Source: an uncultured delta proteobacterium
Lineage (GTDB): Bacteria; Desulfobacterota; WTBG01; CAIYCZ01
Reading direction: 5' to 3'
Assembly (NCBI GenBank): GCA_963803975.1
Contig: CAWDOY010000031.1
Span: forward strand, 8,745-72,744
DNA: 64,000 nucleotides
A model generated the notes under the pieces. It saw only the letters and a program-made list of their open reading frames with translations, did no database searches and was not told the origin of the DNA. The translations under genes were made by a program, and so were the position numbers. Shown one piece after another: positions 1 to 64,000 of this stretch; positions within the stretch are counted from its first letter, which is position 1; every line of letters starts with the position of its first letter.

Positions 1-203
1 AGAATATCTATCCGGAACTGAAGGAGCTGTTTGAGCGTTTTCATAAAAGTATAAAATTTTCCTGCGCGGAAAAAGTTCTGGTTCAGAAAGCGGAGAAACT
101 GCCGTTTTTTGACCAGCTTAAAAAGAAGGGTATCAAAGCAGCAGACAAGCTGCCGTTTGACTGCATGACATGGTTTTCAATATCAGCTGTTTCACAAAAG
201 TAA
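1..203 (+). CDS. 3' end of an unknown protein truncated by the window edge
   Basis: Open frame ...NIYPELKELFERFHKSIKFSCAEKVLVQKAEKLPFFDQLKKKGIKAADKLPFDCMTWFSISAVSQK ending at TAA 201-203. Confidence 0.55.
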   Translation, partial: NIYPELKELFERFHKSIKFSCAEKVLVQKAEKLPFFDQLKKKGIKAADKLPFDCMTWFSISAVSQK

Positions 204-232
204 TGTTTGCAATGAATGCGGCAAAATATGTA

Positions 233-262
233 TTGACACGCAATTCAGCCCCGTCCTATACT
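233..262 (+). promoter_or_regulatory. sigma70-type promoter
   Basis: TTGACA (233-238), 18-nt spacer, TATACT (257-262), upstream of AGGAGG RBS and ATG 374. Confidence 0.6.
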
Positions 263-373
263 GACCCAAGTCATAAAATTACTTTTTGTCATCGCAATAC
301 TGCAAATCATGATGTCTTTTTAATAGGCTTTTCTAACTATTTCCGTTGATATCAATAATCAAGGAGGTGCAAC

Positions 374-1458
374 ATGATAGAAAAGGCAAAAAACATTTTA
401 TTGGAAAGCAGTTCTTTTGGCAGAAGAAGTTTTATGAAGCTCGCGGGTCTCACCTCACTCATCACCGTACTGCCCACCTTCAGGACCAGAGAAGCTCACG
501 CACGATATATCTTAAACAGGAACTGGTGGAAATCGCGCGAGATATACTCCACGGCGGAGGCTGTAAACAAGACCGTTGAATACTGCAGCAGCACAATCTC
601 AGGCAGGAGAGCGGCGCAGTCTGGTCGAACCTGGATAATATGTGGAGGAAGTTTGAAGTTCGTGAATTGTCCGATGAGTTTATGAAGTGGGGCTGCTCGG
701 AGAGATATTTTTACTATGATGAGCGGCTGAACGTCGGGGAAGCCGGGCCGCCGACCATAATGAAAAACGGGGGCATCCATCACGGCATGGTTGCCACCTA
801 TGGCAACTGGACCGGCAGGAAAGACAGCTCATTTCACTTAAACGTTGCTACGAAGGGCACGGCTCTCTGCCCCTCGCGCGAGACCATACTGGAGCTTCTT
901 CCCGTCCTTGAGAAGTTAAAAGCGGATGACCCGCCCGACAGAATCACGCAGTATTATCAAATCATGCAGGGAATTTACAGCGATATAAACAACTTCGACA
1001 AGACAAAAATGTTAACCCTTGAGCTCTATACCCAGCCGACACAGGGCACGCTGTATGACGCGGGGTACAAGGAGACGCATACCTTCGCCAACATGATGGC
1101 AAACCCGATCTGCACCATAGGGTTTATGCAGCAGGAAAGTCCGCAAAAGAATTATTTTGATCCCGCCGGGAACGGCACCTACAATGATTTTATTTACGGT
1201 ATTCATTATGAATTAAGGGCGATTCCCAAGGTGATCCACTGCTGGGCGCCTGAAATGGGCAATGAATACGATGTGTTCGATTATAAAAAAGCTGAAGATC
1301 CCGATGCTATCTTCGGCTACTGGGTCAATTTCCTGCATACCTTCTATCACGGCGGCAGGGCAAACATCACATCCGTTGTGTACAACGTGTGCGAGCTGTT
1401 CAACAATACACCGGCTGACCCGGGAAGGGGGATTCGGGTGGTCCCTGAAATAGGGTAG
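374..1458 (+). CDS. Tat-exported pyridoxamine 5'-phosphate oxidase-like (split-barrel) protein, one frameshift near 610-640
   Basis: ORF 374..685 begins with a twin-arginine signal (GRRSFMK...AHA). It continues as ORF 640..1458 with split-barrel-like motifs THTFANMMANPICTIGF, YELRA and VYNVCELFNNTP. Confidence 0.6.
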
Positions 1459-1525
1459 CCGGGACGGAGAAGCTCATCCGGGATTATCCCCGGAAACAGG
1501 AGCAGGAAATAAAGCATAAAACAGG

Positions 1526-1564
1526 ATGCCGGCCTTTGTAGTTGTTCAAGGCCGGCATCTTTTC
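1526..1564 (+). terminator. rho-independent terminator
   Basis: GATGCCGGCCTT / AAGGCCGGCATC stem followed by TTTT. Confidence 0.7.
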
Positions 1565-1617
1565 TATACTGCCTGTTGTGTTGTTTAACAGAGGGGGCAT
1601 ATGTCATATTGCTGCTG

Positions 1618-1654
1618 AGCCTCTGCCGGCATAATCGCTGGCAGGGGCTTTTTT
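1618..1654 (+). terminator. terminator-like hairpin after a 5-codon mini-ORF
   Basis: AGCCTCTGCCGGC-ATAATC-GCTGGCAGGGGCT followed by a T-run. Confidence 0.6.
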
Positions 1655-1705
1655 ATTGACGGAATGATAAAATAATACTACTTCATTTTGTGGAGGTGAA
1701 TGGTT

Positions 1706-2246
1706 ATGGCACGATTTAACAGTCCCGAAAGTCCCGGCATTTGTGCAGGAGCTGTGCAGGCGGGGCGGGGTACGTTTACGGACATTTAAGTCTGCTGAGG
1801 AATTTGAGCGGGAGGTAAGCAAATTTCTCAAGGCCAATGATATCCTGTATTTGTCCACATCAAAAAATGATGTGCCGCGCTGCACGCCGGTCGGCTACTT
1901 TCACAGCGGCATGACGGTCTACATTCTCTCTGAAGGCGGCGGGAAGTTCGCCAACCTGAAGGCAAACCCCAAAGTCTCCTATGCCATCGCCTCGCGTATT
2001 GACGGCCGCATGGGCATACTTGAGGTGCGCGGGCTGCAGTGCTGGGGGCAGGCATCGGTCATTTCCATGAAAGATGAGCCGGAAAAGTTTTCCCGCCTGA
2101 TGGATGAGCTGGGGCTGACAGAGCGCCTTAAAAAAAGAGGCGAAGAGCTCCCGCCGTTCAATTACCGGTTTATAAAAATCGTCCCGCATAAAATGCGCAT
2201 GCTCAACCTGCGCGAGGGAATCTACAACATCACCTGGACAAAATAA
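1706..2246 (+). CDS. pyridoxamine 5'-phosphate oxidase family (FMN-binding split barrel) protein; start uncertain, probable frameshift near 1785
   Basis: ORF 1743..2246 has LYLSTS..DVPRCTPV, EGGGKFANLKANPKVS and GLQCWGQA. GGAGG RBS precedes an ATG near 1706 in another frame. Confidence 0.8.
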
Positions 2247-2258
2247 TTCAGCGCACCA

Positions 2259-2936
2259 GTGGAGAAGACCTTGATGAAGACCTTTGAACAGGAATTGAAA
2301 AGCTCCGAGCGCAGGCTCCTTGAGCGTTTGACCTCACCGGCCAGGATACAGGATTTTCTGGATGAATGCGCGTACAGCACTGACGAGGCTAACCACTGCC
2401 CGCTCTATGTCCTGCGCAGGCGCGCTGCCAACTGCTTTGACGGGGCCGTGTTTGCTGCCGCGGCGCTTCGCCGCCTGGGATACCCGCCGCTGATTCTTGA
2501 CATGCTCGCCAATCGCCGGGATGATGATCATATACTGGCGCTGTACAAAAGGGAAGGGCACTGGGGCGCGCTCGCCAAGTCAAATTTCACCGGCCTGCGC
2601 TTTCGCGAGCCGGCGTACCGCACCCTGCGGGAGCTGGTGATGTCGTACTTTGAGCAGTACTATAATGTAGCGCGGGAGAAGACGCTGCGGGGATACACGC
2701 TGCCGCTGAACCTGAAGACGCTTGACAGGATTTCGTGGCTGACAGAGGACAAGGCCATGGAGCGGATAGAAGACCGGCTGGTGTGGATGCCGCGAAGTAA
2801 GCTGCTCACGCGGAGCATGATAGCCCGTCTTTCTCCCGTGGATGAAAGAACCTGCCGGGCCGGGCTGCTCGGCGCGAACAAGGCGGGCTTATACAAGCCG
2901 CAGCATAAGCCGGGAAGCGGAGATCGGGGTTCGTGA
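2259..2936 (+). CDS. conserved hypothetical protein, transglutaminase-like (Cys-His)
   Basis: ANCFDGAVFAAAAL, DDDHILALY and WGALAKSNFTGLRFREP motifs of a widespread uncharacterised family. Confidence 0.65.
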   Translation: MEKTLMKTFEQELKSSERRLLERLTSPARIQDFLDECAYSTDEANHCPLYVLRRRAANCFDGAVFAAAALRRLGYPPLILDMLANRRDDDHILALYKREGHWGALAKSNFTGLRFREPAYRTLRELVMSYFEQYYNVAREKTLRGYTLPLNLKTLDRISWLTEDKAMERIEDRLVWMPRSKLLTRSMIARLSPVDERTCRAGLLGANKAGLYKPQHKPGSGDRGS

Positions 2937-3060
2937 CTCGGGGCTCGGGGCGGGTGAATCGGTGAGTCGGTGAATGGGAAAAAGAGAAAAGTGCTGAGTG
3001 CTGAGTAACGAGTGCTGAGGGAAAAAGGAGGAAAGACAAGACACAAAGGCACCGAGCCAA
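2937..3060. repeat. low-complexity 7-8-mer intergenic repeats
   Basis: Tandem GGCTCGG, GGTGAATC and GTGCTGA units. GAGTAACGAGTGCTGA recurs at 39267, and as its reverse complement near 39811-39826. Confidence 0.6.
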
Positions 3061-3122
3061 GGAGAAAAAGGTACAGAGAAAACAAGAAGGCCTGGAGTCA
3101 GGCATGATGGCCATACAATATA

Positions 3123-3155
3123 AAAAAAGCCGGGCTTAGAAGAACCCGGCTTTTT
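3123..3155. terminator. bidirectional rho-independent terminator
   Basis: AAAAAGCCGGG...CCCGGCTTTTT between convergent units. Confidence 0.7.
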
Positions 3156-3164
3156 GTCGCCTAG

Positions 3165-3315
3165 CAGGCTGTTGAAAAACACCCATCTGCTTCGTTGCGC
3201 TCATCCTTCGTCATTGCGACGTACGGTACAGTACGCCTCATTCCTCTTGATTTCGCGCGCCTTGCATCCGGATGTTTTTGACCAGCCTGGGGAAAACTAT
3301 TTTTTCAACAACCTG
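3165..3315 (+). mobile_element. ~150-bp MITE-like element, copy 1
   Basis: Terminal inverted repeats CAGGCTGTTGAAAAA / TTTTTCAACAACCTG, flanked by CTAG/ATAG. Closely similar to 40887-41038 and, inverted, 27823-27972. Confidence 0.8.
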
Positions 3316-3360
3316 ATAGAACTCTGTTGGTGATTTCTGCACCGCGGTTTTCTCCTGCGT

Positions 3361-3456
3361 TTATTTTGGAACTTCGCTCAGCGGGATGCCCAGCGCGTCA
3401 GCCACCCCTTTGCCGTAAGCTGGGTCAGCCTTCAGGCAGTTGCTGATGTTGCGGAT
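3361..3456 (-). pseudogene. katA: C-terminal remnant of monofunctional catalase
   Basis: Translates IRNISNCLKADPAYGKGVADALGIPLSEVPK*, the typical small-subunit catalase C-terminus. Confidence 0.75.
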
Positions 3457-3488
3457 GTCAGGAACCCTCGAAGACGTTTATGCGACGA

Positions 3489-5725
<2,237 letters not shown>

Positions 5726-5755
5726 CTACCATTAATAATAGTGTATCGCTGCCCA

Positions 5756-5887
5756 GCTATCTAACTTCTCCAAAAACCAGACATCTTAGAGTAGTAACGG
5801 GCCGCGGGGTCCGGCGGTCATGGTGTTCTGGTTATCGGCTACGGGAGCGCCGTTTCTTGTGGTGAGTTTCCCTTTTTTCTTTGCCAT
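5756..5887 (-). pseudogene. katA: N-terminal remnant of monofunctional catalase with an in-frame stop
   Basis: Translates [42 protein letters not shown]. The conserved Gln of LLQDVWFLEKL is TAA, and homology ends abruptly. Confidence 0.85.
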
Positions 5888-6303
5888 TGTTCTCTCTCAT
5901 TTCGTGTTGTTGAATTATGAAAATATAAACCGCTGACCGCTTTTCAATTGCAGAGTGCCCTCTGTGCCAAAGCCACAGCCCGCCGAGCCGTCGCTTCGTC
6001 GCGGCTGGCGCGACGAGCAGATTTGAGTTTGCCGTTCGGCCCAGAGCCTTTCGGCAACGAGCTCACGGCCGATGGGCGGAATGCAGGTCACGAGTCATCC
6101 ATCCTCCGCAGTTCACACTCCGCTCGCCTTCATAAGTAAGCCTGGTGCAGGGTGAAGGTCTGGTTTTGATGGGCGAGTGCTACGAAGGACGGGCTGGTCA
6201 CGAACCCCGAGCCCCGAACCCTAACAAAACCTTTTCCCCCTGTATTATGTTGAGCACATGAGCTTTTTAAAATCCACCCCCATGGGAGAATAACTGTTTT
6301 ATC

Positions 6304-6334
6304 GAAAATAATTATCAACAAAGAATCATTATCC
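6304..6334. promoter_or_regulatory. Fur/PerR-box-like sites upstream of the catalase locus
   Basis: AAATAATTATC and AATCATTATC resemble the GATAATGATAATCATTATC consensus. Confidence 0.4.
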
Positions 6335-6355
6335 TTTTGTACGCAAAAAAAATCC

Positions 6356-6817
6356 TTACTTCTTCTTCTGGCATGCAGGGCACACGCCGAAGAAATCCAA
6401 ACGGTGGGACTGTATCTTGTAGCCTGTTTTCCGGCCCATCTCCCGGCTGAGTTCATCAAGCGTTGCGAGCTCCGGGTCCATTATCTTTTTGCACTTTGTG
6501 CAAATGACATGGGGGTGGGGGTATGGCCTGTTGCCGTCGTACCGGTTGTTGCCGTCATGAAAACCCAGTTCCAGAACCTCGCCCAGTTCCTTGAGCAGGG
6601 AGACTGTTTTGTAAACTGTAGCAAGGCTTGTTGTGGGGAATTGGGCTTTTACCTGCTTATAAATCTGATCAACGCTTGGGTGCTCTTGGCTGGCAGCCAG
6701 AATGCTGAGCACGGCATGTCGCTGGGGTGTAATGCGAAAGTCGCTGACTCTCAGTTTTTCAAGCATCCCCTGTACGCGCTTATCAGGATCGATTGCATCA
6801 ATGCGGTTTTTCACCAT
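6356..6817 (-). CDS. perR: Fur-family transcriptional regulator, probably peroxide-responsive
   Basis: RITPQR, HPSVDQIY, SLATVYK, RYD, HPHVICTKC and C-terminal CPAC. Directly upstream of catalase genes. Confidence 0.85.
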   Translation of the reverse strand: MVKNRIDAIDPDKRVQGMLEKLRVSDFRITPQRHAVLSILAASQEHPSVDQIYKQVKAQFPTTSLATVYKTVSLLKELGEVLELGFHDGNNRYDGNRPYPHPHVICTKCKKIMDPELATLDELSREMGRKTGYKIQSHRLDFFGVCPACQKKK

Positions 6818-6833
6818 AGCATACCAGAAAAAG

Positions 6834-6863
6834 AAAATGATTATCCATTAATAATGATTATTG
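6834..6863. promoter_or_regulatory. tandem Fur/PerR-box-like autoregulatory sites
   Basis: AAAATGATTATC and ATAATGATTATT between the gene start and a minus-strand TTGACA at 6899-6904. Confidence 0.55.
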
Positions 6864-7012
6864 TTTACATTTTAAAAGATACTCGATCATCCGCCCTTTG
6901 TCAAGACCATCAGACAGGAAACATTTTAGTGGATAACAGGGACCGCGGGGGTGTTGAAAAAGTCTCCCTGACAAATAATTATATATGGAGACACAATGAT
7001 AGCGCAATAAAT

Positions 7013-7066
7013 CCCACGTACGGTGGTGTGAGAGGACGGGAGGCGTGAGCCCTGCTCCTACCCGAT
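7013..7066 (+). mobile_element. 3' remnant of a group II (class C-like) intron: half of domain V plus domain VI
   Basis: CACGTACGGTGGTGTGAGAGGACGGGAG...CTCCTACCCGAT matches the class C intron 3' end pattern. Confidence 0.75.
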
Positions 7067-7082
7067 ACTATTAAATCTTAGT

Positions 7083-8292
7083 CTATTTTTCTTTGACCGC
7101 AGGTAAAATATAGTCAGATAAGAATTTGAACCCCGAAAACATGCTGGCGAGGTCGTCTAAATTTACGTCTAAATTTACAGCTGTAGAAACAACCACCATG
7201 TCAAGGGGGGGAATTATAAAAATGCACTGACCGCCGAGTCCCAGAGCGCAATAAATTTCGTTTAGTCTCAATGATTTTCCTACCGTAGCATTAACCGGAA
7301 AAATCCACCAGAGATATCCGTAATATAAGTCAACTTTATGGTTAAAAATCATTATATTGGTTATGCGCTTAGCCGTAGATGTTTCTACCCACGCCTGCTG
7401 GTATTATTTGCTCTCCCTTTAACAATCCCTTTTTTAAATAAAGGTAGCCGAACATTGCCATATCCACGGGATGTAAAGAAAGTCCTGCCCCTGTTTCGCT
7501 AATACCCTTAGGACCTTTTACCCATGCCCAATCTGTTATGCCCATCGGATGGAAAAGATTGTCTGCGGCAAAATCTTCTGCCGACAGTCCGGTTGTATTG
7601 GTTATTATTCCCGATAGCAAATCAAGGCTGCCGCTATTGTATAGCCATTCGGTTCCTGGATCGCTGGCCATGGGTTGGTTAAGAACATACTTAATGTAGT
7701 CACGGCTGAACAGCATTCTGATCATGTCATTTTTAAAATTGGGAAAGATGCCGATTGTGTACGGGGTGGATAGTTCATTCCATTCAAGGCCGGTTGTCAT
7801 AGTCAGAACATTTTCGAGAGTAATGGACTGCTTTTTTTCATCCATATTCCTGAGATGACTATACTCGGGGAAGAAGCTCAGCAGCTTTGCATCGAGCCCC
7901 TTAATCTTACCCTGATCCAATGCAATGCCGAACAATGCGGAGGTGACGCTCTTGGTAACGGAAAAACAGGGATGCCGCATGTCACGGGTCCAGCCCTGAA
8001 AATATTTTTCCAAAACCAGATTGTCATTCTGAATAATGATAAGGCTGTGGGTATTACCGTAATTACCTTTTTCAATTGCGCTCACGAGTTCTGCAAGTTT
8101 CTCCTGATCCAGAGTGTATGGGGAGGTGCCGAAACCCGGAAGCTCATCAATTGCATAGGTATCCTGGGGATGTTCATCGGGGAGTGCCAGGACAGCAGTA
8201 GGGATGAACGCACCAGCAAATAAGAGTAGTACTAAAAAGGTAACAATAGATGAAGAAGATACTGTTGATTTTATTTTATTGCGATTCATCAT
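7083..8292 (-). CDS. secreted serine hydrolase (beta-lactamase class C-like), frameshift near 7385
   Basis: Signal peptide, FSVTKS (SxxK) and WLYNS motifs. C-terminal part in another frame has YGYLWW and ALGLGGQCIFIIPPLDMVVV. Confidence 0.9.
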
Positions 8293-8411
8293 ACCTGCCC
8301 TTCATAAGCAAATAGTTTTAACTGTGATCCCGATCAATAAACAGCTTTCCCCAGAGGGGCATTAAAAAAGATTTATGAGCAATGACTTTTTAATAGATTG
8401 ACCGGAAAATA

Positions 8412-8443
8412 AAACGGCAGGGTTAAGTAAAAGCCCTGCCGTT
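8412..8443 (-). terminator. rho-independent terminator
   Basis: AACGGCAGGG / CCCTGCCGTT stem downstream of the 8477..9271 gene. Confidence 0.65.
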
Positions 8444-8476
8444 GTTATAATAATCCTTTTGAAAAATACTGATTTT

Positions 8477-9271
8477 CTACTCAGGAAGTACTATCTCACA
8501 GTTTTCTGTCAGCATTATATCCATCGGCTCTGATTCCGCGACCTTATTCTTTATCTTTACACTATACTGCCCCGGCTCAAGATTACTATTGAATAAGCAA
8601 TAACTCATACCAGTCCCGGGGTCCATTATCCAACCATATACTTTAGCCTTGATCAATTTACCATCTTGACCATCTTGATTCTCAAAATATACTTTCAGGT
8701 TTGCCGTGGTTGCCCCAAAATATTTACCGGTCATGTAAAAGACATCACAATCCTTGCTCTTGCTTAACGATTTTATTTTAAACGAGTGGATGTTTAATGG
8801 CTTGATGCTGGTGATTTGTGGTGCCATTATCTCAAAACCAGCTGGACAGACAAGCGGCCTATTATCCATATTCTTTGGCACCACTTTTATATCATAGTGC
8901 CCGGGAGGGCTGATGACACTGACAATCTGAGCCACGATCTTTGAATCACTCCAGGAGAATATTTTACACTTCTTGTCCCCAATCAGAACGTTACCTTGCT
9001 GTTTACCAAACTTAGTTCCGGCTATGGTTACCCTGGTGCCTATCGTGCCGGTGGTAGTGGCGTAGGTGAATGAACAGGGAGTTGTGGCGTAGGAAAATTC
9101 AAGCGGCGCAGGATCATCGGTGAACCCTGCCACAGCACTGTCGATAGAATCTGTCGCTGCACTATTATCAGCCTCCATGGCTTGAGTCTTTGCCGTAAAC
9201 GTCAGACAAAACGATAAGAAAATAAAAAATGTCACAAGTAATTTTACTGCGGTTTGACCTTTTACTCTCAT
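8477..9271 (-). CDS. secreted IPT/TIG-domain protein
   Basis: Signal peptide, GTIGTRVTIAGTKFG..V.IG...WSDSKIVAQI and a second Ig-like unit (GKYFG...V.IKNKV). Confidence 0.7.
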   Translation of the reverse strand: MRVKGQTAVKLLVTFFIFLSFCLTFTAKTQAMEADNSAATDSIDSAVAGFTDDPAPLEFSYATTPCSFTYATTTGTIGTRVTIAGTKFGKQQGNVLIGDKKCKIFSWSDSKIVAQIVSVISPPGHYDIKVVPKNMDNRPLVCPAGFEIMAPQITSIKPLNIHSFKIKSLSKSKDCDVFYMTGKYFGATTANLKVYFENQDGQDGKLIKAKVYGWIMDPGTGMSYCLFNSNLEPGQYSVKIKNKVAESEPMDIMLTENCEIVLPE

Positions 9272-9442
9272 TTTATGTCTCCTTTTGTCAGCCCTGTTAA
9301 ATAGTTTCTCATGCCCCTCTGATAAAATCCCTTCTTACTATAAAAACAACGTAGCATGTAAAATTATATTAAGCAACTATATTTATTTAATCTCATATAT
9401 AAAAAGATTTTTGTTGTCAACCTGATAGATTTCCTCATGATT

Positions 9443-9484
9443 AAAAAAACCGCCAACAGGTAATTAATCCCTGACAGCGGTTTC
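9443..9484 (-). terminator. terminator-like hairpin, homologous to 14015-14057
   Basis: Minus strand reads AACCGCTGTCAGG-ATTAATTA-CCTGTTGGCGGTT followed by a T-run. Confidence 0.55.
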
Positions 9485-9547
9485 TTGCTTATAGAAAAAC
9501 CAGTGGCATAAAGCGTTCGAAAAAATAGCCATCAGAGCAGCTTCTGA

Positions 9548-11257
9548 CTATTGCACTTGAAACAGCGCCTGTATGGTCTCCTCAAAGGGATTTTCAATGT
9601 TTCCATTTGCAGTTTTTATTTTCACCTGCCACTGTCCGGCAGTGGCGTCTTTCCCTATGCAGATTGGGACAAAAATAATATTCCCGACCTTAAACGAATT
9701 TCTCCTGCCATCAACTTCAACTCCCTGCCAATTCTCCTGCGAGCCTTCAATCGTTATGGTGCTGCGCACAGCACTGTAATGGTTATCCTCCGGGCAGTTT
9801 ACCAATAACCACGGGCATCTTGTTGCGCGGACAATTGGCCTGCGCACACTTTTTTGCAGGGATGTAGCAGTTAGCTCAAATATGTCCCAGCACTGATCCT
9901 GATCTTCCCTGCACTGTTTTCCGGTATCACAGGGACTGATCCCGGGAACACAGGCGCCGTTTGCGCATCGCTCAGTGCCATTGCAGAACAGGCCATCATC
10001 ACAATCTGCAGCACTGGTGCATTGAGATGGCGGAGCAGTAGTGGTAGTAGTTGTTGGCGATGTGCTGGTGGTAGTGGTGTCAGATGATACGGTGGTTGTG
10101 GTTGAACTGCCGCCGCCTCCACCGCCCCCGCCACCTCCTCCGCCATCAGCAGTGGTGGTTGTGTCAGTCCTTATGGTGCCGTTTGCATACTTCAGATCGC
10201 CATTTATTGCATCGTAATAGCTCATATATGCTTTATTGGTGTTGTCAAGAGCGAGAAAAGAGTAAGATCCGACATCTTCACTGTTGTCCACAATGTCTAT
10301 CTGCCAGACACTGCCGTTGTAGCGGGCATACTTGAGGTCGCCATAGATAAAATCATAGTAACTGATATTAGGCTGGTTGTTACTGTCAAGGGCAAGGGAG
10401 GTGTACCCTCCTACGTTATCTTCAGTGCTGTCCACTCGCTTTATCTGCCAGACACTGCCATCATAGTGCGCGTACTTGAGGTCGCCATTGGTAGCATCAT
10501 AGTAGCTGATATGAGGATTATTATCTTTGTCAAGTGCAAGGGAGTTGTAAGAGCCCACATCACCAGCGCTGTCCACTCGCTCTATCTGCCAGACACTGCC
10601 ATCATAGTGTGCGTACTTGAGGTCTGCATTGGTAGCATCATAGTAGCTGATGTGGGGGTTATTATCACTGTCAAGAGCAAGAAAGCAGTAATCTCCCACG
10701 TCATCATTACCGGTGATTCCGTCTACTGTCTGAGGGGGAAGCCACACACTGCCGTCATAACGCGTATATTTTAAAATTCCCTTTGGATAAGCATCATAGT
10801 AACTGATGTGAGGGTTATCTGTGCTGTCAATAGCTATTGAGGTTGCCAACCCCAGATTGCCACCGCTATCCACGGTAGCTATCTTCCAATCTATGCCAGT
10901 ATGGTTCGCATACTTTAGATTACCATTTAAGTTATCAACATAACTGATTTGGGGTTTATCTGTACTGTCAAGGGCTATTGAGGTTGCCAACCCCGTATCT
11001 TCAGTGCTATCAACGATCTCCTTCAACCAGATGTTGCCAACCAATCGTGCATATGTAAGGCCGCCATTGGTTGAATCATAATAGCTGATGTGGGGGTTAT
11101 TCTTGCTGTCAAGGGCGAGAGCGCTCCACTGTCCCACATCCGAAGTGCTGCTATCAACTGTTGCAACCTGCCAATCGGCTGAAGCCAGACGGATAGTGAA
11201 CAGAGTAAAAACCAAAGCTCCAGCAATTGCTGTTTTCAACATTCTATTACAGTTCAT
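9548..11257 (-). CDS. secreted repeat (beta-propeller-like) surface protein with Gly/Thr linker and Cys-rich module
   Basis: Signal peptide, about seven 47-48-aa SLALDSxNNPHISYYD...DLKYA repeats (141-144-bp nucleotide period at 10298/10442/10583), poly-G/poly-T linker, CDDGLFCNGTERC. Confidence 0.85.
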   Translation of the reverse strand: MNCNRMLKTAIAGALVFTLFTIRLASADWQVATVDSSTSDVGQWSALALDSKNNPHISYYDSTNGGLTYARLVGNIWLKEIVDSTEDTGLATSIALDSTDKPQISYVDNLNGNLKYANHTGIDWKIATVDSGGNLGLATSIAIDSTDNPHISYYDAYPKGILKYTRYDGSVWLPPQTVDGITGNDDVGDYCFLALDSDNNPHISYYDATNADLKYAHYDGSVWQIERVDSAGDVGSYNSLALDKDNNPHISYYDATNGDLKYAHYDGSVWQIKRVDSTEDNVGGYTSLALDSNNQPNISYYDFIYGDLKYARYNGSVWQIDIVDNSEDVGSYSFLALDNTNKAYMSYYDAINGDLKYANGTIRTDTTTTADGGGGGGGGGGGGSSTTTTVSSDTTTTSTSPTTTTTTAPPSQCTSAADCDDGLFCNGTERCANGACVPGISPCDTGKQCREDQDQCWDIFELTATSLQKSVRRPIVRATRCPWLLVNCPEDNHYSAVRSTITIEGSQENWQGVEVDGRRNSFKVGNIIFVPICIGKDATAGQWQVKIKTANGNIENPFEETIQALFQVQ

Positions 11258-11364
11258 GATGCCTGCCCCATAAGATTAAAAAGTGTGGAGTAGATTATTG
11301 GTAAATATTTTTTACAGAAAAAACTGAAAGATATATTACGCAAAATATACTATTTTTTGCAAAG

Positions 11365-11398
11365 ACAAAGGCAGAGCCATTACTGGCTCTGCCTTTGT
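11365..11398 (-). terminator. rho-independent terminator
   Basis: ACAAAGGCAGAGCCA-TTAC-TGGCTCTGCCTTTGT perfect stem. Confidence 0.7.
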
Positions 11399-11428
11399 GC
11401 GTACTGTTTTAGTATTGATCCTGTTTAA

Positions 11429-13875
11429 TCATTTAGTACATTTACCACGGAGTTTACAAATAGTAATCTCATCCTCGAATATTGAGAACCCTACTTGGTT
11501 CTTTACCTTCAGATTATACGGCCCTGAAGCAAAATGCTCCTTGGGAAGAACAATCACTGCCGTGCTTTCCCCGGTCACAGGATTCATCTTATCGCTGATG
11601 ATTTTGCATTTATCATTTAAATCGCCTGGCGGGCCAAAATAGAACTTCAAGCTGCTATCCTTGTTCCCAAAGAACCCGCCTTTCACCGTGAACTGGTTAT
11701 TACAATTCTGCTGAGTTAAGCTGCAAACTACCGGGGCCATAATTTCAAATGCATCTTCATATACTATCTCATCACACCTCTTTTCCTTTGATCTTAATAT
11801 CATATATACCGGGCGGTAATGCGCTGTTGATCTCACACACTAGTTTTGTATTGCTAGAGGACAGAGCCTTGCATTTTTTACTGCCAATATATACGCTTGC
11901 AGACTTCAAACAAGTGCCCGTGATGGTTATTTTAGTGCCGAGGGTGCCCTGCAGCGGAGAGATCGGTATGACTCAACTGGATCAATTCCCAGCCGCCCTG
12001 CGGTTTGTCCGGATCAGTCTCGAGGTTCATAGGATTCGCCATCCCGAGGTAGAAAATATTCTGAGTTGTGGTCTGGTTGCAAAAGTCTTGGGGTGTGGTT
12101 TTATACGCAAAGTCTTGGGGCGCTGAAGAATCAGCAAGACCATCTGTCTGAGGTTCAGAGGGAAGCATGGTGCGAATACCATAGTTAAGGTAATTCCCCA
12201 CTCCATCATTTGACTCAAGAGTAAAAGGCTGATCAGCACTCCTGGCCACAAACAGGTCTGCACCGAAACCCAGTTGGGGCTGCAGGTGGTCCATGAACTC
12301 TTCAAGCATTTCCGGATCTAATGTTATTCCGGGAATGGCAGGGTTTGCTCCACCCTGCTGGTTGGCTAAAGTAACAAGCATCTGTTCCAGTACATAGCTC
12401 CAGTCAAATGTGCCAACAAGCAGACTGGCAAATGCAGGTGTTTTCTTAAAACCAACGCCCATGGTCCAGGTATAGGTGTTGAAGAAATTACCAATCCCTG
12501 ATGGTCCATATTTGGGCACAGGGTTTGGCATTTTATTCTGATGCATAGCATCTTCTGCAATAGTGTAACTTTTGGCAGCAGAGTCATATACCGGTAGATA
12601 CTGTTCACCATACAGTATTTCTATTTGCTGGCCCGGTGTGCCGAAGTTTTTACCGGCAAAAATGCTGATAGCCCGGTGCGTGCCTAACGCGGTGGTCAGG
12701 AAATCATCTGTTCCCAAACCATCTCCTGCAGGATCAAGATTGATTACACCCTTCTCAGCGAGTCCTAATGCGACTTGTGTTGCTAAAAATGGTACGTGCA
12801 TGGTTCCCCAGAATAGAGTGCCATCAAAGGAAGCAAGATCACCACCTGCATAGGTACTTACAACAAATTTGTCAGGTTCATAGTCGGATGACTTCCATAC
12901 TTTAACCCAGTTGTTCGCATCTGTACTGGTTAATCCTCCCGGAGGGACTACCGGGCTCATGTAGAGGCTTATCGGAGGTGATGGTTGACCACCCAGTAGT
13001 GTAGCTGGCCAGGTCGTGATAAATAGACGACCTTCATGCAGGGCGATGTTTGACCCCTCTGTATCCAGGTTTCCAACAACTTCGAACTGGAATGGATCGA
13101 CATCACTTCCAATCCACCGTAACACGGTCCCACCACCAGCGGTGTTCTGTACAGCGGTATAAAGCACGCCGTCAACAGCTGCCCATTTTCTGATATCATT
13201 ATATTCCGGGAAATTTTTAGCGCCTAACGATGAGCCGTCAGATTTAAATGCAAACATATTGATGCCATTCCCTAAGCCTGGCCCTGCCAGGAAAATTACA
13301 TCATTTAATGAGCCGGCTGAACGAAGGCCTAATGTTTTGTTGATGAGAGGTCCTGCTAAAGGTGTTCTGTCAATTACGTCTTGAGTTTCCGGGTTGTATT
13401 CATAGATTCTTGGCGCCCTCCAATCACCGATAGAAGCAGGCAGAGGCGGCACTAACGGGCCCTCTCCAAACTCGCATACAAATGAAGGAGCTTCTATTGG
13501 CGTACCAGCTGATCCTAATATTCCACCGATAACAAGGCAAAGCACATTCGGAGCAGTTCCAAACCAGACGTTCCCCTGCTGGGTAAGCCCCCATACGTAT
13601 GCCTGGTTTACTTTTGGCTTGCCTTCACTACAGGGTGGTTTCGTTATAGGCTCACCAATTCCGTTAAAACACTCATCCGGTTGCGCCTTTGCGACCACTT
13701 TTTTTGCAAAAAATGGTTCTGGAATTTGTGGGGTGTTGTAGATATTTGCATAGTACGTTAACAAGTCACTCAAAGGCCCTGGTGGTATCTGCGCCTGAGA
13801 CAGTGGTGCCAGTAACAGTACCATGAAGAGACTCGACAGAATGATCCCGGCTGATTTATTTTTTATCTTTTTCAT
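11429..13875 (-). CDS. large secreted protein with C-terminal IPT/TIG domains, frameshifts near 11945 and 11785
   Basis: ORF 11932..13875 has a signal peptide. An alternative frame continues GTLGTKITITG...VYIGSKKCK...LPPGIYDIK, then ORF 11429..11836 (FEIMAP...MNPVTGES) parallels the 8477..9271 protein. Confidence 0.7.
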
Positions 13876-14014
13876 ACTCCCCTCCGGATTAAATTAGGTT
13901 TGTTGTTTAAAAACTATTAAACGTAACTCTCTTTTTAAAACTTTTTTTGTCTTGGTTTTGGTACCTCCTTTCAGAATTTAATTGTCATTTTTATTGACGT
14001 TGAAATCAAAAATA

Positions 14015-14057
14015 AAAAACGCTAACAGGTAATATAAACCTGAAAGCGGTTTTTTTT
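14015..14057 (-). promoter_or_regulatory. leader hairpin with T-tract (possible attenuator)
   Basis: Sequence-related to 9443-9484. Lies about 140 bp upstream of the 13875 start. Confidence 0.4.
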
Positions 14058-14355
14058 AATGAATTTAAGAACTAATGAAGCTTGCATGTCACCCCTTCTG
14101 CTGGTCATGTCTGCCTCTTTTAATGTGTTCTTATTATTACGTATAATGTGATTTAGTGAGAGTAATCTTTCAATTTGTTGCAATTATATATATATGCGAA
14201 ACCTTGTCAAGCAAAACAAATTATGTTTATAAAATATTATAATGGCGATTATTTAATTAAATTATAAATAATAAATTATAAACATATTTTATTTATATAA
14301 TATAATACAAAATTAAATTAATAATAAGGTATAAAAGGAACCGCCCGTTTTACAT

Positions 14356-14505
14356 GTTCAGATATAGATTGACACCATGCCCAGAGTAGCAAGAACTGTA
14401 GCAAAAGGATATTCCCATCATATAACTCAGCAGGGAAATTAACTGCTGGTGGTATTTGAGGCCGAGGCCGACTACCTGCAGTATAGGGAATGGTTACAAC
14501 AATAG
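14356..14505 (+). pseudogene. truncated, mutated duplicate of the 5' end of the RAYT transposase
   Basis: Nearly identical to 16478-16627 (TGTTCAGATATAGATT...ATGCCCAGAGTAGCAAGAAC...) but with in-frame TAA and TAG. Confidence 0.9.
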
Positions 14506-14510
14506 GGGGT

Positions 14511-14540
14511 AATCAGTGACCGGCACACCGGTCACTGATT
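14511..14540 (-). terminator. perfect hairpin, likely terminator of the 14559 gene
   Basis: AATCAGTGACCGG-CACA-CCGGTCACTGATT. Confidence 0.6.
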
Positions 14541-14558
14541 GAAAGCATAGGAATCTTT

Positions 14559-15857
14559 CTATTTTGCTAATTCCCAGAACTGTATACAGGAATATTCATT
14601 TGTCCTTTCCGGAAGGAAAAAATTTCCAAACTCTACCTGCTCCAGTTTGACAATGCCTTTGCCTTTTGCCAGCCACTGCCAGCCAACCCGAACTTTTTCC
14701 ATCTTGAATTCAAAGGCACGCGAGATATTAAATAAGGATATCTTTATGCAGTCTTTGAATTCTCCGGCGGGCACTGTCACATCCTCGATGCATACGGGGA
14801 TGTTTGAATGCTGTATCTCAGTGGTAAAATCAAGATTAGGTGTCCTGCTCGGGTACGCGCAAATTCTTGGATATGCGGCAGAGGTAAAAAACGAGCCGAT
14901 ATTCAGGGTGCCGGGCAGAACTATTACCGGAGCTTCCGGCGGCAGGAAGGCCGTGAGACTCCGCATTGCTGATCTGAATATCTGGGGAAGCACCAGGCCT
15001 TCAGGAGTAAGCGCATAATAAAAAGTATCATTGGGGGAGCCTGATTCCGGCATATTATAAACCAGCGGCGTTGTCAGCCACTGGTCGATTTTTTCCTGTT
15101 TTTTTATCTCTATGGAAGCCGGTTTGCCGTCATGACTTTTATAAACACTGGTGGTGCCGGCGGTAAGCGGAAAATAATCTTTAGTTGAAAAACGCCTGAC
15201 CGGCTGCAGTTTTGAACCTGCATATGATTTCAGCGTATAGATTTTTTCCGCATTCCCCTGTTTCACTGCCCGTTTCACCGGGCCGATGGTCGGAGCCAGC
15301 CAGATTGTTTCAACAACAGACGCATCGCCGTCTTTTATAGTCCTTTCAACAACCGCGCAATTTCTTATTTCCTGTTTATCAACCGTCATATCCTCTACAC
15401 TTTTCAGGCTGATGGTTATGGTGCGGTTGATCTGCCCGGTTTCCTTGAATTCCCCTTTCCCTCCGGGCATAGAGAACACTTTCATGCGCACATCTGTGGT
15501 AACCGGTTTATCCGGGTCAATCTCCCGGGGCAGAAAAAGTACCGGCTTCTCGGGAATGATATATTTATCCGGCTCATATTCTCCACAGATATACAGCCCG
15601 CCCCATTCATCACGCATGCTGAGAAACCGGCAGTTATCCTGCTGCAATATAAATACAGTGCCGACCGTGCGCTCAGTGAACGTGCCATTTATCGACCAGG
15701 TGGAAAGCAGCTTATCCCCGGGGGATGAAAAGTTCCAGAACTTGCCTTGTTGCACGGGGAAATAGCCGGTTAACACAAGAGCCGCGGCATTAGCCGCGAA
15801 CAAGCATACCATCAGACCGCACACCACCGCCGGACCAACAATCCTTCTGCAGCACAT
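14559..15857 (-). CDS. secreted protein with two tandem DUF3108/TapB-like beta domains
   Basis: Signal peptide, then two units each starting YFP...G and ending W.AP.IGPVK / VTVPAGEFKDC...WLAKGKGIVK. Confidence 0.7.
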   Translation of the reverse strand: MCCRRIVGPAVVCGLMVCLFAANAAALVLTGYFPVQQGKFWNFSSPGDKLLSTWSINGTFTERTVGTVFILQQDNCRFLSMRDEWGGLYICGEYEPDKYIIPEKPVLFLPREIDPDKPVTTDVRMKVFSMPGGKGEFKETGQINRTITISLKSVEDMTVDKQEIRNCAVVERTIKDGDASVVETIWLAPTIGPVKRAVKQGNAEKIYTLKSYAGSKLQPVRRFSTKDYFPLTAGTTSVYKSHDGKPASIEIKKQEKIDQWLTTPLVYNMPESGSPNDTFYYALTPEGLVLPQIFRSAMRSLTAFLPPEAPVIVLPGTLNIGSFFTSAAYPRICAYPSRTPNLDFTTEIQHSNIPVCIEDVTVPAGEFKDCIKISLFNISRAFEFKMEKVRVGWQWLAKGKGIVKLEQVEFGNFFLPERTNEYSCIQFWELAK

Positions 15858-15887
15858 ACAAATCCTCCTTCGCTATTCTGTTTTCAG

Positions 15888-16349
15888 TTATTGAAGCATT
15901 TTCAAGATATTTGCAGCTTTTTCCAGGGCGGTGAAAAGCTCCCGCTGTTTTTCCCTGGAAAGTTTTCCTATAATGCGCTCTATTTCACGGGTCCGCTTCT
16001 TCATAAATCTAAGCAAAAGCTGCTTCCCTTCCGCAGAAAGACAAATGCGCACATACCGCTCGTCCCCGGGGTCCCTGAATTTTTTAACCATGTTCTTTTT
16101 CTCCAGGCGCTTTATTATAGGGGTCATATTAGACAGGGGGACGTGTGCAGTGCCGCTGAGCTCGCTGAGGGTGTATTCGCCGTTGATATCTACGAAAGCT
16201 GACAGGGCCTTTAACTCGGCAAGGCTGAAATCAAATTCTTCTTTCAGCACCGTACCGGCCATTGTTTTCCTGAAATACTGGCTGAAGAAAGACTTGAGGC
16301 TTTGCATCTGCTCTTCAAGGTTGTGGTATTCTTTGTAATGATGTTTCAT
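15888..16349 (-). CDS. MarR-family transcriptional regulator
   Basis: TLSELS...SNMTPIIKRLEKKNMV...DERYVRICLSAEG. Confidence 0.9.
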   Translation of the reverse strand: MKHHYKEYHNLEEQMQSLKSFFSQYFRKTMAGTVLKEEFDFSLAELKALSAFVDINGEYTLSELSGTAHVPLSNMTPIIKRLEKKNMVKKFRDPGDERYVRICLSAEGKQLLLRFMKKRTREIERIIGKLSREKQRELFTALEKAANILKMLQ

Positions 16350-16444
16350 CGGGACTTCGGCCGGACTATGGTCACGTAATTATAGATGTAATCATTATAT
16401 TTATAAGCATTGGCGAGGTCAACACTAAAATTCACGGGATAATA

Positions 16445-17182
16445 GGGACAGCGCCTATTTTATGTTGACAAAACGAATGTTCAGATATAGATTAACACTA
16501 TGCCCAGAGTAGCAAGAACCGTAGCAAAAGGATATCCCCATCATATAACTCAGCGGGGAAATTACCGGCAGGTGGTATTTGAGGCCGAGGCCGACTACCT
16601 GCAGTATCTGGAATGGTTAAAACAATATGGTAATAAATACGGACTTGATATCTGGGCCTACTGTCTTATGAACAACCATGTCCACTTTGTTTGTGTGCCA
16701 AAAAAACAAGATTCCCTGTCACGTACTTTTAATACCCTGCACATGCGATACTCACAGCATGTAAACCGTCGCAAGAAAGTCAGCGGTCATTTATGGCAGG
16801 GGAGATTTTATTCCACAATACTTGATGAAGCGCATGTTTACGCATCAATACGCTATGTGGAGAACAACCCGGTACGAGCAGGTGTGGTTAAGAATGCAGA
16901 AGATTACCAATGGTCAAGTGCGCGGGATCATATCAAGGGGAATTTTGATGATGCTATCGTGTCAAATAACTGCTATTTATTGGAGGAAGTTAAAGATTGG
17001 CGCAGGTACTTGCGTGAGAGAGAAGACGAAAAAATGATACATACTATCAGGAAGGGATCACTGACGGGTCGGCCCAGCGGTGATGAGGGTTTTGTAAAGA
17101 GACTGGAAAAGAAATTCGGGCGGCGTTTACAGGCGTTACCGCATGGCAGGCCGAAGAAAACAGAAAAATAGGCGCTGGCCCC
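16445..17182 (+). mobile_element. RAYT element bounded by ~17-bp inverted repeats
   Basis: GGGACAGCGCCTATTTT (16445-16461) and AAAATAGGCGCTGGCCCC (17165-17182). Confidence 0.65.
16500..17171 (+). CDS. REP-associated tyrosine (HUH/Y1) transposase
   Basis: MPRVAR, HHITQRGN, AYCLMNNHVH, GHLWQGRF, YVENNPVRAG and YQWSS motifs. Confidence 0.92.
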   Translation: MPRVARTVAKGYPHHITQRGNYRQVVFEAEADYLQYLEWLKQYGNKYGLDIWAYCLMNNHVHFVCVPKKQDSLSRTFNTLHMRYSQHVNRRKKVSGHLWQGRFYSTILDEAHVYASIRYVENNPVRAGVVKNAEDYQWSSARDHIKGNFDDAIVSNNCYLLEEVKDWRRYLREREDEKMIHTIRKGSLTGRPSGDEGFVKRLEKKFGRRLQALPHGRPKKTEK

Positions 17183-17196
17183 ATGAAGGGGAATTG

Positions 17197-17955
17197 ATGT
17201 ATTTAAAAGAGATTACGGCTTATTTAGACCATTACCTGAACGTTGCTGCCTTTCGCGATGATGCGGCAAACGGGCTGCAGGTGGAAAACAGCGGCAGCGT
17301 AGAAAAAGCAGCAGTGGCGGTTGATGCATGCCTTGAAACAATAGCCGGGGCTAAGGCAGCAGGCTGCACGATGCTGATTGTGCACCACGGCCTGTTCTGG
17401 GGCAGGCCGTTTGTCCTTACCGGGAATATATATCAGCGCATCAGCGCTCTCATTAAAGCTGATATGGCGCTGTATGCGGCGCACCTGCCCCTTGATGCTC
17501 ATCCTGACGTGGGCAATAATGCGCAGATTGCCCGGGAAATCGGCCTCAGCGCTATCGAGCCCTTTGCCCGCTATCATGGCCAGCTTATCGGCATGAAGGG
17601 AGCGCTCACTCCCGCACAGCCGCTCGCTGCTTTTGCAAAAAAACTGGAAGCAATCATTGGCTCCTGCCACGAACTTCTTGAGTTCGGGCCGCGGGAGATA
17701 AAGACCGTGGGCATTGTGTCCGGCTCTGCTTCCGACCCTGAGCTCATCAGTGAACTCCACGACCAGAGCATCGACCTCTTTGTCACCGGAGAGCCGAAGC
17801 ACGGGGCATACTACCTCATTCAGGAACTCGGCCTGAATATTTTTTATGGGGGACACTACCGTACCGAACGGTTCGGCCCGCAGGCCCTTGGCGAGCATCT
17901 GCAGAAACAGCTGGGCCTGCCTGCCGTCTTCATAGACGCACCATCACCGTTTTGA
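17197..17955 (+). CDS. Nif3-like dinuclear metal-centre protein (YbgI family)
   Basis: NGLQVE, HHGLFW, HLPLDAHPDVGNN and GHYRTERFG motifs. Confidence 0.93.
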   Translation: MYLKEITAYLDHYLNVAAFRDDAANGLQVENSGSVEKAAVAVDACLETIAGAKAAGCTMLIVHHGLFWGRPFVLTGNIYQRISALIKADMALYAAHLPLDAHPDVGNNAQIAREIGLSAIEPFARYHGQLIGMKGALTPAQPLAAFAKKLEAIIGSCHELLEFGPREIKTVGIVSGSASDPELISELHDQSIDLFVTGEPKHGAYYLIQELGLNIFYGGHYRTERFGPQALGEHLQKQLGLPAVFIDAPSPF

Positions 17956-18054
17956 ACACGTGGCACGGGACTCGGGGCTCGTGATTCGTGAAACCGGCCA
18001 GTTTGTTTGTGATCTAACCCCGAACCACCAGCCACTAATCCCGAACTATAAACA

Positions 18055-20025
18055 TTGATTTCATTAAACAATATAGCCAAGCACTACAGCGGGGAATATC
18101 TCTTTAAGGATGTGACCCTCCACTTTGGCGACCGGGAGCGCGTTGCCATTGTGGGAGCCAATGGAACCGGCAAATCCACGCTGATGAAAATCATGGTGGG
18201 CCAGCTTGAGCCGGACAGCGGCGCGGTGACACAGTCCCGCTCAAACACCGCCGCTTACCTGCCGCAGGACGGGGTTTATCACCAGGGCAAAACCCTCCTT
18301 GATGAAGCGGCGACCGCGTTTGATGATGTGCTGCTGCTGCACAGAAGAATCGATGCCATCAACAAAGAGCTCGAGGTCCTGACGGAAAACGGGGACCCCG
18401 CGTCTCCGGAGATGCACACGCTGCTCGAGGAGATGGGAAAGCTGCAGCACCATCTTGAGCACCGCCAGGGCTACAGCATCGAAGCGCGCTGCAAGCAGAT
18501 TCTCTCGGGCCTGGGATTTTCCGAGCGTGATTTTGCGCGCATGACCGATGAGTTCAGCGGCGGCTGGCAGATGCGCATCGAACTGGCAAAGCTGCTGCTC
18601 CGGGAGCCCACCATTCTGCTGCTTGATGAGCCCACCAACCACCTGGACCTTGAATCCCTGGAATGGCTTGAATCCTATTTGCAGAGCTATGATGGCTCCG
18701 TTATCATCATCTCCCACGACAGCCGTTTTCTGGATAACCTGGTTGCGCGGACTCTTGAGGTATCTCTGGGCAGGCTTGTGGAATACAGCGGCAATTACGC
18801 CGCCTATCTCAAGCAGAAATCCCAGCGCCTGGCAGCGGCTGAATCAGCTTACGACAATCAGCAGCGGCTCATAAAGCAGACCATGGCCTTTGTGGAGCGG
18901 TTCCGCTATAAGGCAACCAAAGCGCGCCAGGTGCAGAGCCGGCTGCGGATGCTTGACAAGATGGAGCACGTTGCCGTAGAACGTGAGGAGCAGGAGATTG
19001 ATTTCAACTTTCCCCAGCCTGCAGCCCCGGGCCGTGTTGTTATGGAGCTGAAAGATCTTGGCAAGGCGTATGGAAGCGTGAGCGTTCTTCAGGATGTATC
19101 ACTCAAAATTGACCGCGGCGATCGCATTGCCATGCTGGGCGTCAATGGCTCCGGAAAATCAACCCTGGCGCGCATTATGGCCGGGCTTGAGCTGTTTGAG
19201 ACCGGCCAGCGCATCCCCGGGCACAATGTCAGCATCTCCTATTTTGCCCAGCACCAGGCAGAGGACCTGGACGGGCAGAAAACGGCTCTCCAGACACTCC
19301 AGGAGCTGGCGCCTGCGGAGAGCGTCACGCGCCTGCGCTCATTGCTGGGGCTGTTTCTGTTTCCCGGGGATGATGTTTTTAAAAAAGTTGCGGTGCTGTC
19401 AGGCGGAGAAAAGAGCCGCCTCGCCCTTGCCAAGATGCTTCTTATGAAAGCAAATTTTCTCATCCTTGATGAGCCGACCAACCACCTTGACGTGGCCTCC
19501 AAGGCAGTGCTGCAGCAGGCGCTGGATAACTTTTCCGGCTCTTACGTCATCGTTTCCCATGACCGTGATTTCCTGGAGCCGCTTATCACTAAGATAGTCG
19601 ATATTAAAGATGGACAGGTGTGCGTGATGCCGGGCACGGTAGGAACCTATCTGGAGAAGCTCCATGCAGCGCAGCAGGATACCTTTCAGCTGCGCGACCC
19701 GGCAGGGCACGCGGTGCAGAAAAAATCGCCGTTTCATCTTGAAAAGCTGCGCAAGCGCGACGAGGCAGAAAAGCGGCAGGATCGCTACCAGAGGCTTAAG
19801 CCGCTGAACGCTGTCCTGGAAACTATAGAAGAAGAAATTACCCGTGCCGAGCAGCGCAAGGCCGAGATTGAAGCAGCGCTTGCTGATCATAAGACCTATG
19901 AAAACGAGGAGCTGGCCCGCTCAATGAATATTGAGTACCGGGAAATAAACTCCCGCATTGAAACCCTGTATGAAGAATGGACGCAGGTCCATGAACAGAT
20001 AGAGCAGATAGGGACTGATGAATAA
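18055..20025 (+). CDS. ABC-F family ATPase
   Basis: Two ABC domains (GANGTGKST/FSGGW/DEPTNHLD and GVNGSGKST/LSGGE), no transmembrane segments, C-terminal coiled coil. Confidence 0.95.
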   Translation: MISLNNIAKHYSGEYLFKDVTLHFGDRERVAIVGANGTGKSTLMKIMVGQLEPDSGAVTQSRSNTAAYLPQDGVYHQGKTLLDEAATAFDDVLLLHRRIDAINKELEVLTENGDPASPEMHTLLEEMGKLQHHLEHRQGYSIEARCKQILSGLGFSERDFARMTDEFSGGWQMRIELAKLLLREPTILLLDEPTNHLDLESLEWLESYLQSYDGSVIIISHDSRFLDNLVARTLEVSLGRLVEYSGNYAAYLKQKSQRLAAAESAYDNQQRLIKQTMAFVERFRYKATKARQVQSRLRMLDKMEHVAVEREEQEIDFNFPQPAAPGRVVMELKDLGKAYGSVSVLQDVSLKIDRGDRIAMLGVNGSGKSTLARIMAGLELFETGQRIPGHNVSISYFAQHQAEDLDGQKTALQTLQELAPAESVTRLRSLLGLFLFPGDDVFKKVAVLSGGEKSRLALAKMLLMKANFLILDEPTNHLDVASKAVLQQALDNFSGSYVIVSHDRDFLEPLITKIVDIKDGQVCVMPGTVGTYLEKLHAAQQDTFQLRDPAGHAVQKKSPFHLEKLRKRDEAEKRQDRYQRLKPLNAVLETIEEEITRAEQRKAEIEAALADHKTYENEELARSMNIEYREINSRIETLYEEWTQVHEQIEQIGTDE

Positions 20026-20196
20026 ATCTGGGGACATAAGGCACAGACGAGAGTGCAGAAGGTGGAAGGGAAGTAGGTGGACTCGTGCCACCCTCCGCAG
20101 TGTTTAAAAAACAAGCGTATTGGTGATTACTACGTAAAAGTTTAAATTTGGACTGGCAACATTTATAAGTGCTACGGAGGACGGGTGATTACAGGG

Positions 20197-20274
20197 ACGT
20201 GAAAAGTGAAAGGTGAAATCCCGATTCACGAATTCCCGATTCACCCATTCACCTATTTATCTTTAAACAGGAGG
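20197..20274 (+). repeat. leader repeat, inverted copy at ~22761-22842
   Basis: 32 identical nt ACGTGAAAAGTGAAAGGTGAAATCCCGATTCA, with similarity continuing to the RBS. Confidence 0.8.
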
Positions 20275-20279
20275 CTGTT

Positions 20280-20522
20280 ATGAAAAAATTTTTTTTGCTG
20301 GCATTGATACCGCTCAGTTTTTTATGTTTTATCTGCTCCGGCTGCTCACGGGCAAAGGAAGCGGAGCCGGAGAAGGGGAGCATTGATAAATTTACTGAGC
20401 AGACCGGGCGCGAAGCAGCAGAGGCAATAAAGAAGCCCATTAACAAGGCAAAAGATATTGATACGATGGCGCAGGAGCGACTGAAGAACCTGGAAAAACA
20501 GGATGCGGAAAAGAGCGAGTAG
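20280..20522 (+). CDS. small lipoprotein
   Basis: MKKFFLLAL...CSGC lipobox-like signal and GGAGG RBS. Confidence 0.75.
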   Translation: MKKFFLLALIPLSFLCFICSGCSRAKEAEPEKGSIDKFTEQTGREAAEAIKKPINKAKDIDTMAQERLKNLEKQDAEKSE

Positions 20523-20619
20523 GCTGGTGTTAAAACAATTCCTGCGGTTTCAGCCGTCACGATATCTTGTTTTTCTGCTGGTTATTTCAGCATGTTCCGG
20601 CAGCGAAGGGGAGATCGCC

Positions 20620-21411
20620 ATGAAGCAGCAAAATGTTTGTGATTTCAGGAAGCTGGATAATCCAAGGGTTCTTGCCTTTGTTTTTCATCCGCAAAAAGAC
20701 CGGTCATCTGTACCTCCAGCGGGCGCTCTCGATTATTACGTAACCGCTGCTGATGGTATCAGGATAGGGTGCCGGTTTTATATTAAGGACGCGCAGGCTC
20801 CTTCGATTCTCTTCTTTCACGGCAACGGCGAGATCGTGAGTGACTATGATGATATCGGCCCCGTCTATAACAGCTTCGGGCTGAACCTGCTGGCCGTAGA
20901 CTTTCGCGGTTACGGGAAGAGCGACGGCACGCCCACCGTCACCGCGATGCTGAGCGACGCGCACGTCATATTCCAAGAGGTGCGAACGTGGCTGAAGGAG
21001 AAGGGCATGAATGGCCCCCTGTGGGTAATGGGCAGGTCTCTCGGCTGCGTCTCGGCGCTTGAGCTTGCGTCAACGCGCGGAGCAGATATATCAGGTGTGA
21101 TTATCGAGAGCGGTTTTGCCTACACGGTGCCGCTGCTCAAGTTTCTCGGCGTGGATACTGACGGTCTCGGCATTAAAGAAACTGACTGCTTCAGCCATGT
21201 GGAAAAAATCGAGCGCGTTACTATGCCCACGCTCATTATTCATGCTCAATATGATCAGTTCATTCCAATGTCAGATGCGCAAACTTTGCTCAAGCACTCT
21301 GCTGCGCAGAAGAAGCAGTTAATGGAGGTGAAGGGGGCTGACCACAACTCGGTTATCATGAAGGCGGGAAAAAGCTATTTTGAAACCATACGGCAGTTTA
21401 TAACAAAATGA
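20620..21411 (+). CDS. alpha/beta hydrolase; start may be further upstream, to 20503
   Basis: FHGNGE, DFRGYGKS, GRSLG nucleophile elbow, HAQYD and GADHN. Confidence 0.9.
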   Translation: MKQQNVCDFRKLDNPRVLAFVFHPQKDRSSVPPAGALDYYVTAADGIRIGCRFYIKDAQAPSILFFHGNGEIVSDYDDIGPVYNSFGLNLLAVDFRGYGKSDGTPTVTAMLSDAHVIFQEVRTWLKEKGMNGPLWVMGRSLGCVSALELASTRGADISGVIIESGFAYTVPLLKFLGVDTDGLGIKETDCFSHVEKIERVTMPTLIIHAQYDQFIPMSDAQTLLKHSAAQKKQLMEVKGADHNSVIMKAGKSYFETIRQFITK

Positions 21412-21421
21412 GGAGATTATC

Positions 21422-21859
21422 ATGACAACGGTAAGCAGGAAAAATATTATTATCCTGGTTGTGCTTCTTTGCAGCGTCGTGCTTAGCGCCTGGGGCGATT
21501 CAGTGGCCGTCGCAGCGGAGAAAGCAACGGTCGCAACAATTATTATACAGGACCGATCGGACGGAATAAGCCCTGTTTCAGTGGACGTGAAGAGAGGGGA
21601 CACGGTAGTGTGGTACAACCAGGGTAAGTATCCTGTTACCATCAGCGTGAAGCAGCGGATCGGGATTGTATGCTCCCCGCTGGTCAATTTCAATGCCGAC
21701 CCTGCCGGCAATTACAGGACCGGCGTGCTACCCCACGGTGCCACAGCGAGCCTGTGTTTCCTCCATGGGGGCACGTATACCTTCGAGGTTCGCTGGCTGA
21801 ATACGAAGGAAAAAAAGTTCTCGGCAAAGGCTGTGACCGGGTCCGTGGCAGTTAAGTGA
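21422..21859 (+). CDS. secreted cupredoxin-fold protein
   Basis: Signal peptide, ISPVSVDVKRGDTVVWYN, GTYTFEV...GSVAVK. Canonical type-1 Cu ligands are not evident. Confidence 0.65.
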   Translation: MTTVSRKNIIILVVLLCSVVLSAWGDSVAVAAEKATVATIIIQDRSDGISPVSVDVKRGDTVVWYNQGKYPVTISVKQRIGIVCSPLVNFNADPAGNYRTGVLPHGATASLCFLHGGTYTFEVRWLNTKEKKFSAKAVTGSVAVK

Positions 21860-21885
21860 TAGTGCCGCAGCTCAGCCTTTTGTAA

Positions 21886-22755
21886 TCAGGAGTGTCCCTG
21901 CGCATACACCGTCCGGTCAAGATTGGTGACCAGCCCCGGCACCAGCCGGTAGGGCAGGCACACCAGCAGCTCATCATCCTGGAGGCGCATGAACGTCCTG
22001 CCGCCGTGGTCGCCGACGGTGAAGACCGGCTTGTTCTCGATAAACGGGAAGGTGATGCTCATCAGGCAGGTGGATTTACCCGCGTATCCGGTGATCAGCT
22101 CTGCTGTCTCAAATGAATAGGCGGTTGAGACCATGCTCATCTGGCGGCAGTTCACCGGGATGAGAATGATGTCGGGCCTGCTCAGCCGGTCCAGTGACCC
22201 GAGAATCATGCCGCCATATACTTTGGGGTAGCGCGGGAACTGGGCCCGGTTTTTTGCCAGCAGGTCTTTGGCGGCATACAGGTTTCCCTCGCCGACGACC
22301 TGCGCGTTTATCACCATCTCAAAGTCTTCTTTAGCGACCTTGCTTGAGCCAATACCGACATTTTTTGATCCGCCGCAGCTGCTCGCCACGCCCCTGAAAA
22401 ACACGGGATCTCCCTGGCCCTCGAATATATCGCCGCAGATTGCACACCAGAACGTCGGCCCTTCTTCAACACGGACGCCATCAGGTGCCTTATCCGCAAA
22501 CTTCATGGCCACGATGTCCCGCTTCAGGGAGAGCTTTTCCTTCAGCGCGCTGTTGACCTTTTTGTTGTCAAACTCAGCCCGCACCGGCCCTTTTTTTATG
22601 GCATCCGTCGAGCAGTATTCGAGGCACACTCCGCAGTCGCAGCACATGCCGGTTATGAAATACCGGTCTCCCCGCATGATGATGGCACGGTTCGGGCAGT
22701 TGCCGACGCACGAGCCGCACGCGGCGCAGATTTCCTGGTCAATAACGAGTGGCAT
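21886..22755 (-). CDS. 2x[4Fe-4S] ferredoxin domain fused to DUF169-like domain
   Basis: CAACGSCVGNCP and CCDCGVCLEYC, then VAMKFAD, WCAIC, SSCGGS and GDHGGR...LLVCLP. Paralog at 45227. Confidence 0.8.
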   Translation of the reverse strand: MPLVIDQEICAACGSCVGNCPNRAIIMRGDRYFITGMCCDCGVCLEYCSTDAIKKGPVRAEFDNKKVNSALKEKLSLKRDIVAMKFADKAPDGVRVEEGPTFWCAICGDIFEGQGDPVFFRGVASSCGGSKNVGIGSSKVAKEDFEMVINAQVVGEGNLYAAKDLLAKNRAQFPRYPKVYGGMILGSLDRLSRPDIILIPVNCRQMSMVSTAYSFETAELITGYAGKSTCLMSITFPFIENKPVFTVGDHGGRTFMRLQDDELLVCLPYRLVPGLVTNLDRTVYAQGHS

Positions 22756-22984
22756 ATCAATCCTCCCTGGTTTAAGGTAAATCGGTGAATGGGTAAATCG
22801 GTGAGTGGGTTGAATCGGGATTTCACCTTTCACTTTTCACGTTCCTGCATTATCACTGTGCACTATGTGCACTAGTCACTGAACCACGAATCACGTACCG
22901 CGATTGTGCCTAGTCGGCCCATTGCACCGTAATTTGCGCAGACTGCTCGCAACTCCGAATCGCACTCCCAGTGCTACTCAGAAC

Positions 22985-23298
22985 TCAGCACTTTTTTCCC
23001 GAAACGCAGCTCTGCAGATAGGCTTTTTCAATCTCCGTGCTTTCCTTTTCCGCGGCCGCTGCCCGCTCAAACCACGCGCTCACCTCCGGCGCAAGAGCTT
23101 CCTCCTGCATCAGATTGCGGATATGCTGCAGCAGCATGGTTATAAAATATATTTTTATCTTTTGAAAAATAGTCGCAGCCCGGGCCGCAGGAGCGAAGCT
23201 TTCGTCGCGTAGAGCATTACATCAAAGTTAACCAGCGCCGCGATTTTCTGCGCCTCGTCAAAATCAAGCTTGTATAAACCGGTTGCAGAGCTTTCCAT
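22985..23298 (-). CDS. small hypothetical protein, frameshifted, absent from the ORF track
   Basis: MESSATGLYKLDFDEAQKIAALVNFDVMLYA... continues in another frame as KIKIYFITMLLQHIRNLMQEE...SGKKC*. Starts 6 bp after sfsA. Confidence 0.5.
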
Positions 23299-23304
23299 AA
23301 TTAT

Positions 23305-24007
23305 TCAGAGAGACAGATCAAACGGGATCGGCCTGCGCAGTTCGATTTTTTCCATGTCTATCTTCACATCATAGACCATTATTTCCACGCCCTGCTGCGC
23401 GGCAGCCCGCAGGGCCGTACCGTACGCAGGGTCTATTGAGTCGGCGGGCCGGAACAGCTTCGCGTCCATGCGCTGTATGAGATAAAACATAACACATCTG
23501 TCACCACTGTGCACCTGCTGCTGAAGCTCCACGAGGTGTTTGAGCCCCCGCGCGGTAATTGCGTCGGGAAACGACGCCACGCCGTCCTCGACAAGAGTGC
23601 AGTTTTTGATCTCGATAAAGCAGCGCCCGCCCTGTTTGTTTTCCAGCAGCAGGTCAATCCGGGAATTGGTGCCGTAGGGTACTTCCCGCCGCACGTTTTC
23701 ATAGCCGCGAAGGGGCTTGATTTTACCCGCGATAATGGCTTCCCCTGACCAGGCGGTTTGGAACTGCCGTGTTAACGCCGACCAGCGAGGTCGGCATTTC
23801 AATAAGCTCAAACGAGTATGCCAGGCGGCGCGAGGGACTATTGTGCCGGGACAGAAAAACAGTCCTCCCCGGCTCGCAGCAGGCACGCATGCTGCCGGTG
23901 TTGGCGCAGTGGGCAGTGACAATGTGCCCGTTCTGGAGCCTCACATCGACCATGAAGCGCTGGTAGCGTCTGATGAGGGTTCCGCGGAGCAGGGGAGGTA
24001 AGAGCAT
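23305..24007 (-). CDS. sfsA: sugar fermentation stimulation protein / SfsA nuclease, frameshift near 23750
   Basis: RRYQRF, HCANTGSM, SRIDLLL, IEIKNCTL, FPDAITARGLKHL and IDPAY. Confidence 0.93.
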
Positions 24008-24086
24008 GTATAGAGCCTGTAGCTGTCAGCATTCAGCCAGCAAAATATAAAATTGGCTGATAGCCCGTCAATATCGAAAGCATCTG

Positions 24087-25247
24087 TTATGAGAAAAATC
24101 GCAACAGGCCTTCCCAGTCCCGTATCTTCAGATAGCGCATTATATAAAGATGGAATACGGTAACTATATTTGATGTCACAATATATGCGCCCAGCAGTGC
24201 CGCGCCGGCGCGCACGGTATACTGCCTGCGTTTGCAGAATTCCCGGATACCCTGCACGATCAGGGCAATGACCGCGGGGTATGACAGAAAAAAGAGCCGG
24301 GGGTTGTGCACAAACAGGAGATAGGGGCCAGCGAAGGCAATTATATATATGAGATAAAGGTGCCGGTATGACGGTGCGCTCTTCCATCCCTGGCGCAGGA
24401 AAAGCCAGCCCCCGTGATAGCAGAACAGCGCCGCCGTGAAGAGATACATCAGGCCGCGGTGCCGGGGGCTGCCGAAGGTGGTGAAATCATTATATGACAG
24501 GCTGAAAAAGCTGTAGACAACACTGACCAGCAGGATCGGCAGCACGCAGGTTGCGGGAATGCTTGTGTAGCGCTTCTCATAGATAAGAGAAAAAAGCACA
24601 AATAGAAGCAGGATAATGAGCATCGGCTTGGTGAGAAGTGCGAGCGCGAGAGTGATACCAAGAACTATATTCTTAATGCCACCCCCTCCCCTTAATCCCC
24701 TCCCGCGAGGGGAGGGAAAATCACCTTGTACCCTCTCTCTGGAAGGGAGAGAGGCAGGTTGAAACCATCTCAGGTAAAGAAACGGAATAAGACAGGCAAA
24801 GAAGTACGACCCCATGTCCGCCATGACGGGCAGCCCCCACTCAATTACCGGAAGGGATGTGGTAAAGAGTGCCGCCCCGGCGAAGGCAAAAAAGTCATCC
24901 TGCAGGACTGTTTTTAAAAACTCATAAAAAAGCAGAGGAGTGATAAGCCAGAGCAGGATGTTTATGATTAAAAAAGCGGCTGGTATGCCGGTGAGGTTTC
25001 CCAGGAGTGATGCGGCAAAGGGCACCAGGGGGCTGAACAGCCGGTATCTCATGAGCGACTGTTCCTCGGCAGGAATGTCTCTGCCGTTCAGGTAATCGGC
25101 AACGAGCAGATATCCCCGGCTGTCTTCAGCGTAAACCGCAGACCAGTTTTCAATCCTGCTTAAAGAATTGAGATAGAGCGCGGAGAGCCCGATTTGCAGA
25201 AGGGTCAGCACTATGAGCGATACGCGGTAAAAATTATTCTTTTGCAT
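24087..25247 (-). CDS. polytopic membrane glycosyltransferase (GT-C/ArnT-like)
   Basis: EDSRGY after the first TM, many TM helices, LLTKP motif, divergent from two GT2 genes. Contains a repeat-derived in-frame insert. Confidence 0.65.
   Translation of the reverse strand: MQKNNFYRVSLIVLTLLQIGLSALYLNSLSRIENWSAVYAEDSRGYLLVADYLNGRDIPAEEQSLMRYRLFSPLVPFAASLLGNLTGIPAAFLIINILLWLITPLLFYEFLKTVLQDDFFAFAGAALFTTSLPVIEWGLPVMADMGSYFFACLIPFLYLRWFQPASLPSRERVQGDFPSPRGRGLRGGGGIKNIVLGITLALALLTKPMLIILLLFVLFSLIYEKRYTSIPATCVLPILLVSVVYSFFSLSYNDFTTFGSPRHRGLMYLFTAALFCYHGGWLFLRQGWKSAPSYRHLYLIYIIAFAGPYLLFVHNPRLFFLSYPAVIALIVQGIREFCKRRQYTVRAGAALLGAYIVTSNIVTVFHLYIMRYLKIRDWEGLLRFFS
24680..24758. repeat. CCCCTCCC/GGGAGGG palindromic element inside a CDS
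   Basis: 24683-24705 is the exact reverse complement of intergenic 61795-61817. Confidence 0.8.
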
Positions 25248-25597
25248 CTGCTGCTATCCCAAAGAGTGCCTCGTGACTCGTGTCCCGCAATCCGTATTTG
25301 CTTTGTGCCTGCCCGCCGTAGACTTGCGCGAAGGCGGGATGCCTTTGTGCCTTGTTCTCTAACCTTACCAAATTCTCTCCGTCTAAACAACCGGCAAAAC
25401 GCTCCTGTTGTTTTGAAACAAATTGTACCCCCGTATGTTTTATGCTATATCCGGTAGCTGAATCTGGAGCGCAGCCATACCAAATGAATCAGGAACTCTA
25501 AAAATTGCCCTTTTATGGTTTTAGTTTTCAGGTAAATATTTTTTCCTGATTTCTTGAGTTCCAGATTCTGCAACTTTATTTTTTACCATGATTTAAT

Positions 25598-26545
25598 ATG
25601 AATAATAAATTCCAGATTGATATCAGTGTCGTTATTCCCTGCTACAATGAAGAGCAGGGCCTGCAGGAGCTGTACAGCCGGCTGTGCGCGGTCCTGGAGC
25701 CCATTACTGCGCAGTTTGAGCTGCTGTTTGTGGACGACGGCAGTACGGACCGCTCTATGGATATTCTGAAGGAGCTGCATGCACAGGACCGACGGGTTAA
25801 GGTTATCCATTTCAGGAAAAATTTCGGCAAGGCGCAAGCGCTTTCCCATGGTTTCCTGAATTGCCGCGGTGAAAAAGTAGTCACCATAGATGCAGACCTT
25901 CAGGATTTTCCGGAAGAGATACCAAAGCTTGTAGCATGGCTGGGCGAGGGCTTTGACCTTGTTTCAGGATGGAAACGAAAACGGGAAGATTCCATCGGGA
26001 AACGGTTAACCTCACGCATCTTTAATTTCTTTACCGCGCTCTTTACCGGGGTCAAAATTCATGATTTCAACTGCGGGCTGAAAGCCTATCGCAGAGTGGT
26101 GACCGAAGAGATGGAACTCTATGGAGAGCTGTACCGGTTTATCCCGGCTGTTGCCGCGTGGAAAGGTTTCAGGGTAGGGGAGGTCATCGTGAGCCACGGC
26201 CCGCGGCGCTACGGTAAATCCAAATTCGGCATTGAACGGTTCTTCAGGGGTTTTTTTGACCTGCTCACCATCGTCATGCTTACCAAATATACCCAGCGCC
26301 CGCTTCATTTCTTCGGCGGCCTTGGCATGATGTTATCGTGTGCCGGTTTTTCCATAGACGCCTACCTGGCGCTGCAATGGTTTCGCGGTACGTATTTAAG
26401 CAACCGCCCCATCCTGCTGCTGGGCACCCTGCTCATTATCCTTGGTATACAGTTTATCTTTTTCGGGCTGCTGGGTGAGCTGATTGTTTTTTCTTCCAAG
26501 AAAGACAGTGACCATATTGTAAGGGATAAATACGGCATTGAATAA
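25598..26545 (+). CDS. GT2 polyprenyl-phosphate glycosyltransferase (ArnC/GtrB-like)
   Basis: VIPCYNEE, VDDGSTD, NFGKAQAL, IDADLQD, DFNCGLKAY and two C-terminal TMs. Confidence 0.92.
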   Translation: MNNKFQIDISVVIPCYNEEQGLQELYSRLCAVLEPITAQFELLFVDDGSTDRSMDILKELHAQDRRVKVIHFRKNFGKAQALSHGFLNCRGEKVVTIDADLQDFPEEIPKLVAWLGEGFDLVSGWKRKREDSIGKRLTSRIFNFFTALFTGVKIHDFNCGLKAYRRVVTEEMELYGELYRFIPAVAAWKGFRVGEVIVSHGPRRYGKSKFGIERFFRGFFDLLTIVMLTKYTQRPLHFFGGLGMMLSCAGFSIDAYLALQWFRGTYLSNRPILLLGTLLIILGIQFIFFGLLGELIVFSSKKDSDHIVRDKYGIE

Positions 26546-27594
26546 AGCTTGTGCCCGCAACGTTATAACAGAAGCAGACCGCCCCGCAGTATCTGTCATC
26601 ATTCCCGCCTATCAACCGCAAAGATGAATTACAGGAACTCCTCGCAGCTCTTGCCCAGCAGACCCTTGCGCCTGAACAGTTTGAAATCATCGTTGTTGAT
26701 GACGGGTCCATTGACGATACCCTGTTCTATCTCAAAAGCCTGGTTGACAGCGGGCGGGAGAATCTGATTTTTCACTATCAGAAAAACCAGGGGCCGGGAG
26801 CTGCCCGCAACCGCGGCATGGCCATGGCCCGCGGGGATGTATTTGCCTTTACCGACACTGATTGCCGGCCCCAGCCTGACTGGCTTGAGGAACTGCTCAA
26901 GCCGTTTGCGGACAGGCATGTGGGCGCTGTGGGAGGTGCCGAGCAGTACGATGAGCACGGCACCATGCTGCAGCAGGCAATCCACATCTGCATGACCTCA
27001 TCCTTTACCACCGGCGGACTCAGGGGCACAGCCGGTAAAAAGCTTGCTCGGTATTATCCGCGGACTTTTAATATGGCGATCTCACGGGAAGCGTTTGAAA
27101 AGACCGGCGGGTTTAAATCGCTCTATCACGGCGAAGATATTGAATTGAGCTTTCGTATCAAACAGGCAGGACTGGCGCTGGTATTCAATGAGAGGGCGAA
27201 AGTGTTTCATCGGCGCCGGGATACCATAAAGGGATTTGTTAAGCAGGTACTGAAGATGGGAGAGGCGCGGGTAACGCTTGCACGTCTGCATCCGCAGATG
27301 CTCGAGCCGCTGCACGTGGTACCGGCAGCGGGGCTGCTGGCCCTGATAATTATAATACTGCTTTCATTGTTTTCGAATGCTTTTTTCATGCTGCTTAAGC
27401 TGCTGCTGGTTTTTGCGCTTTTGTTTCTGCTTCTGGTGGGCGCGGCCGGAAGCAGGGCAGGAGCCGCCCCGGTCAGGGACAGAATGCGATTATTGTTCCT
27501 GGTTCCTGTTTTCTTTATTCTGCAGCAGTCTGCCTACGGGATTGGTTTTTATCGCGGTCTGTGGAAGTGGTTGAGGGAATCGGTGAAACAGTGA
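26538..27594 (+). CDS. GT2 family glycosyltransferase, frameshift near 26612
   Basis: VSVIIPAY/NR, EIIVVDDGS, GPGAARNRG, FTDTDC, GEDIELSFR and C-terminal TMs. Confidence 0.88.
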
Positions 27595-27634
27595 AACGTG
27601 AAAAGCGTGAAGTGAAAGGTGGAATGTGGATGGT

Positions 27635-27814
27635 TTAGTCTTTCTTTTTGTTCTGAATGCTCGCACTCGCATTCCTGATACTTATCCACAAGCTTTTGCA
27701 GCTTCTCGCAGAAGATCCTCCCGTCATTGCGGCACATCGTGTGCCGCTGACAAAACTTGCTTTTGGACACTGGATGCAGATCATGCCTTTCGCCGGATGG
27801 TTTTTTGCTGCCAT
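27635..27814 (-). CDS. small Cys-rich protein, frameshifted
   Basis: MAAKNHPAKGMICIQCPK joins SKFCQRHTMCRNDGRIFCEKLQKLVDKYQECECEH. Confidence 0.4.
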   Translation of the reverse strand: MAAKNHPAKGMICIQCPKASFVSGTRCAAMTGGSSARSCKSLWISIRNASASIQNKKKD

Positions 27815-27822
27815 GGTATTAG

Positions 27823-27972
27823 CAGATTGATGAAAAAGTTTATTTTTCGGGCTGGTCAAAAATGCACAGATGCAAGGCTCCCGAAATCCTGAGAAGTGAG
27901 GCGTACCTCAAGGTACGCTGCAACGACGAAGGAAGAGGGAAACGCCGCAGATGGGCGTTTTTCAACAGCCTT
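27823..27972 (-). mobile_element. MITE-like element, copy 2 (inverted, more diverged)
   Basis: GCTGGTCAAAAA..GATGCAAGG..GAGGCGTAC..GCAGATGGGCGTTTTTCAACAGCCT is the reverse complement of the 3165-3315 pattern. Confidence 0.75.
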
Positions 27973-28044
27973 TTAAATTAATTAACGCATTGAGCAGAAT
28001 AGTCAACGACAAATTTATCATAAATACATTACAGGGACAATACC

Positions 28045-28695
28045 GTGCCGGATACAAATAATCATATTAAAGTAATTTCATTTGATTTAGACGGGACCCT
28101 CACCACACCGGAGTTTGTTGACGCGGTGTGGCGGATCGGGGTGCCGAAGCAGTATGCGGCAAAGCATGGCGTCAAACTCGCGGAAGCGCGGGAGCTGGTC
28201 GCTCATCTCTATGACTGCATGGGCGATGATGAACTCAACTGGTATGACCTGCCGTTCTGGGTGAAATACCTTAAGCTTGATGTTCCCGCGGAACAATTAA
28301 TAGCTGAATACGAAAACTTGATCGCGCTCTTTCCTGATGTTACGGCAACATTATCTTCTCTGCAGCAGCGCCATGACCTTATTATCATCTCCAATGCCAA
28401 CCGGATGTTTCTTGACCGGGAAGTAGCCGTGACCGGGATTGAAAAATATTTCAAGAAGATATTCTCTGCAACGAGCGACTTTGGCAGGGTAAAGCGGGAA
28501 GAGGATATCTACCGGATGGTGTGTGAGCGCATAAACGTTTCACCCGCGGAGATTATCCATGTGGGGGACCACCGCGAGTTTGACTTTGAAGCGCCGCAGC
28601 GAATCGGCATCCGTTCCTATTTCCTGGACAGATCACAAAAAGAGACCGGGCCGCAGGTGATTCACAGCCTGGATGAGCTGACAGGTATTATTTAA
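28045..28695 (+). CDS. HAD-superfamily hydrolase
   Basis: FDLDGTL, IISNA, K, HVGD..FD motifs. Confidence 0.9.
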   Translation: MPDTNNHIKVISFDLDGTLTTPEFVDAVWRIGVPKQYAAKHGVKLAEARELVAHLYDCMGDDELNWYDLPFWVKYLKLDVPAEQLIAEYENLIALFPDVTATLSSLQQRHDLIIISNANRMFLDREVAVTGIEKYFKKIFSATSDFGRVKREEDIYRMVCERINVSPAEIIHVGDHREFDFEAPQRIGIRSYFLDRSQKETGPQVIHSLDELTGII

Positions 28696-30325
28696 CGCTA
28701 AACCCTCCAGGAAGTTTTTCTTTTACTGCGCTTTGTTCCTCGGATGTTTTTTTCTCAACCGCTGCATCCCCAGACGGCTCCTTCCATTAAAAACCGGTCC
28801 GAACCCGGGTCTTCTTTAAATTCAAGCTGCAGCTTTTGCGCTGCCTCCTGGTAGGAACCCTCGTGCCAGGCGAATCTCTCCTTCCGGTGTTACGATGATG
28901 GCTGACTCACCCCTGACCGGGCATTTCTCTTCGCAGAACCCGCAGCCGTTGCACTTGTTCGCTGAAACAAACGGCCTGCGGAACCCTTCCTGCCATTTAA
29001 AAACAATCGCGTTGTAGGGGCACTGCTCATCACATATCAGGCAAAGCTTGTTTTCGGCCCACACCAGGCAGCGCTCCCGGTCAATGACCGCGGTGCCGAG
29101 CTTGGCGTTTTTCTTTTCTTCAAGGGCGAAGAGCCCTGATGGCGCCGGTGGGGCACACCTGGCCGCAGAGGCTGCAGGTCTGGTCGCACCCGGCGAGCCG
29201 GGGCACGATGCGCGGCGACCAGAGGCCGTCAAGCCCGCTTTCCCAGAGGCAGGGCTGCAGGGTGTTGGTGAGGCACACCTTCATGCACTCGCCGCAGCGG
29301 ATGCATTTTGCTAAAAAAGATTTTTCCGGCAGAGCGCCGGGCGGCCGCATCAGCCGGGGATTTGCCAGTTTCGTAAACGGCGTGGTCTTAAGGCTCACCG
29401 CGGCGAGCGCTCCAGCGCCAAGTGAGAGAAAGAGGCCCCGGCGCGAAAGATCAAAGCGCGGTATTAAACCCTGCGGGAGAGCTGCAGAACGCCGGCTTAA
29501 AACTGATTGCAGACTGCGGGCAGATAGCTCGAGCAGTGCAGGCACTGGATGCACTCGGCGGCAGCAGTCTCTTCCGGCTCCTTCGGGATCGCGGCCATGG
29601 GGCACTCGCGAAGGCACTTCATGCAGCGGTTGCAGGCATCGCTCACCTGCCGCTTGAACATTCCCCAGCGCGAGAAGACGCTTAAGAGCGCGCCCAGCGG
29701 GCAGATAGTTCTGCACCAGAACCGTTCGGCAAAATAATTCAGAAACAGGATGCCGCTAAAGATGAAAAGAGTTAATACATTCAGATAGAAGAGCGGCTGC
29801 ATGAACTGCTGGTGGGACAGGGTAACCATCTGCAGCTGCGCGGCCAGGGGCCGCAGCGCGTCAAGGCCGCTGTTGAGCAGAAGAAATACGAGCGGGTAGA
29901 GGAGCAGCGTATAGACTCTGGTTACAAAGGCGATCGGGTCAAACCAGCCGGCAAGGTTGAAGCCAAGCAGGCAGCAGGCAATGAGAGAGAGCAAGGAGGT
30001 AATACTTCGGCTGCGTTGCTGATAGTATTTTCTTCCGGGAGCGTTTTTTTCGGGGGAAAAAGCTTCGGGAAAAATCAATGAGCGTGCCGAGCGGGCACAC
30101 CCAGCCGCAGAAGAAGCGGCCGAAGAGAAGGGTCGCAGCAACGAGCACGAGGGACAGAAAAAGCGCCGCGTGAATTGCCCGCGACGCGAGCATGGTGGTA
30201 AGGGCAATCAGCGGGTCAAGCCGCAGGAATATATCAACCGGAAAGAAGGACGGCAGCGGATCAGCAGCGAGGAAAAAGAGCACGGTAAAAAGAACAAGAA
30301 ACAGCGTTTGAACAATTCGTCTCAT
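28688..30325 (-). CDS. membrane polyferredoxin (4Fe-4S binding, NapH/MauM-like), several frameshifts; 3' end approximate
   Basis: GRFFCGWVCPLG, RFWCRTICPLG, internal RRGLF, RPPGA, CIRCGECMKVC and further CxxCxxCxxxCP motifs across ORFs 29939, 29497, 29120 and 28822. Confidence 0.85.
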
Positions 30326-31251
30326 ACCTGCGCTTTGAGAATTTTTATGGCGTTCAGGTCCATGGTGCCAAGGCCCATGGCATGGGCGGCTGCGATGTGT
30401 TTCACCTGGCTGCCGGTAAATTTCTGGCCATACCAGTCGACCAGCGTCACGCCGAGCGCGTCAACCGCGACCGGGTCGCGGCCGGCGATGATGGTGTTCG
30501 GCTTTTCAATTTTGCCCGGCCCGGACGGCCCGCCGTTTAACAGGGCGCGGGACGCGTCAAGCACGGTCAGGTCAATCTTTACGGCCGATACCAGGTCAGC
30601 GATGGCCTGGTTGATGTCAACTTTTGCGTGAAAGTATTCGCGGTCCCACATGATGCCCATGAGCCCCTTCATGCCGAGGCTCACGCCGGTGGTGGTGTGG
30701 GACTTTGCCGTGGGGATGCTGATAAGCACATCGCTTTCAAGAATATCCTTCATGATTTTAACTGAGGTGATAACTTTTCCTTTGGGGACCGGGATGTCGC
30801 GGAAGAATTTTTCCTCGGTGAGGGCGAAGGTGTAGACATTTGGTATCTGCTTGCACATATCAGCAATGCCTGAGAGCCGCAGACACGGCTCGGGCCGGTT
30901 GAACGGGAAATCAAGCACCAGCACTTCCTTTGCGCCAGCGTCCATGCACATCCGGGCGATTGTCGAGACAACTTCCGGGCTCGTGTTGGTGGCGCGCTCA
31001 GGAGCGTGGGGGAATGACATGTTGGGTTTCAGAATCACGCGGCTGCCCTTTTTAACAAAGGCTTCCATGCCGCCCAGCATCTGGATGGCTTTGCGCGTTG
31101 CCTCTGCCCGGCCGCCGGTCACCAGGGCAAGGGTTGATTGTCCGCGTGCTGCCAAAGGAAGTTTTTGCGGGAAAGGCAGCAGCGGCGCTGCGCTAATGGC
31201 ACCGCCCAGGATCAGGCCTTGTTTAATAAATTCTCTGCGTGTGGTTTTCAT
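30322..31251 (-). CDS. Tat-exported DUF362 domain protein
   Basis: TRREFIK signal, VILKPNM, PTAKSH..GVSLGMKGLMG and DPVAVD. Confidence 0.88.
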   Translation of the reverse strand: MKTTRREFIKQGLILGGAISAAPLLPFPQKLPLAARGQSTLALVTGGRAEATRKAIQMLGGMEAFVKKGSRVILKPNMSFPHAPERATNTSPEVVSTIARMCMDAGAKEVLVLDFPFNRPEPCLRLSGIADMCKQIPNVYTFALTEEKFFRDIPVPKGKVITSVKIMKDILESDVLISIPTAKSHTTTGVSLGMKGLMGIMWDREYFHAKVDINQAIADLVSAVKIDLTVLDASRALLNGGPSGPGKIEKPNTIIAGRDPVAVDALGVTLVDWYGQKFTGSQVKHIAAAHAMGLGTMDLNAIKILKAQV

Positions 31252-31332
31252 AATTATCTCCGTTAAATCTTGAACTGGAACTCAGAATACTCTGGAAATC
31301 TAGCTCAGACTCAGAACCTTTCTAGTTTAGCT

Positions 31333-31980
31333 TTAGACTTTCCTGATTCGTTCGATAAGAAAGCTTCTGCGTGCGGCCGTTATTTTTTTTCGACCGACTT
31401 TGTTTTCCGTTCCGCTCATCAGTCTTTGGATATTGCTGCTGTGCTTTATAATTATTAATATAGCAAATACAATGCTCAGAAGCACTACCGGCATCGGGAT
31501 AGGAGAGCAAATAGAGAAGCACCGGCATGGTGCCGGCAGCAAGCATTGACCCGAGCGACACATATTTCCAGATTGCGACTGCAGCGGCAAAGATTACCAC
31601 TTCGATGAGAATGACTGACGGCGACAGAAAAAGAAAAACACCCAGCGCCGTGGCAACGCCTTTTCCGCCTTTAAACCCGAGATAGATGGGGAACAGGTGG
31701 CCGAGAAACGCGGCGAGACCCATGAGGCATGCCACGTCTGATAGAACCGGTAATAGAAAGCACCTGCCCAGACCGGCAGAAACCCTTTCAGCAGGTCTCC
31801 CACCAGCGTCAGCGCGCCGACCTTTTTCCCCAGCACGCGGGTAACATTGGTCGCGCCGATGTTGCCGCTTCCCTCCTGCCGTATGTCCCGCCCGGCAAAT
31901 GCTTTTGCCAGGATCACGCCGGTCGGAATGGCACCGATGAAATATGAAGCTATGATTAGAAGCAAATATAAGAATGTCAT
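31333..31980 (-). CDS. plsY: glycerol-3-phosphate acyltransferase, frameshifted
   Basis: GSGNIGATNVTR, DLLKG, GHLFPIYLGFKGGKGVATALG and KHSSNIQRL. Confidence 0.93.
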
Positions 31981-32284
31981 AATGAATTATTTCTTGTCTC
32001 CCCTTACCAAGGGGAGATACAGAGGGGTTAAATACAGAGGGGTTTATGCTGACCGCCCCTCGACCTTGCGCCCGTTGCCGAAAGGCTCAGGGGCCTAATT
32101 GCTGACAGTGCTTGGACCGAGCTTGGACCTGAGGCTGAGACGCTGACAGCTTTGGCTTAGCTATTCATTTTATATCATAGCTTGTATCTTATGGCAAAGA
32201 CTGTTGCGGAGGGATAAAAATCTTGACAGGTAACATGGTTGCTTATATTAAACGAACAGTAATAGAATAAGCATAAAAAACAAT

Positions 32285-33150
32285 GTTAGGCCTATGGAGC
32301 ACACATGACATCGGCAACTATCAAACTGTCCTTCCACGCGGGGACGCAAAAAGTCTACGCACTGCTGAGATCTCCAATTGGACCGGAAAGGCTGTCGCCG
32401 CTCCCCGCACAGAACTTGATGAGCTTTTGGCTCGCGAAGAACTAGACAAAGCCGGAGTCTATATCTATTGGCAACGACCCTCTTACAAACGCACCCCGCG
32501 CCTACATCGGCGAGGCGGAGGTCATACGCGAGCGACTGAAGCAACACAAAACAAAGGAGTTCTGGGTTTCAGCCATCGTCTTTGTCAGCAAGGACGAGAA
32601 CCTGACCAAGGCTCATGTGAGGTATCTCGAGAGCCATATCCTCGTCGAAGCCGCAAACATCAACAGGTTCACGCTCGAACAAAATCAGGCTGGCGGCTCA
32701 AAGCTTCCCGAATCAGACCGTGAGGACATGGAGGTGTTTCTGGCCCGGATTCGGCAGCTCCTCCCGGTCCTTGCGCTCCGATATCCTAGCGCCGATCACT
32801 CAACCCACTGCGGGGGGCGTGCTCTTCTGCCGTATCAAAGGCACCGAGGGGCGAGGCCAGCGTACAGCCAATGGTTTCGTTATTTTCCGTGGTTCCACTG
32901 CCGTCTTGGAGGAGCGCCCATCTGCCGAGAACTATCCTTATGTTATGGCCCAACGCAAACAACTCATAGCCGAGGGTGTGCTTACCGAAAGGGACGGCTT
33001 CTTGGTTTTCACCAGGGATGCAGAGTTCTCTAGTCCATCTGCGGCGCGGCTGTCATACACGGTGGGAGCGCAAACGGACTTATCGCGTGGAAAACTGAGG
33101 GTGGTAAATTCTCAAACAACTCGACGAACAGGCCTAACCAACGGCTTCAT
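32285..33150 (+). mobile_element. integron-type gene cassette with truncated attC, no integrase nearby
   Basis: Core site GTTAGGC (32285-32291) 13 bp before the ATG. Complementary GCCTAAC (33132-33138) overlaps the stop codon. Confidence 0.55.
32305..33137 (+). CDS. GIY-YIG nuclease / DUF4357 domain protein, several frameshifts
   Basis: AEISNWTGKA, AGVYI, AYIGEAE, KEFW, LTKAHVRYLES, LPESDREDME and FSSPSAA across frames. Confidence 0.8.
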
Positions 33151-33433
33151 CGGACGGTGGAAAATCGGGACGGTTACTAAGACGTCGACTCTTCATAACG
33201 AGTTTCAATAATAAGTTATTAAAAGATCAACGGTTCCACTGGGTAACTCTTCATATATCACTAAATAGTAATGACAATGAAGATGTACCTCCACGAGCTC
33301 CGCTTGCAACACGACGGTCAAGTCGCCCAGCATGATACAGGGTATGCGGCAACAGACACACTTGCATGATCGAAGAAAATTGGGGCCAGCCACTTATTGT
33401 TTAGCTCCACAACACTGAGAATAACCAATGCGG

Positions 33434-34420
33434 TTATTTTTTTGTCCTCAAGACCCGGGCAATATCTTCCACCAATTCCTTTGAACCAACGTAGAGAGCC
33501 GTTCTCTGGTGATGTGTCTCCGGTTGAATCTCGAGAATCGGAATTCCCGCTTCATTGACAGCTGTTCCACCCGCTTCGCGGCACATAAAAGCTACCACCG
33601 CGCCTTCGTACATGAGGCGCAGCTTTCCCTCCGGACGGTTCTTTTTTGGGTTTGGGTGATTGACGATGGCCGGGTACATGAACATGCCGCCGTTTGATAG
33701 GATCCTGTGAACATCTCCGGCTAAGGCACCGAGGTACCTGAAGGCATACTTGCTTTCATGCTCCGTGATCCATCTTTGAACTTTTTCAGCATAGGTGAGG
33801 CGGTTGCCTGCATTGAACGATAATTCCCAAGTCCTGGTCTCCTCGGGGAGGACCATTCGAGTCGGCCTGACAAAAGTCATCGTCTCATCGATGTGGAACC
33901 GCCAGGTCCCCGCACCTCTCAGTCCAAACGTGAACGTCCCGGTTGGAATCACAAACATGCCGGCTGCGATAAAATCTTTTCCAGCCCTCAGGTGGCCGTC
34001 CTCAGGGCCTTCCAGATTGCGCTTTGCAATCCCGAATAGAAAACCAACCGGCAGCCCGTGGGGAATATTCGATGAGCCATCCAGGGGGTCAAAATAGATA
34101 AAATAGCGCCCATCAGGATTAATAGAGATGATCTCGTCCGATTCCTCGCTGACCGCATGAATGACCCGTCCCGAAGCCCTCAAGTAATGGATCGTGATTT
34201 CATGCGCGATCTGATCCATACGCATGACGTCCTCACCCTGCACATTGACCTCGCCTGCCAATCCGAGATTTCCTTTCAGGGCACTGGTCAGATAATAGTA
34301 CTGGATATGCTTTGCCGCGCTGATCATTGCATCCATGAGGATCAGGAAATGGTAGGTGCGGTTATACTTCTCCTGATGCTGGATAAGAAAATTCATAAAG
34401 GTTTGCTCAAATCGGATCAT
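33434..34420 (-). CDS. fbp: class 1 fructose-1,6-bisphosphatase
   Basis: NVQGE, SEE, DPLDGSSN, RYLGALAGDVHR and GKLRLMYE. Confidence 0.95.
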   Translation of the reverse strand: MIRFEQTFMNFLIQHQEKYNRTYHFLILMDAMISAAKHIQYYYLTSALKGNLGLAGEVNVQGEDVMRMDQIAHEITIHYLRASGRVIHAVSEESDEIISINPDGRYFIYFDPLDGSSNIPHGLPVGFLFGIAKRNLEGPEDGHLRAGKDFIAAGMFVIPTGTFTFGLRGAGTWRFHIDETMTFVRPTRMVLPEETRTWELSFNAGNRLTYAEKVQRWITEHESKYAFRYLGALAGDVHRILSNGGMFMYPAIVNHPNPKKNRPEGKLRLMYEGAVVAFMCREAGGTAVNEAGIPILEIQPETHHQRTALYVGSKELVEDIARVLRTKK

Positions 34421-34732
34421 TCGATCCCCCTTCTTCTATGCATTCAATGCTTGAGGGTTTTTATTGTATTCCAAAACAGGCGCAGAAACGCCATGGAAGC
34501 CAGCTCTGTATGCTGTGCTCGTAATCTTACCTGGTTTCGTTTTATCGTTAACGTGGATTGTCGCGTATTGGATATCTCATATCATTTTAGTTAAAACACT
34601 TCAACCGCTTCATCACCAGAAGACATTCAATAACAGTAAAATTCCTGCGGCATATTTGCACGGCATGTGCTCTAACTGTAAAAGTGACGCTAATAAAACT
34701 ATACATCTCTGAAACCACAGGGAGGAACTGCT

Positions 34733-35442
34733 ATGGAAGATAGTGCACTGGTTCAGCGGGCGTACACTGCTGTTATTGAGCACTTTATAAAGACCGGCCG
34801 GGCGCCGCACTTTACCGAGCTTGCCGCCATACTTGGTGTGCAGCCCGAGGAGGCCCGGCATCTGCAGCATAAGGCCGCTGACGCATCTCTTCGCCTGCTG
34901 GTTTGTTAAAGACACGGATTACGTCGAGTCCTGGGCGCCGTTTTCCAATGTACCGACCCATTATCTTGATCACCATAAACGGTGTACAGAAGTGGTACGG
35001 ACAGTGAGGACTCGAAGCGCTGGCCGTGCGCTGGCTCTTCCCCGGTACAGAGGTCCGTATCGATACCCGCTGTCTTGATTGCGGGCAGCCGATTTTCGTC
35101 CGCATGAGAGACGATGAAATCCTGGAAGTCAACCCGGCGACGACCGTGGGACATGTGAATATCCCGTTTGCCCGGGTTTTAACGGGAGAAGTAACCTGGG
35201 GCCAGGCTTGAAGCCGCATGAACCTCTTCCGGTCGGAAGAGCATGTGAAAAGCTGTCCCAGGTATGATTCCATCTCAGCTGAGTCCATCATGCCGCTGTC
35301 CAGCTGGGCGCAGGCCTTCAGCGGGCCCCTGCACAGGAATCGCCTGGAGCCGGACTATCTATCCCGCGTGCAGGACTACGCATCCGAAATGTTTCTATTG
35401 TTAAAAAAGCTGGGCAAGGCAGGTCCTTTCTGGACCCCGTAA
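34733..35442 (+). CDS. MerB (organomercurial lyase)-like selenoprotein with two predicted Sec residues; two indels near 34890 and 34968
   Basis: N-terminal helix-turn-helix (TGRAPHFTELA), WAPFSNVPT, KWYGQ-TGA-GLEALAV, CLDCGQPI and WGQA-TGA-SRMNLFRSEEHV. TGAs at 35005 and 35209 share a frame with downstream coding. Confidence 0.8.
35224..35241 (+). promoter_or_regulatory. SECIS-like hairpin
   Basis: CTCTTCC-GGTC-GGAAGAG starting 12 nt after TGA 35209-35211. Confidence 0.7.
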
Positions 35443-35467
35443 AGAATTCAGGACAATTGTAATTAAC

Positions 35468-35500
35468 AAAAAAACGGGGACTTCGGTCCCCTTTTTTATT
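35468..35500 (+). terminator. rho-independent terminator
   Basis: GGGGAC-TTCG-GTCCCC followed by TTTTTT. Confidence 0.8.
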
Positions 35501-35646
35501 TGCAGAGGCAGTCTTATTTCCCTCTTAAACAGCACCGGGCGATGTGTTATACATACAGGTAAATTTAAGACGGCTTCTGCTGTATTATAACTTTCTGTTA
35601 TAGGTATCCCCATCACCACATCAACATCCATCAAAGAGGAGGGAAC

Positions 35647-36415
35647 GTGAAAACACATAATGAAAACGGCAACATTACTGTCGCGGCAATTATTGCAGGA
35701 TTGTGTCTGCTCATCGGGCTTGCCCTTGGCGGGTACTTTATCGGCCTGGGTGGTGCCCGCTTTAAATCCGATATCCGGACCGTTACGGTCAAGGGACTGG
35801 TGGAAAAAGAGGTTAAGGCGGACCAGGCGATCTGGACGCTTCGCTTCAGGAGGGCAAGCGAAGACCTGAAAGACGCCCACGACCAGGATCGTTTCCGACC
35901 GGGACGCTGCAATCGCTTTCCTCAAGAATCAGGGATTCAAGGATGAGGAGATAGGCCGCCAGCCCACGCGCACGATTGACAAACTCGCCCGCGAGTATGG
36001 TCAATCCCAGGGAACCGAACCAATGCGTTATCTTGTCACCGCTGCTCTTGTCGTGACCACCCCGAACGTCGACCTCGTGACCAAAGCCGTGGGTGCGACT
36101 GAAGAGCTTCTCAAGTCCGGGGTAATCCTGGACGGCCAGCAGGAGGGCGGCACTGCCAATCCCCGTTATACCGTCACGACCTTTAACGCCCTCAGGCCGC
36201 AGCTGCTCGCCGACGCCACGAAGAATGCGCGCATGACGGCGCAGCAGTTTGCCGCTGATTCCGGCGCGCAGGTCGGCAGGATTCGTTCTGCCAACCAGGG
36301 TGCGATCCAGATTTTCGGCAGCGACGGAAACGATGAGTCTGCCCCCTACAGCCCGACCAGTACGCCGATGAAGAAAATACGGGTTGTCAGCACGTTTGAA
36401 TTTGAACTGAGGTAA
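35647..36415 (+). CDS. SIMPL (DUF541) domain protein, frameshift near 35890
   Basis: N-terminal TM, RTVTVKGLVEKEVKAD, ATKNAR..AQQFA, IRSANQG and KKIRVVST. Confidence 0.88.
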
Positions 36416-36548
36416 CTGCAACCAGATACCGATGCTGAAAAAGGGAAACTATGAACCACAGACCACGGAGAAATACTCTGTGTTCCCGATTACTATCGGG
36501 ACTGTGGTTAATTCGACAATACTTCATTACCCAAAGGGATGGTGCAAC

Positions 36549-37170
36549 ATGAATAATTCTACGTTCAAAGAAATTACCGCTTCAATCGCTGTTCTGCTGG
36601 CAGCGACATGCTGGCTGTTTGCCGGCGCAGCCCGTGCGGAGGGCCCCTCGTTTGACTGCGGCAAAGTGGAGGCCGGCAGCATCGAAGAGATGGTCTGCAA
36701 GGACAAGGGGCTGGCAGCGCTGGACCGCAAACTTGCCGAAGTATATGCTGCGGCTGCTAAAAAAGCGGTGAACGAGCATCCGCCCGTGCTCAAGGCAGAG
36801 CAGCGCGGCTGGATCAAGGGGCGAAACGACTGCTGGAAGAGCGCTGACCGGCGCAAATGTGTCGCGGACAATTATCGCTCTTCGCATTACTGAACTGCAG
36901 GCGAAGTATCGTCTGGTTCCGGCCACCGGTCCCGTCACCTGGGCCTGCGACGGCGATCCGAAAAACGAGGTAGTCGTCACCTTTTTCAAGACTGATCCGC
37001 CGACACTGATCGCGGAGCGCGGCGACCAGGTGTCGCTGATGTACCTCCAGCCGGCCGCCAGCGGCGCCAGATACCAGGGCCCGAACGAATCTTTTTGGGA
37101 ACACCAGGGTGAAGCCACCATAACGTGGGGGTACGGCGCCCCGGAGATGCGCTGTACGAAAAAGCGCTGA
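36549..37170 (+). CDS. secreted LprI (DUF1311) + MliC-type lysozyme inhibitor fusion, frameshift near 36880
   Basis: GPSFDC, LAALDRKL and EQRGWIKGRNDC, then AASGARY...FWEHQGEA. Confidence 0.85.
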
Positions 37171-37289
37171 GAGCGGGATGGATAGGAAGAAGAGGCATAG
37201 AGGACGATTAAAAAATATGGACAGCAAGCTCTCTATTTTAGCGATAAAGACCGGATCCTGTGCTCTCGAACGCTGCGAAGCCATTTTCA

Positions 37290-37318
37290 TTGACACGCAA
37301 TCGCTCTCTGCCTATACT
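37290..37318 (+). promoter_or_regulatory. sigma70-type promoter
   Basis: TTGACA, 17-nt spacer, TATACT upstream of the DedA gene. Confidence 0.65.
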
Positions 37319-37359
37319 GCCCCCATCTCGAAAGCGAGTCCCTGTACATCAATCCGGAT

Positions 37360-37995
37360 ATGGAGAGTTTTCTGGAGCAGCTGTTTAACACCGCAGTATC
37401 ATTTGCCGATAACCCTTTCGCATTTTTCACTTTTTTATTTCTTGCCGGGTTCGCAAACTTCTTTTTCCCGATTGTCCCGATAGAATTAGTCACCGTGTTT
37501 TGCGGATACCTTGTTTCGCAGGGGCACAGCTCGCTTGTGCCGGTAATAGCAGCCCCAACGCTCGGCATGTTCGCGGGAAGCGTTATTTGTTACCGTATTG
37601 CGCGATACTTTGGCGCTCCGATACTGAAAAAACCTTTCTTTGCCCGTTATATCACCGATGATGCGTTAGCCCGCACCAGGCACTGGCTTGAAAAATACGG
37701 GGCAGTGTCGCTGTTCTTCTCAAAGTTCGTTCCGGGCGTATATTTATGCGCCGTGGTTTCAAGCGGCATCCTTGCCCTGAAGGAAACCAGGATATATACG
37801 GCGTTCCTGCTTGCAAACCTTGCGCTCTTTATGCTGCTTGCTTTTATCGGAAAGATCGGCGGCGAACGATGGCGCGAGGTTTATGCCGCTGTCGGAAAAA
37901 CAGGCGCACTGGTGATTATCTCGACTCTGCTTCTGTTCATGTTTATTTCTATCGCAGTGAAAGTAACCCGCAAAATAAAGCAAAAAAGCCCCTGA
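37360..37995 (+). CDS. DedA family membrane protein
   Basis: FFPIVPIE..GYL, GMFAGS..Y..ARYFG and YGAVSLFFSKFVPG. Confidence 0.85.
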   Translation: MESFLEQLFNTAVSFADNPFAFFTFLFLAGFANFFFPIVPIELVTVFCGYLVSQGHSSLVPVIAAPTLGMFAGSVICYRIARYFGAPILKKPFFARYITDDALARTRHWLEKYGAVSLFFSKFVPGVYLCAVVSSGILALKETRIYTAFLLANLALFMLLAFIGKIGGERWREVYAAVGKTGALVIISTLLLFMFISIAVKVTRKIKQKSP

Positions 37996-38217
37996 GATTT
38001 TTAACCCTATCTGGAACTCAGGAACTCAAGAATTTTACGTCTCCCTTGCCATTTCCAAAACGGGCAGTTATCTGAAGCCTGTCCGTCTTGAACGCCTCCC
38101 TTAAAAAAACCCGCTCTGCTGTAAAAGAAGCCTTATTTTCTTCTTAAACTTAAAGGGCGAGGTGTGTTATAAACCACCTATCTAAGATAGTTTTTTATAT
38201 TCAGAGGAGTTTATCTC

Positions 38218-39264
38218 ATGACAAAAAAGGATAAAATACAGCTCACGCATTTTTCCCACAAGGCCGGGTGAGCGTCAAAACTTGGTCCAGGGGTCCTGGA
38301 CAACATATTATGCGGGCTGCCGCTGGTGAAAAATCCTAACCTCATCGTGGGGCTTGAAAACCCGGATGACGCGGGTGTGTATAAACTGACTGACGATATC
38401 GCCATCGTGCAGACGGTTGATTTTTTCACGCCCATTGTTGACGACCCGTTTACCTTCGGCCAGATCGCGGCAGCCAATTCCCTGAGCGATATTTATGCCA
38501 TGGGCGGAAAACCCGTCACCGCGATGAACATCGTATCGTTCCCGCTGAATAAACTTGATATAGGCATCCTCAAGGATATCCTGCGCGGCGGTCTGGAAAA
38601 GCTTAAGGAAGCTGACGTGGTGCTGGTCGGCGGGCACAGCATTGACGACCCGGAGCTGAAATACGGGCTTTCAGTCACCGGAATTATTCATCCGCAGAAG
38701 GTTCTGGCCAAGCAGGGCGCGCAGGCCGGCGATGTCCTTATCCTGACGAAGCCGCTCGGCACGGGAATTATCTCTACTGCCCTGAAAGGTGAAACGGCAA
38801 GTGCGGCCGCGGTGAAGAAGATGGTTGCAAGCATGACCACCTTGAACCGCAAAGCAGCGGAAATCATACAGGACATCGGCGTGCATGCCTGCACGGATAT
38901 AACCGGCTTCGGCCTTATCGGCCATGCGTATGAGATGGCGAAGGCAGGGGGTTGCGCTTTCTGTTTTAACAGCGCAGCAGTTCCGGTATTTCCTGAGGCC
39001 CTTGAATATGCCCGCATGGGGCTGGTGCCGGGCGGCAGTCATTCCAATCGCAGCTTTTATGAACCGTTTGTTGAATACCGCGAGGCAGTGAGCGATGAGC
39101 TGCGCGATATCCTCTACGATCCCCAGACATCAGGCGGGTTGCTTTTTTCTGTTGCGGAAAATAAAAAGGATGCCCTGCTGAAAAAGTTTAGAAAGGAAAA
39201 AGTTGACGCTTTCGTGGTGGGCAGGGTGGAAAATAAGCCGAAGGGCAGAATTATAATAGAGTAA
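38218..39264 (+). CDS. selD: selenide, water dikinase, Sec-containing
   Basis: ATG 38218 after GAGGAG, then LTHFSHKAG-TGA(38269)-ASKLGP in frame with DDAGVY, TVDFFTP, ANSLSDIYAMGG, DITGFGL and DPQTSGGLL. Confidence 0.96.
38285..38301 (+). promoter_or_regulatory. SECIS-like hairpin of selD
   Basis: GTCCAGG-GGT-CCTGGAC starting 13 nt after the TGA. Confidence 0.7.
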
Positions 39265-39399
39265 TGAGTAACGAGTGCTGATGTAACATGAGCGACGAGT
39301 AAATACATATGCAATTATAGACAGTAACGAGTGCTGAGTGAAAGTAAATTCACTTTAACTTTTAAGTGAAGAGCATGAGGCCGACCAAATGATGCAGGC

Positions 39400-39795
39400 A
39401 TGCTTCTTCAGAAGGACCATGTAATTGCCTGGCAGAAAGTTCGCTGATGAATATGACCAAAGCATGAGTTATAAAATGACTGAGAGACGGAAAGTTTCAG
39501 CCAGGATGATTTTGGCATTGCGGGATCAACTGAGGCGAGCTGCTGTGTCAGTTATGTCCAATACTATCAGAGGGTTCTGAAAGAATGGGCATAGACAGAT
39601 ATTCCAGTCAGTTCTTAGCTGATAGCAAAGGCAAATCATGCGCTGAACTCCGTTCCCAGTCTTTATACTTGCTCATGAAATTGGTTATCATCAGCTCAGG
39701 AACAGTTTGCCAGGCAAATACATCGGCAAACTTGCTGAAGATGTAGAAGCCACATCATAGGCGCGACTCAGAGCTTCATTGAAAAGGTAGCTGAT
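39400..39795 (+). pseudogene. heavily garbled four-helix-bundle (23S rRNA IVP-like) gene flanked by inverted short repeats
   Basis: Fragments IAWQK, LRDQLRRAAVSVMSN, SCAELRSQ and LAHEIGY. Flanks GAGTAACGAGTGCTGA (39267) and TCAGCACTCGTTACTC (39811-39826). Confidence 0.7.
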
Positions 39796-39837
39796 AAAAA
39801 TAACTCGTACTCAGCACTCGTTACTCAGCACTTTACT

Positions 39838-40852
39838 TCAGATAATCAGCTCCTCTGTCAGCCCTGGAGCGCACGGCAGCGCAGAGATTTTATCTGATTT
39901 CTCATTTTGCAAAACATTGATCTCAACCGCGGTACCGGCAGGCGCGTCGCTGTAGCGGGCGCAGATGGAAGCGGCGAGCATAAGAAGCTCCGGGCTCAAA
40001 GGGCTGCCTGATTCCAGCGCTGGAATGAGAACAGCCGGCCCCGGGATTTCTTCAGGCGCAATGAGAATGTCTCCCGGTCTGCGCAGTTCCTCAATTTTAT
40101 TATTCTCCAGTTCGTTTCTCCCCACGATGCATTTGACCTTTTCACTGAGCCGTACGTGACGGCCGACCTTCAGCAGTTCTATATCGCGCACCGAGAAATT
40201 CTCATTTATGCTGCATCAGGTCTTTGAGGCGCTTGCTGAAGTTGGGCTCGGTCAGCCTGCAGCCGCCGGCGGGCTCCGGGAATTCCGTGATGCCATATTT
40301 GCGGGCGAGTTCCATCTGGGGTTTTCGGGACCGGCCCTGGATGTCCAGCAGCCGCTCACGGTCAACCTTTCCCTCAAGCTCAGGTCTGGTCATGGGCAGA
40401 AGCTTTGCGCTTAAGGGGCGGAGAATATATTCCTCATAGCCTGATTCCCTGGCCACAATCTTCAGGGAGTTTTTATTCTGTGACATGGGGCGCTCGCCGA
40501 GCACTTCGCCGGAGAAGAGAAAATCAGCATTCCACTCCCGCATGCGCTTTCCCGCCTCCTGAAACATCAGCGCGTGGCAGTCGATGCAGGGGTTCATAGC
40601 GCTGCCGTAGCCGTGTTTGGGGTGCTTGAGCATCTCCAGATGGGCTTCGGTAAAATCAATGACATGCAGGGGGACTTTGAGCATAGCCGCGGCCTTCTGC
40701 GCGTTCTCCGGCCCGAAAAAGGGCGTGATAAAGGCCGCTGCCTCAATATGTATATTCTGATCTCTGAGAACACGGATTGCCAGTATGCTGTCGAGACCGC
40801 CTGATAAAAGGCCGATGCCAATCGATTTCGGAGTAACCTGTTGCGCCGTCAT
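39838..40852 (-). CDS. ThiI/MnmA-like PP-loop tRNA thiolation protein with C-terminal DUF814-like domain, frameshift near 40200
   Basis: LLSGGLDS, NPCIDCH, GEVLGERPMSQ, LRPLSAK and PAGGCRLT, then KVGRH...VGRNELEN. Confidence 0.85.
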
Positions 40853-40886
40853 GTATAGCAGCTCCAGAATAGATATTTGTGTTTAG

Positions 40887-41038
40887 CAGGCTGTTGAAAA
40901 ACACCCATCTGCTGCGTTACGCTCATCCTTCGTCATTGCGACGTACCGAAAAAGTACGCCTCATTCCTCAGGATTTCGCGTGCCTTGCATTTAGATGTTT
41001 TTGACCAGCCTGAAAAAGACTGCTTTTTCAACAACCTG
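40887..41038 (+). mobile_element. MITE-like element, copy 3, with TTAG direct repeats
   Basis: Same terminal inverted repeats as 3165-3315. TTAG at 40883-40886 and 41039-41042. Confidence 0.85.
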
Positions 41039-41212
41039 TTAGAAATGAAAGGGTTAGCGGTAAAAGTGTTATTGTACTATGAACTGCCGGAACTATTATA
41101 GCTTATTTATACACATAATGCCCTGTTTTGAAGGTTTTTCACGCGCATATTTTTAAATGAAAAAACAGGAGAAAAAAAGTTCTTGACTGCGTTCCTGAAA
41201 ATAACTATAAAT

Positions 41213-41230
41213 AAACCGACCGGTCAGTAT
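41213..41230. promoter_or_regulatory. putative TetR operator
   Basis: AACCGACCGGTCAGTAT imperfect palindrome. A related site GCTGACTGGTCAGTA lies at 41883-41897. Confidence 0.55.
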
Positions 41231-41248
41231 AGTAATAACAGCATCACC

Positions 41249-41851
41249 ATGGCAATGAAACAAAAGAAAGACACAGACAATAGAAAAGAACAGATACTGG
41301 AGGCTGCCCTGATTTGCTTCAACAAGGGCGGCTATTATAAAACCAGTATTGATGATATTGCGGCAAAGGCCAAAATAAGCAAAGGCGGCATCTATTATCA
41401 TTTTAACTCCAAGGACGAGCTGTTCCTGGAACTGTTTGATTTCAAGGTGAACAGATATTTTGAACAGCTCAAGATGTACGTGCAGACAAAAAAAGATCCG
41501 GCGGAGCGGCTGCTCGCTCTGGCAAAAAGAACCGGCGATGTACTTAAAGAAAACAGTGATTTTTTCAAGTTCTGCCTGGAATTTCTATCAATGGGAGTCA
41601 GGGAGCCTGGTATCCGCAAGGGCATGACCCATTTTTACAAGAACACGGTTAAAACCTTTATCGACATTATTAACGATGGTATTGCCAGCGGCGGACTGAA
41701 GAAGATGAACCCGGAGAAGACCGCCCGTGTGATGTATTTTCTCTTTATGGGTACTTTTTTCACCTATTTCTCGACCAATATTGATTTTGATCTTATTGAC
41801 CAGGAAACGTTTAACATGGAAGCCTTGCTGAAAGGCATTCAGGCAGACTGA
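41249..41851 (+). CDS. TetR/AcrR family regulator
   Basis: KEQILEAAL..F..GYYKTSIDDIA...SKGGIYYHFNSKDELF. Confidence 0.93.
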   Translation: MAMKQKKDTDNRKEQILEAALICFNKGGYYKTSIDDIAAKAKISKGGIYYHFNSKDELFLELFDFKVNRYFEQLKMYVQTKKDPAERLLALAKRTGDVLKENSDFFKFCLEFLSMGVREPGIRKGMTHFYKNTVKTFIDIINDGIASGGLKKMNPEKTARVMYFLFMGTFFTYFSTNIDFDLIDQETFNMEALLKGIQAD

Positions 41852-41870
41852 GTTTTATAAAATAAATATG

Positions 41871-41908
41871 GCCGGAGAGTATGCTGACTGGTCAGTACAC
41901 TCTCCGGC
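41871..41908 (+). promoter_or_regulatory. long hairpin containing a putative TetR operator
   Basis: GCCGGAGAGT-ATGCTGACTGGTCAGTAC-ACTCTCCGGC. Confidence 0.5.
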
Positions 41909-41946
41909 ACACGACACAACAGAACAGTTAACGCAGGAGAGGGCAT

Positions 41947-43508
41947 ATGAGCTTACCAAAGGGAGCATACCAGGCACTGGAAGACGCGCTGGGAGCGCGA
42001 TACGTGTGCGATGAGCCGGCGGTTACCAGCGCTTACAGTTACATGTGGCTTATTTACAGCACCCATGCGCAGTCAGGGCGGTACCGGCCTGCTGCGGTGG
42101 CGCTGCCCGGAAGCACCGAGGACGTGCAGACCATCATAAAAATCGCCAACCGCTATAAATTCAATTACATCCCGGTGGGCACCAATCTGCTTCCCCCCAC
42201 CATTCCGGTCCGGCCGGATACGGTCATTATCGACCCGAAGCGGATGGACAAAATCATCGAAATTGATCAGAAGAATATGTACGCAGTGGTTCAGCCGTAT
42301 GTAACCTATGCTCAGCTTCAGGCCGAGGTGATGAAACTGGGGCTGACCATCACGGTTGCCGAGGCTGGCTCCCAGGTTTCAGTGCTGGCAAACAACATGT
42401 TTCAGGGCATGGGCGGCACCGGGCACAAGTTCGGCTATAACCGGGGTGTGCTGGGATGCGACTGGATACTGCCCAACGGCGACCTGCTGCATCTGGGCTC
42501 GCGCGGCAACGCCGGCGGCGAATGGTTCTGGGGCGACTGCGCCGGGATGAATCTGAAAGGGCCTGCTGCGCGGCGACTCGGGCCACTGCGGCGGGCTGGG
42601 CATGGTGACGGCCATGGCGGTCAAGCTCTTCCCCTATCCGGGACCGCCGGTATTTCCGGTGAAGGGAAAAAATCCGAATTTCACCGCGGAGTTCCCGCAT
42701 GACCGGTTCAGGCTGAACCTGATTAAATTCCCTGAGCGGAAAAAGCTGATCGATGCCATGTATGAGATCGGCCACGCTGAAATCGCAGCAGCTGTGCATG
42801 AGGAGCCGGCAAGCATGATTCTCTCCTATGCCTCTCCGTCTGTTGAGTATTTCTGGGAGCGCTGGCCGGAGTTCCAGAAGCAGTGGCGCAATGTGATGTC
42901 AGTCGTGCTCATCGGGTTTTCTTCTTCACGCCAGGTGGAATACGAGCAGAAGGTGCTTGACGCAATTGTCAGCCGAGCTGGGCGGTGAATACATCCGCGA
43001 AGGCTCGGAGCTGTGGAAGACCGCGGAAGACAACCTGGGCGAAAACTTAAGGACCGGCTCTTCCAACCGTTTGTTCCGCATCGCCGGCGACTTCTTTGTC
43101 ATCGGCGGGTTCAGCTTCGACTCCATTGACCAGAGCTACAAGATGAGCGAGGAGTACATGTGGCCGCTCATCGAGGAGGCGCAGAAAAAGGGCCATTTCG
43201 TCGAGGACGACACCCACAACGACTGGCTCAACTCCTACCAGCTCGGGCAGATTTCCGAGACCGAGCCGCTCATCTATTTCGAGCACGACCTTGAGGCGGG
43301 CGCCTCTTTTATCAACGGCTATGTCCAGACTATCGTCGAAGCAGTGAAGCGCAAAATGTCCCCCACCTGGCCGCTGGGCCCCATGAACTACATTGCCGGC
43401 CCGCACCGCTGCAACTACCATGAGCTGGTGCTGAAAATAAAGAAGACGCTTGACCCGCGTCTGACCTCCAATCCCGATTATCCGGTGCCGCAGCAGCCTC
43501 CGGGTTAA
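41947..43508 (+). CDS. FAD-linked oxidoreductase (VAO/GlcD-type fold), frameshifts near 42560 and 42975
   Basis: PAAVALPGSTEDVQ, KRMDKIIEID, VQPYVTYAQL, LPNGDLLHLG and C-terminal KKTLDP..SNP. Confidence 0.85.
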
Positions 43509-43640
43509 ACACCGCGGAGGGCGCAGAGAAATGCAGATAAGATCTGGACTCAGGAAATCGAAAAATAAATATTGTCCCTTTATGAGCAAAGTCCAGATTC
43601 AATAAAATAATTCTGGTTAATGAAAAAAAGGAGATTACCA

Positions 43641-45182
43641 ATGCCTGCAAAAATTCCTGCCAAGGTAGATTATATTAAACCCCTTGAGGATAAGCCCTTT
43701 CGGGAGGTGGTGCGGGAAAAGAAAGAGTATCTTGAGGAGCTGAAGAAAAAGCTGGAAGCGATTGTCGGCGCTGAGAAGGTTTCAGATGAGGCTGAGCTTC
43801 TTAAAAAATATTCCCGGGACAAAAGCCTTGCCACCCCCGGCAAGCCTGCCTTTGTTGTTTTCCCGCACACCGCGGATGAAGTCTGCAGGCTGGTGCGGCT
43901 GGCAAACGAAGAGCTGCTGCCCCTTATCCCGGCAAGCTCCGGCACCCATAATTACGGATGCACGATTCCCCGCATGGGCGGCGTCGTTATAGATCTTTCC
44001 GGGTGGAAAAAAATATTGAAGATTGACCACCGCAATCGCGCTGCGCGCATTGAGCCCGGTGTCACCTATAATGAGCTTTCCGAGGCGCTGAACAAAGAGG
44101 GCCTGCGGCCGCTCATGCCGCTTTTGCCGCGAAAAGACCAGTCGGTGCTGACAGCTCATCTGGAGGCGCACCCCATGATGATCCCCGAGTTTAATTACAG
44201 CGAGCCGCTCTACACGGCGGAAATCGTCATGCCCAATGGTGAGATATTCCGGACCGGCTCCGCGGCAAGCGGTACGCCGGAAACCATCCACACGGACATG
44301 GTCGGCCCCTGGGGCCCGGGTTTTGACTGGAACCGGCTCTATACCCGCAGCCAGGGAACGCTGGGCATTGTTACTTGGGGAAACATAATGGCCGAGCCCC
44401 TGCCGTCAAAGCAGAAGCTCTATTTTACTCCCGGCCGCACAATAACAGACCTCACCAGCTTTACCTATACGGTTCAGCGCAAGTGGCTCGGCTATGAATG
44501 CTTTATCCTGAACCGGGTTAACCTTGCGCTCATGCTCGCCGAGACCATGCCGGAGGATTTTGCCGTGCTTAAAGATAAACTGCCTGAGTACGTGCAGATC
44601 TTCTGCATTGCCGGGCTGAAGCGTCTCCCGGAAGAGCGGATAGCCTACCAGGAAGCGGATTTCTTTGCCGCTGCCCAGGAGGTTGGGGTCCAGCCGCAGC
44701 CCGCGCTGACTGACGTGCCGCAGGCTGCTGCCTTCTTTTCCCGCAACCTGTCCCGCTGCTGGGACCGCGAGGTGTATTGGAAAGACGCGTACAAGGGTGC
44801 CAGCGCTGATATATTCTTTATCACCACCATGGACCGGGCAGCACAATGCATAGCGGAGATGCAGCAGGCAGCCTTCACCCATGATTATCCTGCCACCGAG
44901 ATTGGCGTGTATCTGCAGCCCATTGAGAACGGCAGGGCCGCGCACCTTGAATTTAATTTCTTCTATAATCCGGAAGATCCGCAGGAATGCATCCGCATTA
45001 AAAAGCTCCACGCTGCAGCGAGCGAGCGGATGCACGCACTGGGCGCGGTTTTTACCCGGGCCTACGGCAGCTGGGCTGAAATGGTTACTACGCGCAACGC
45101 CGTACAGTTCCAGGCGGCAAAAATGATCAAGGAGACCCTTGATCCCAAGAACATCATGAACCCGGGCAAGCTGGGGCTTTAG
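43641..45182 (+). CDS. FAD-linked oxidoreductase (VAO/GlcD-type fold)
   Basis: VVFPHTADEV, IEPGVTY, GEIFRTGSA, GPGFDW..SQGTLGIVT and LDPKNIMNPGKL. Confidence 0.9.
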   Translation: MPAKIPAKVDYIKPLEDKPFREVVREKKEYLEELKKKLEAIVGAEKVSDEAELLKKYSRDKSLATPGKPAFVVFPHTADEVCRLVRLANEELLPLIPASSGTHNYGCTIPRMGGVVIDLSGWKKILKIDHRNRAARIEPGVTYNELSEALNKEGLRPLMPLLPRKDQSVLTAHLEAHPMMIPEFNYSEPLYTAEIVMPNGEIFRTGSAASGTPETIHTDMVGPWGPGFDWNRLYTRSQGTLGIVTWGNIMAEPLPSKQKLYFTPGRTITDLTSFTYTVQRKWLGYECFILNRVNLALMLAETMPEDFAVLKDKLPEYVQIFCIAGLKRLPEERIAYQEADFFAAAQEVGVQPQPALTDVPQAAAFFSRNLSRCWDREVYWKDAYKGASADIFFITTMDRAAQCIAEMQQAAFTHDYPATEIGVYLQPIENGRAAHLEFNFFYNPEDPQECIRIKKLHAAASERMHALGAVFTRAYGSWAEMVTTRNAVQFQAAKMIKETLDPKNIMNPGKLGL

Positions 45183-45226
45183 AATTCTGATTGCTCATAA
45201 AATCAATGATCAGCAAAGGGAGGTAG

Positions 45227-46094
45227 ATGATGCCGTTTATAATCAATCAGAGCCAGTGCGTCGGGTGCGGCTCCTGTATCGGCAACTGTCCCAACCGGGC
45301 GATTATACGCAAAGGTGCAGAAGTAATTATCACGGGCATGTGCAGTGACTGCGGGATTTGTATACGACACTGCGGGCTGGATGCAATCAATACCGGGAAG
45401 TCAAGAGCAGTGTTTGATAACAGGAAGCAGGACCGGGCATTAAAAGAGAAGCTATTGTTAACGCGTAACATTGTCGCCATGAAATTTGCCGACAAAGCAC
45501 CTGCAGGGGTACCCGAAGAAGACGGGCTCAATTTCTGGTGTCATATCTGCGGAGATATTTTTGAGGGACATGAAGCCCCAATTTTTTTCGGCGCTAAGAA
45601 CAGTGTCTGCGGCGGTTCCTCGGCACTTGGCCTCGGGACCCGAAGCGTTAACAGGGACGATGTCCTTGCCATGATCGAGGTCGTTACCGGTGACGGGGGA
45701 TATTTTACTACCAATGACCTGTTTACGAAGCCGAGAACGCTTTTCCCTAAATTCCCCAAAGTCTACGGAGGGATGGTCATTGCTTCACTGTGCGCGGATG
45801 AAAATGCCGGATATCATCCTCATACCGGTAAACGGAAAACAGATGTGCATGCTTGCTACGGCGTATGCGTTTGAAACCGGCGAGATAATAACGGGCAACG
45901 CCGGAGGCGGCACCTGCCTGGCAACGGTTACGATTCCTTTTCTGGAGAACCGGCCGGTTTTCTCCTGCGGCGATCACGGCGGACGAATGCATATGCGGCT
46001 GAAGGATGAGGAGAGCCTGGCATGCTTTCCGTACCGTCTGGTGCCCGGAACGGTAGCAAATCTGGACAGAACGGTTTTTACCCAGGGTGGTTAG
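45227..46094 (+). CDS. 2x[4Fe-4S] ferredoxin + DUF169-like fusion, frameshift near 45795
   Basis: CVGCGSCIGNCP, CSDCGICIRHC, WCHICGDIFEG and GDHGGR. Paralog of 21886..22755. Confidence 0.8.
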
Positions 46095-46197
46095 CGGGGG
46101 TATGCTGCGGACCCGTGTAAAAGAACGGCACTGAATAGAAGTCTGCAGATGTATCATGCAGGGCTTTTATAATAAGGGTATAAAAAGGGACACACTC

Positions 46198-46956
46198 ATG
46201 ACTCAAAAAAATAATTTTACTTTCCCGCGCATTGAAAATGTAGAGCTCATAAAACAATGTTATGCAGATATAAATGGAGCCCAGTCATTCCTTCCGGTAA
46301 AAAACTGGCAGACAGATATCTGGACTGCCGAGGTACAGTGTTCCACAGGCACGGTCTTAAAAAAAGCGGGTCTGGCTGTGGTTGAGATGACCGGCGGTAG
46401 GGTGGAAGGCGCTTCTGCCGATATGACCCTGCTGCAAACCCTGGCCTGGCCTGTCAACCCCTGTATCCCGGGATTAATCATCATGGCCAGCACCGGTAAG
46501 ATCGAGGACCAGAATGTCATGGTAACAGTTTACCTTGATCTTATTATACAGAGCGGAGCACTCAATCAAAACGACAAGGATATGCTGACATCTGCTCTTA
46601 AGACGGTCTGCGACCGGCATGGACAGAGCCTGGATGAATATCAGTCTTTTCTCGCCGGCCGCGGTATGCTGGGCGGATGTGCTGCTGAGTGCGGCGTACT
46701 CTATTTTTTTGAGGAAAGCGATGCGGCACTTCTTGAAGACATGATCCGTGAAACACTGAATGCATATGGAAAAATCATCGAGCGGGGGAAAGATATACTC
46801 CCCGCAGCAGATGATTTTACAACAATGAAGGACAGCCATAATAAAATTATTGAATGGATGTTGTCTGAAGACTACGGCGTTAAAGTCGCGCGACAGAATA
46901 ATATCCCGCTGGAAGTCATGGAATCATACGGGTTTCCGCCGTCTAAAAACTCCTGA
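46198..46956 (+). CDS. HemF (coproporphyrinogen III oxidase)-fold protein, divergent
   Basis: GTVLKKAGL, AWPVNPCIPG and IIEWMLSEDYGVK...GFPP align by eye with HemF G.VFEKAGV, IHP.NP..P and YVEFNL.YDRGT...S.PP. Confidence 0.55.
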   Translation: MTQKNNFTFPRIENVELIKQCYADINGAQSFLPVKNWQTDIWTAEVQCSTGTVLKKAGLAVVEMTGGRVEGASADMTLLQTLAWPVNPCIPGLIIMASTGKIEDQNVMVTVYLDLIIQSGALNQNDKDMLTSALKTVCDRHGQSLDEYQSFLAGRGMLGGCAAECGVLYFFEESDAALLEDMIRETLNAYGKIIERGKDILPAADDFTTMKDSHNKIIEWMLSEDYGVKVARQNNIPLEVMESYGFPPSKNS

Positions 46957-47132
46957 ACATAGAAGGTCCTTCGAGGCAATGATGCATAACAATACAGGAG
47001 AATCAGCTGATAACAAAAGTGAACCCCGAGCGGATTGTCGTTACCAACGGTGCGTTTGTGAAGCAGGGTCTGCACCGGAAACAGATATGGGAAGCTCGGG
47101 CGAACGAGGCACAATAAATAAAGGAGAAAATA

Positions 47133-48395
47133 ATGAGTCTTGAAAAATACCGCTGGGATCTGGTGAACTGTGAGCGCTGCTCCATGTGCAAGTGGGTTCA
47201 TCCGTGGAGCGTCAAGAGCCATGACCGGGCGCGCATCTGCCCGTCAATGCAGGAATATCTCTATGATGCCTATTCTGCCCAGGGCCGCTTTGACGTGGCG
47301 CGGGCGCTTCTGGAAGGAGAGATAGAGCTCACGGACAAGGTGCTGGAAGTGATCTACGCCTGTACCCTGTGCGGCGGCTGCGATGTGACCTGCAAGTTCA
47401 CCCGGGACATGGAGCCGCTTGAAGTGCTGCACGATCTGCGCAAATACGCGGTGGAGCAGGGCAAGGGGCCGCTGCCCGGCCACATGCCGGCGGTGGACAG
47501 CATCCGCAAGAACAGCAACCCCTGGCTCCAGCCCAAAACGCGGCGGGCGCACTGGGCGCGGAACCTGAAAGTGAAGGACCTGAATAAAGAGAAAGCAGAG
47601 GTGCTCTATTTCGCCGGGTGCACTTACTCTTACAATGCCAACCTGCAGAATGTGGCGCGGGCAACACTGCGCATTCTGCAGAGCGCGGGCGTTGATGTCG
47701 GCATCCTGGGCAACAACGAGGCCTGCTGCGCGAGCCCGGTATTAAAGGTGGGCATGGATGAAATGTTTTTCGAGCACGCGCGCAAAAATGTCAAACTGTT
47801 CAACGGCCTGGGAGTAAAAAAGGTCATCACGTCCTGTGCCGGCTGCTACGGAATCTTTCAGGGGCACTATCCGGGAGTGGAGACCATGAATTATGAAGTG
47901 GTGCACAGCGTGAATCTTCTGGACCAGCTTATCCGCGAGGGAAAAGTGAAGTTTAAAAACAAGGTGCCCATGAAGGTCACCTGGCATGACCCCTGCCATC
48001 TGGGACGGGGCGGGGAAAAAGAGGACCTCTGGGAAGGCGAGCGCCTTAAGTGGGGGCTCAGTGATCCGCCGCGGCAGAGAAACTTCGGCTCGAACGGCGT
48101 GTTTGACGCGCCGCGAAATATTCTCCAGGCCATACCGGGTATCGAGTTTACGGAGATGGAGCGGATACGGGAATTTTCCTGGTGCTGCGGCGCCGGCGGC
48201 GGCGTGAAATCAGCGTTCCCCGAGTTTGCCCTGCACAGCGCCCAGGAGCGCATTGCCGAGGCAACAGATACCGGAGCTGAAGCAGTGGTCACCTCGTGCC
48301 CCTGGTGCGAGTTAAATCTTGCCGATGGAGCCGCAGCGTCTGGCAGCGCGCTTAAAATCGTGAGCCTGGTTGAGCTGATAGAGAAAGCGTTATAA
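47133..48395 (+). CDS. HdrD/GlpC-like Fe-S oxidoreductase with CCG domains
   Basis: CERCSMC, CTLCGGCDVTC, YFAGC, EACCAS, HDPCHLGR, CCGAGGG and SCPWC. Confidence 0.92.
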   Translation: MSLEKYRWDLVNCERCSMCKWVHPWSVKSHDRARICPSMQEYLYDAYSAQGRFDVARALLEGEIELTDKVLEVIYACTLCGGCDVTCKFTRDMEPLEVLHDLRKYAVEQGKGPLPGHMPAVDSIRKNSNPWLQPKTRRAHWARNLKVKDLNKEKAEVLYFAGCTYSYNANLQNVARATLRILQSAGVDVGILGNNEACCASPVLKVGMDEMFFEHARKNVKLFNGLGVKKVITSCAGCYGIFQGHYPGVETMNYEVVHSVNLLDQLIREGKVKFKNKVPMKVTWHDPCHLGRGGEKEDLWEGERLKWGLSDPPRQRNFGSNGVFDAPRNILQAIPGIEFTEMERIREFSWCCGAGGGVKSAFPEFALHSAQERIAEATDTGAEAVVTSCPWCELNLADGAAASGSALKIVSLVELIEKAL

Positions 48396-48430
48396 AAAAC
48401 TGATCTGCTGCAGGAAGGAGGAGAAGTTCC

Positions 48431-49240
48431 ATGAAAAGAGCGCTGCTCATTGTGCTGGCAGGATTTGCCTATTTCTTCGTGTCAGTGATGCTTTTCATTC
48501 CGTTGCGGATGAAGCCTATCCCCAACTACAACCTGTTCTTTTTCTCCCTCATGAGTGCAGTGTTTCTCTTTCTTTTCTATAAAGCCTGCACGGTCAGCAG
48601 GGAAAGTACCGGCTATTTGTACGCACTGTTTGCCGGCAATGCACTATGGCAGGTAATTGGAGAGCTTGCCTCGTTGCGGGTCACAGAAGGACTGATACTG
48701 CAGTTCAGCGATGTTAATATCAAGCTGGTGGGCGGATACCTGTATGTTCTTGCGGGCTGGATTCTGCTCTTCATCATGTGGAAGACACAGGTGCTGCGGA
48801 GGAGGATCTGTTTTTGTTTTGTGATATTCCTGGGCATATGGTCCCTGGAGCTGTATCTGGACAACTACTCTTCTTCCGTGCCGGTTGAATTGATGCCCCG
48901 GGTCGCCAACATCATCGGGATAGTCTTTATTGCGGTGGCCCTTGTCTTAGTCTATCTGGCTAAAAAAGCGGCAAGCGTCGAGAAGCAGACGGTCCTGGGA
49001 GGCCTGTTGTATTTATCCGTCTCCATAGTGCTGATGGCATTTACCCAGTGGCAGAAGCCGCAAACTTTCTATCTGCTGCATGAGAAACCGGTGATAGAGC
49101 ACGAGATAAAGGCGCTGCAGGAGGAGCTGTCATATCTCAACCAACTGCGGGAGAAGCTCGGCATACGTGACAATATTTCCCTGTCCGAGCAGCTGAGCGT
49201 GAGGGAACTGAAGGAAAAGTCACCTGAGCGAAAGGAGTAG
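48431..49240 (+). CDS. integral membrane protein (about 7 TM) with C-terminal coiled coil
   Basis: Hydrophobic segments throughout, GGAGG RBS, tight operon spacing. Confidence 0.75.
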   Translation: MKRALLIVLAGFAYFFVSVMLFIPLRMKPIPNYNLFFFSLMSAVFLFLFYKACTVSRESTGYLYALFAGNALWQVIGELASLRVTEGLILQFSDVNIKLVGGYLYVLAGWILLFIMWKTQVLRRRICFCFVIFLGIWSLELYLDNYSSSVPVELMPRVANIIGIVFIAVALVLVYLAKKAASVEKQTVLGGLLYLSVSIVLMAFTQWQKPQTFYLLHEKPVIEHEIKALQEELSYLNQLREKLGIRDNISLSEQLSVRELKEKSPERKE

Positions 49241-49251
49241 TAGAAAAGCTG

Positions 49252-50523
49252 ATGCGTTATGATATTGCAGTGGTCGGTGCCGGTCCTGCAGGTCTGATGG
49301 CCGCAAAAACAGCAGCTGAACATGGGCTCAGGACAGTTCTTATTGAAAAAAGGAAAGACGTTTCTAAAATAACCCGTGCCTGCTGCCAGCAGTTTATAAT
49401 GGATGAGAACTTCCAGGGAGAAACCATACGTATTGCTAAGGGAAAAGTAATTTTTACAGAAAATGGGTTTGACGTTGATTACCATGGCCCGCTTCTCAAG
49501 GTAACGGATAAATATTTTGTCTCGCCCGGTGGACATGCGATTCACTTTACCAATAATGACAACAGCCCGATTGTAGTTAAATTTGATAAGGGCCTTCTGT
49601 TGCAGGGAATATGGGACCAGTGCGACAGGCTGGGTGTGACATTACGCACTGCCGCACTTGTCTGCAATGCTGAAGATAGAAGCACCGGCGTTGAGATGAC
49701 CATAAACGCTGGCGGAGTTTCCGAAAAACTGCACGCAAAGAAGCTCATAGTTGCAGACGGCGTCAATTCAAAAACAGCAGAAAAACTCGGGTTCAATCAG
49801 GGCAGGATCTGTTTTGCAACCGCTCTGTGCACGCTCTCGGTAATTGAAGGACTTCAGGATTTTGAGCCGTGCACACTGAAAAGCTATATGGGCCGCGCCT
49901 ATCAATCATTTGCACCCTTGATCATGGGCCCGTCTCTTGACGGAAGCGATCTCAGGTATCTGGTTATTATAGGCAATAAAGCCAGGAAACCAGAGTTGAT
50001 TTATCATGATGTCGTCACACAGAGCCCCCTGGCATCGATGTTTGCCAGCGCACGGGTTGTAAATAAAATGGCATGTATGGCAACAGCATGCAGTTCCATG
50101 AAGATTCCGTACCGGGGCAATACTCTTGTGATTGGAGATGCTGCTGCCTACGTAGAGGTTGAAACGCAGGGAGCGCTCACCTGCGGCTTTCGGGCCGGCA
50201 CTGCTGTGCATAGGGAACTCTCCGGTAAAGGCGGTTTTGTGGAATACACCAGATGGTGGCAGGATTCTTTTGAATTTAACAGCGATGATTATCTGCAGGT
50301 GGCCCAGGGCTTTGCCCTGGTTCCAACGTATACCGATGATGAACTCGATTATCTTTTTTCATTGATCGAAAATGAGACCCTGGCAGGGACTTTTAACCAG
50401 TACAAATCACCCCGGCTTATGTGGGGAGCGTTTCTCAGCCACAAGAAAAGAATTGCCCGTGAACGGCCCGAACTCCACAAAAAAATACTTACCCGGAAAT
50501 TGTCTCTGAGCGATGTTCTGTAA
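49252..50523 (+). CDS. geranylgeranyl reductase/FixC-like FAD-dependent oxidoreductase
   Basis: VVGAGPAG, LIEK, IVADGVNS and LVIGDAA..E.QGAL.CG. Confidence 0.85.
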   Translation: MRYDIAVVGAGPAGLMAAKTAAEHGLRTVLIEKRKDVSKITRACCQQFIMDENFQGETIRIAKGKVIFTENGFDVDYHGPLLKVTDKYFVSPGGHAIHFTNNDNSPIVVKFDKGLLLQGIWDQCDRLGVTLRTAALVCNAEDRSTGVEMTINAGGVSEKLHAKKLIVADGVNSKTAEKLGFNQGRICFATALCTLSVIEGLQDFEPCTLKSYMGRAYQSFAPLIMGPSLDGSDLRYLVIIGNKARKPELIYHDVVTQSPLASMFASARVVNKMACMATACSSMKIPYRGNTLVIGDAAAYVEVETQGALTCGFRAGTAVHRELSGKGGFVEYTRWWQDSFEFNSDDYLQVAQGFALVPTYTDDELDYLFSLIENETLAGTFNQYKSPRLMWGAFLSHKKRIARERPELHKKILTRKLSLSDVL

Positions 50524-50668
50524 TCTGTCAGCGGAGGAGTATGCTGGGGCCATCTCAACATAACACGGATCGGCAACCAGGCAGTTGACTTCCCCGAAGG
50601 TGTTTAGTGTAACAAAAAATTAACCAGAACCGCAGCACTATATTTTATTCAAAAAAAGGAGCACCACC

Positions 50669-51455
50669 ATGAACAAACAGAAAATTTTAATCACCTTGAT
50701 TGCAGTCTGGCCTTGTAGCCCTGGGAGGATACGGGGTGCAGCCTGCAACAGGAAAAGAGAAAAAGCAGGCTCCGGCCGCAGAGCAGAAAAAAGCGGCATC
50801 CATTGATGCCGCGGCAAAGCTGAGTGAAAACCACCCTGACTTTGAAGAGGGAACGAGCTGCAACGACTGCCATGAAGTGAAGCTTGATGCAAAGACAACC
50901 GCCACGCAGGCCTGGCTGTATGGCGACTACCTCTCATGGAAAAAGGGCGAGGGCATTATGCCGAAGGATAAGCTCTGGGAGCACATAGTAAAAGTTATCG
51001 GCGGCTCGAAAGCAAAGAGGACCTACATCCTCGCCACCGTCCTCAATAACCGGCCCTATGCGATTACTATTGAATACGCCCTTGATCCGGTAAAAAAGGT
51101 CATGTACGCATTTTCTGAGAAGGGGACCTCAAAACTCAATCAGATAAAAGCAAATCCCTATGTGGCTCTGGGGTGGCATGAGGAATTCAAGAATGATTTC
51201 ACCAAGCTGCTCTGCGTATCTCTTAACGGCCGGGCCGAGCTTTTCGATGGAGCATCCAAAGAGTTTGAAGAAGGCCTGAGCGTGTACCCCTATGAATACG
51301 GCGCCAACATGAGAAAAATCCCCCTGGACAAATTCAAGGCGATTATGAAACAGGCTATGATTATGAGCAGAATTACCCTGGATGAAGTCACCGTTACCGA
51401 TACTTCTTTAAAGGACGAGGGATTCAGAACCAGACAACGCTGGATGCGAAAGTAG
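50669..51455 (+). CDS. exported c-type cytochrome (single CxxCH) fused to a PNPOx-like split-barrel domain, frameshift in the signal region
   Basis: ATG 50669 after GGAG with a hydrophobic start, then CNDCH, ILATVLNNRP and SEKGTSKLNQIKANPYVAL...GRAEL. Confidence 0.75.
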
Positions 51456-51473
51456 CATAGAAGGGGAAAAGCC

Positions 51474-52677
51474 ATGCTGAACAAGGTCGTTATTGCCAGC
51501 GCCTGCCGGACACCGATAGGCGATTTACTGGGAGCCCTGAAAGATGTTCACCCCCGGAACTGGGCCGTATCGTCGGAGCGGAAGCTCTGAAACGGGCTGG
51601 CCTTGCTCCCGGACAGGTAGATGAACTGGTGTGCGGAAATGTAATTCAGGCAGGGGTTGGCGGAAATATCTCGCGCCAGATTCAGGCAGAGCTGGGCATT
51701 CCCTGGCAGGCACCGGCCTGCACCGTGAACCAGCTCTGCGCCTCGTCAATGCGCGCTTTTGAAATCGCCAGCCACAACATCATGGTCGGCGCGAGCAGTG
51801 TTTCACTGGTGGTGGGAACCGAGAGCATGAGCGGCGCGCCGTATCTGCTGCTGAAAGGAAGAAGCGGCTACCGGATGGGTTCCGGTGTCATCGAAGACGC
51901 CATGCTGCTTGACGCACTCGTTTGTTCCATAGAGCATTACCATATGGGAGCGACTGCGGAAAACGTGGCTGCCGCGTTCGGCATCACCCGGGAAGAGCAG
52001 GACCGGCTGGGAGTTTTGAGTCAGGAGCGGGCCATTGCCGCCATAAAGAGCGGTAAATTCCGTGATGAGATAGTGCCCGTTGAAATTAAAGAAAAAAAGG
52101 GTGTCAGGCTGTTTGATACTGATGAGCATCCGCGCGAAGGTACTACCATGGAGGCGCTGGCAAAGCTGAAGACAGTTTTTAAAGAAAACGGCACGGTAAC
52201 AGCAGGTAATGCCTCAGGCGTTAATGACGGTGCTGCTGCCGCGGTGCTCATGTCGGAAGAGAAAGCAAAAGAGCTCGGCATCAAACCGCTTGCCCGTGTG
52301 GTAACAACGGTGAGCGCAGGGGTTGACCCCGCCGTGATGGGGCTCGGGCCCTCTGTTGCGATCCCCCTGGCACTAAAGAGAGCGCAGCTTACATTTTCTG
52401 ATATTAATTACTGGGAAGTTAACGAAGCGTTTGCCGCTCAGTTCTAGGGGTTGAGCGTAAATTAAAGCTTGACTATAGCGTTGAATTTAATATGGATATA
52501 ATGAACCGTAACGGTTCCGGCATATCGCTGGGACATCCGGTCGGCTGTTCAGGCTTGCGGGTGATAGTAACCCTGCTGCACGAGATGCAGAAGATGAATG
52601 CCCGGCTCGGGTGCGCGTCTCTGTGTGCCGGTGGCGGGCCGGCGATGGCAGCGATTATTGAGCGGGATGGGGGGTAA
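51474..52677 (+). CDS. acetyl-CoA C-acyltransferase (thiolase), frameshifts near 51565 and 52450
   Basis: [41 protein letters not shown] and CAGGG. Confidence 0.93.
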
Positions 52678-52713
52678 ACAAGGAAACTGCAGAGAATCCG
52701 GGAAGGGAAAGCG

Positions 52714-54161
52714 ATGAAGGTTTTGAAATGGATAGTTATACTGCTGATCATTGTTGTCGGCGCGGGCTACGGGATATATCAATATAAAAATCAGCGGCTC
52801 AAGCCCGACTATTTTGAAGTCTATAAAAAACAGGACACCACCCCGGTCGGCAAAGTGGGCGTGTTTATTACGACGCTTATCATGCCCGAGGAACTGAGCT
52901 ACCCCTTCTTTTACAACGTCACATTTAAAATCTTCAACACCATCGTGCCCTGGCCCTTCAGGAATTTTGTGCAGAAGGATTCAGGCGTCGCGCTGCTCGA
53001 TCCGGTAAAGTATCACGAACATAATGAATTTCAGCCGACGAAACTTGTCGATCCCTTCGGCAATGACCGGGATCTTGACGGCACGCCCTACGTGGAAAAG
53101 ATATAAGCAGGGCAGATGAAATGGATGCCGCCATCGAAGATGATTTATCTTGATCACGGGTACTTTCTCTATGCGGGGCGGCAGGGTGGTATGCCATCCA
53201 TTGCCGGCAAGGTTATGAACAAGGCGCACATCTGGTACTATGGCAAGGGGCTGGGAAGCACGAAACTGCCCCACTGGCAGCAGACGTTCGCCGTTATAGA
53301 CGGCGCCATGGACCGAATAAAGCAGAAATATCCCGACGTGCAGTGGCGGGCGGAAACCAGCATGCTGTATGCTGACATGAGACACAAGCTGCATGAGTTG
53401 CTTGACGCGGGCTGCGATACCATTGTGCTGTCATCACCGCTTGCCATGTATTCACATTTTGAGGACTTCAACTCCGGGTTCCGGCATTCAATTGAGTACA
53501 TCGAAGAGTGGGAGCACGAGCACCCGGGTAAAAAGATCAAGGTAATCATGGCGCCGCCCATGGGGAACTATAAGCCCATGCGGGATTCCTATCTGCAGAT
53601 GCTGAAAGACCGGCTGGACAGCCTGCCGAAAAACGCCTCGGTGATGGTGGCGGTGACCGTGACATGGCATGCCGTGGGAAAAGTTCAAATGGGAGGCATG
53701 GCTTGAGCTTGCCCCGGCATACCGGGACAAACTTTTTGAAGAGGTCAAGCAGATGGTTGCATCGCTACAAGTTTCCGAAGACCAATGTGGTGCAGTGCCA
53801 GGATGAGTTTGCAGACCCCATCTGGGACCCACAGCAGAAATACCTCTCCACCAACCGCGCCTACTGGGCCGCCATAAAAGAAGGCTATGACTACGCCATT
53901 GGCCTTCCCATAGAATTTTATGCCGAAAATTCCGACACCATGTTTCACCACGCGCTGAAAAACTACAAGGATTTTGACCAGTATGATGTGTATAAGCAGA
54001 TAAATTACACGGACTGGTCGCAACCCTATGTCAGAGAAATGGTGCAGGGCAAAACTCATGTCATATATAACGGGGTGCCGGTCGGCAAGTACCAGCCCTA
54101 CGTTATTGATGCTCTTTACCAGTCTCTGGATAGCATTCTATCCAAGCGTGCAGGGAAATAA
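52714..54161 (+). CDS. membrane-anchored ferrochelatase (class II chelatase)-like protein, three indels near 53100, 53662 and 53760
   Basis: N-terminal TM, then KVGVFITTLIMP, LLDAGCDTIVLSSPLAMYS, VAVTV-HGMP and LPIEFYAENSDT in the order of HemH motifs. Confidence 0.6.
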
Positions 54162-54258
54162 AACCACCCTGATCTGATAACGGTTTTACCTTTTTTATCC
54201 CCATTCTTACCAGGCGGATGATTTCTTTTTTATCTGAAGATAAAAACATAGTACATTG

Positions 54259-54280
54259 AAATTGAATCCATATTCAATTT
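54259..54280. promoter_or_regulatory. putative TetR operator
   Basis: AAATTGAAT-CCAT-ATTCAATTT perfect inverted repeat upstream of the TetR gene. Confidence 0.6.
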
Positions 54281-54347
54281 ACCTCCTTATTGGTTAAAAC
54301 TATATAATATTACTTTATATAATTTAAATAACCCACCTTTACGTCTT

Positions 54348-54968
54348 ATGGGCGATTCAAAAAAAACGAAGATACTGAATGCAGCAATTAAAGTTTTTGC
54401 AGAAAAGGGCTACCAGTATGCGACCATAGCCGAGATCGCCAGAGAAGCAGGTATTTCAACAGGGCTTGTCTACTCATATTTTGAGAACAAGCTGGATTTG
54501 CTGCTGTCGCTCAATCTCCGTTTTTTCCAGATGGTTAATGTCATAAACCAGAAAAAACTTGCGCAGATATCAGACCCGGTGGAAAAGCTGTTCGCGCTGT
54601 TCCGGACGTATCATGAAATACTGCTCCACGATAAGAAATCACTCTACTGGGGCACTATTATCAGGGAGGGCTTCCCGCAGCCGCACATGGTTAAAAGTAA
54701 AAAATTGAAGCAGAAGCAGAGTAAAATCTATGAGGAGAACAAACATCTCCTTAAAACCATCGATGACATAGTAGCGGAGGGACAGCGGAGGGGGAAAATC
54801 GATACTACGTTAAAGCCCCAGCTGCTGCGGCAGATCTTCGGCGGCACCAGCCAGATTCTGTTCAACGGGCTGTTTCTGCAGGACTACCGTCAGGAAGAAA
54901 TCGGGTATGATAGAGAGGATATCCCCAAAGCCATGACAGCGCTGCTGGGGAAATTTGTAACCAGATAA
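54348..54968 (+). CDS. TetR/AcrR family regulator
   Basis: ILNAAIKVFAEKGY..ATIAEIAREAGISTGLVYSYFENKLDLL. Confidence 0.93.
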   Translation: MGDSKKTKILNAAIKVFAEKGYQYATIAEIAREAGISTGLVYSYFENKLDLLLSLNLRFFQMVNVINQKKLAQISDPVEKLFALFRTYHEILLHDKKSLYWGTIIREGFPQPHMVKSKKLKQKQSKIYEENKHLLKTIDDIVAEGQRRGKIDTTLKPQLLRQIFGGTSQILFNGLFLQDYRQEEIGYDREDIPKAMTALLGKFVTR

Positions 54969-55043
54969 TCCTCATGCACCAGCACTGGCCGCACCCGTCA
55001 GCTGGCAGCCGGCCGGATACTCTTTTACTGACAGGAGTACGGT

Positions 55044-55283
55044 ATGAATGCACAGAACCAGGGAAAAATTAAAAAAACAGTTTTCAGCGTTGATGAAGCC
55101 CTGTGCACCGGGTGCGGAAAATGCGTCAAAGCGTGCCCCATGCTGATTTTGAAAATTAAAGAAAAGAAGTGCATCATGGTGAAGGAATTCATGTGCCTTG
55201 AATGCGGCACCTGCATGCGCAAATGCCCGGAAAAGGCCATTATGATTGAAGGTCTTGATATCATGGGAACCATAGAAGAATAA
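55044..55283 (+). CDS. 2x[4Fe-4S] ferredoxin
   Basis: CTGCGKCVKACP and CLECGTCMRKCP. Confidence 0.92.
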   Translation: MNAQNQGKIKKTVFSVDEALCTGCGKCVKACPMLILKIKEKKCIMVKEFMCLECGTCMRKCPEKAIMIEGLDIMGTIEE

Positions 55284-55304
55284 CAGGAAAGGGGAAATAA
55301 CACG

Positions 55305-56030
55305 ATGGAGGAGAAAATTCAATTTACGCCGTTTACCAAAATTCTTTTTGAGCTGCTTGCGGAACTGAACCCGGTCCAGGTCTATGACTACGAGGGCATG
55401 GACATCCGGGATATCAATGAGTTTGAGCTGGAGGGAGAGAAGTGCTCGGCCAAATGCTACAAGGCTGAAAAGCTGGAAAAAATCTGCGTGTCGTCGTTGA
55501 ACTTTTTCGGCCAGATGGTGGCGGATGTCATCATTATCACGCCGGGGCATGAGTATGACCTGCCCTACTTTGTTGTGGACTGGGACGAGTCGGAAGATCA
55601 CATCTTTTTCATCGCCGACCTGCTCCCGAGCGATGACCCCGGGAGAAACCTCGATTATCTTGAAAACTATCTTTATAACCCCCTCGAAGAGCTCTATCAG
55701 AACTACAGTGAAATGCCCGGCCTGAAAAACAGCGTGTTTCACTGGGTGCGCGCGGTCCATTCACCCTACATCATCACCGGAACCATAAAAAAAGAGCCGA
55801 AGAACATGGACATGCTTCTGAACTGCGCCAAAGATTATTTAAAGGCGTGGGTCGGGCTCTGGAAAAACGCGCAACCGCGCGACCCCAACTCTGACTATAT
55901 GAAGCTGGTATACGCGCGCAGGGCCAACATCAGAAAGTTCTACCGCGAAAACGATCCGGGCGCAGGCCCGCTCACCAAATTTTTAGGGTCTGACCAGGCG
56001 CAGCGGCTGCTCGCCGTTATAGAACCATGA
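55305..56030 (+). CDS. ferredoxin-dependent bilin reductase (PcyA/PebA/RCCR)-fold protein 1
   Basis: KLEKI, IITPGHEYDLPYFVVD, IADLLP, HSPY, YLKAW and ENDPGAGPLTKFLGSD follow the FDBR motif order. Confidence 0.7.
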   Translation: MEEKIQFTPFTKILFELLAELNPVQVYDYEGMDIRDINEFELEGEKCSAKCYKAEKLEKICVSSLNFFGQMVADVIIITPGHEYDLPYFVVDWDESEDHIFFIADLLPSDDPGRNLDYLENYLYNPLEELYQNYSEMPGLKNSVFHWVRAVHSPYIITGTIKKEPKNMDMLLNCAKDYLKAWVGLWKNAQPRDPNSDYMKLVYARRANIRKFYRENDPGAGPLTKFLGSDQAQRLLAVIEP

Positions 56031-56189
56031 TTAATGCTACGGGGGTTGAAACCACAGGATCTCGCTTCCAGGGCACACAGAGAAACAGGATTTGAAAAAT
56101 TTTATAAATCCTCTGTGACCTCTGTGTCAGCAGTTTTTCAGTGTTCCTGGTTTGTTTCAACAATACGCAAACAAAAAGGAGGAGATGCC

Positions 56190-56894
56190 ATGGACGTTAA
56201 GTACCCGCTGCTCGATGCAGGCAGAAAGGCCTTGGAAAAATTGTCCCTGAAATCTGTTGCCATAGACCCGGCACTCAAGCATATCGAAGCCGAGGACGGC
56301 AGAGTGTATATAGACGTGTATCGCGGAGAAAAAATCTCCAAGGCTGTCTTCTCCGCCATTGAGATTCACTCCATGTCGGTTGCCGAGCAGTCGATAATTA
56401 TCTGGCCGGACGAGTCCTATGATTTTCCGGTATTCTGGTGCAATCTCACGCAGATGCCGGGCATGAGCTTCTTTATTTTTGATTTCATGCCGGTCATGGA
56501 CATTGTGGTGTGGCCTGAATACGGAGAAAAGTATTTGCTGGGTCTTCTCGAGATGAAGGCGAACGCGCTTGAAAAACTCGGTGACGGGGTCGCGGAAAAA
56601 CATTTTGATCTCAGTTCCCTTGCCGGCTGGGCATTTTCTCCCTATCGCACGCTGTTCCGCCTGACCGAAGACGGTGTGGCCCATATTGACCCGGTTGTTC
56701 AGGAATATGGCCAGGCCTATGTAAAGCTGTGGCAGGAAGCAGCGCCGGTGCAGAAAGCTGAGGAAGCGGCATTCTGCAAGCGCAAAAAGGCAGCGGTACG
56801 GAAAATCATGGCTGAGAATGATCCCGGTCACCCCCTGATGCTCGGGGTGTTCGGTGAAGAAAAGACGGAAAAGGTCTTTGAGATTGTTTTTTAG
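56190..56894 (+). CDS. ferredoxin-dependent bilin reductase-fold protein 2
   Basis: GGAGGAG RBS, then IWPDESYDFPVF, IFDFMP, FSPY, YVKLW and ENDPGHPLMLGVFGEEKTE...VF. Confidence 0.7.
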   Translation: MDVKYPLLDAGRKALEKLSLKSVAIDPALKHIEAEDGRVYIDVYRGEKISKAVFSAIEIHSMSVAEQSIIIWPDESYDFPVFWCNLTQMPGMSFFIFDFMPVMDIVVWPEYGEKYLLGLLEMKANALEKLGDGVAEKHFDLSSLAGWAFSPYRTLFRLTEDGVAHIDPVVQEYGQAYVKLWQEAAPVQKAEEAAFCKRKKAAVRKIMAENDPGHPLMLGVFGEEKTEKVFEIVF

Positions 56895-56969
56895 GCAGCG
56901 TGGTATATGTGCGGAACCCCGCCAATTATGCGTGGTTCCCGGTATCTATGAATATCAAAGGGGAGCATC

Positions 56970-57776
56970 ATGGAAACAGGAGCGAGAAGGTTTATTGACC
57001 AGCATGTTATAGTAACCGGCGCCGCGACCGGCATCGGACGGGCCATTGCCCACCGTTTTGCCGCTGAAGGTGCAAAGGTGGTAATCGCCAACCGCAACCG
57101 CGAGCGTGGCGAGAAGGTTGCGCAGGAGATCAGGGATAAGGGCTGGACAGCACAGTATATCAGGGTTGATGTAGCTGAGCTGGAATCAATCAATGAGCTC
57201 ATCAAAAAAGCAGTCAGTACCTTCGGGCCGGTTCACGTGGCAGTATCAAATGCCGCGGTGAGTGAGACCCAGTCATCGGCACTTGACCTAAGTGTTGAGG
57301 AATGGGACCGGATTTTTAATATCAACGCGCGGGGCTCATTTCTTTTCAGCCGCGCCTGCGCGCAGAACATGATTGACAACAATATTCCGGGCTCGATCGT
57401 CACGCTCTCATCAATTATGGCCCGCTCCGCAAAAAGCATGTCAGGAGCGTATCCTGCCTCAAAGGCAGCGGTCATCATGTTCACCAAGAATCTTGCCAAG
57501 TTGCTTGGGCCCATGGGCATCAGGGTGAACTGCGTGACCCCCGGCGTGGTGGCGACTGAAATCTGGCATGAAGTGGAATCAGAGATGATGATGGAGAAGG
57601 ACACATTTGCGGACTGGCTGATTGAGCAGTCAGTTGCCAGCGGGCAGCTGCTCATTCCGCGGATCGGTAAAGCGGAAGAAATCGCTTCGGCCGTTGCCTT
57701 TCTCGCTTCAGGCGAGGCATCCTATATCACCGCCCAGGTGCTCTCGGTTGACGGCGGCATGGACTGGTGCTGGTAA
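56970..57776 (+). CDS. short-chain dehydrogenase/reductase
   Basis: TGAATGIG, SNAA, YPASK, IRVNCVTPG and VDGG. Confidence 0.93.
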   Translation: METGARRFIDQHVIVTGAATGIGRAIAHRFAAEGAKVVIANRNRERGEKVAQEIRDKGWTAQYIRVDVAELESINELIKKAVSTFGPVHVAVSNAAVSETQSSALDLSVEEWDRIFNINARGSFLFSRACAQNMIDNNIPGSIVTLSSIMARSAKSMSGAYPASKAAVIMFTKNLAKLLGPMGIRVNCVTPGVVATEIWHEVESEMMMEKDTFADWLIEQSVASGQLLIPRIGKAEEIASAVAFLASGEASYITAQVLSVDGGMDWCW

Positions 57777-57797
57777 ATAGCGTAAGAGCTGAGATGG

Positions 57798-57949
57798 AAC
57801 CACAGAGTTCACCGAGGGATCCTCTGTGTTCTCAAAATTATATAATCTGGAACTCGCGAAATCAGAATTATTGTTTTTTATTTTCATAAGTTCATGAGTT
57901 CCAGATAAAATGTTTATTTGAGTTTCCGATAGTTGTCGGGACTGTGGTT
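57798..57949. repeat. nested palindromic repeat elements
   Basis: AACCACAG...CTGTGGTT element (compare 36454-36509) encloses an ATCTGGAACTC...GAGTTCCAGAT element (57845-57906). Confidence 0.65.
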
Positions 57950-57976
57950 ATGTTTTTCTGTTGCTGGTGATAAGGA

Positions 57977-58357
57977 TTGCCTGTGGAACTGAATCAGATT
58001 CTGTATATCGTTGCCTACTGCACGTTCATGGCGGGAGCGGCAAAATCCTTTCGCGACAATGGCAGCACGCTCTCTGTCTGGATAATGTCCGGCGGTGTTA
58101 TCCTTGATTTTCTCATGAGTATTCTGCCGGTGCTCGGGGTCAAGGCGCTGAGCTCAGACCTGAAGGGCACCAACGGCGTTATCATCTTTGCCATCGCGTT
58201 CGGCTTTGTGGTGTGGCTCACCTATGTTGCGGCGCTCATTGTGCGCAAAAAGGGCAATAAGCCGCTGTTTCATGTGCTCATCGCAGTGGTCGAGATTTCC
58301 TGGTTCATAGATTTCATTTCATTCCTCTACGGGATGTATAAGTTTCCGCTTCATTAA
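57977..58357 (+). CDS. small four-TM membrane protein
   Basis: Four hydrophobic segments, co-oriented in the operon. Confidence 0.7.
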   Translation: MPVELNQILYIVAYCTFMAGAAKSFRDNGSTLSVWIMSGGVILDFLMSILPVLGVKALSSDLKGTNGVIIFAIAFGFVVWLTYVAALIVRKKGNKPLFHVLIAVVEISWFIDFISFLYGMYKFPLH

Positions 58358-58381
58358 TTTCCAAGAACTGGATGTAACATC

Positions 58382-59844
58382 ATGACACAAAACCACTCTA
58401 AAGACCTGTTGAAGGCGCTTTGTGACATTGTCGGAGCCTCCTATATTACCGATGATCCGGTGACGAGGTTTACCTATACGCAGGATGCAAGCCTGTTTGG
58501 CGGCACCCAGTCAGCGCTCGTCGTACGGCCGGGTTCAACTGAAGAGGTTTCGCGCATTGCGGCTCTTGCCAACCGGCATCGCGTGCCTATTGTCACGCGC
58601 GGCGGCGGCGCCACCATTTACGGCTCGCCCGGGGCGATGCGGAGCGCACCGTGCTGCTTGATATGACGCGCATGGACCAGGTGATTGAAGTCAACACGGC
58701 AGGAATGACCGTCACGGCACAGGCAGGAATTATCATTAATAAGCTCGTGCTTGCCTGCAGGGAGAAAGGCGTGTACATGTGGGCGCCGTTTGCCCCGTTG
58801 CATATGGTATCTCTTGGAGGCTGGATATCAGGCGCTGCCGGAGCAGCGGGTCTTTGGACCGATATCGTGAGCATCACCGTGGTGCTTGCCGATGGCACCA
58901 TCGTGCAGACCGGCGGCGGGCCCGGAACGAACATTCACCAGCCGGTCTTTTTCAACCGCAACCTGGGCGGCCCTGATTTTGCCGGCATATTTATTGGTGA
59001 CGGCGGCTCCTTCGGCATTAAAACCCAGGCGACCATCCGCACCACGAGACAGCCTTCTCTGGTGCGGGCTGGCATCTTCGCCTTCGACGAGCTTGAGCCT
59101 GCGATGGAGATGGTGCGCATGCATGTGGAGCGGCGCACGGTGCAGCGTTACGATCCGGTGCTGGTTTTCGGCGCCGGAGCCATGAAAAATTTTGTCGGGG
59201 ATACCGATGCGGTGGCGCCCTTTACCGTGCAGGCGATGATGCAGGGCCATGACGCGGCGGAGCTTGATGCCAAGCTCGCCATCATACACAGCCTTGCCGA
59301 ACAGTGCGGAGCACGGCGCGACCCCATGCTCGACGCCATGGCAGAGGCCATGGGAACGCCGACGGGTGAAGATAGCGAAATGGACTGGATGGCCATTTTC
59401 AACAGCTTCGGCATCGCGGCATGGCTGCCCTTCACGCTGCCCCGGCAGAGTTTTCCCCCGGTATATAAAAAGCTCATCAGCTGGCGCAATGAGCGGCTTA
59501 AAGAGGCTGAAAAGCTCGGCTTGCGCCTGCGCACAACCTGGGAGTTCTTCACCTCAAGTGACCCGAGCACCATAACCGGGGAGATCGACGCTTTCTTTGC
59601 CGATGTCGAGAACCCGCAGGCTACAGCATTTGCCCGGACCCTTATGGCAGACTTTCAGAAATACGCCCACAGCCTTGGCTCAATTGATGTCTACAACCAG
59701 GGGTTCATGGCCGACCTGAATGCCTCATGCTGGTCGCCAGGCTTCAAGCGCCTGTTTGATGCGGTTAAGACGGTACTTGATCCGAACGGCATTATCAATC
59801 CGGGGCTGTGGGCGGGAAGCTATCTGCACGAGGGAGGAGAATGA
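58382..59844 (+). CDS. FAD-linked oxidoreductase (VAO/GlcD-type fold), frameshift near 58630
   Basis: VVRPGSTEEV, RGGG, DMTRMDQV, GPDFAGIFIGDGGSFGIKT and LDPNGIINPG. Confidence 0.88.
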
Positions 59845-61062
59845 CTATGGCGAAATCGACCATGAAGGAGCTTGAAAAGGTCAAACACTTTATCTACAGC
59901 TGTCGCAAGTGCGGTGTGTGCCGCTACAAAATGACGGGCAAATTGCCGTATGTCTGCCCGGTGAAACAGGCCAGCCCGGGGTTTGAAAGCTTTTCCTCCC
60001 GCGGAAAAATAATACTGGCGCAGGCCCTTCTGGAAGGGCAGATCGAACCATCCGCCGGACTGGCAAGCGCCGCCTACAGTTGCACCATGTGCGGCAACTG
60101 CATGACCCAGTGCGGCGCCACCGATCCGGACACGAACAGCCCCCTCGTTGATAATCCCGCGATAGTCGAGGCGCTGCGGGCTGATTTGCTGCGGGAGCAT
60201 CCCGAATATGTACCTGAAGCGTATCACCGCGCGCTGGCCGCGACACGCCAGTTCGGCAATCCCTGGGGCATGCCGCGTTCGGCTCGGGGGAAATGGGCAA
60301 AGGGGCTCAAGATCAAAGATGCGCAGAAAGAGCAGGCCGATGTACTGTTGTTTGCCGGATGCACCATGAGCCTGAATCCGGAGCTGACCCCGCGCATTAA
60401 AAAAGCTGTAGCTGTGCTCCAGGCAGCAGGGGCTGATCTGGGAATACTTGGCGCAGCGGAGCCCTGCTGCGGCAGCGTGCAACAGCGCATCGGCGCCCGG
60501 GAGCTTGCCGCAGAGATGATTGCAAACAACGTTAAACTGCTCAACAGCCTTGGCTGCGAAACTATTGTGACGCTCTGCGCCGGCTGCTGCAATATGTTTA
60601 GAAAAGAATATGCTCCGGCGGAGGAAAAACTTGCGCCGAAGGTATACCATCTCGTTGAATATCTGGCTCGGCTTATAAAGGAAAACAAACTTACCTTTAC
60701 AAGAGAGCAGAATATAACCCTGGCCTATCATGACCCCTGCCATCTGGGACGACATCTCGAGGTATTTGATCCGCCCCGCGCTATACTCAAAGCACTGCCG
60801 GGCATAACACTTGTGGAGCGGATAGCCACACGGGAGAACACCATTTGCTGCGGAGCGGGTGGTGGTATGCGCCTTTTTGACGGAGGCATCTTCGCGCAGG
60901 ACATCGGGCCTTGAAGCGGTGAAGGCCGCGCGCGATGTCGGCGCTCAGGCGCTTGTTTCTGCATGTCCGTTTTGCGAAACAAATCTTTCCGCAGCCTCGC
61001 AGATTGATAGTCCGCTGCCGGTTTATGATATTATTGATCTGGTAGTGACGCGCTGGGGATAG
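59841..61062 (+). CDS. HdrD/GlpC-like Fe-S oxidoreductase, frameshift near 60905
   Basis: CRKCGVC, CTMCGNC, FAGC, EPCCGS, HDPCHLGR, CCGAGGG and SACPFC. ATGA overlap with the upstream stop. Confidence 0.9.
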
Positions 61063-61121
61063 AGAGTAAACAAAATAATCTCTGTGAGCTCTGTGGTTAA
61101 CTTTTAAAAAAGGAGAATGCC

Positions 61122-61703
61122 ATGCCCGCATTGCAAAAAAAGACCAAGGCCCGGATAAAAAAAGACATCATCAGTTTCCTCGATAAAACCTCAGGCGGCG
61201 TTGACCCGAAACCGGGGAAATACGGCTGCGGCATGCTGCATCACAACGCGCTGGTGCTGGCAACCTCGTATAATGATACGCCGCGCGCCACGGTGCTTGA
61301 ATTTTTCAATGAAGGTCTCAGCATCTATATCTTCGGCGAGCCGGGCGGCAAAATAGCAAACCTCAAAAGAAACCCCAAAGTATCTGCCGTGGTCTACGAG
61401 CAGCCCCTGGACCACGGAAAATTTCAGCGCAGCCTGCAGATCTTCGGCACCACCGAGCTTATCAATGTGCGGAATAACGCAAAGCTCTTCAATGCAAAGA
61501 TGAAAAAATGGAACCTGCTTGCAGTGGGCAAAAAGCTTCTGAACCCGATGCTGAAAGCGCAGAATCTCTCCGGCAAAGCAGCTGACGAGACCGTGATAAA
61601 ATTCCTCTCCGCGCTCAACATCATAAAAATCATTCCGCAGCACATCATCCTGAAAGAGTACCACCCGGACTTCTCGATGCACAAGTACGAGTGGAAGAAG
61701 TAG
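61122..61703 (+). CDS. pyridoxamine 5'-phosphate oxidase family (split-barrel) protein
   Basis: LVLATSYNDTPRAT, GEPGGKIANLKRNPKVS and SLQIFG. Related to 1743..2246. Confidence 0.85.
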   Translation: MPALQKKTKARIKKDIISFLDKTSGGVDPKPGKYGCGMLHHNALVLATSYNDTPRATVLEFFNEGLSIYIFGEPGGKIANLKRNPKVSAVVYEQPLDHGKFQRSLQIFGTTELINVRNNAKLFNAKMKKWNLLAVGKKLLNPMLKAQNLSGKAADETVIKFLSALNIIKIIPQHIILKEYHPDFSMHKYEWKK

Positions 61704-61707
61704 GTTA

Positions 61708-61818
61708 CCCCCTCACCCCAGCCCTCTCCCGCCGGGGGAGAGGGATAGCTGTTTAAATGTCCCAGAGAAGCTGGTTAAATCTCCCCTCCCTTCACGGGAG
61801 GGGATTAAGGGGAGGGGA
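61708..61818. repeat. paired CCCCTC/GGGAGGG palindromic elements
   Basis: CCCTCTCCC..GGGAGAGGG and CCCCTCCC..GGGAGGGG hairpins. Relatives at 24680, 31997 and 63913. Confidence 0.7.
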
Positions 61819-61821
61819 ATC

Positions 61822-62882
61822 ATGCAGTACCGCAGACTCGGAAGGACCAACCTCAATGTGTCAGCCATCGCCTACGGCGGGCTGCCGACCGTGTTTCAGC
61901 CCCCTGATGTAGTAATCGAGGCGATCAACTACGCCCTTGACCAGGGGGTGAACTATTTTGACCTTGACGAGGGCGGCAACCAGTTTGCTTCGGAGAAAGT
62001 ATATCTGGATGGCGCCTCCAAGATCGGCCAGGTGCTAAAGGCGCGGCGCGGCGACTGCTATCTCGGAGTGAAGAGCATGCGCCAGACCTATGAGGAGCTC
62101 AAGTATGATGTAGACCTTGCTCTGGAGAGACTGGTGAAGGGCACCTCCCGTGAAGTGATAGATATTTTCCAGCTTGCTTTTCTTGACAGCCCGGAAAAGG
62201 TTAAGCTGGTTCTTTCCAGGCAGGGGGCTTGAGGGCCCTTGAAGAGGCGCGCGAAGAAGGAAAGATCGATTTTATCCGGCCACTGCCCACAACCCGAAGA
62301 CCCTTCTGCAGGCCATGGAAACCGGCCGCTTTGATGTCATCGAATTTCCCTTTAACATCATTGAGAATGAATATTTAAATAAGGTAATGCCCCTCGCGGA
62401 GAAGATGGACCTGGGAACGGTCGTGATGAAGCCGGTTGGCGGCGGCCAGCTGGCAAGCCTCTATGACCTTTCGCTGCGCTGGATTCTGCAGCACGAGGTT
62501 GACTGCGTGATTCCCGGCATGCGCAATATCGAGGAAGTTAAAAAGAACGTGGTGTTCGGCAGCCGCGCGGAGCCGCTGTTAGATGAGGATCTTGAGGCTT
62601 GAGAAGCTGGGAAAAGAAGTTGGCGCGGAATACTGTCACCGCTGCGGCTACTGCATGCCCTGCCCGCAGGGCATCATCATCGTCGGGGTGATGGACCTTA
62701 TGCGCGGGCAGATGCTCAGCCCGGACATGAAGAAGCGCTCCTACAATGAGGTGCTTAAAAACGCCTGAAGAGCGACCCGGCAAACTGCGAGCAGTGCGGC
62801 CAGTGCGTGGAGAAGCGCCCGTTCAAAGCTGCCGATACCAAGCCTTATGCAGCGGGCCGTCGAACTGTTCGGGGATGATTAA
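61822..62882 (+). CDS. aldo/keto reductase with C-terminal 4Fe-4S domain, several frameshifts
   Basis: MQYRRLGRTNLNVSAI, GVNYFD, MKPVGGG, IPGM, CHRCGYCMPCP and CEQCGQC. Confidence 0.88.
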
Positions 62883-63870
62883 GTCGGTTTCCTTCCTTCC
62901 ACCAGACAGTCCATTCGTTCGCCGCTGCGCGGTAGTCTTCACATCCTGAAAGCCGGCCTGTCAGCAGTGTCTTTTTTACTTCCCTGAAGGTACGGGTATC
63001 ACCGCCGGTGGTGTGCACGAGCATGTTTACTGCAAAGAGCGCGTCTGCCGGCGGCCGGGTGCGGGATTCATCCATTACGTGGTCGCGGATCAGTACCGCT
63101 CCGCCCGGCTCAAGGGCCTGGTACATTTTTCGGTAAAGAGAAATATTCTCCTGCGGGCTGTTCTGATGAATGATTGCTGAAAGCAGCGCCAGGTTCTACT
63201 CCTGCGGCAGTGCATCCTTAAAAAAATCCCCTGCCGCAAGCTTCACCCGCTCAAGATATCCTTCAGCCTTCAGCCGTTCGGCAGCAAGCGCGATGACATC
63301 CGGCAGGTCAAAGATAACAGCGGTCATGTTGGATTCTTTTCAAGAAATGCGATAGTGTAGGTACCGGACCCTCCGCCGATGTCAAGCAGCCGTTTAAAGC
63401 GGCCTGCATTATATGATGCGGCAATATCCTGCGACATGCTTTTGCCGATAACGTGCATGGCGCCGATGAACGCTTTGGTCACCGCCTCGTCCTTTGCGTC
63501 AATGACTGAATCTCAGGCTGGTATTTTTCCCCTCTTGCACTGTTTCCGTAAGCCGTGTCCAGTTGTCCCACATGTTGTTCATGTGCAGGAGCATGGGAAG
63601 GACTGATTCAGGGTGACGCGAGGAAAAGAAAGCTCCGGTCTCACTCAGCGCGTAGCGCCCATTCTTCTTTTTTCAGCAACATAAAAACAACCAGGCAGTC
63701 AAGTATCCTCTCGGCAGCCCGCGCATCAGCCTTCAGCTTGCGCGCAAGCTCCTCCGCGGTCTGCGGCTTTCCATCAAGCATGGTGAAAACATCAAGCTCG
63801 GCGGCAGTGAGAATAATACGCGCTTCATCCACCCGGCGTATTCAACGAAAATATCCGGTGCCTGGGACAT
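62879..63870 (-). CDS. SAM-dependent O-methyltransferase with dimerisation domain (Methyltransf_2 family), several frameshifts
   Basis: ILTAAELDVF, AFIGAMH, LLDIGGGSGTY, FDLPDV, AGDFF, SAIIHQN and LEPGGAVLIRD. Confidence 0.85.
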
Positions 63871-64000
63871 GGCGTCTCCTTTTCTATGCTGAAAAAACAG
63901 TTAAACAATTTTTCCCCTTCCTCGCATGGGAGGGGATTGAAGGGGAGGGTGTTATGCTAAAACAGATTTTCTTTATTAATAGTATTTCAAATTATATCTT

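Follow-up and report, generated by a model that had tools for sequence, protein, structure and literature searches.

What function is served by FDBR-, HemF- and HemH-like proteins that are encoded side by side in an uncultured delta proteobacterium (Desulfobacterota) of a class with no heme oxygenase in any of 42 genomes? The question is raised by a 64,000-nucleotide stretch of GCA_963803975.1 (contig CAWDOY010000031.1, positions 8,745 to 72,744), referred to here as the window, in which a sequence-only reading had placed an anaerobic tetrapyrrole pathway.

The cluster at 41.2-62.9 kb of the window includes ~22 genes that are all transcribed in the same direction (+ strand), in agreement with the almost wholly co-directional run of ~22 kb described earlier; an O-methyltransferase gene alone is on the opposite strand. 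Pfam searches recover two TetR regulators, three FAD_binding_4 oxidoreductases, a Fer4-DUF169 fusion, two HdrD/GlcF-like CCG proteins, a geranylgeranyl-reductase (GGR)-like flavoprotein, two PNPOx split-barrel proteins, a thiolase, a short-chain dehydrogenase/reductase (SDR), an aldo-keto reductase (AKR) and two PF05996 proteins. Every gene of the earlier list is present, but the list omitted two membrane proteins: one with ~6 hydrophobic segments, no assigned family and 6 copies in the genome (48431..49240), and a small one without a Pfam match (57977..58357). TetR regulator 1 (41249..41851; PF00440, E 9e-18) is preceded by an operator-like palindrome (41216..41227), located upstream of the probable start at 41249 and identical in motif and position in two relatives (G019 and G012). 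A second palindrome (41884..41895) is upstream of the first FAD gene, as in G012. The putative TetR operator is thus conserved among relatives; the motif has 8 matches genome-wide compared to ~16 expected under a crude base model, and with no overall enrichment its weight rests solely on conserved position. TetR regulator 2 (54348..54968) is absent from the corresponding place in G019.

Nine cluster genes are frameshifted in the window, and each is intact in relatives (L001, L002, L043); the intact counterpart of the ferredoxin-DUF169 gene is a paralogue (window 21886-22833). Several of these positions (51555, 53100-53114, 53662, 53764, 60905 and 62277) coincide with indels in short-read contigs of the relatives; thus, the frameshifts are probably assembly errors that stem from long reads. 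The DNA runs that contain at least 0.24 of the words (n=18) are labelled freshwater or sediment metagenomes, with one labelled just 'metagenome', and the small shares in two RNA runs (X19 and X20) represent, as contigs, mostly relatives at 88-95%.

The flavoenzymes of the cluster are FAD-linked oxidoreductases 1 (41947..43508; frameshifted, PF01565), 2 (43620..45182; PF01565 and PF02913) and 3 (58382..59844; frameshifted, FAD_binding_4), and the Fe-S proteins include CCG proteins 1 (47133..48395; PF02754 twice) and 2 (59847..61062; frameshifted at ~60905) and the 2[4Fe-4S] ferredoxin-DUF169 fusion (45227..46094; frameshifted). The first FAD protein is placed in the VAO/PCMH superfamily by structure comparison of its intact orthologue, for which the closest solved structures are 4-alkylphenol oxidases, PCMH and glycolate oxidase. 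The FAD_binding_4 proteins with adjoining CCG partners are similar, in arrangement and nearest structures, to p-cresol methylhydroxylase/vanillyl-alcohol oxidase and GlcD-GlcF, but the similarity is confined to the FAD domain and the scores are below the family cut-offs of both GlcD and GlcF. Also encoded are the thiolase (51474..52677; frameshifted), SDR (56970..57776), AKR with C-terminal cysteine motifs (61822..62882; frameshifted), a cytoplasmic split-barrel protein (61122..61703) and a second split-barrel protein (50669..51455; frameshifted near its start) that is probably exported and, as read on an intact relative, has an N-terminal hydrophobic segment and one CxxCH heme c site, as previously noted for one of the pair. 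A structure search with this cytochrome found no match. A catalase-peroxidase is encoded elsewhere in the window.

Two proteins earlier counted among families with tetrapyrrole-acting members carry little weight as tetrapyrrole evidence when judged by their scores. The GGR-like protein (49252..50523; 19 copies in the genome) is present but well below the ChlP/BchP family cut-off (71.8 vs 158.8 bits), with structure matches that span the FAD motif only. The Methyltransf_2 gene (62880..63870, minus strand; frameshifted) is likewise present and stays next to the cluster in G019, G020 and contig C4, but it is convergent and cannot share the cluster transcript, its tie to the cluster is uncertain, and it scores 79.8 vs 276 bits for BchU-like enzymes. 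The substrates of the FAD/CCG, GGR, AFOR, SDR and AKR families are numerous and unrelated to one another.

The HemH-like protein (52714..54161; ~481 aa, frameshifted) is, by its modelled fold, a type II chelatase (ferrochelatase): the model of an intact relative (pLDDT 95) matches ferrochelatases first (Foldseek E 1e-10), which bears out the earlier assignment. The protein has an N-terminal membrane anchor, and His317, Glu404 and Asp407 are invariant, within motifs that resemble those of HemH, and may correspond to its catalytic His and distal acidic residues. PF00762 gives 0 for the orthologue and 26.3 and 24.4 for paralogues (cut-off 27), and PDB sequence searches, single and profile, yield no match. 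The HemF-like protein (46198..46956; conserved Cys138, Cys161 and Cys165) has no Pfam hit itself; however, its relation to CPOX/HemF, also proposed earlier, is supported by weak PF01218 matches in 19 of 56 homologues, an Atlas score of 0.94 and two paralogues of this genome above the PF01218 cut-off. The best paralogue scores 101 vs 297 for the HemF equivalog. The top Foldseek match is CPOX (E 0.012), a weak line as the single-sequence model is poor (pLDDT 36), and PDB sequence matches are non-significant. The genome has five HemF-like and five HemH-like loci.

The two PF05996 proteins, FDBR-family protein 1 (55305..56030; 55.8 bits) and 2 (56190..56894, also listed from 56034; 60.4 bits), both exceed the cut-off of 31 and follow a 2[4Fe-4S] ferredoxin gene (55044..55283); the sequence-only reading had likewise noted two FDBR-fold proteins with a ferredoxin. 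In protein 1, Asp74, Asp92, Asp105 and Asp217 align with acidic positions of HY2, PcyA and PebA/B; protein 2 has Asn at the central Asp position, as does HY2, and retains the C-terminal Asp. The nearest solved structures are HY2 (E 6e-12) and GtPEBB, and profile comparison is closer to FDBRs (E 2e-31 to PEBB) than to RCCR (E 2e-10). By profile score the pair are FDBR-family members, and candidates for ferredoxin-dependent bilin reduction. Neither matches the PcyA, PebA or PebB NCBIfam equivalogs at 1e-12, and the same equivalogs are passed by none of three paralogues, those that either had some NCBIfam hit or were searched at 1e-12. In a tree with nine known FDBRs, several long branches and no RCCR outgroup, the pair belong to a 21-row clade with good support, from which all nine are absent. 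A further search gave 1223 hits at E<=0.001, with 150 representatives.

FDBR genes are expanded throughout the genome, with 23 PF05996 matches that correspond to 22 loci and 15 distinct paralogues (17-39% identity), many of which lack the central catalytic Asp. Their neighbours include DPOR/COR-like, BchF, BciB-like and HemG-like genes, and modules of DUF1302, DUF1329, YCF48 and MMPL sit next to other FDBR genes. A tetrapyrrole-family neighbour is found within 6 kb of 11 of 25 FDBR pieces (14 have none) compared to 16.5% of random places, where the neighbour list was partly drawn from those very neighbourhoods. Across the class, 32 of 42 genomes encode FDBRs (6-22 PF05996 matches each), and a sample of 386 other genomes of the phylum contains no PF05996 match. 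HemH-like (33/42), HemF-like (27/42), DPOR-B-like (22/42) and BchF (11/42) proteins share this range, and all five are missing from family f3 (8 genomes); these genomes are kin, so the co-occurrence, counted without regard to kinship, is not independent evidence. In five of nine genomes checked, BchF has an FDBR, HemH-like or HemF-like gene no more than ~6 kb away, and the DPOR-like operon of one relative (G017) is adjoined by an FDBR. The cluster itself also recurs, nearly whole in G019 and G020 and as large blocks in G012, G014 and G036, so that the co-occurrence expected of a functional neighbourhood is observed, with blocks in relatives from two orders. On gene content, the cluster is not a self-contained pathway but a single module in a toolkit that is scattered and rich in paralogues.

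The most probable reading, at roughly 55%, is that this TetR-associated module belongs to a lineage-wide tetrapyrrole-gene set with which a non-photosynthetic, anaerobic sediment bacterium would take up scavenged tetrapyrroles (chlorophyll derivatives, phycobilins or heme), strip them of metal, and reduce and cleave them without O2. The 15 FDBR paralogues, the DPOR/COR-, BchF, BciB- and HemG-like neighbours and the lack of a heme oxygenase, phytochrome or reaction centre make tetrapyrroles the likely substrates. The earlier reading saw no phytochrome in the window, and no PHY domain is detected in the whole genome; no type II reaction centre or ChlH/CobN is detected either. In the proposed route, hydrophobic pigments would enter by the DUF1302/DUF1329/YCF48/MMPL modules, and the ferrochelatase-fold protein, anchored in the membrane, would take the metal out of the bound ring. 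BchF-, BciB-, GGR- and AFOR-like enzymes from other loci may level the vinyl and formyl side chains, while ATP-driven DPOR/COR-like reductases and ferredoxin-fed FDBR paralogues would reduce methine bridges and the double bonds of the rings until a colourless porphyrinogen or bilinogen is reached; the large number of paralogues would serve many different substrates and positions. The HemF-fold protein is predicted to bind these reduced tetrapyrroles. With their CCG partners, the VAO/PCMH-type flavoenzymes could then dehydrogenate a methyl group or methylene bridge and so give an azafulvene, analogous to the quinone methide of p-cresol methylhydroxylase; water would be added and the chain cut into formyl-pyrroles. 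The SDR, AKR and thiolase (in relatives also CoA-transferase, UbiD and amidohydrolase) may feed the pieces to central metabolism. The genome looks suited to uptake and oxidation (12 DUF1302, 13 MMPL, 23 AFOR and ~20 FAD-oxidase loci), although one published paper proposes for DUF1302/DUF1329 a role as esterase or in export rather than in uptake. A search for a ring-opening enzyme found none in this genome, which weighs against the cleavage step.

The substrate class of the earlier proposal is thus likely, whereas its catabolic direction stays a proposal. Divergent URO-D-, HemF-, HemG-, HemH-, BchHID-, BchF-, BciB- and DPOR-like proteins could instead build heme or a novel tetrapyrrole pigment or cofactor, tailored by FDBRs, from the cell's own uroporphyrinogen or scavenged chlorins, the main rival reading, though the less probable of the two. 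The early pathway is present (hemA, hemL, hemB, hemD/cobA, cbiK-like and a hemC motif) and no AhbD exceeds its cut-off in this genome, even though 32 reading frames have at least four CxxCH motifs and the window encodes a catalase-peroxidase; heme synthesis may be all that the divergent HemF-, HemG- and HemH-like proteins do. Scans with motifs of canonical HemE, HemH, acsB and ccoN were blank, a weak result since the motifs used also missed the genome's hemA and hemL and the one HemH hit that was checked proved to be a D-Ala-D-Ala ligase. CobN/BchH-family chelatases occur in 20 of 42 class genomes (the three tested exceed the BchH cut-off), and BchH-I-D operons in G014, G011 and G037, next to FeoB and a DtxR-like gene in G014, suggest metal insertion. 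Together with the lack of a recognisable late heme pathway here, these operons keep salvage or synthesis in consideration, as does the near-complete biosynthetic bch route listed in the accessible text of Murphy et al. (bioRxiv 10.1101/2021.03.22.436540). By contrast, BchM, BchG above its cut-off and PsaA/B are found in none of the 42 genomes, and ChlH is missing here; 15 FDBRs, five HemF-like and five HemH-like loci and a dozen uptake-like modules are excessive for one product; the HemH-like protein carries its membrane anchor; and neighbours that encode thiolase, CoA-transferase, amidohydrolase and UbiD are usual in catabolic gene sets.

It is improbable that the FDBR, HemF and HemH folds were repurposed for non-tetrapyrroles (lignin-derived phenols, indoles or other N-heterocycles) in a cluster for anaerobic aromatic catabolism. 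The 4-alkylphenol oxidase and PCMH structures nearest to FAD protein 1, the UbiD, Mo-hydroxylase and amidohydrolase neighbours in relatives, and the wide variation of active-site residues between FDBR paralogues fit such a role. Yet at least five unrelated tetrapyrrole-specific folds (FDBR, CPOX, ferrochelatase, BchF and DPOR/COR) co-range and lie side by side, the BchF of this genome exceeds its equivalog cut-off, and tetrapyrroles are the substrates of known FDBR, RCCR and CPOX proteins (PMC10151467, accessible text). Least probable of all is that tetrapyrroles serve only as a sink for electrons, or that their reduction to colourless products is a detoxification, with neither chain cleavage nor carbon gain: the analogy of gut bilirubin reduction to urobilinogen, the dominance of reductases (FDBR, DPOR/COR-like, GGR-like and an OYE that scores best against bilirubin reductase, yet below cut-off) and the failure to find dsrA or a ring-opening enzyme in this genome agree with it, but the FAD/CCG modules are oxidative, and together with the thiolase and the TetR operator-like sites they are in keeping with an inducible operon for catabolism.

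Anoxic sediment receives chlorophyll and phycobilin in large amounts. The cluster and the FDBR expansion likely point, on gene content, to a pigment-breakdown route without oxygen; literature searches found no description of a bacterial pathway for O2-free chlorophyll or phycobilin breakdown, although the outgroup of PMC10151467 may already hold sequences of this lineage. The lineage provides named candidate organisms and enzymes, and the question becomes testable. More tentatively, four families of this class may be specialist anaerobic degraders of chlorophyll, phycobilin and heme in sediments, in which biosynthetic folds (DPOR/COR, BchF, BciB, HemF, HemG, HemH and FDBR) would have turned catabolic and would open tetrapyrroles with reduction and added water in place of oxygenase or ChuW chemistry. 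Should salvage or synthesis prove correct, the undescribed pigment or late heme route involved would likewise be new.

Compared to known systems, the FDBR pair share PF05996, an adjacent ferredoxin, the tandem arrangement and, in 55305, the acidic positions with PcyA, PebA/PebB, HY2, PebS and pre-PcyA (accessible texts of PMC10151467 and PMC13446030), but known bilin reductases number one to three per genome compared to 15 paralogues here. Bilin biosynthesis by heme oxygenase, FDBR and biliprotein differs in that the 42 genomes lack the oxygenase and this genome a phytochrome. RCCR has the FDBR fold, is ferredoxin-dependent and is catabolic; the likeness here consists of weak PF06405 (RCCR) matches. 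The plant PAO-phyllobilin pathway requires the oxygenase PAO, and all known enzymes of the FDBR fold are ultimately oxygen-dependent, according to the accessible text of PMC10151467. Set against that argument, 15 paralogues in a genome without heme oxygenase bear on FDBR origins, and the radiation may represent a deep-branching, oxygen-independent lineage within the family, contrary to the proposal that FDBRs originated only after oxygenic photosynthesis.

HmuS is CobN-like. The ChuW/ChuY (cited in PMC10151467) and HmuS (PMC12583661) systems resemble the present one, as far as the accessible texts go, in oxygen-free heme handling and provide a precedent for a chelatase-family protein in reverse; the candidate de-chelatase here differs in its HemH fold and membrane anchor, and the best HutW/ChuW match (211 vs 400 bits) is classed as HemW. 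The closest parallel in gene content is Ca. 'Anaeropigmentia' (bioRxiv 10.1101/2021.03.22.436540, accessible text), with comA, bchF and DPOR/COR-, BchE-, BciB- and ChlP-like genes and no reaction centre or chlG. CoM genes and bch homologues without a reaction centre are present here too (a BchE-like radical SAM gene adjoining two FDBRs is far below cut-off), genome size and GC are comparable, and from these traits we infer that this genome belongs to Ca. 'Anaeropigmentia'. Murphy et al. read its bch genes as biosynthetic leftovers; the main text mentions 'bilin' and 'chelatase' zero times, and its tables may list FDBRs. The breakdown of scavenged tetrapyrroles provides an alternative reading for these 'bch genes without a reaction centre'.

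The gene cluster at ~41.2-62.9 kb of the window appears to belong, as a conserved module, to a tetrapyrrole toolkit specific to the lineage, and its role is most likely catabolic (probability roughly 0.55). The source genome (G000; 4.25 Mb, 57 contigs, 98% complete) carries the window at contig C31:8745-72744, in which a plus-strand run of some 22 genes extends from 41249 to ~62880 and is followed by a methyltransferase gene on the minus strand. Gene layout and profile matches bear out the co-directional cluster and the families listed by the sequence-only reading. Nine genes within the window are broken by frameshifts. Intact orthologues of the broken genes occur in relatives (stretches L001 of genome G020, L002 of G019, and L043; for ferredoxin-DUF169, the intact version is its paralogue at 21886), and indels occur at several of the same positions in short-read contigs of relatives; thus, the frameshifts are probably assembly errors, and the broken genes were analysed through the intact versions of relatives. 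An intergenic, GC-rich palindromic repeat at 61708-61817, to which many unrelated contigs align, is therefore probably a dispersed REP-like element. Outside the cluster, 640-2246 and 21886-22833 hold additional split-barrel(-like) genes and the intact ferredoxin-DUF169 paralogue, while 3571-6817 (minus strand) holds a frameshifted catalase-peroxidase-like gene with a Fur/PerR-like regulator, recognised from translation only, which hints that the organism tolerates oxygen and requires heme b.

The assignment of 55305 and 56190 to ferredoxin-dependent bilin reductases (FDBRs) holds: both pass the Pfam cut-off of PF05996, their closest structures are HY2 and GtPEBB, and a 22-sequence profile ranks PEBB, HY2, PcyA and PebA far above RCCR. 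At four positions where known FDBRs carry acidic residues, 55305 retains Asp; other paralogues vary widely, and one clade combines a membrane anchor with the lack of the C-terminal Asp. This clade (L012:8658-9452 and orthologues in G012, G001, G010 and G035; N-terminal membrane helix in the G000 protein) neighbors HemG-like, GGR-like and uptake-like genes and is possibly a periplasmic bilin-binding protein. The ferrochelatase-like call for 52714 stands at the level of fold, in that a model of its family (353 homologues, many matching PF00762) has a pLDDT of 95 and retrieves ferrochelatases as first structural matches, but the protein is under the Pfam cut-off, longer than HemH and has a transmembrane helix at its start. 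Weak lines of its own relate protein 46198 to coproporphyrinogen oxidase, as do two of its paralogues, both over the PF01218 cut-off. The GGR-like and BchU-like proteins score below the family cut-off.

The proposed co-occurrence elsewhere is borne out among 20 stretches from 14 relatives, which were picked for having hits and, thus, yield no frequency. Nearly the whole cluster is kept in G019 and G020 of the same family. A block of two FAD-linked oxidoreductases and an HdrD/GlcF-like Fe-S protein (FAD1-FAD2-CCG1), together with genes for HemF-like, cytochrome split-barrel and flavodoxin-like proteins, is found in G012 and G014 (another family, same order), where it includes TetR1 and GGR, and in G036 (another order). 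L005, L006 and G012 keep part of the other block, which comprises the HemH-like, ferredoxin, FDBR-pair, SDR, FAD3 and CCG2 genes. A 12-base palindrome lies upstream of tetR1 and FAD1 in the window and G012, and upstream of tetR1 in G019. Within G000, C4:1-16811 (L008) is a second copy of the second half of the cluster, in which the FDBR pair is 98% identical and the genes upstream of it 61-95%; further near-identical pairs (C24/C36, C39/C40 and C40/C41) suggest that the assembly mixes strains.

The FDBR family is expanded genome-wide, with 23 PF05996 matches in G000 at 22 loci, which reduce to 15 distinct paralogues when near-identical copies are counted as one, and 6-22 matches per genome in 32 of 42 genomes of the class. 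In a phylum sample of 401 genomes, 13 match PF05996, all within the class (0/386 outside). The same families of the class that have FDBRs carry the HemH-like (33/42), HemF-like (27/42), DPOR-B-like (22/42) and BchF (11/42) proteins, and all five are absent from the eight genomes of family f3. As the class genomes are kin, this shared range is one evolutionary observation, not many. Other families of the cluster are multiplied in G000 too, with ~20 FAD oxidase, 17 CCG, 19 GGR-like, 23 AFOR, 12 DUF1302 and 13 MMPL loci. The 42 class genomes, which are incomplete, although 21 of them reach 90% completeness or more with contamination of 5% or less, gave no heme oxygenase, BchM, PsaA/B or, over the cut-off, BchG; a search of G000 found no type II center, PHY domain, ChlH/CobN, dsrA or HutW.

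Tetrapyrrole-family genes also adjoin one another elsewhere in the class. G002 and G003 each have bchF in a single run together with BciB/FrhB-like, HemG-like, HemH-like and AFOR genes; bchF is <5 kb from an FDBR in G036 and G035 and adjoins a HemF-like gene in G018; the bchF neighborhoods checked in G007, G015, G017 and G000 have no such neighbor. A single gene separates an FDBR from a DPOR-like operon in G017, and contig C3 of G000 has two DPOR-like pairs followed by chelatase-like, GGR-like and HemH-like genes. Counting against the catabolic reading, 14 of 25 FDBR pieces in G000 have no tetrapyrrole-family neighbor inside 6 kb. Three nitrogenase-fold N/B pairs (C3:156900-171600 and C50:21900-26800, with two NifH-like genes on C50) match DPOR BchB and COR BchZ best, below the cut-off, and form an uncharacterised DPOR/COR-like clade. 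An old-yellow-enzyme protein near a DPOR-like operon (L034:16912-18285) has bilirubin reductase as its best NCBIfam match (275 vs. a cut-off of 750). A B12 radical SAM protein 3' of two FDBR genes (C8:10980-15539; best match BchE, 207 vs. 481 bits) is a candidate enzyme of ring-E or macrocycle chemistry, and the corrinoid protein and URO-D/MtaA-like genes close to FDBR loci (L018:11276-12881 and L015:7518-9495) could strip methyl esters.

With five unrelated tetrapyrrole-specific folds sharing a range and neighborhood, tetrapyrrole substrates are very likely. The anaerobic tetrapyrrole processing first proposed for the cluster is partly supported and widens to the lineage; its degradative direction is less sure. 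Counted for catabolism are the lack of an oxygen route to biliverdin, of a bilin client and of a way to finish chlorophyll among the genes found, the heavy paralogy, uptake-like modules adjoining FDBRs in G000, G010, G012 and G035, and neighboring thiolase, CoA-transferase, amidohydrolase, UbiD and Mo-hydroxylase genes. Counted against uptake are the esterase or export roles proposed for DUF1302/DUF1329 in 10.1101/2020.07.04.188060. The less probable alternative is salvage or synthesis, with divergent late enzymes that may make or salvage heme: the early steps leading from glutamate to uroporphyrinogen are present in G000, as are many multi-heme frames, with no AhbD over the cut-off. The segment C1:204900-212900 carries hemL, cysG-N, hemC, cobA-hemD, hemB, hemA and a cbiK-like gene. 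Synthesis is also favored by a CobN/BchH-family protein in 20/42 class genomes (of which the three tested exceed the BchH cut-off) and by H-I-D operons in G014, G011 and G037. Genes for FeoB and a DtxR-like regulator come after the BchH-BchI-BchD operon of G014 (L098:2-10091; others on L099 and L101), and the genomes with these operons lack bchM and bchG. In the catabolic reading, tetrapyrrole would be taken up, demetallated, levelled in its side chains and reduced to the porphyrinogen or bilinogen level, after which VAO/PCMH-type enzymes, whose similarity to their nearest structures is in the FAD domain only, may dehydrogenate a bridge by flavin chemistry and hydrate it, with cleavage proposed by analogy.

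The DNA runs containing the window come from freshwater and sediment metagenomes. By traits only, the comA, bchF, DPOR/COR-like, BchE-like and BciB-like genes without a reaction center match Ca. 'Anaeropigmentia'; comA (coenzyme M biosynthesis) is at C37:16419-17138 (E 1e-92). The main text of the Ca. 'Anaeropigmentia' preprint (bioRxiv 10.1101/2021.03.22.436540) regards the bch genes as remnants of biosynthesis and leaves bilins unmentioned, and the portion available of a Binatota preprint (10.1101/2020.09.14.296780) gives three interpretations for orphan bch genes, none catabolic. A literature search largely confined to papers free of subscription returned no account of the cluster, the FDBR expansion or bacterial anaerobic chlorophyll/bilin catabolism. 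De-chelation has a reported precedent in HmuS (PMC12583661). The pre-PcyA proteins of heterotrophs are described in PMC10151467, the main text of which assigns pre-2 and pre-3 to delta-proteobacteria, mainly Myxococcales, has 'Desulfo' and 'Deltaproteobacteria' 0 times, and counts sequences of Ca. Schekmanbacteria among the RCCR outgroup; pre-PcyA enzymes are assayed on biliverdin in PMC13446030. In a 44-row tree with nine known FDBRs and no outgroup, some other paralogues (C1, C39a, C24a/b and C40) fall on the side of the known FDBRs, and the window pair falls in a supported clade separate from all nine.
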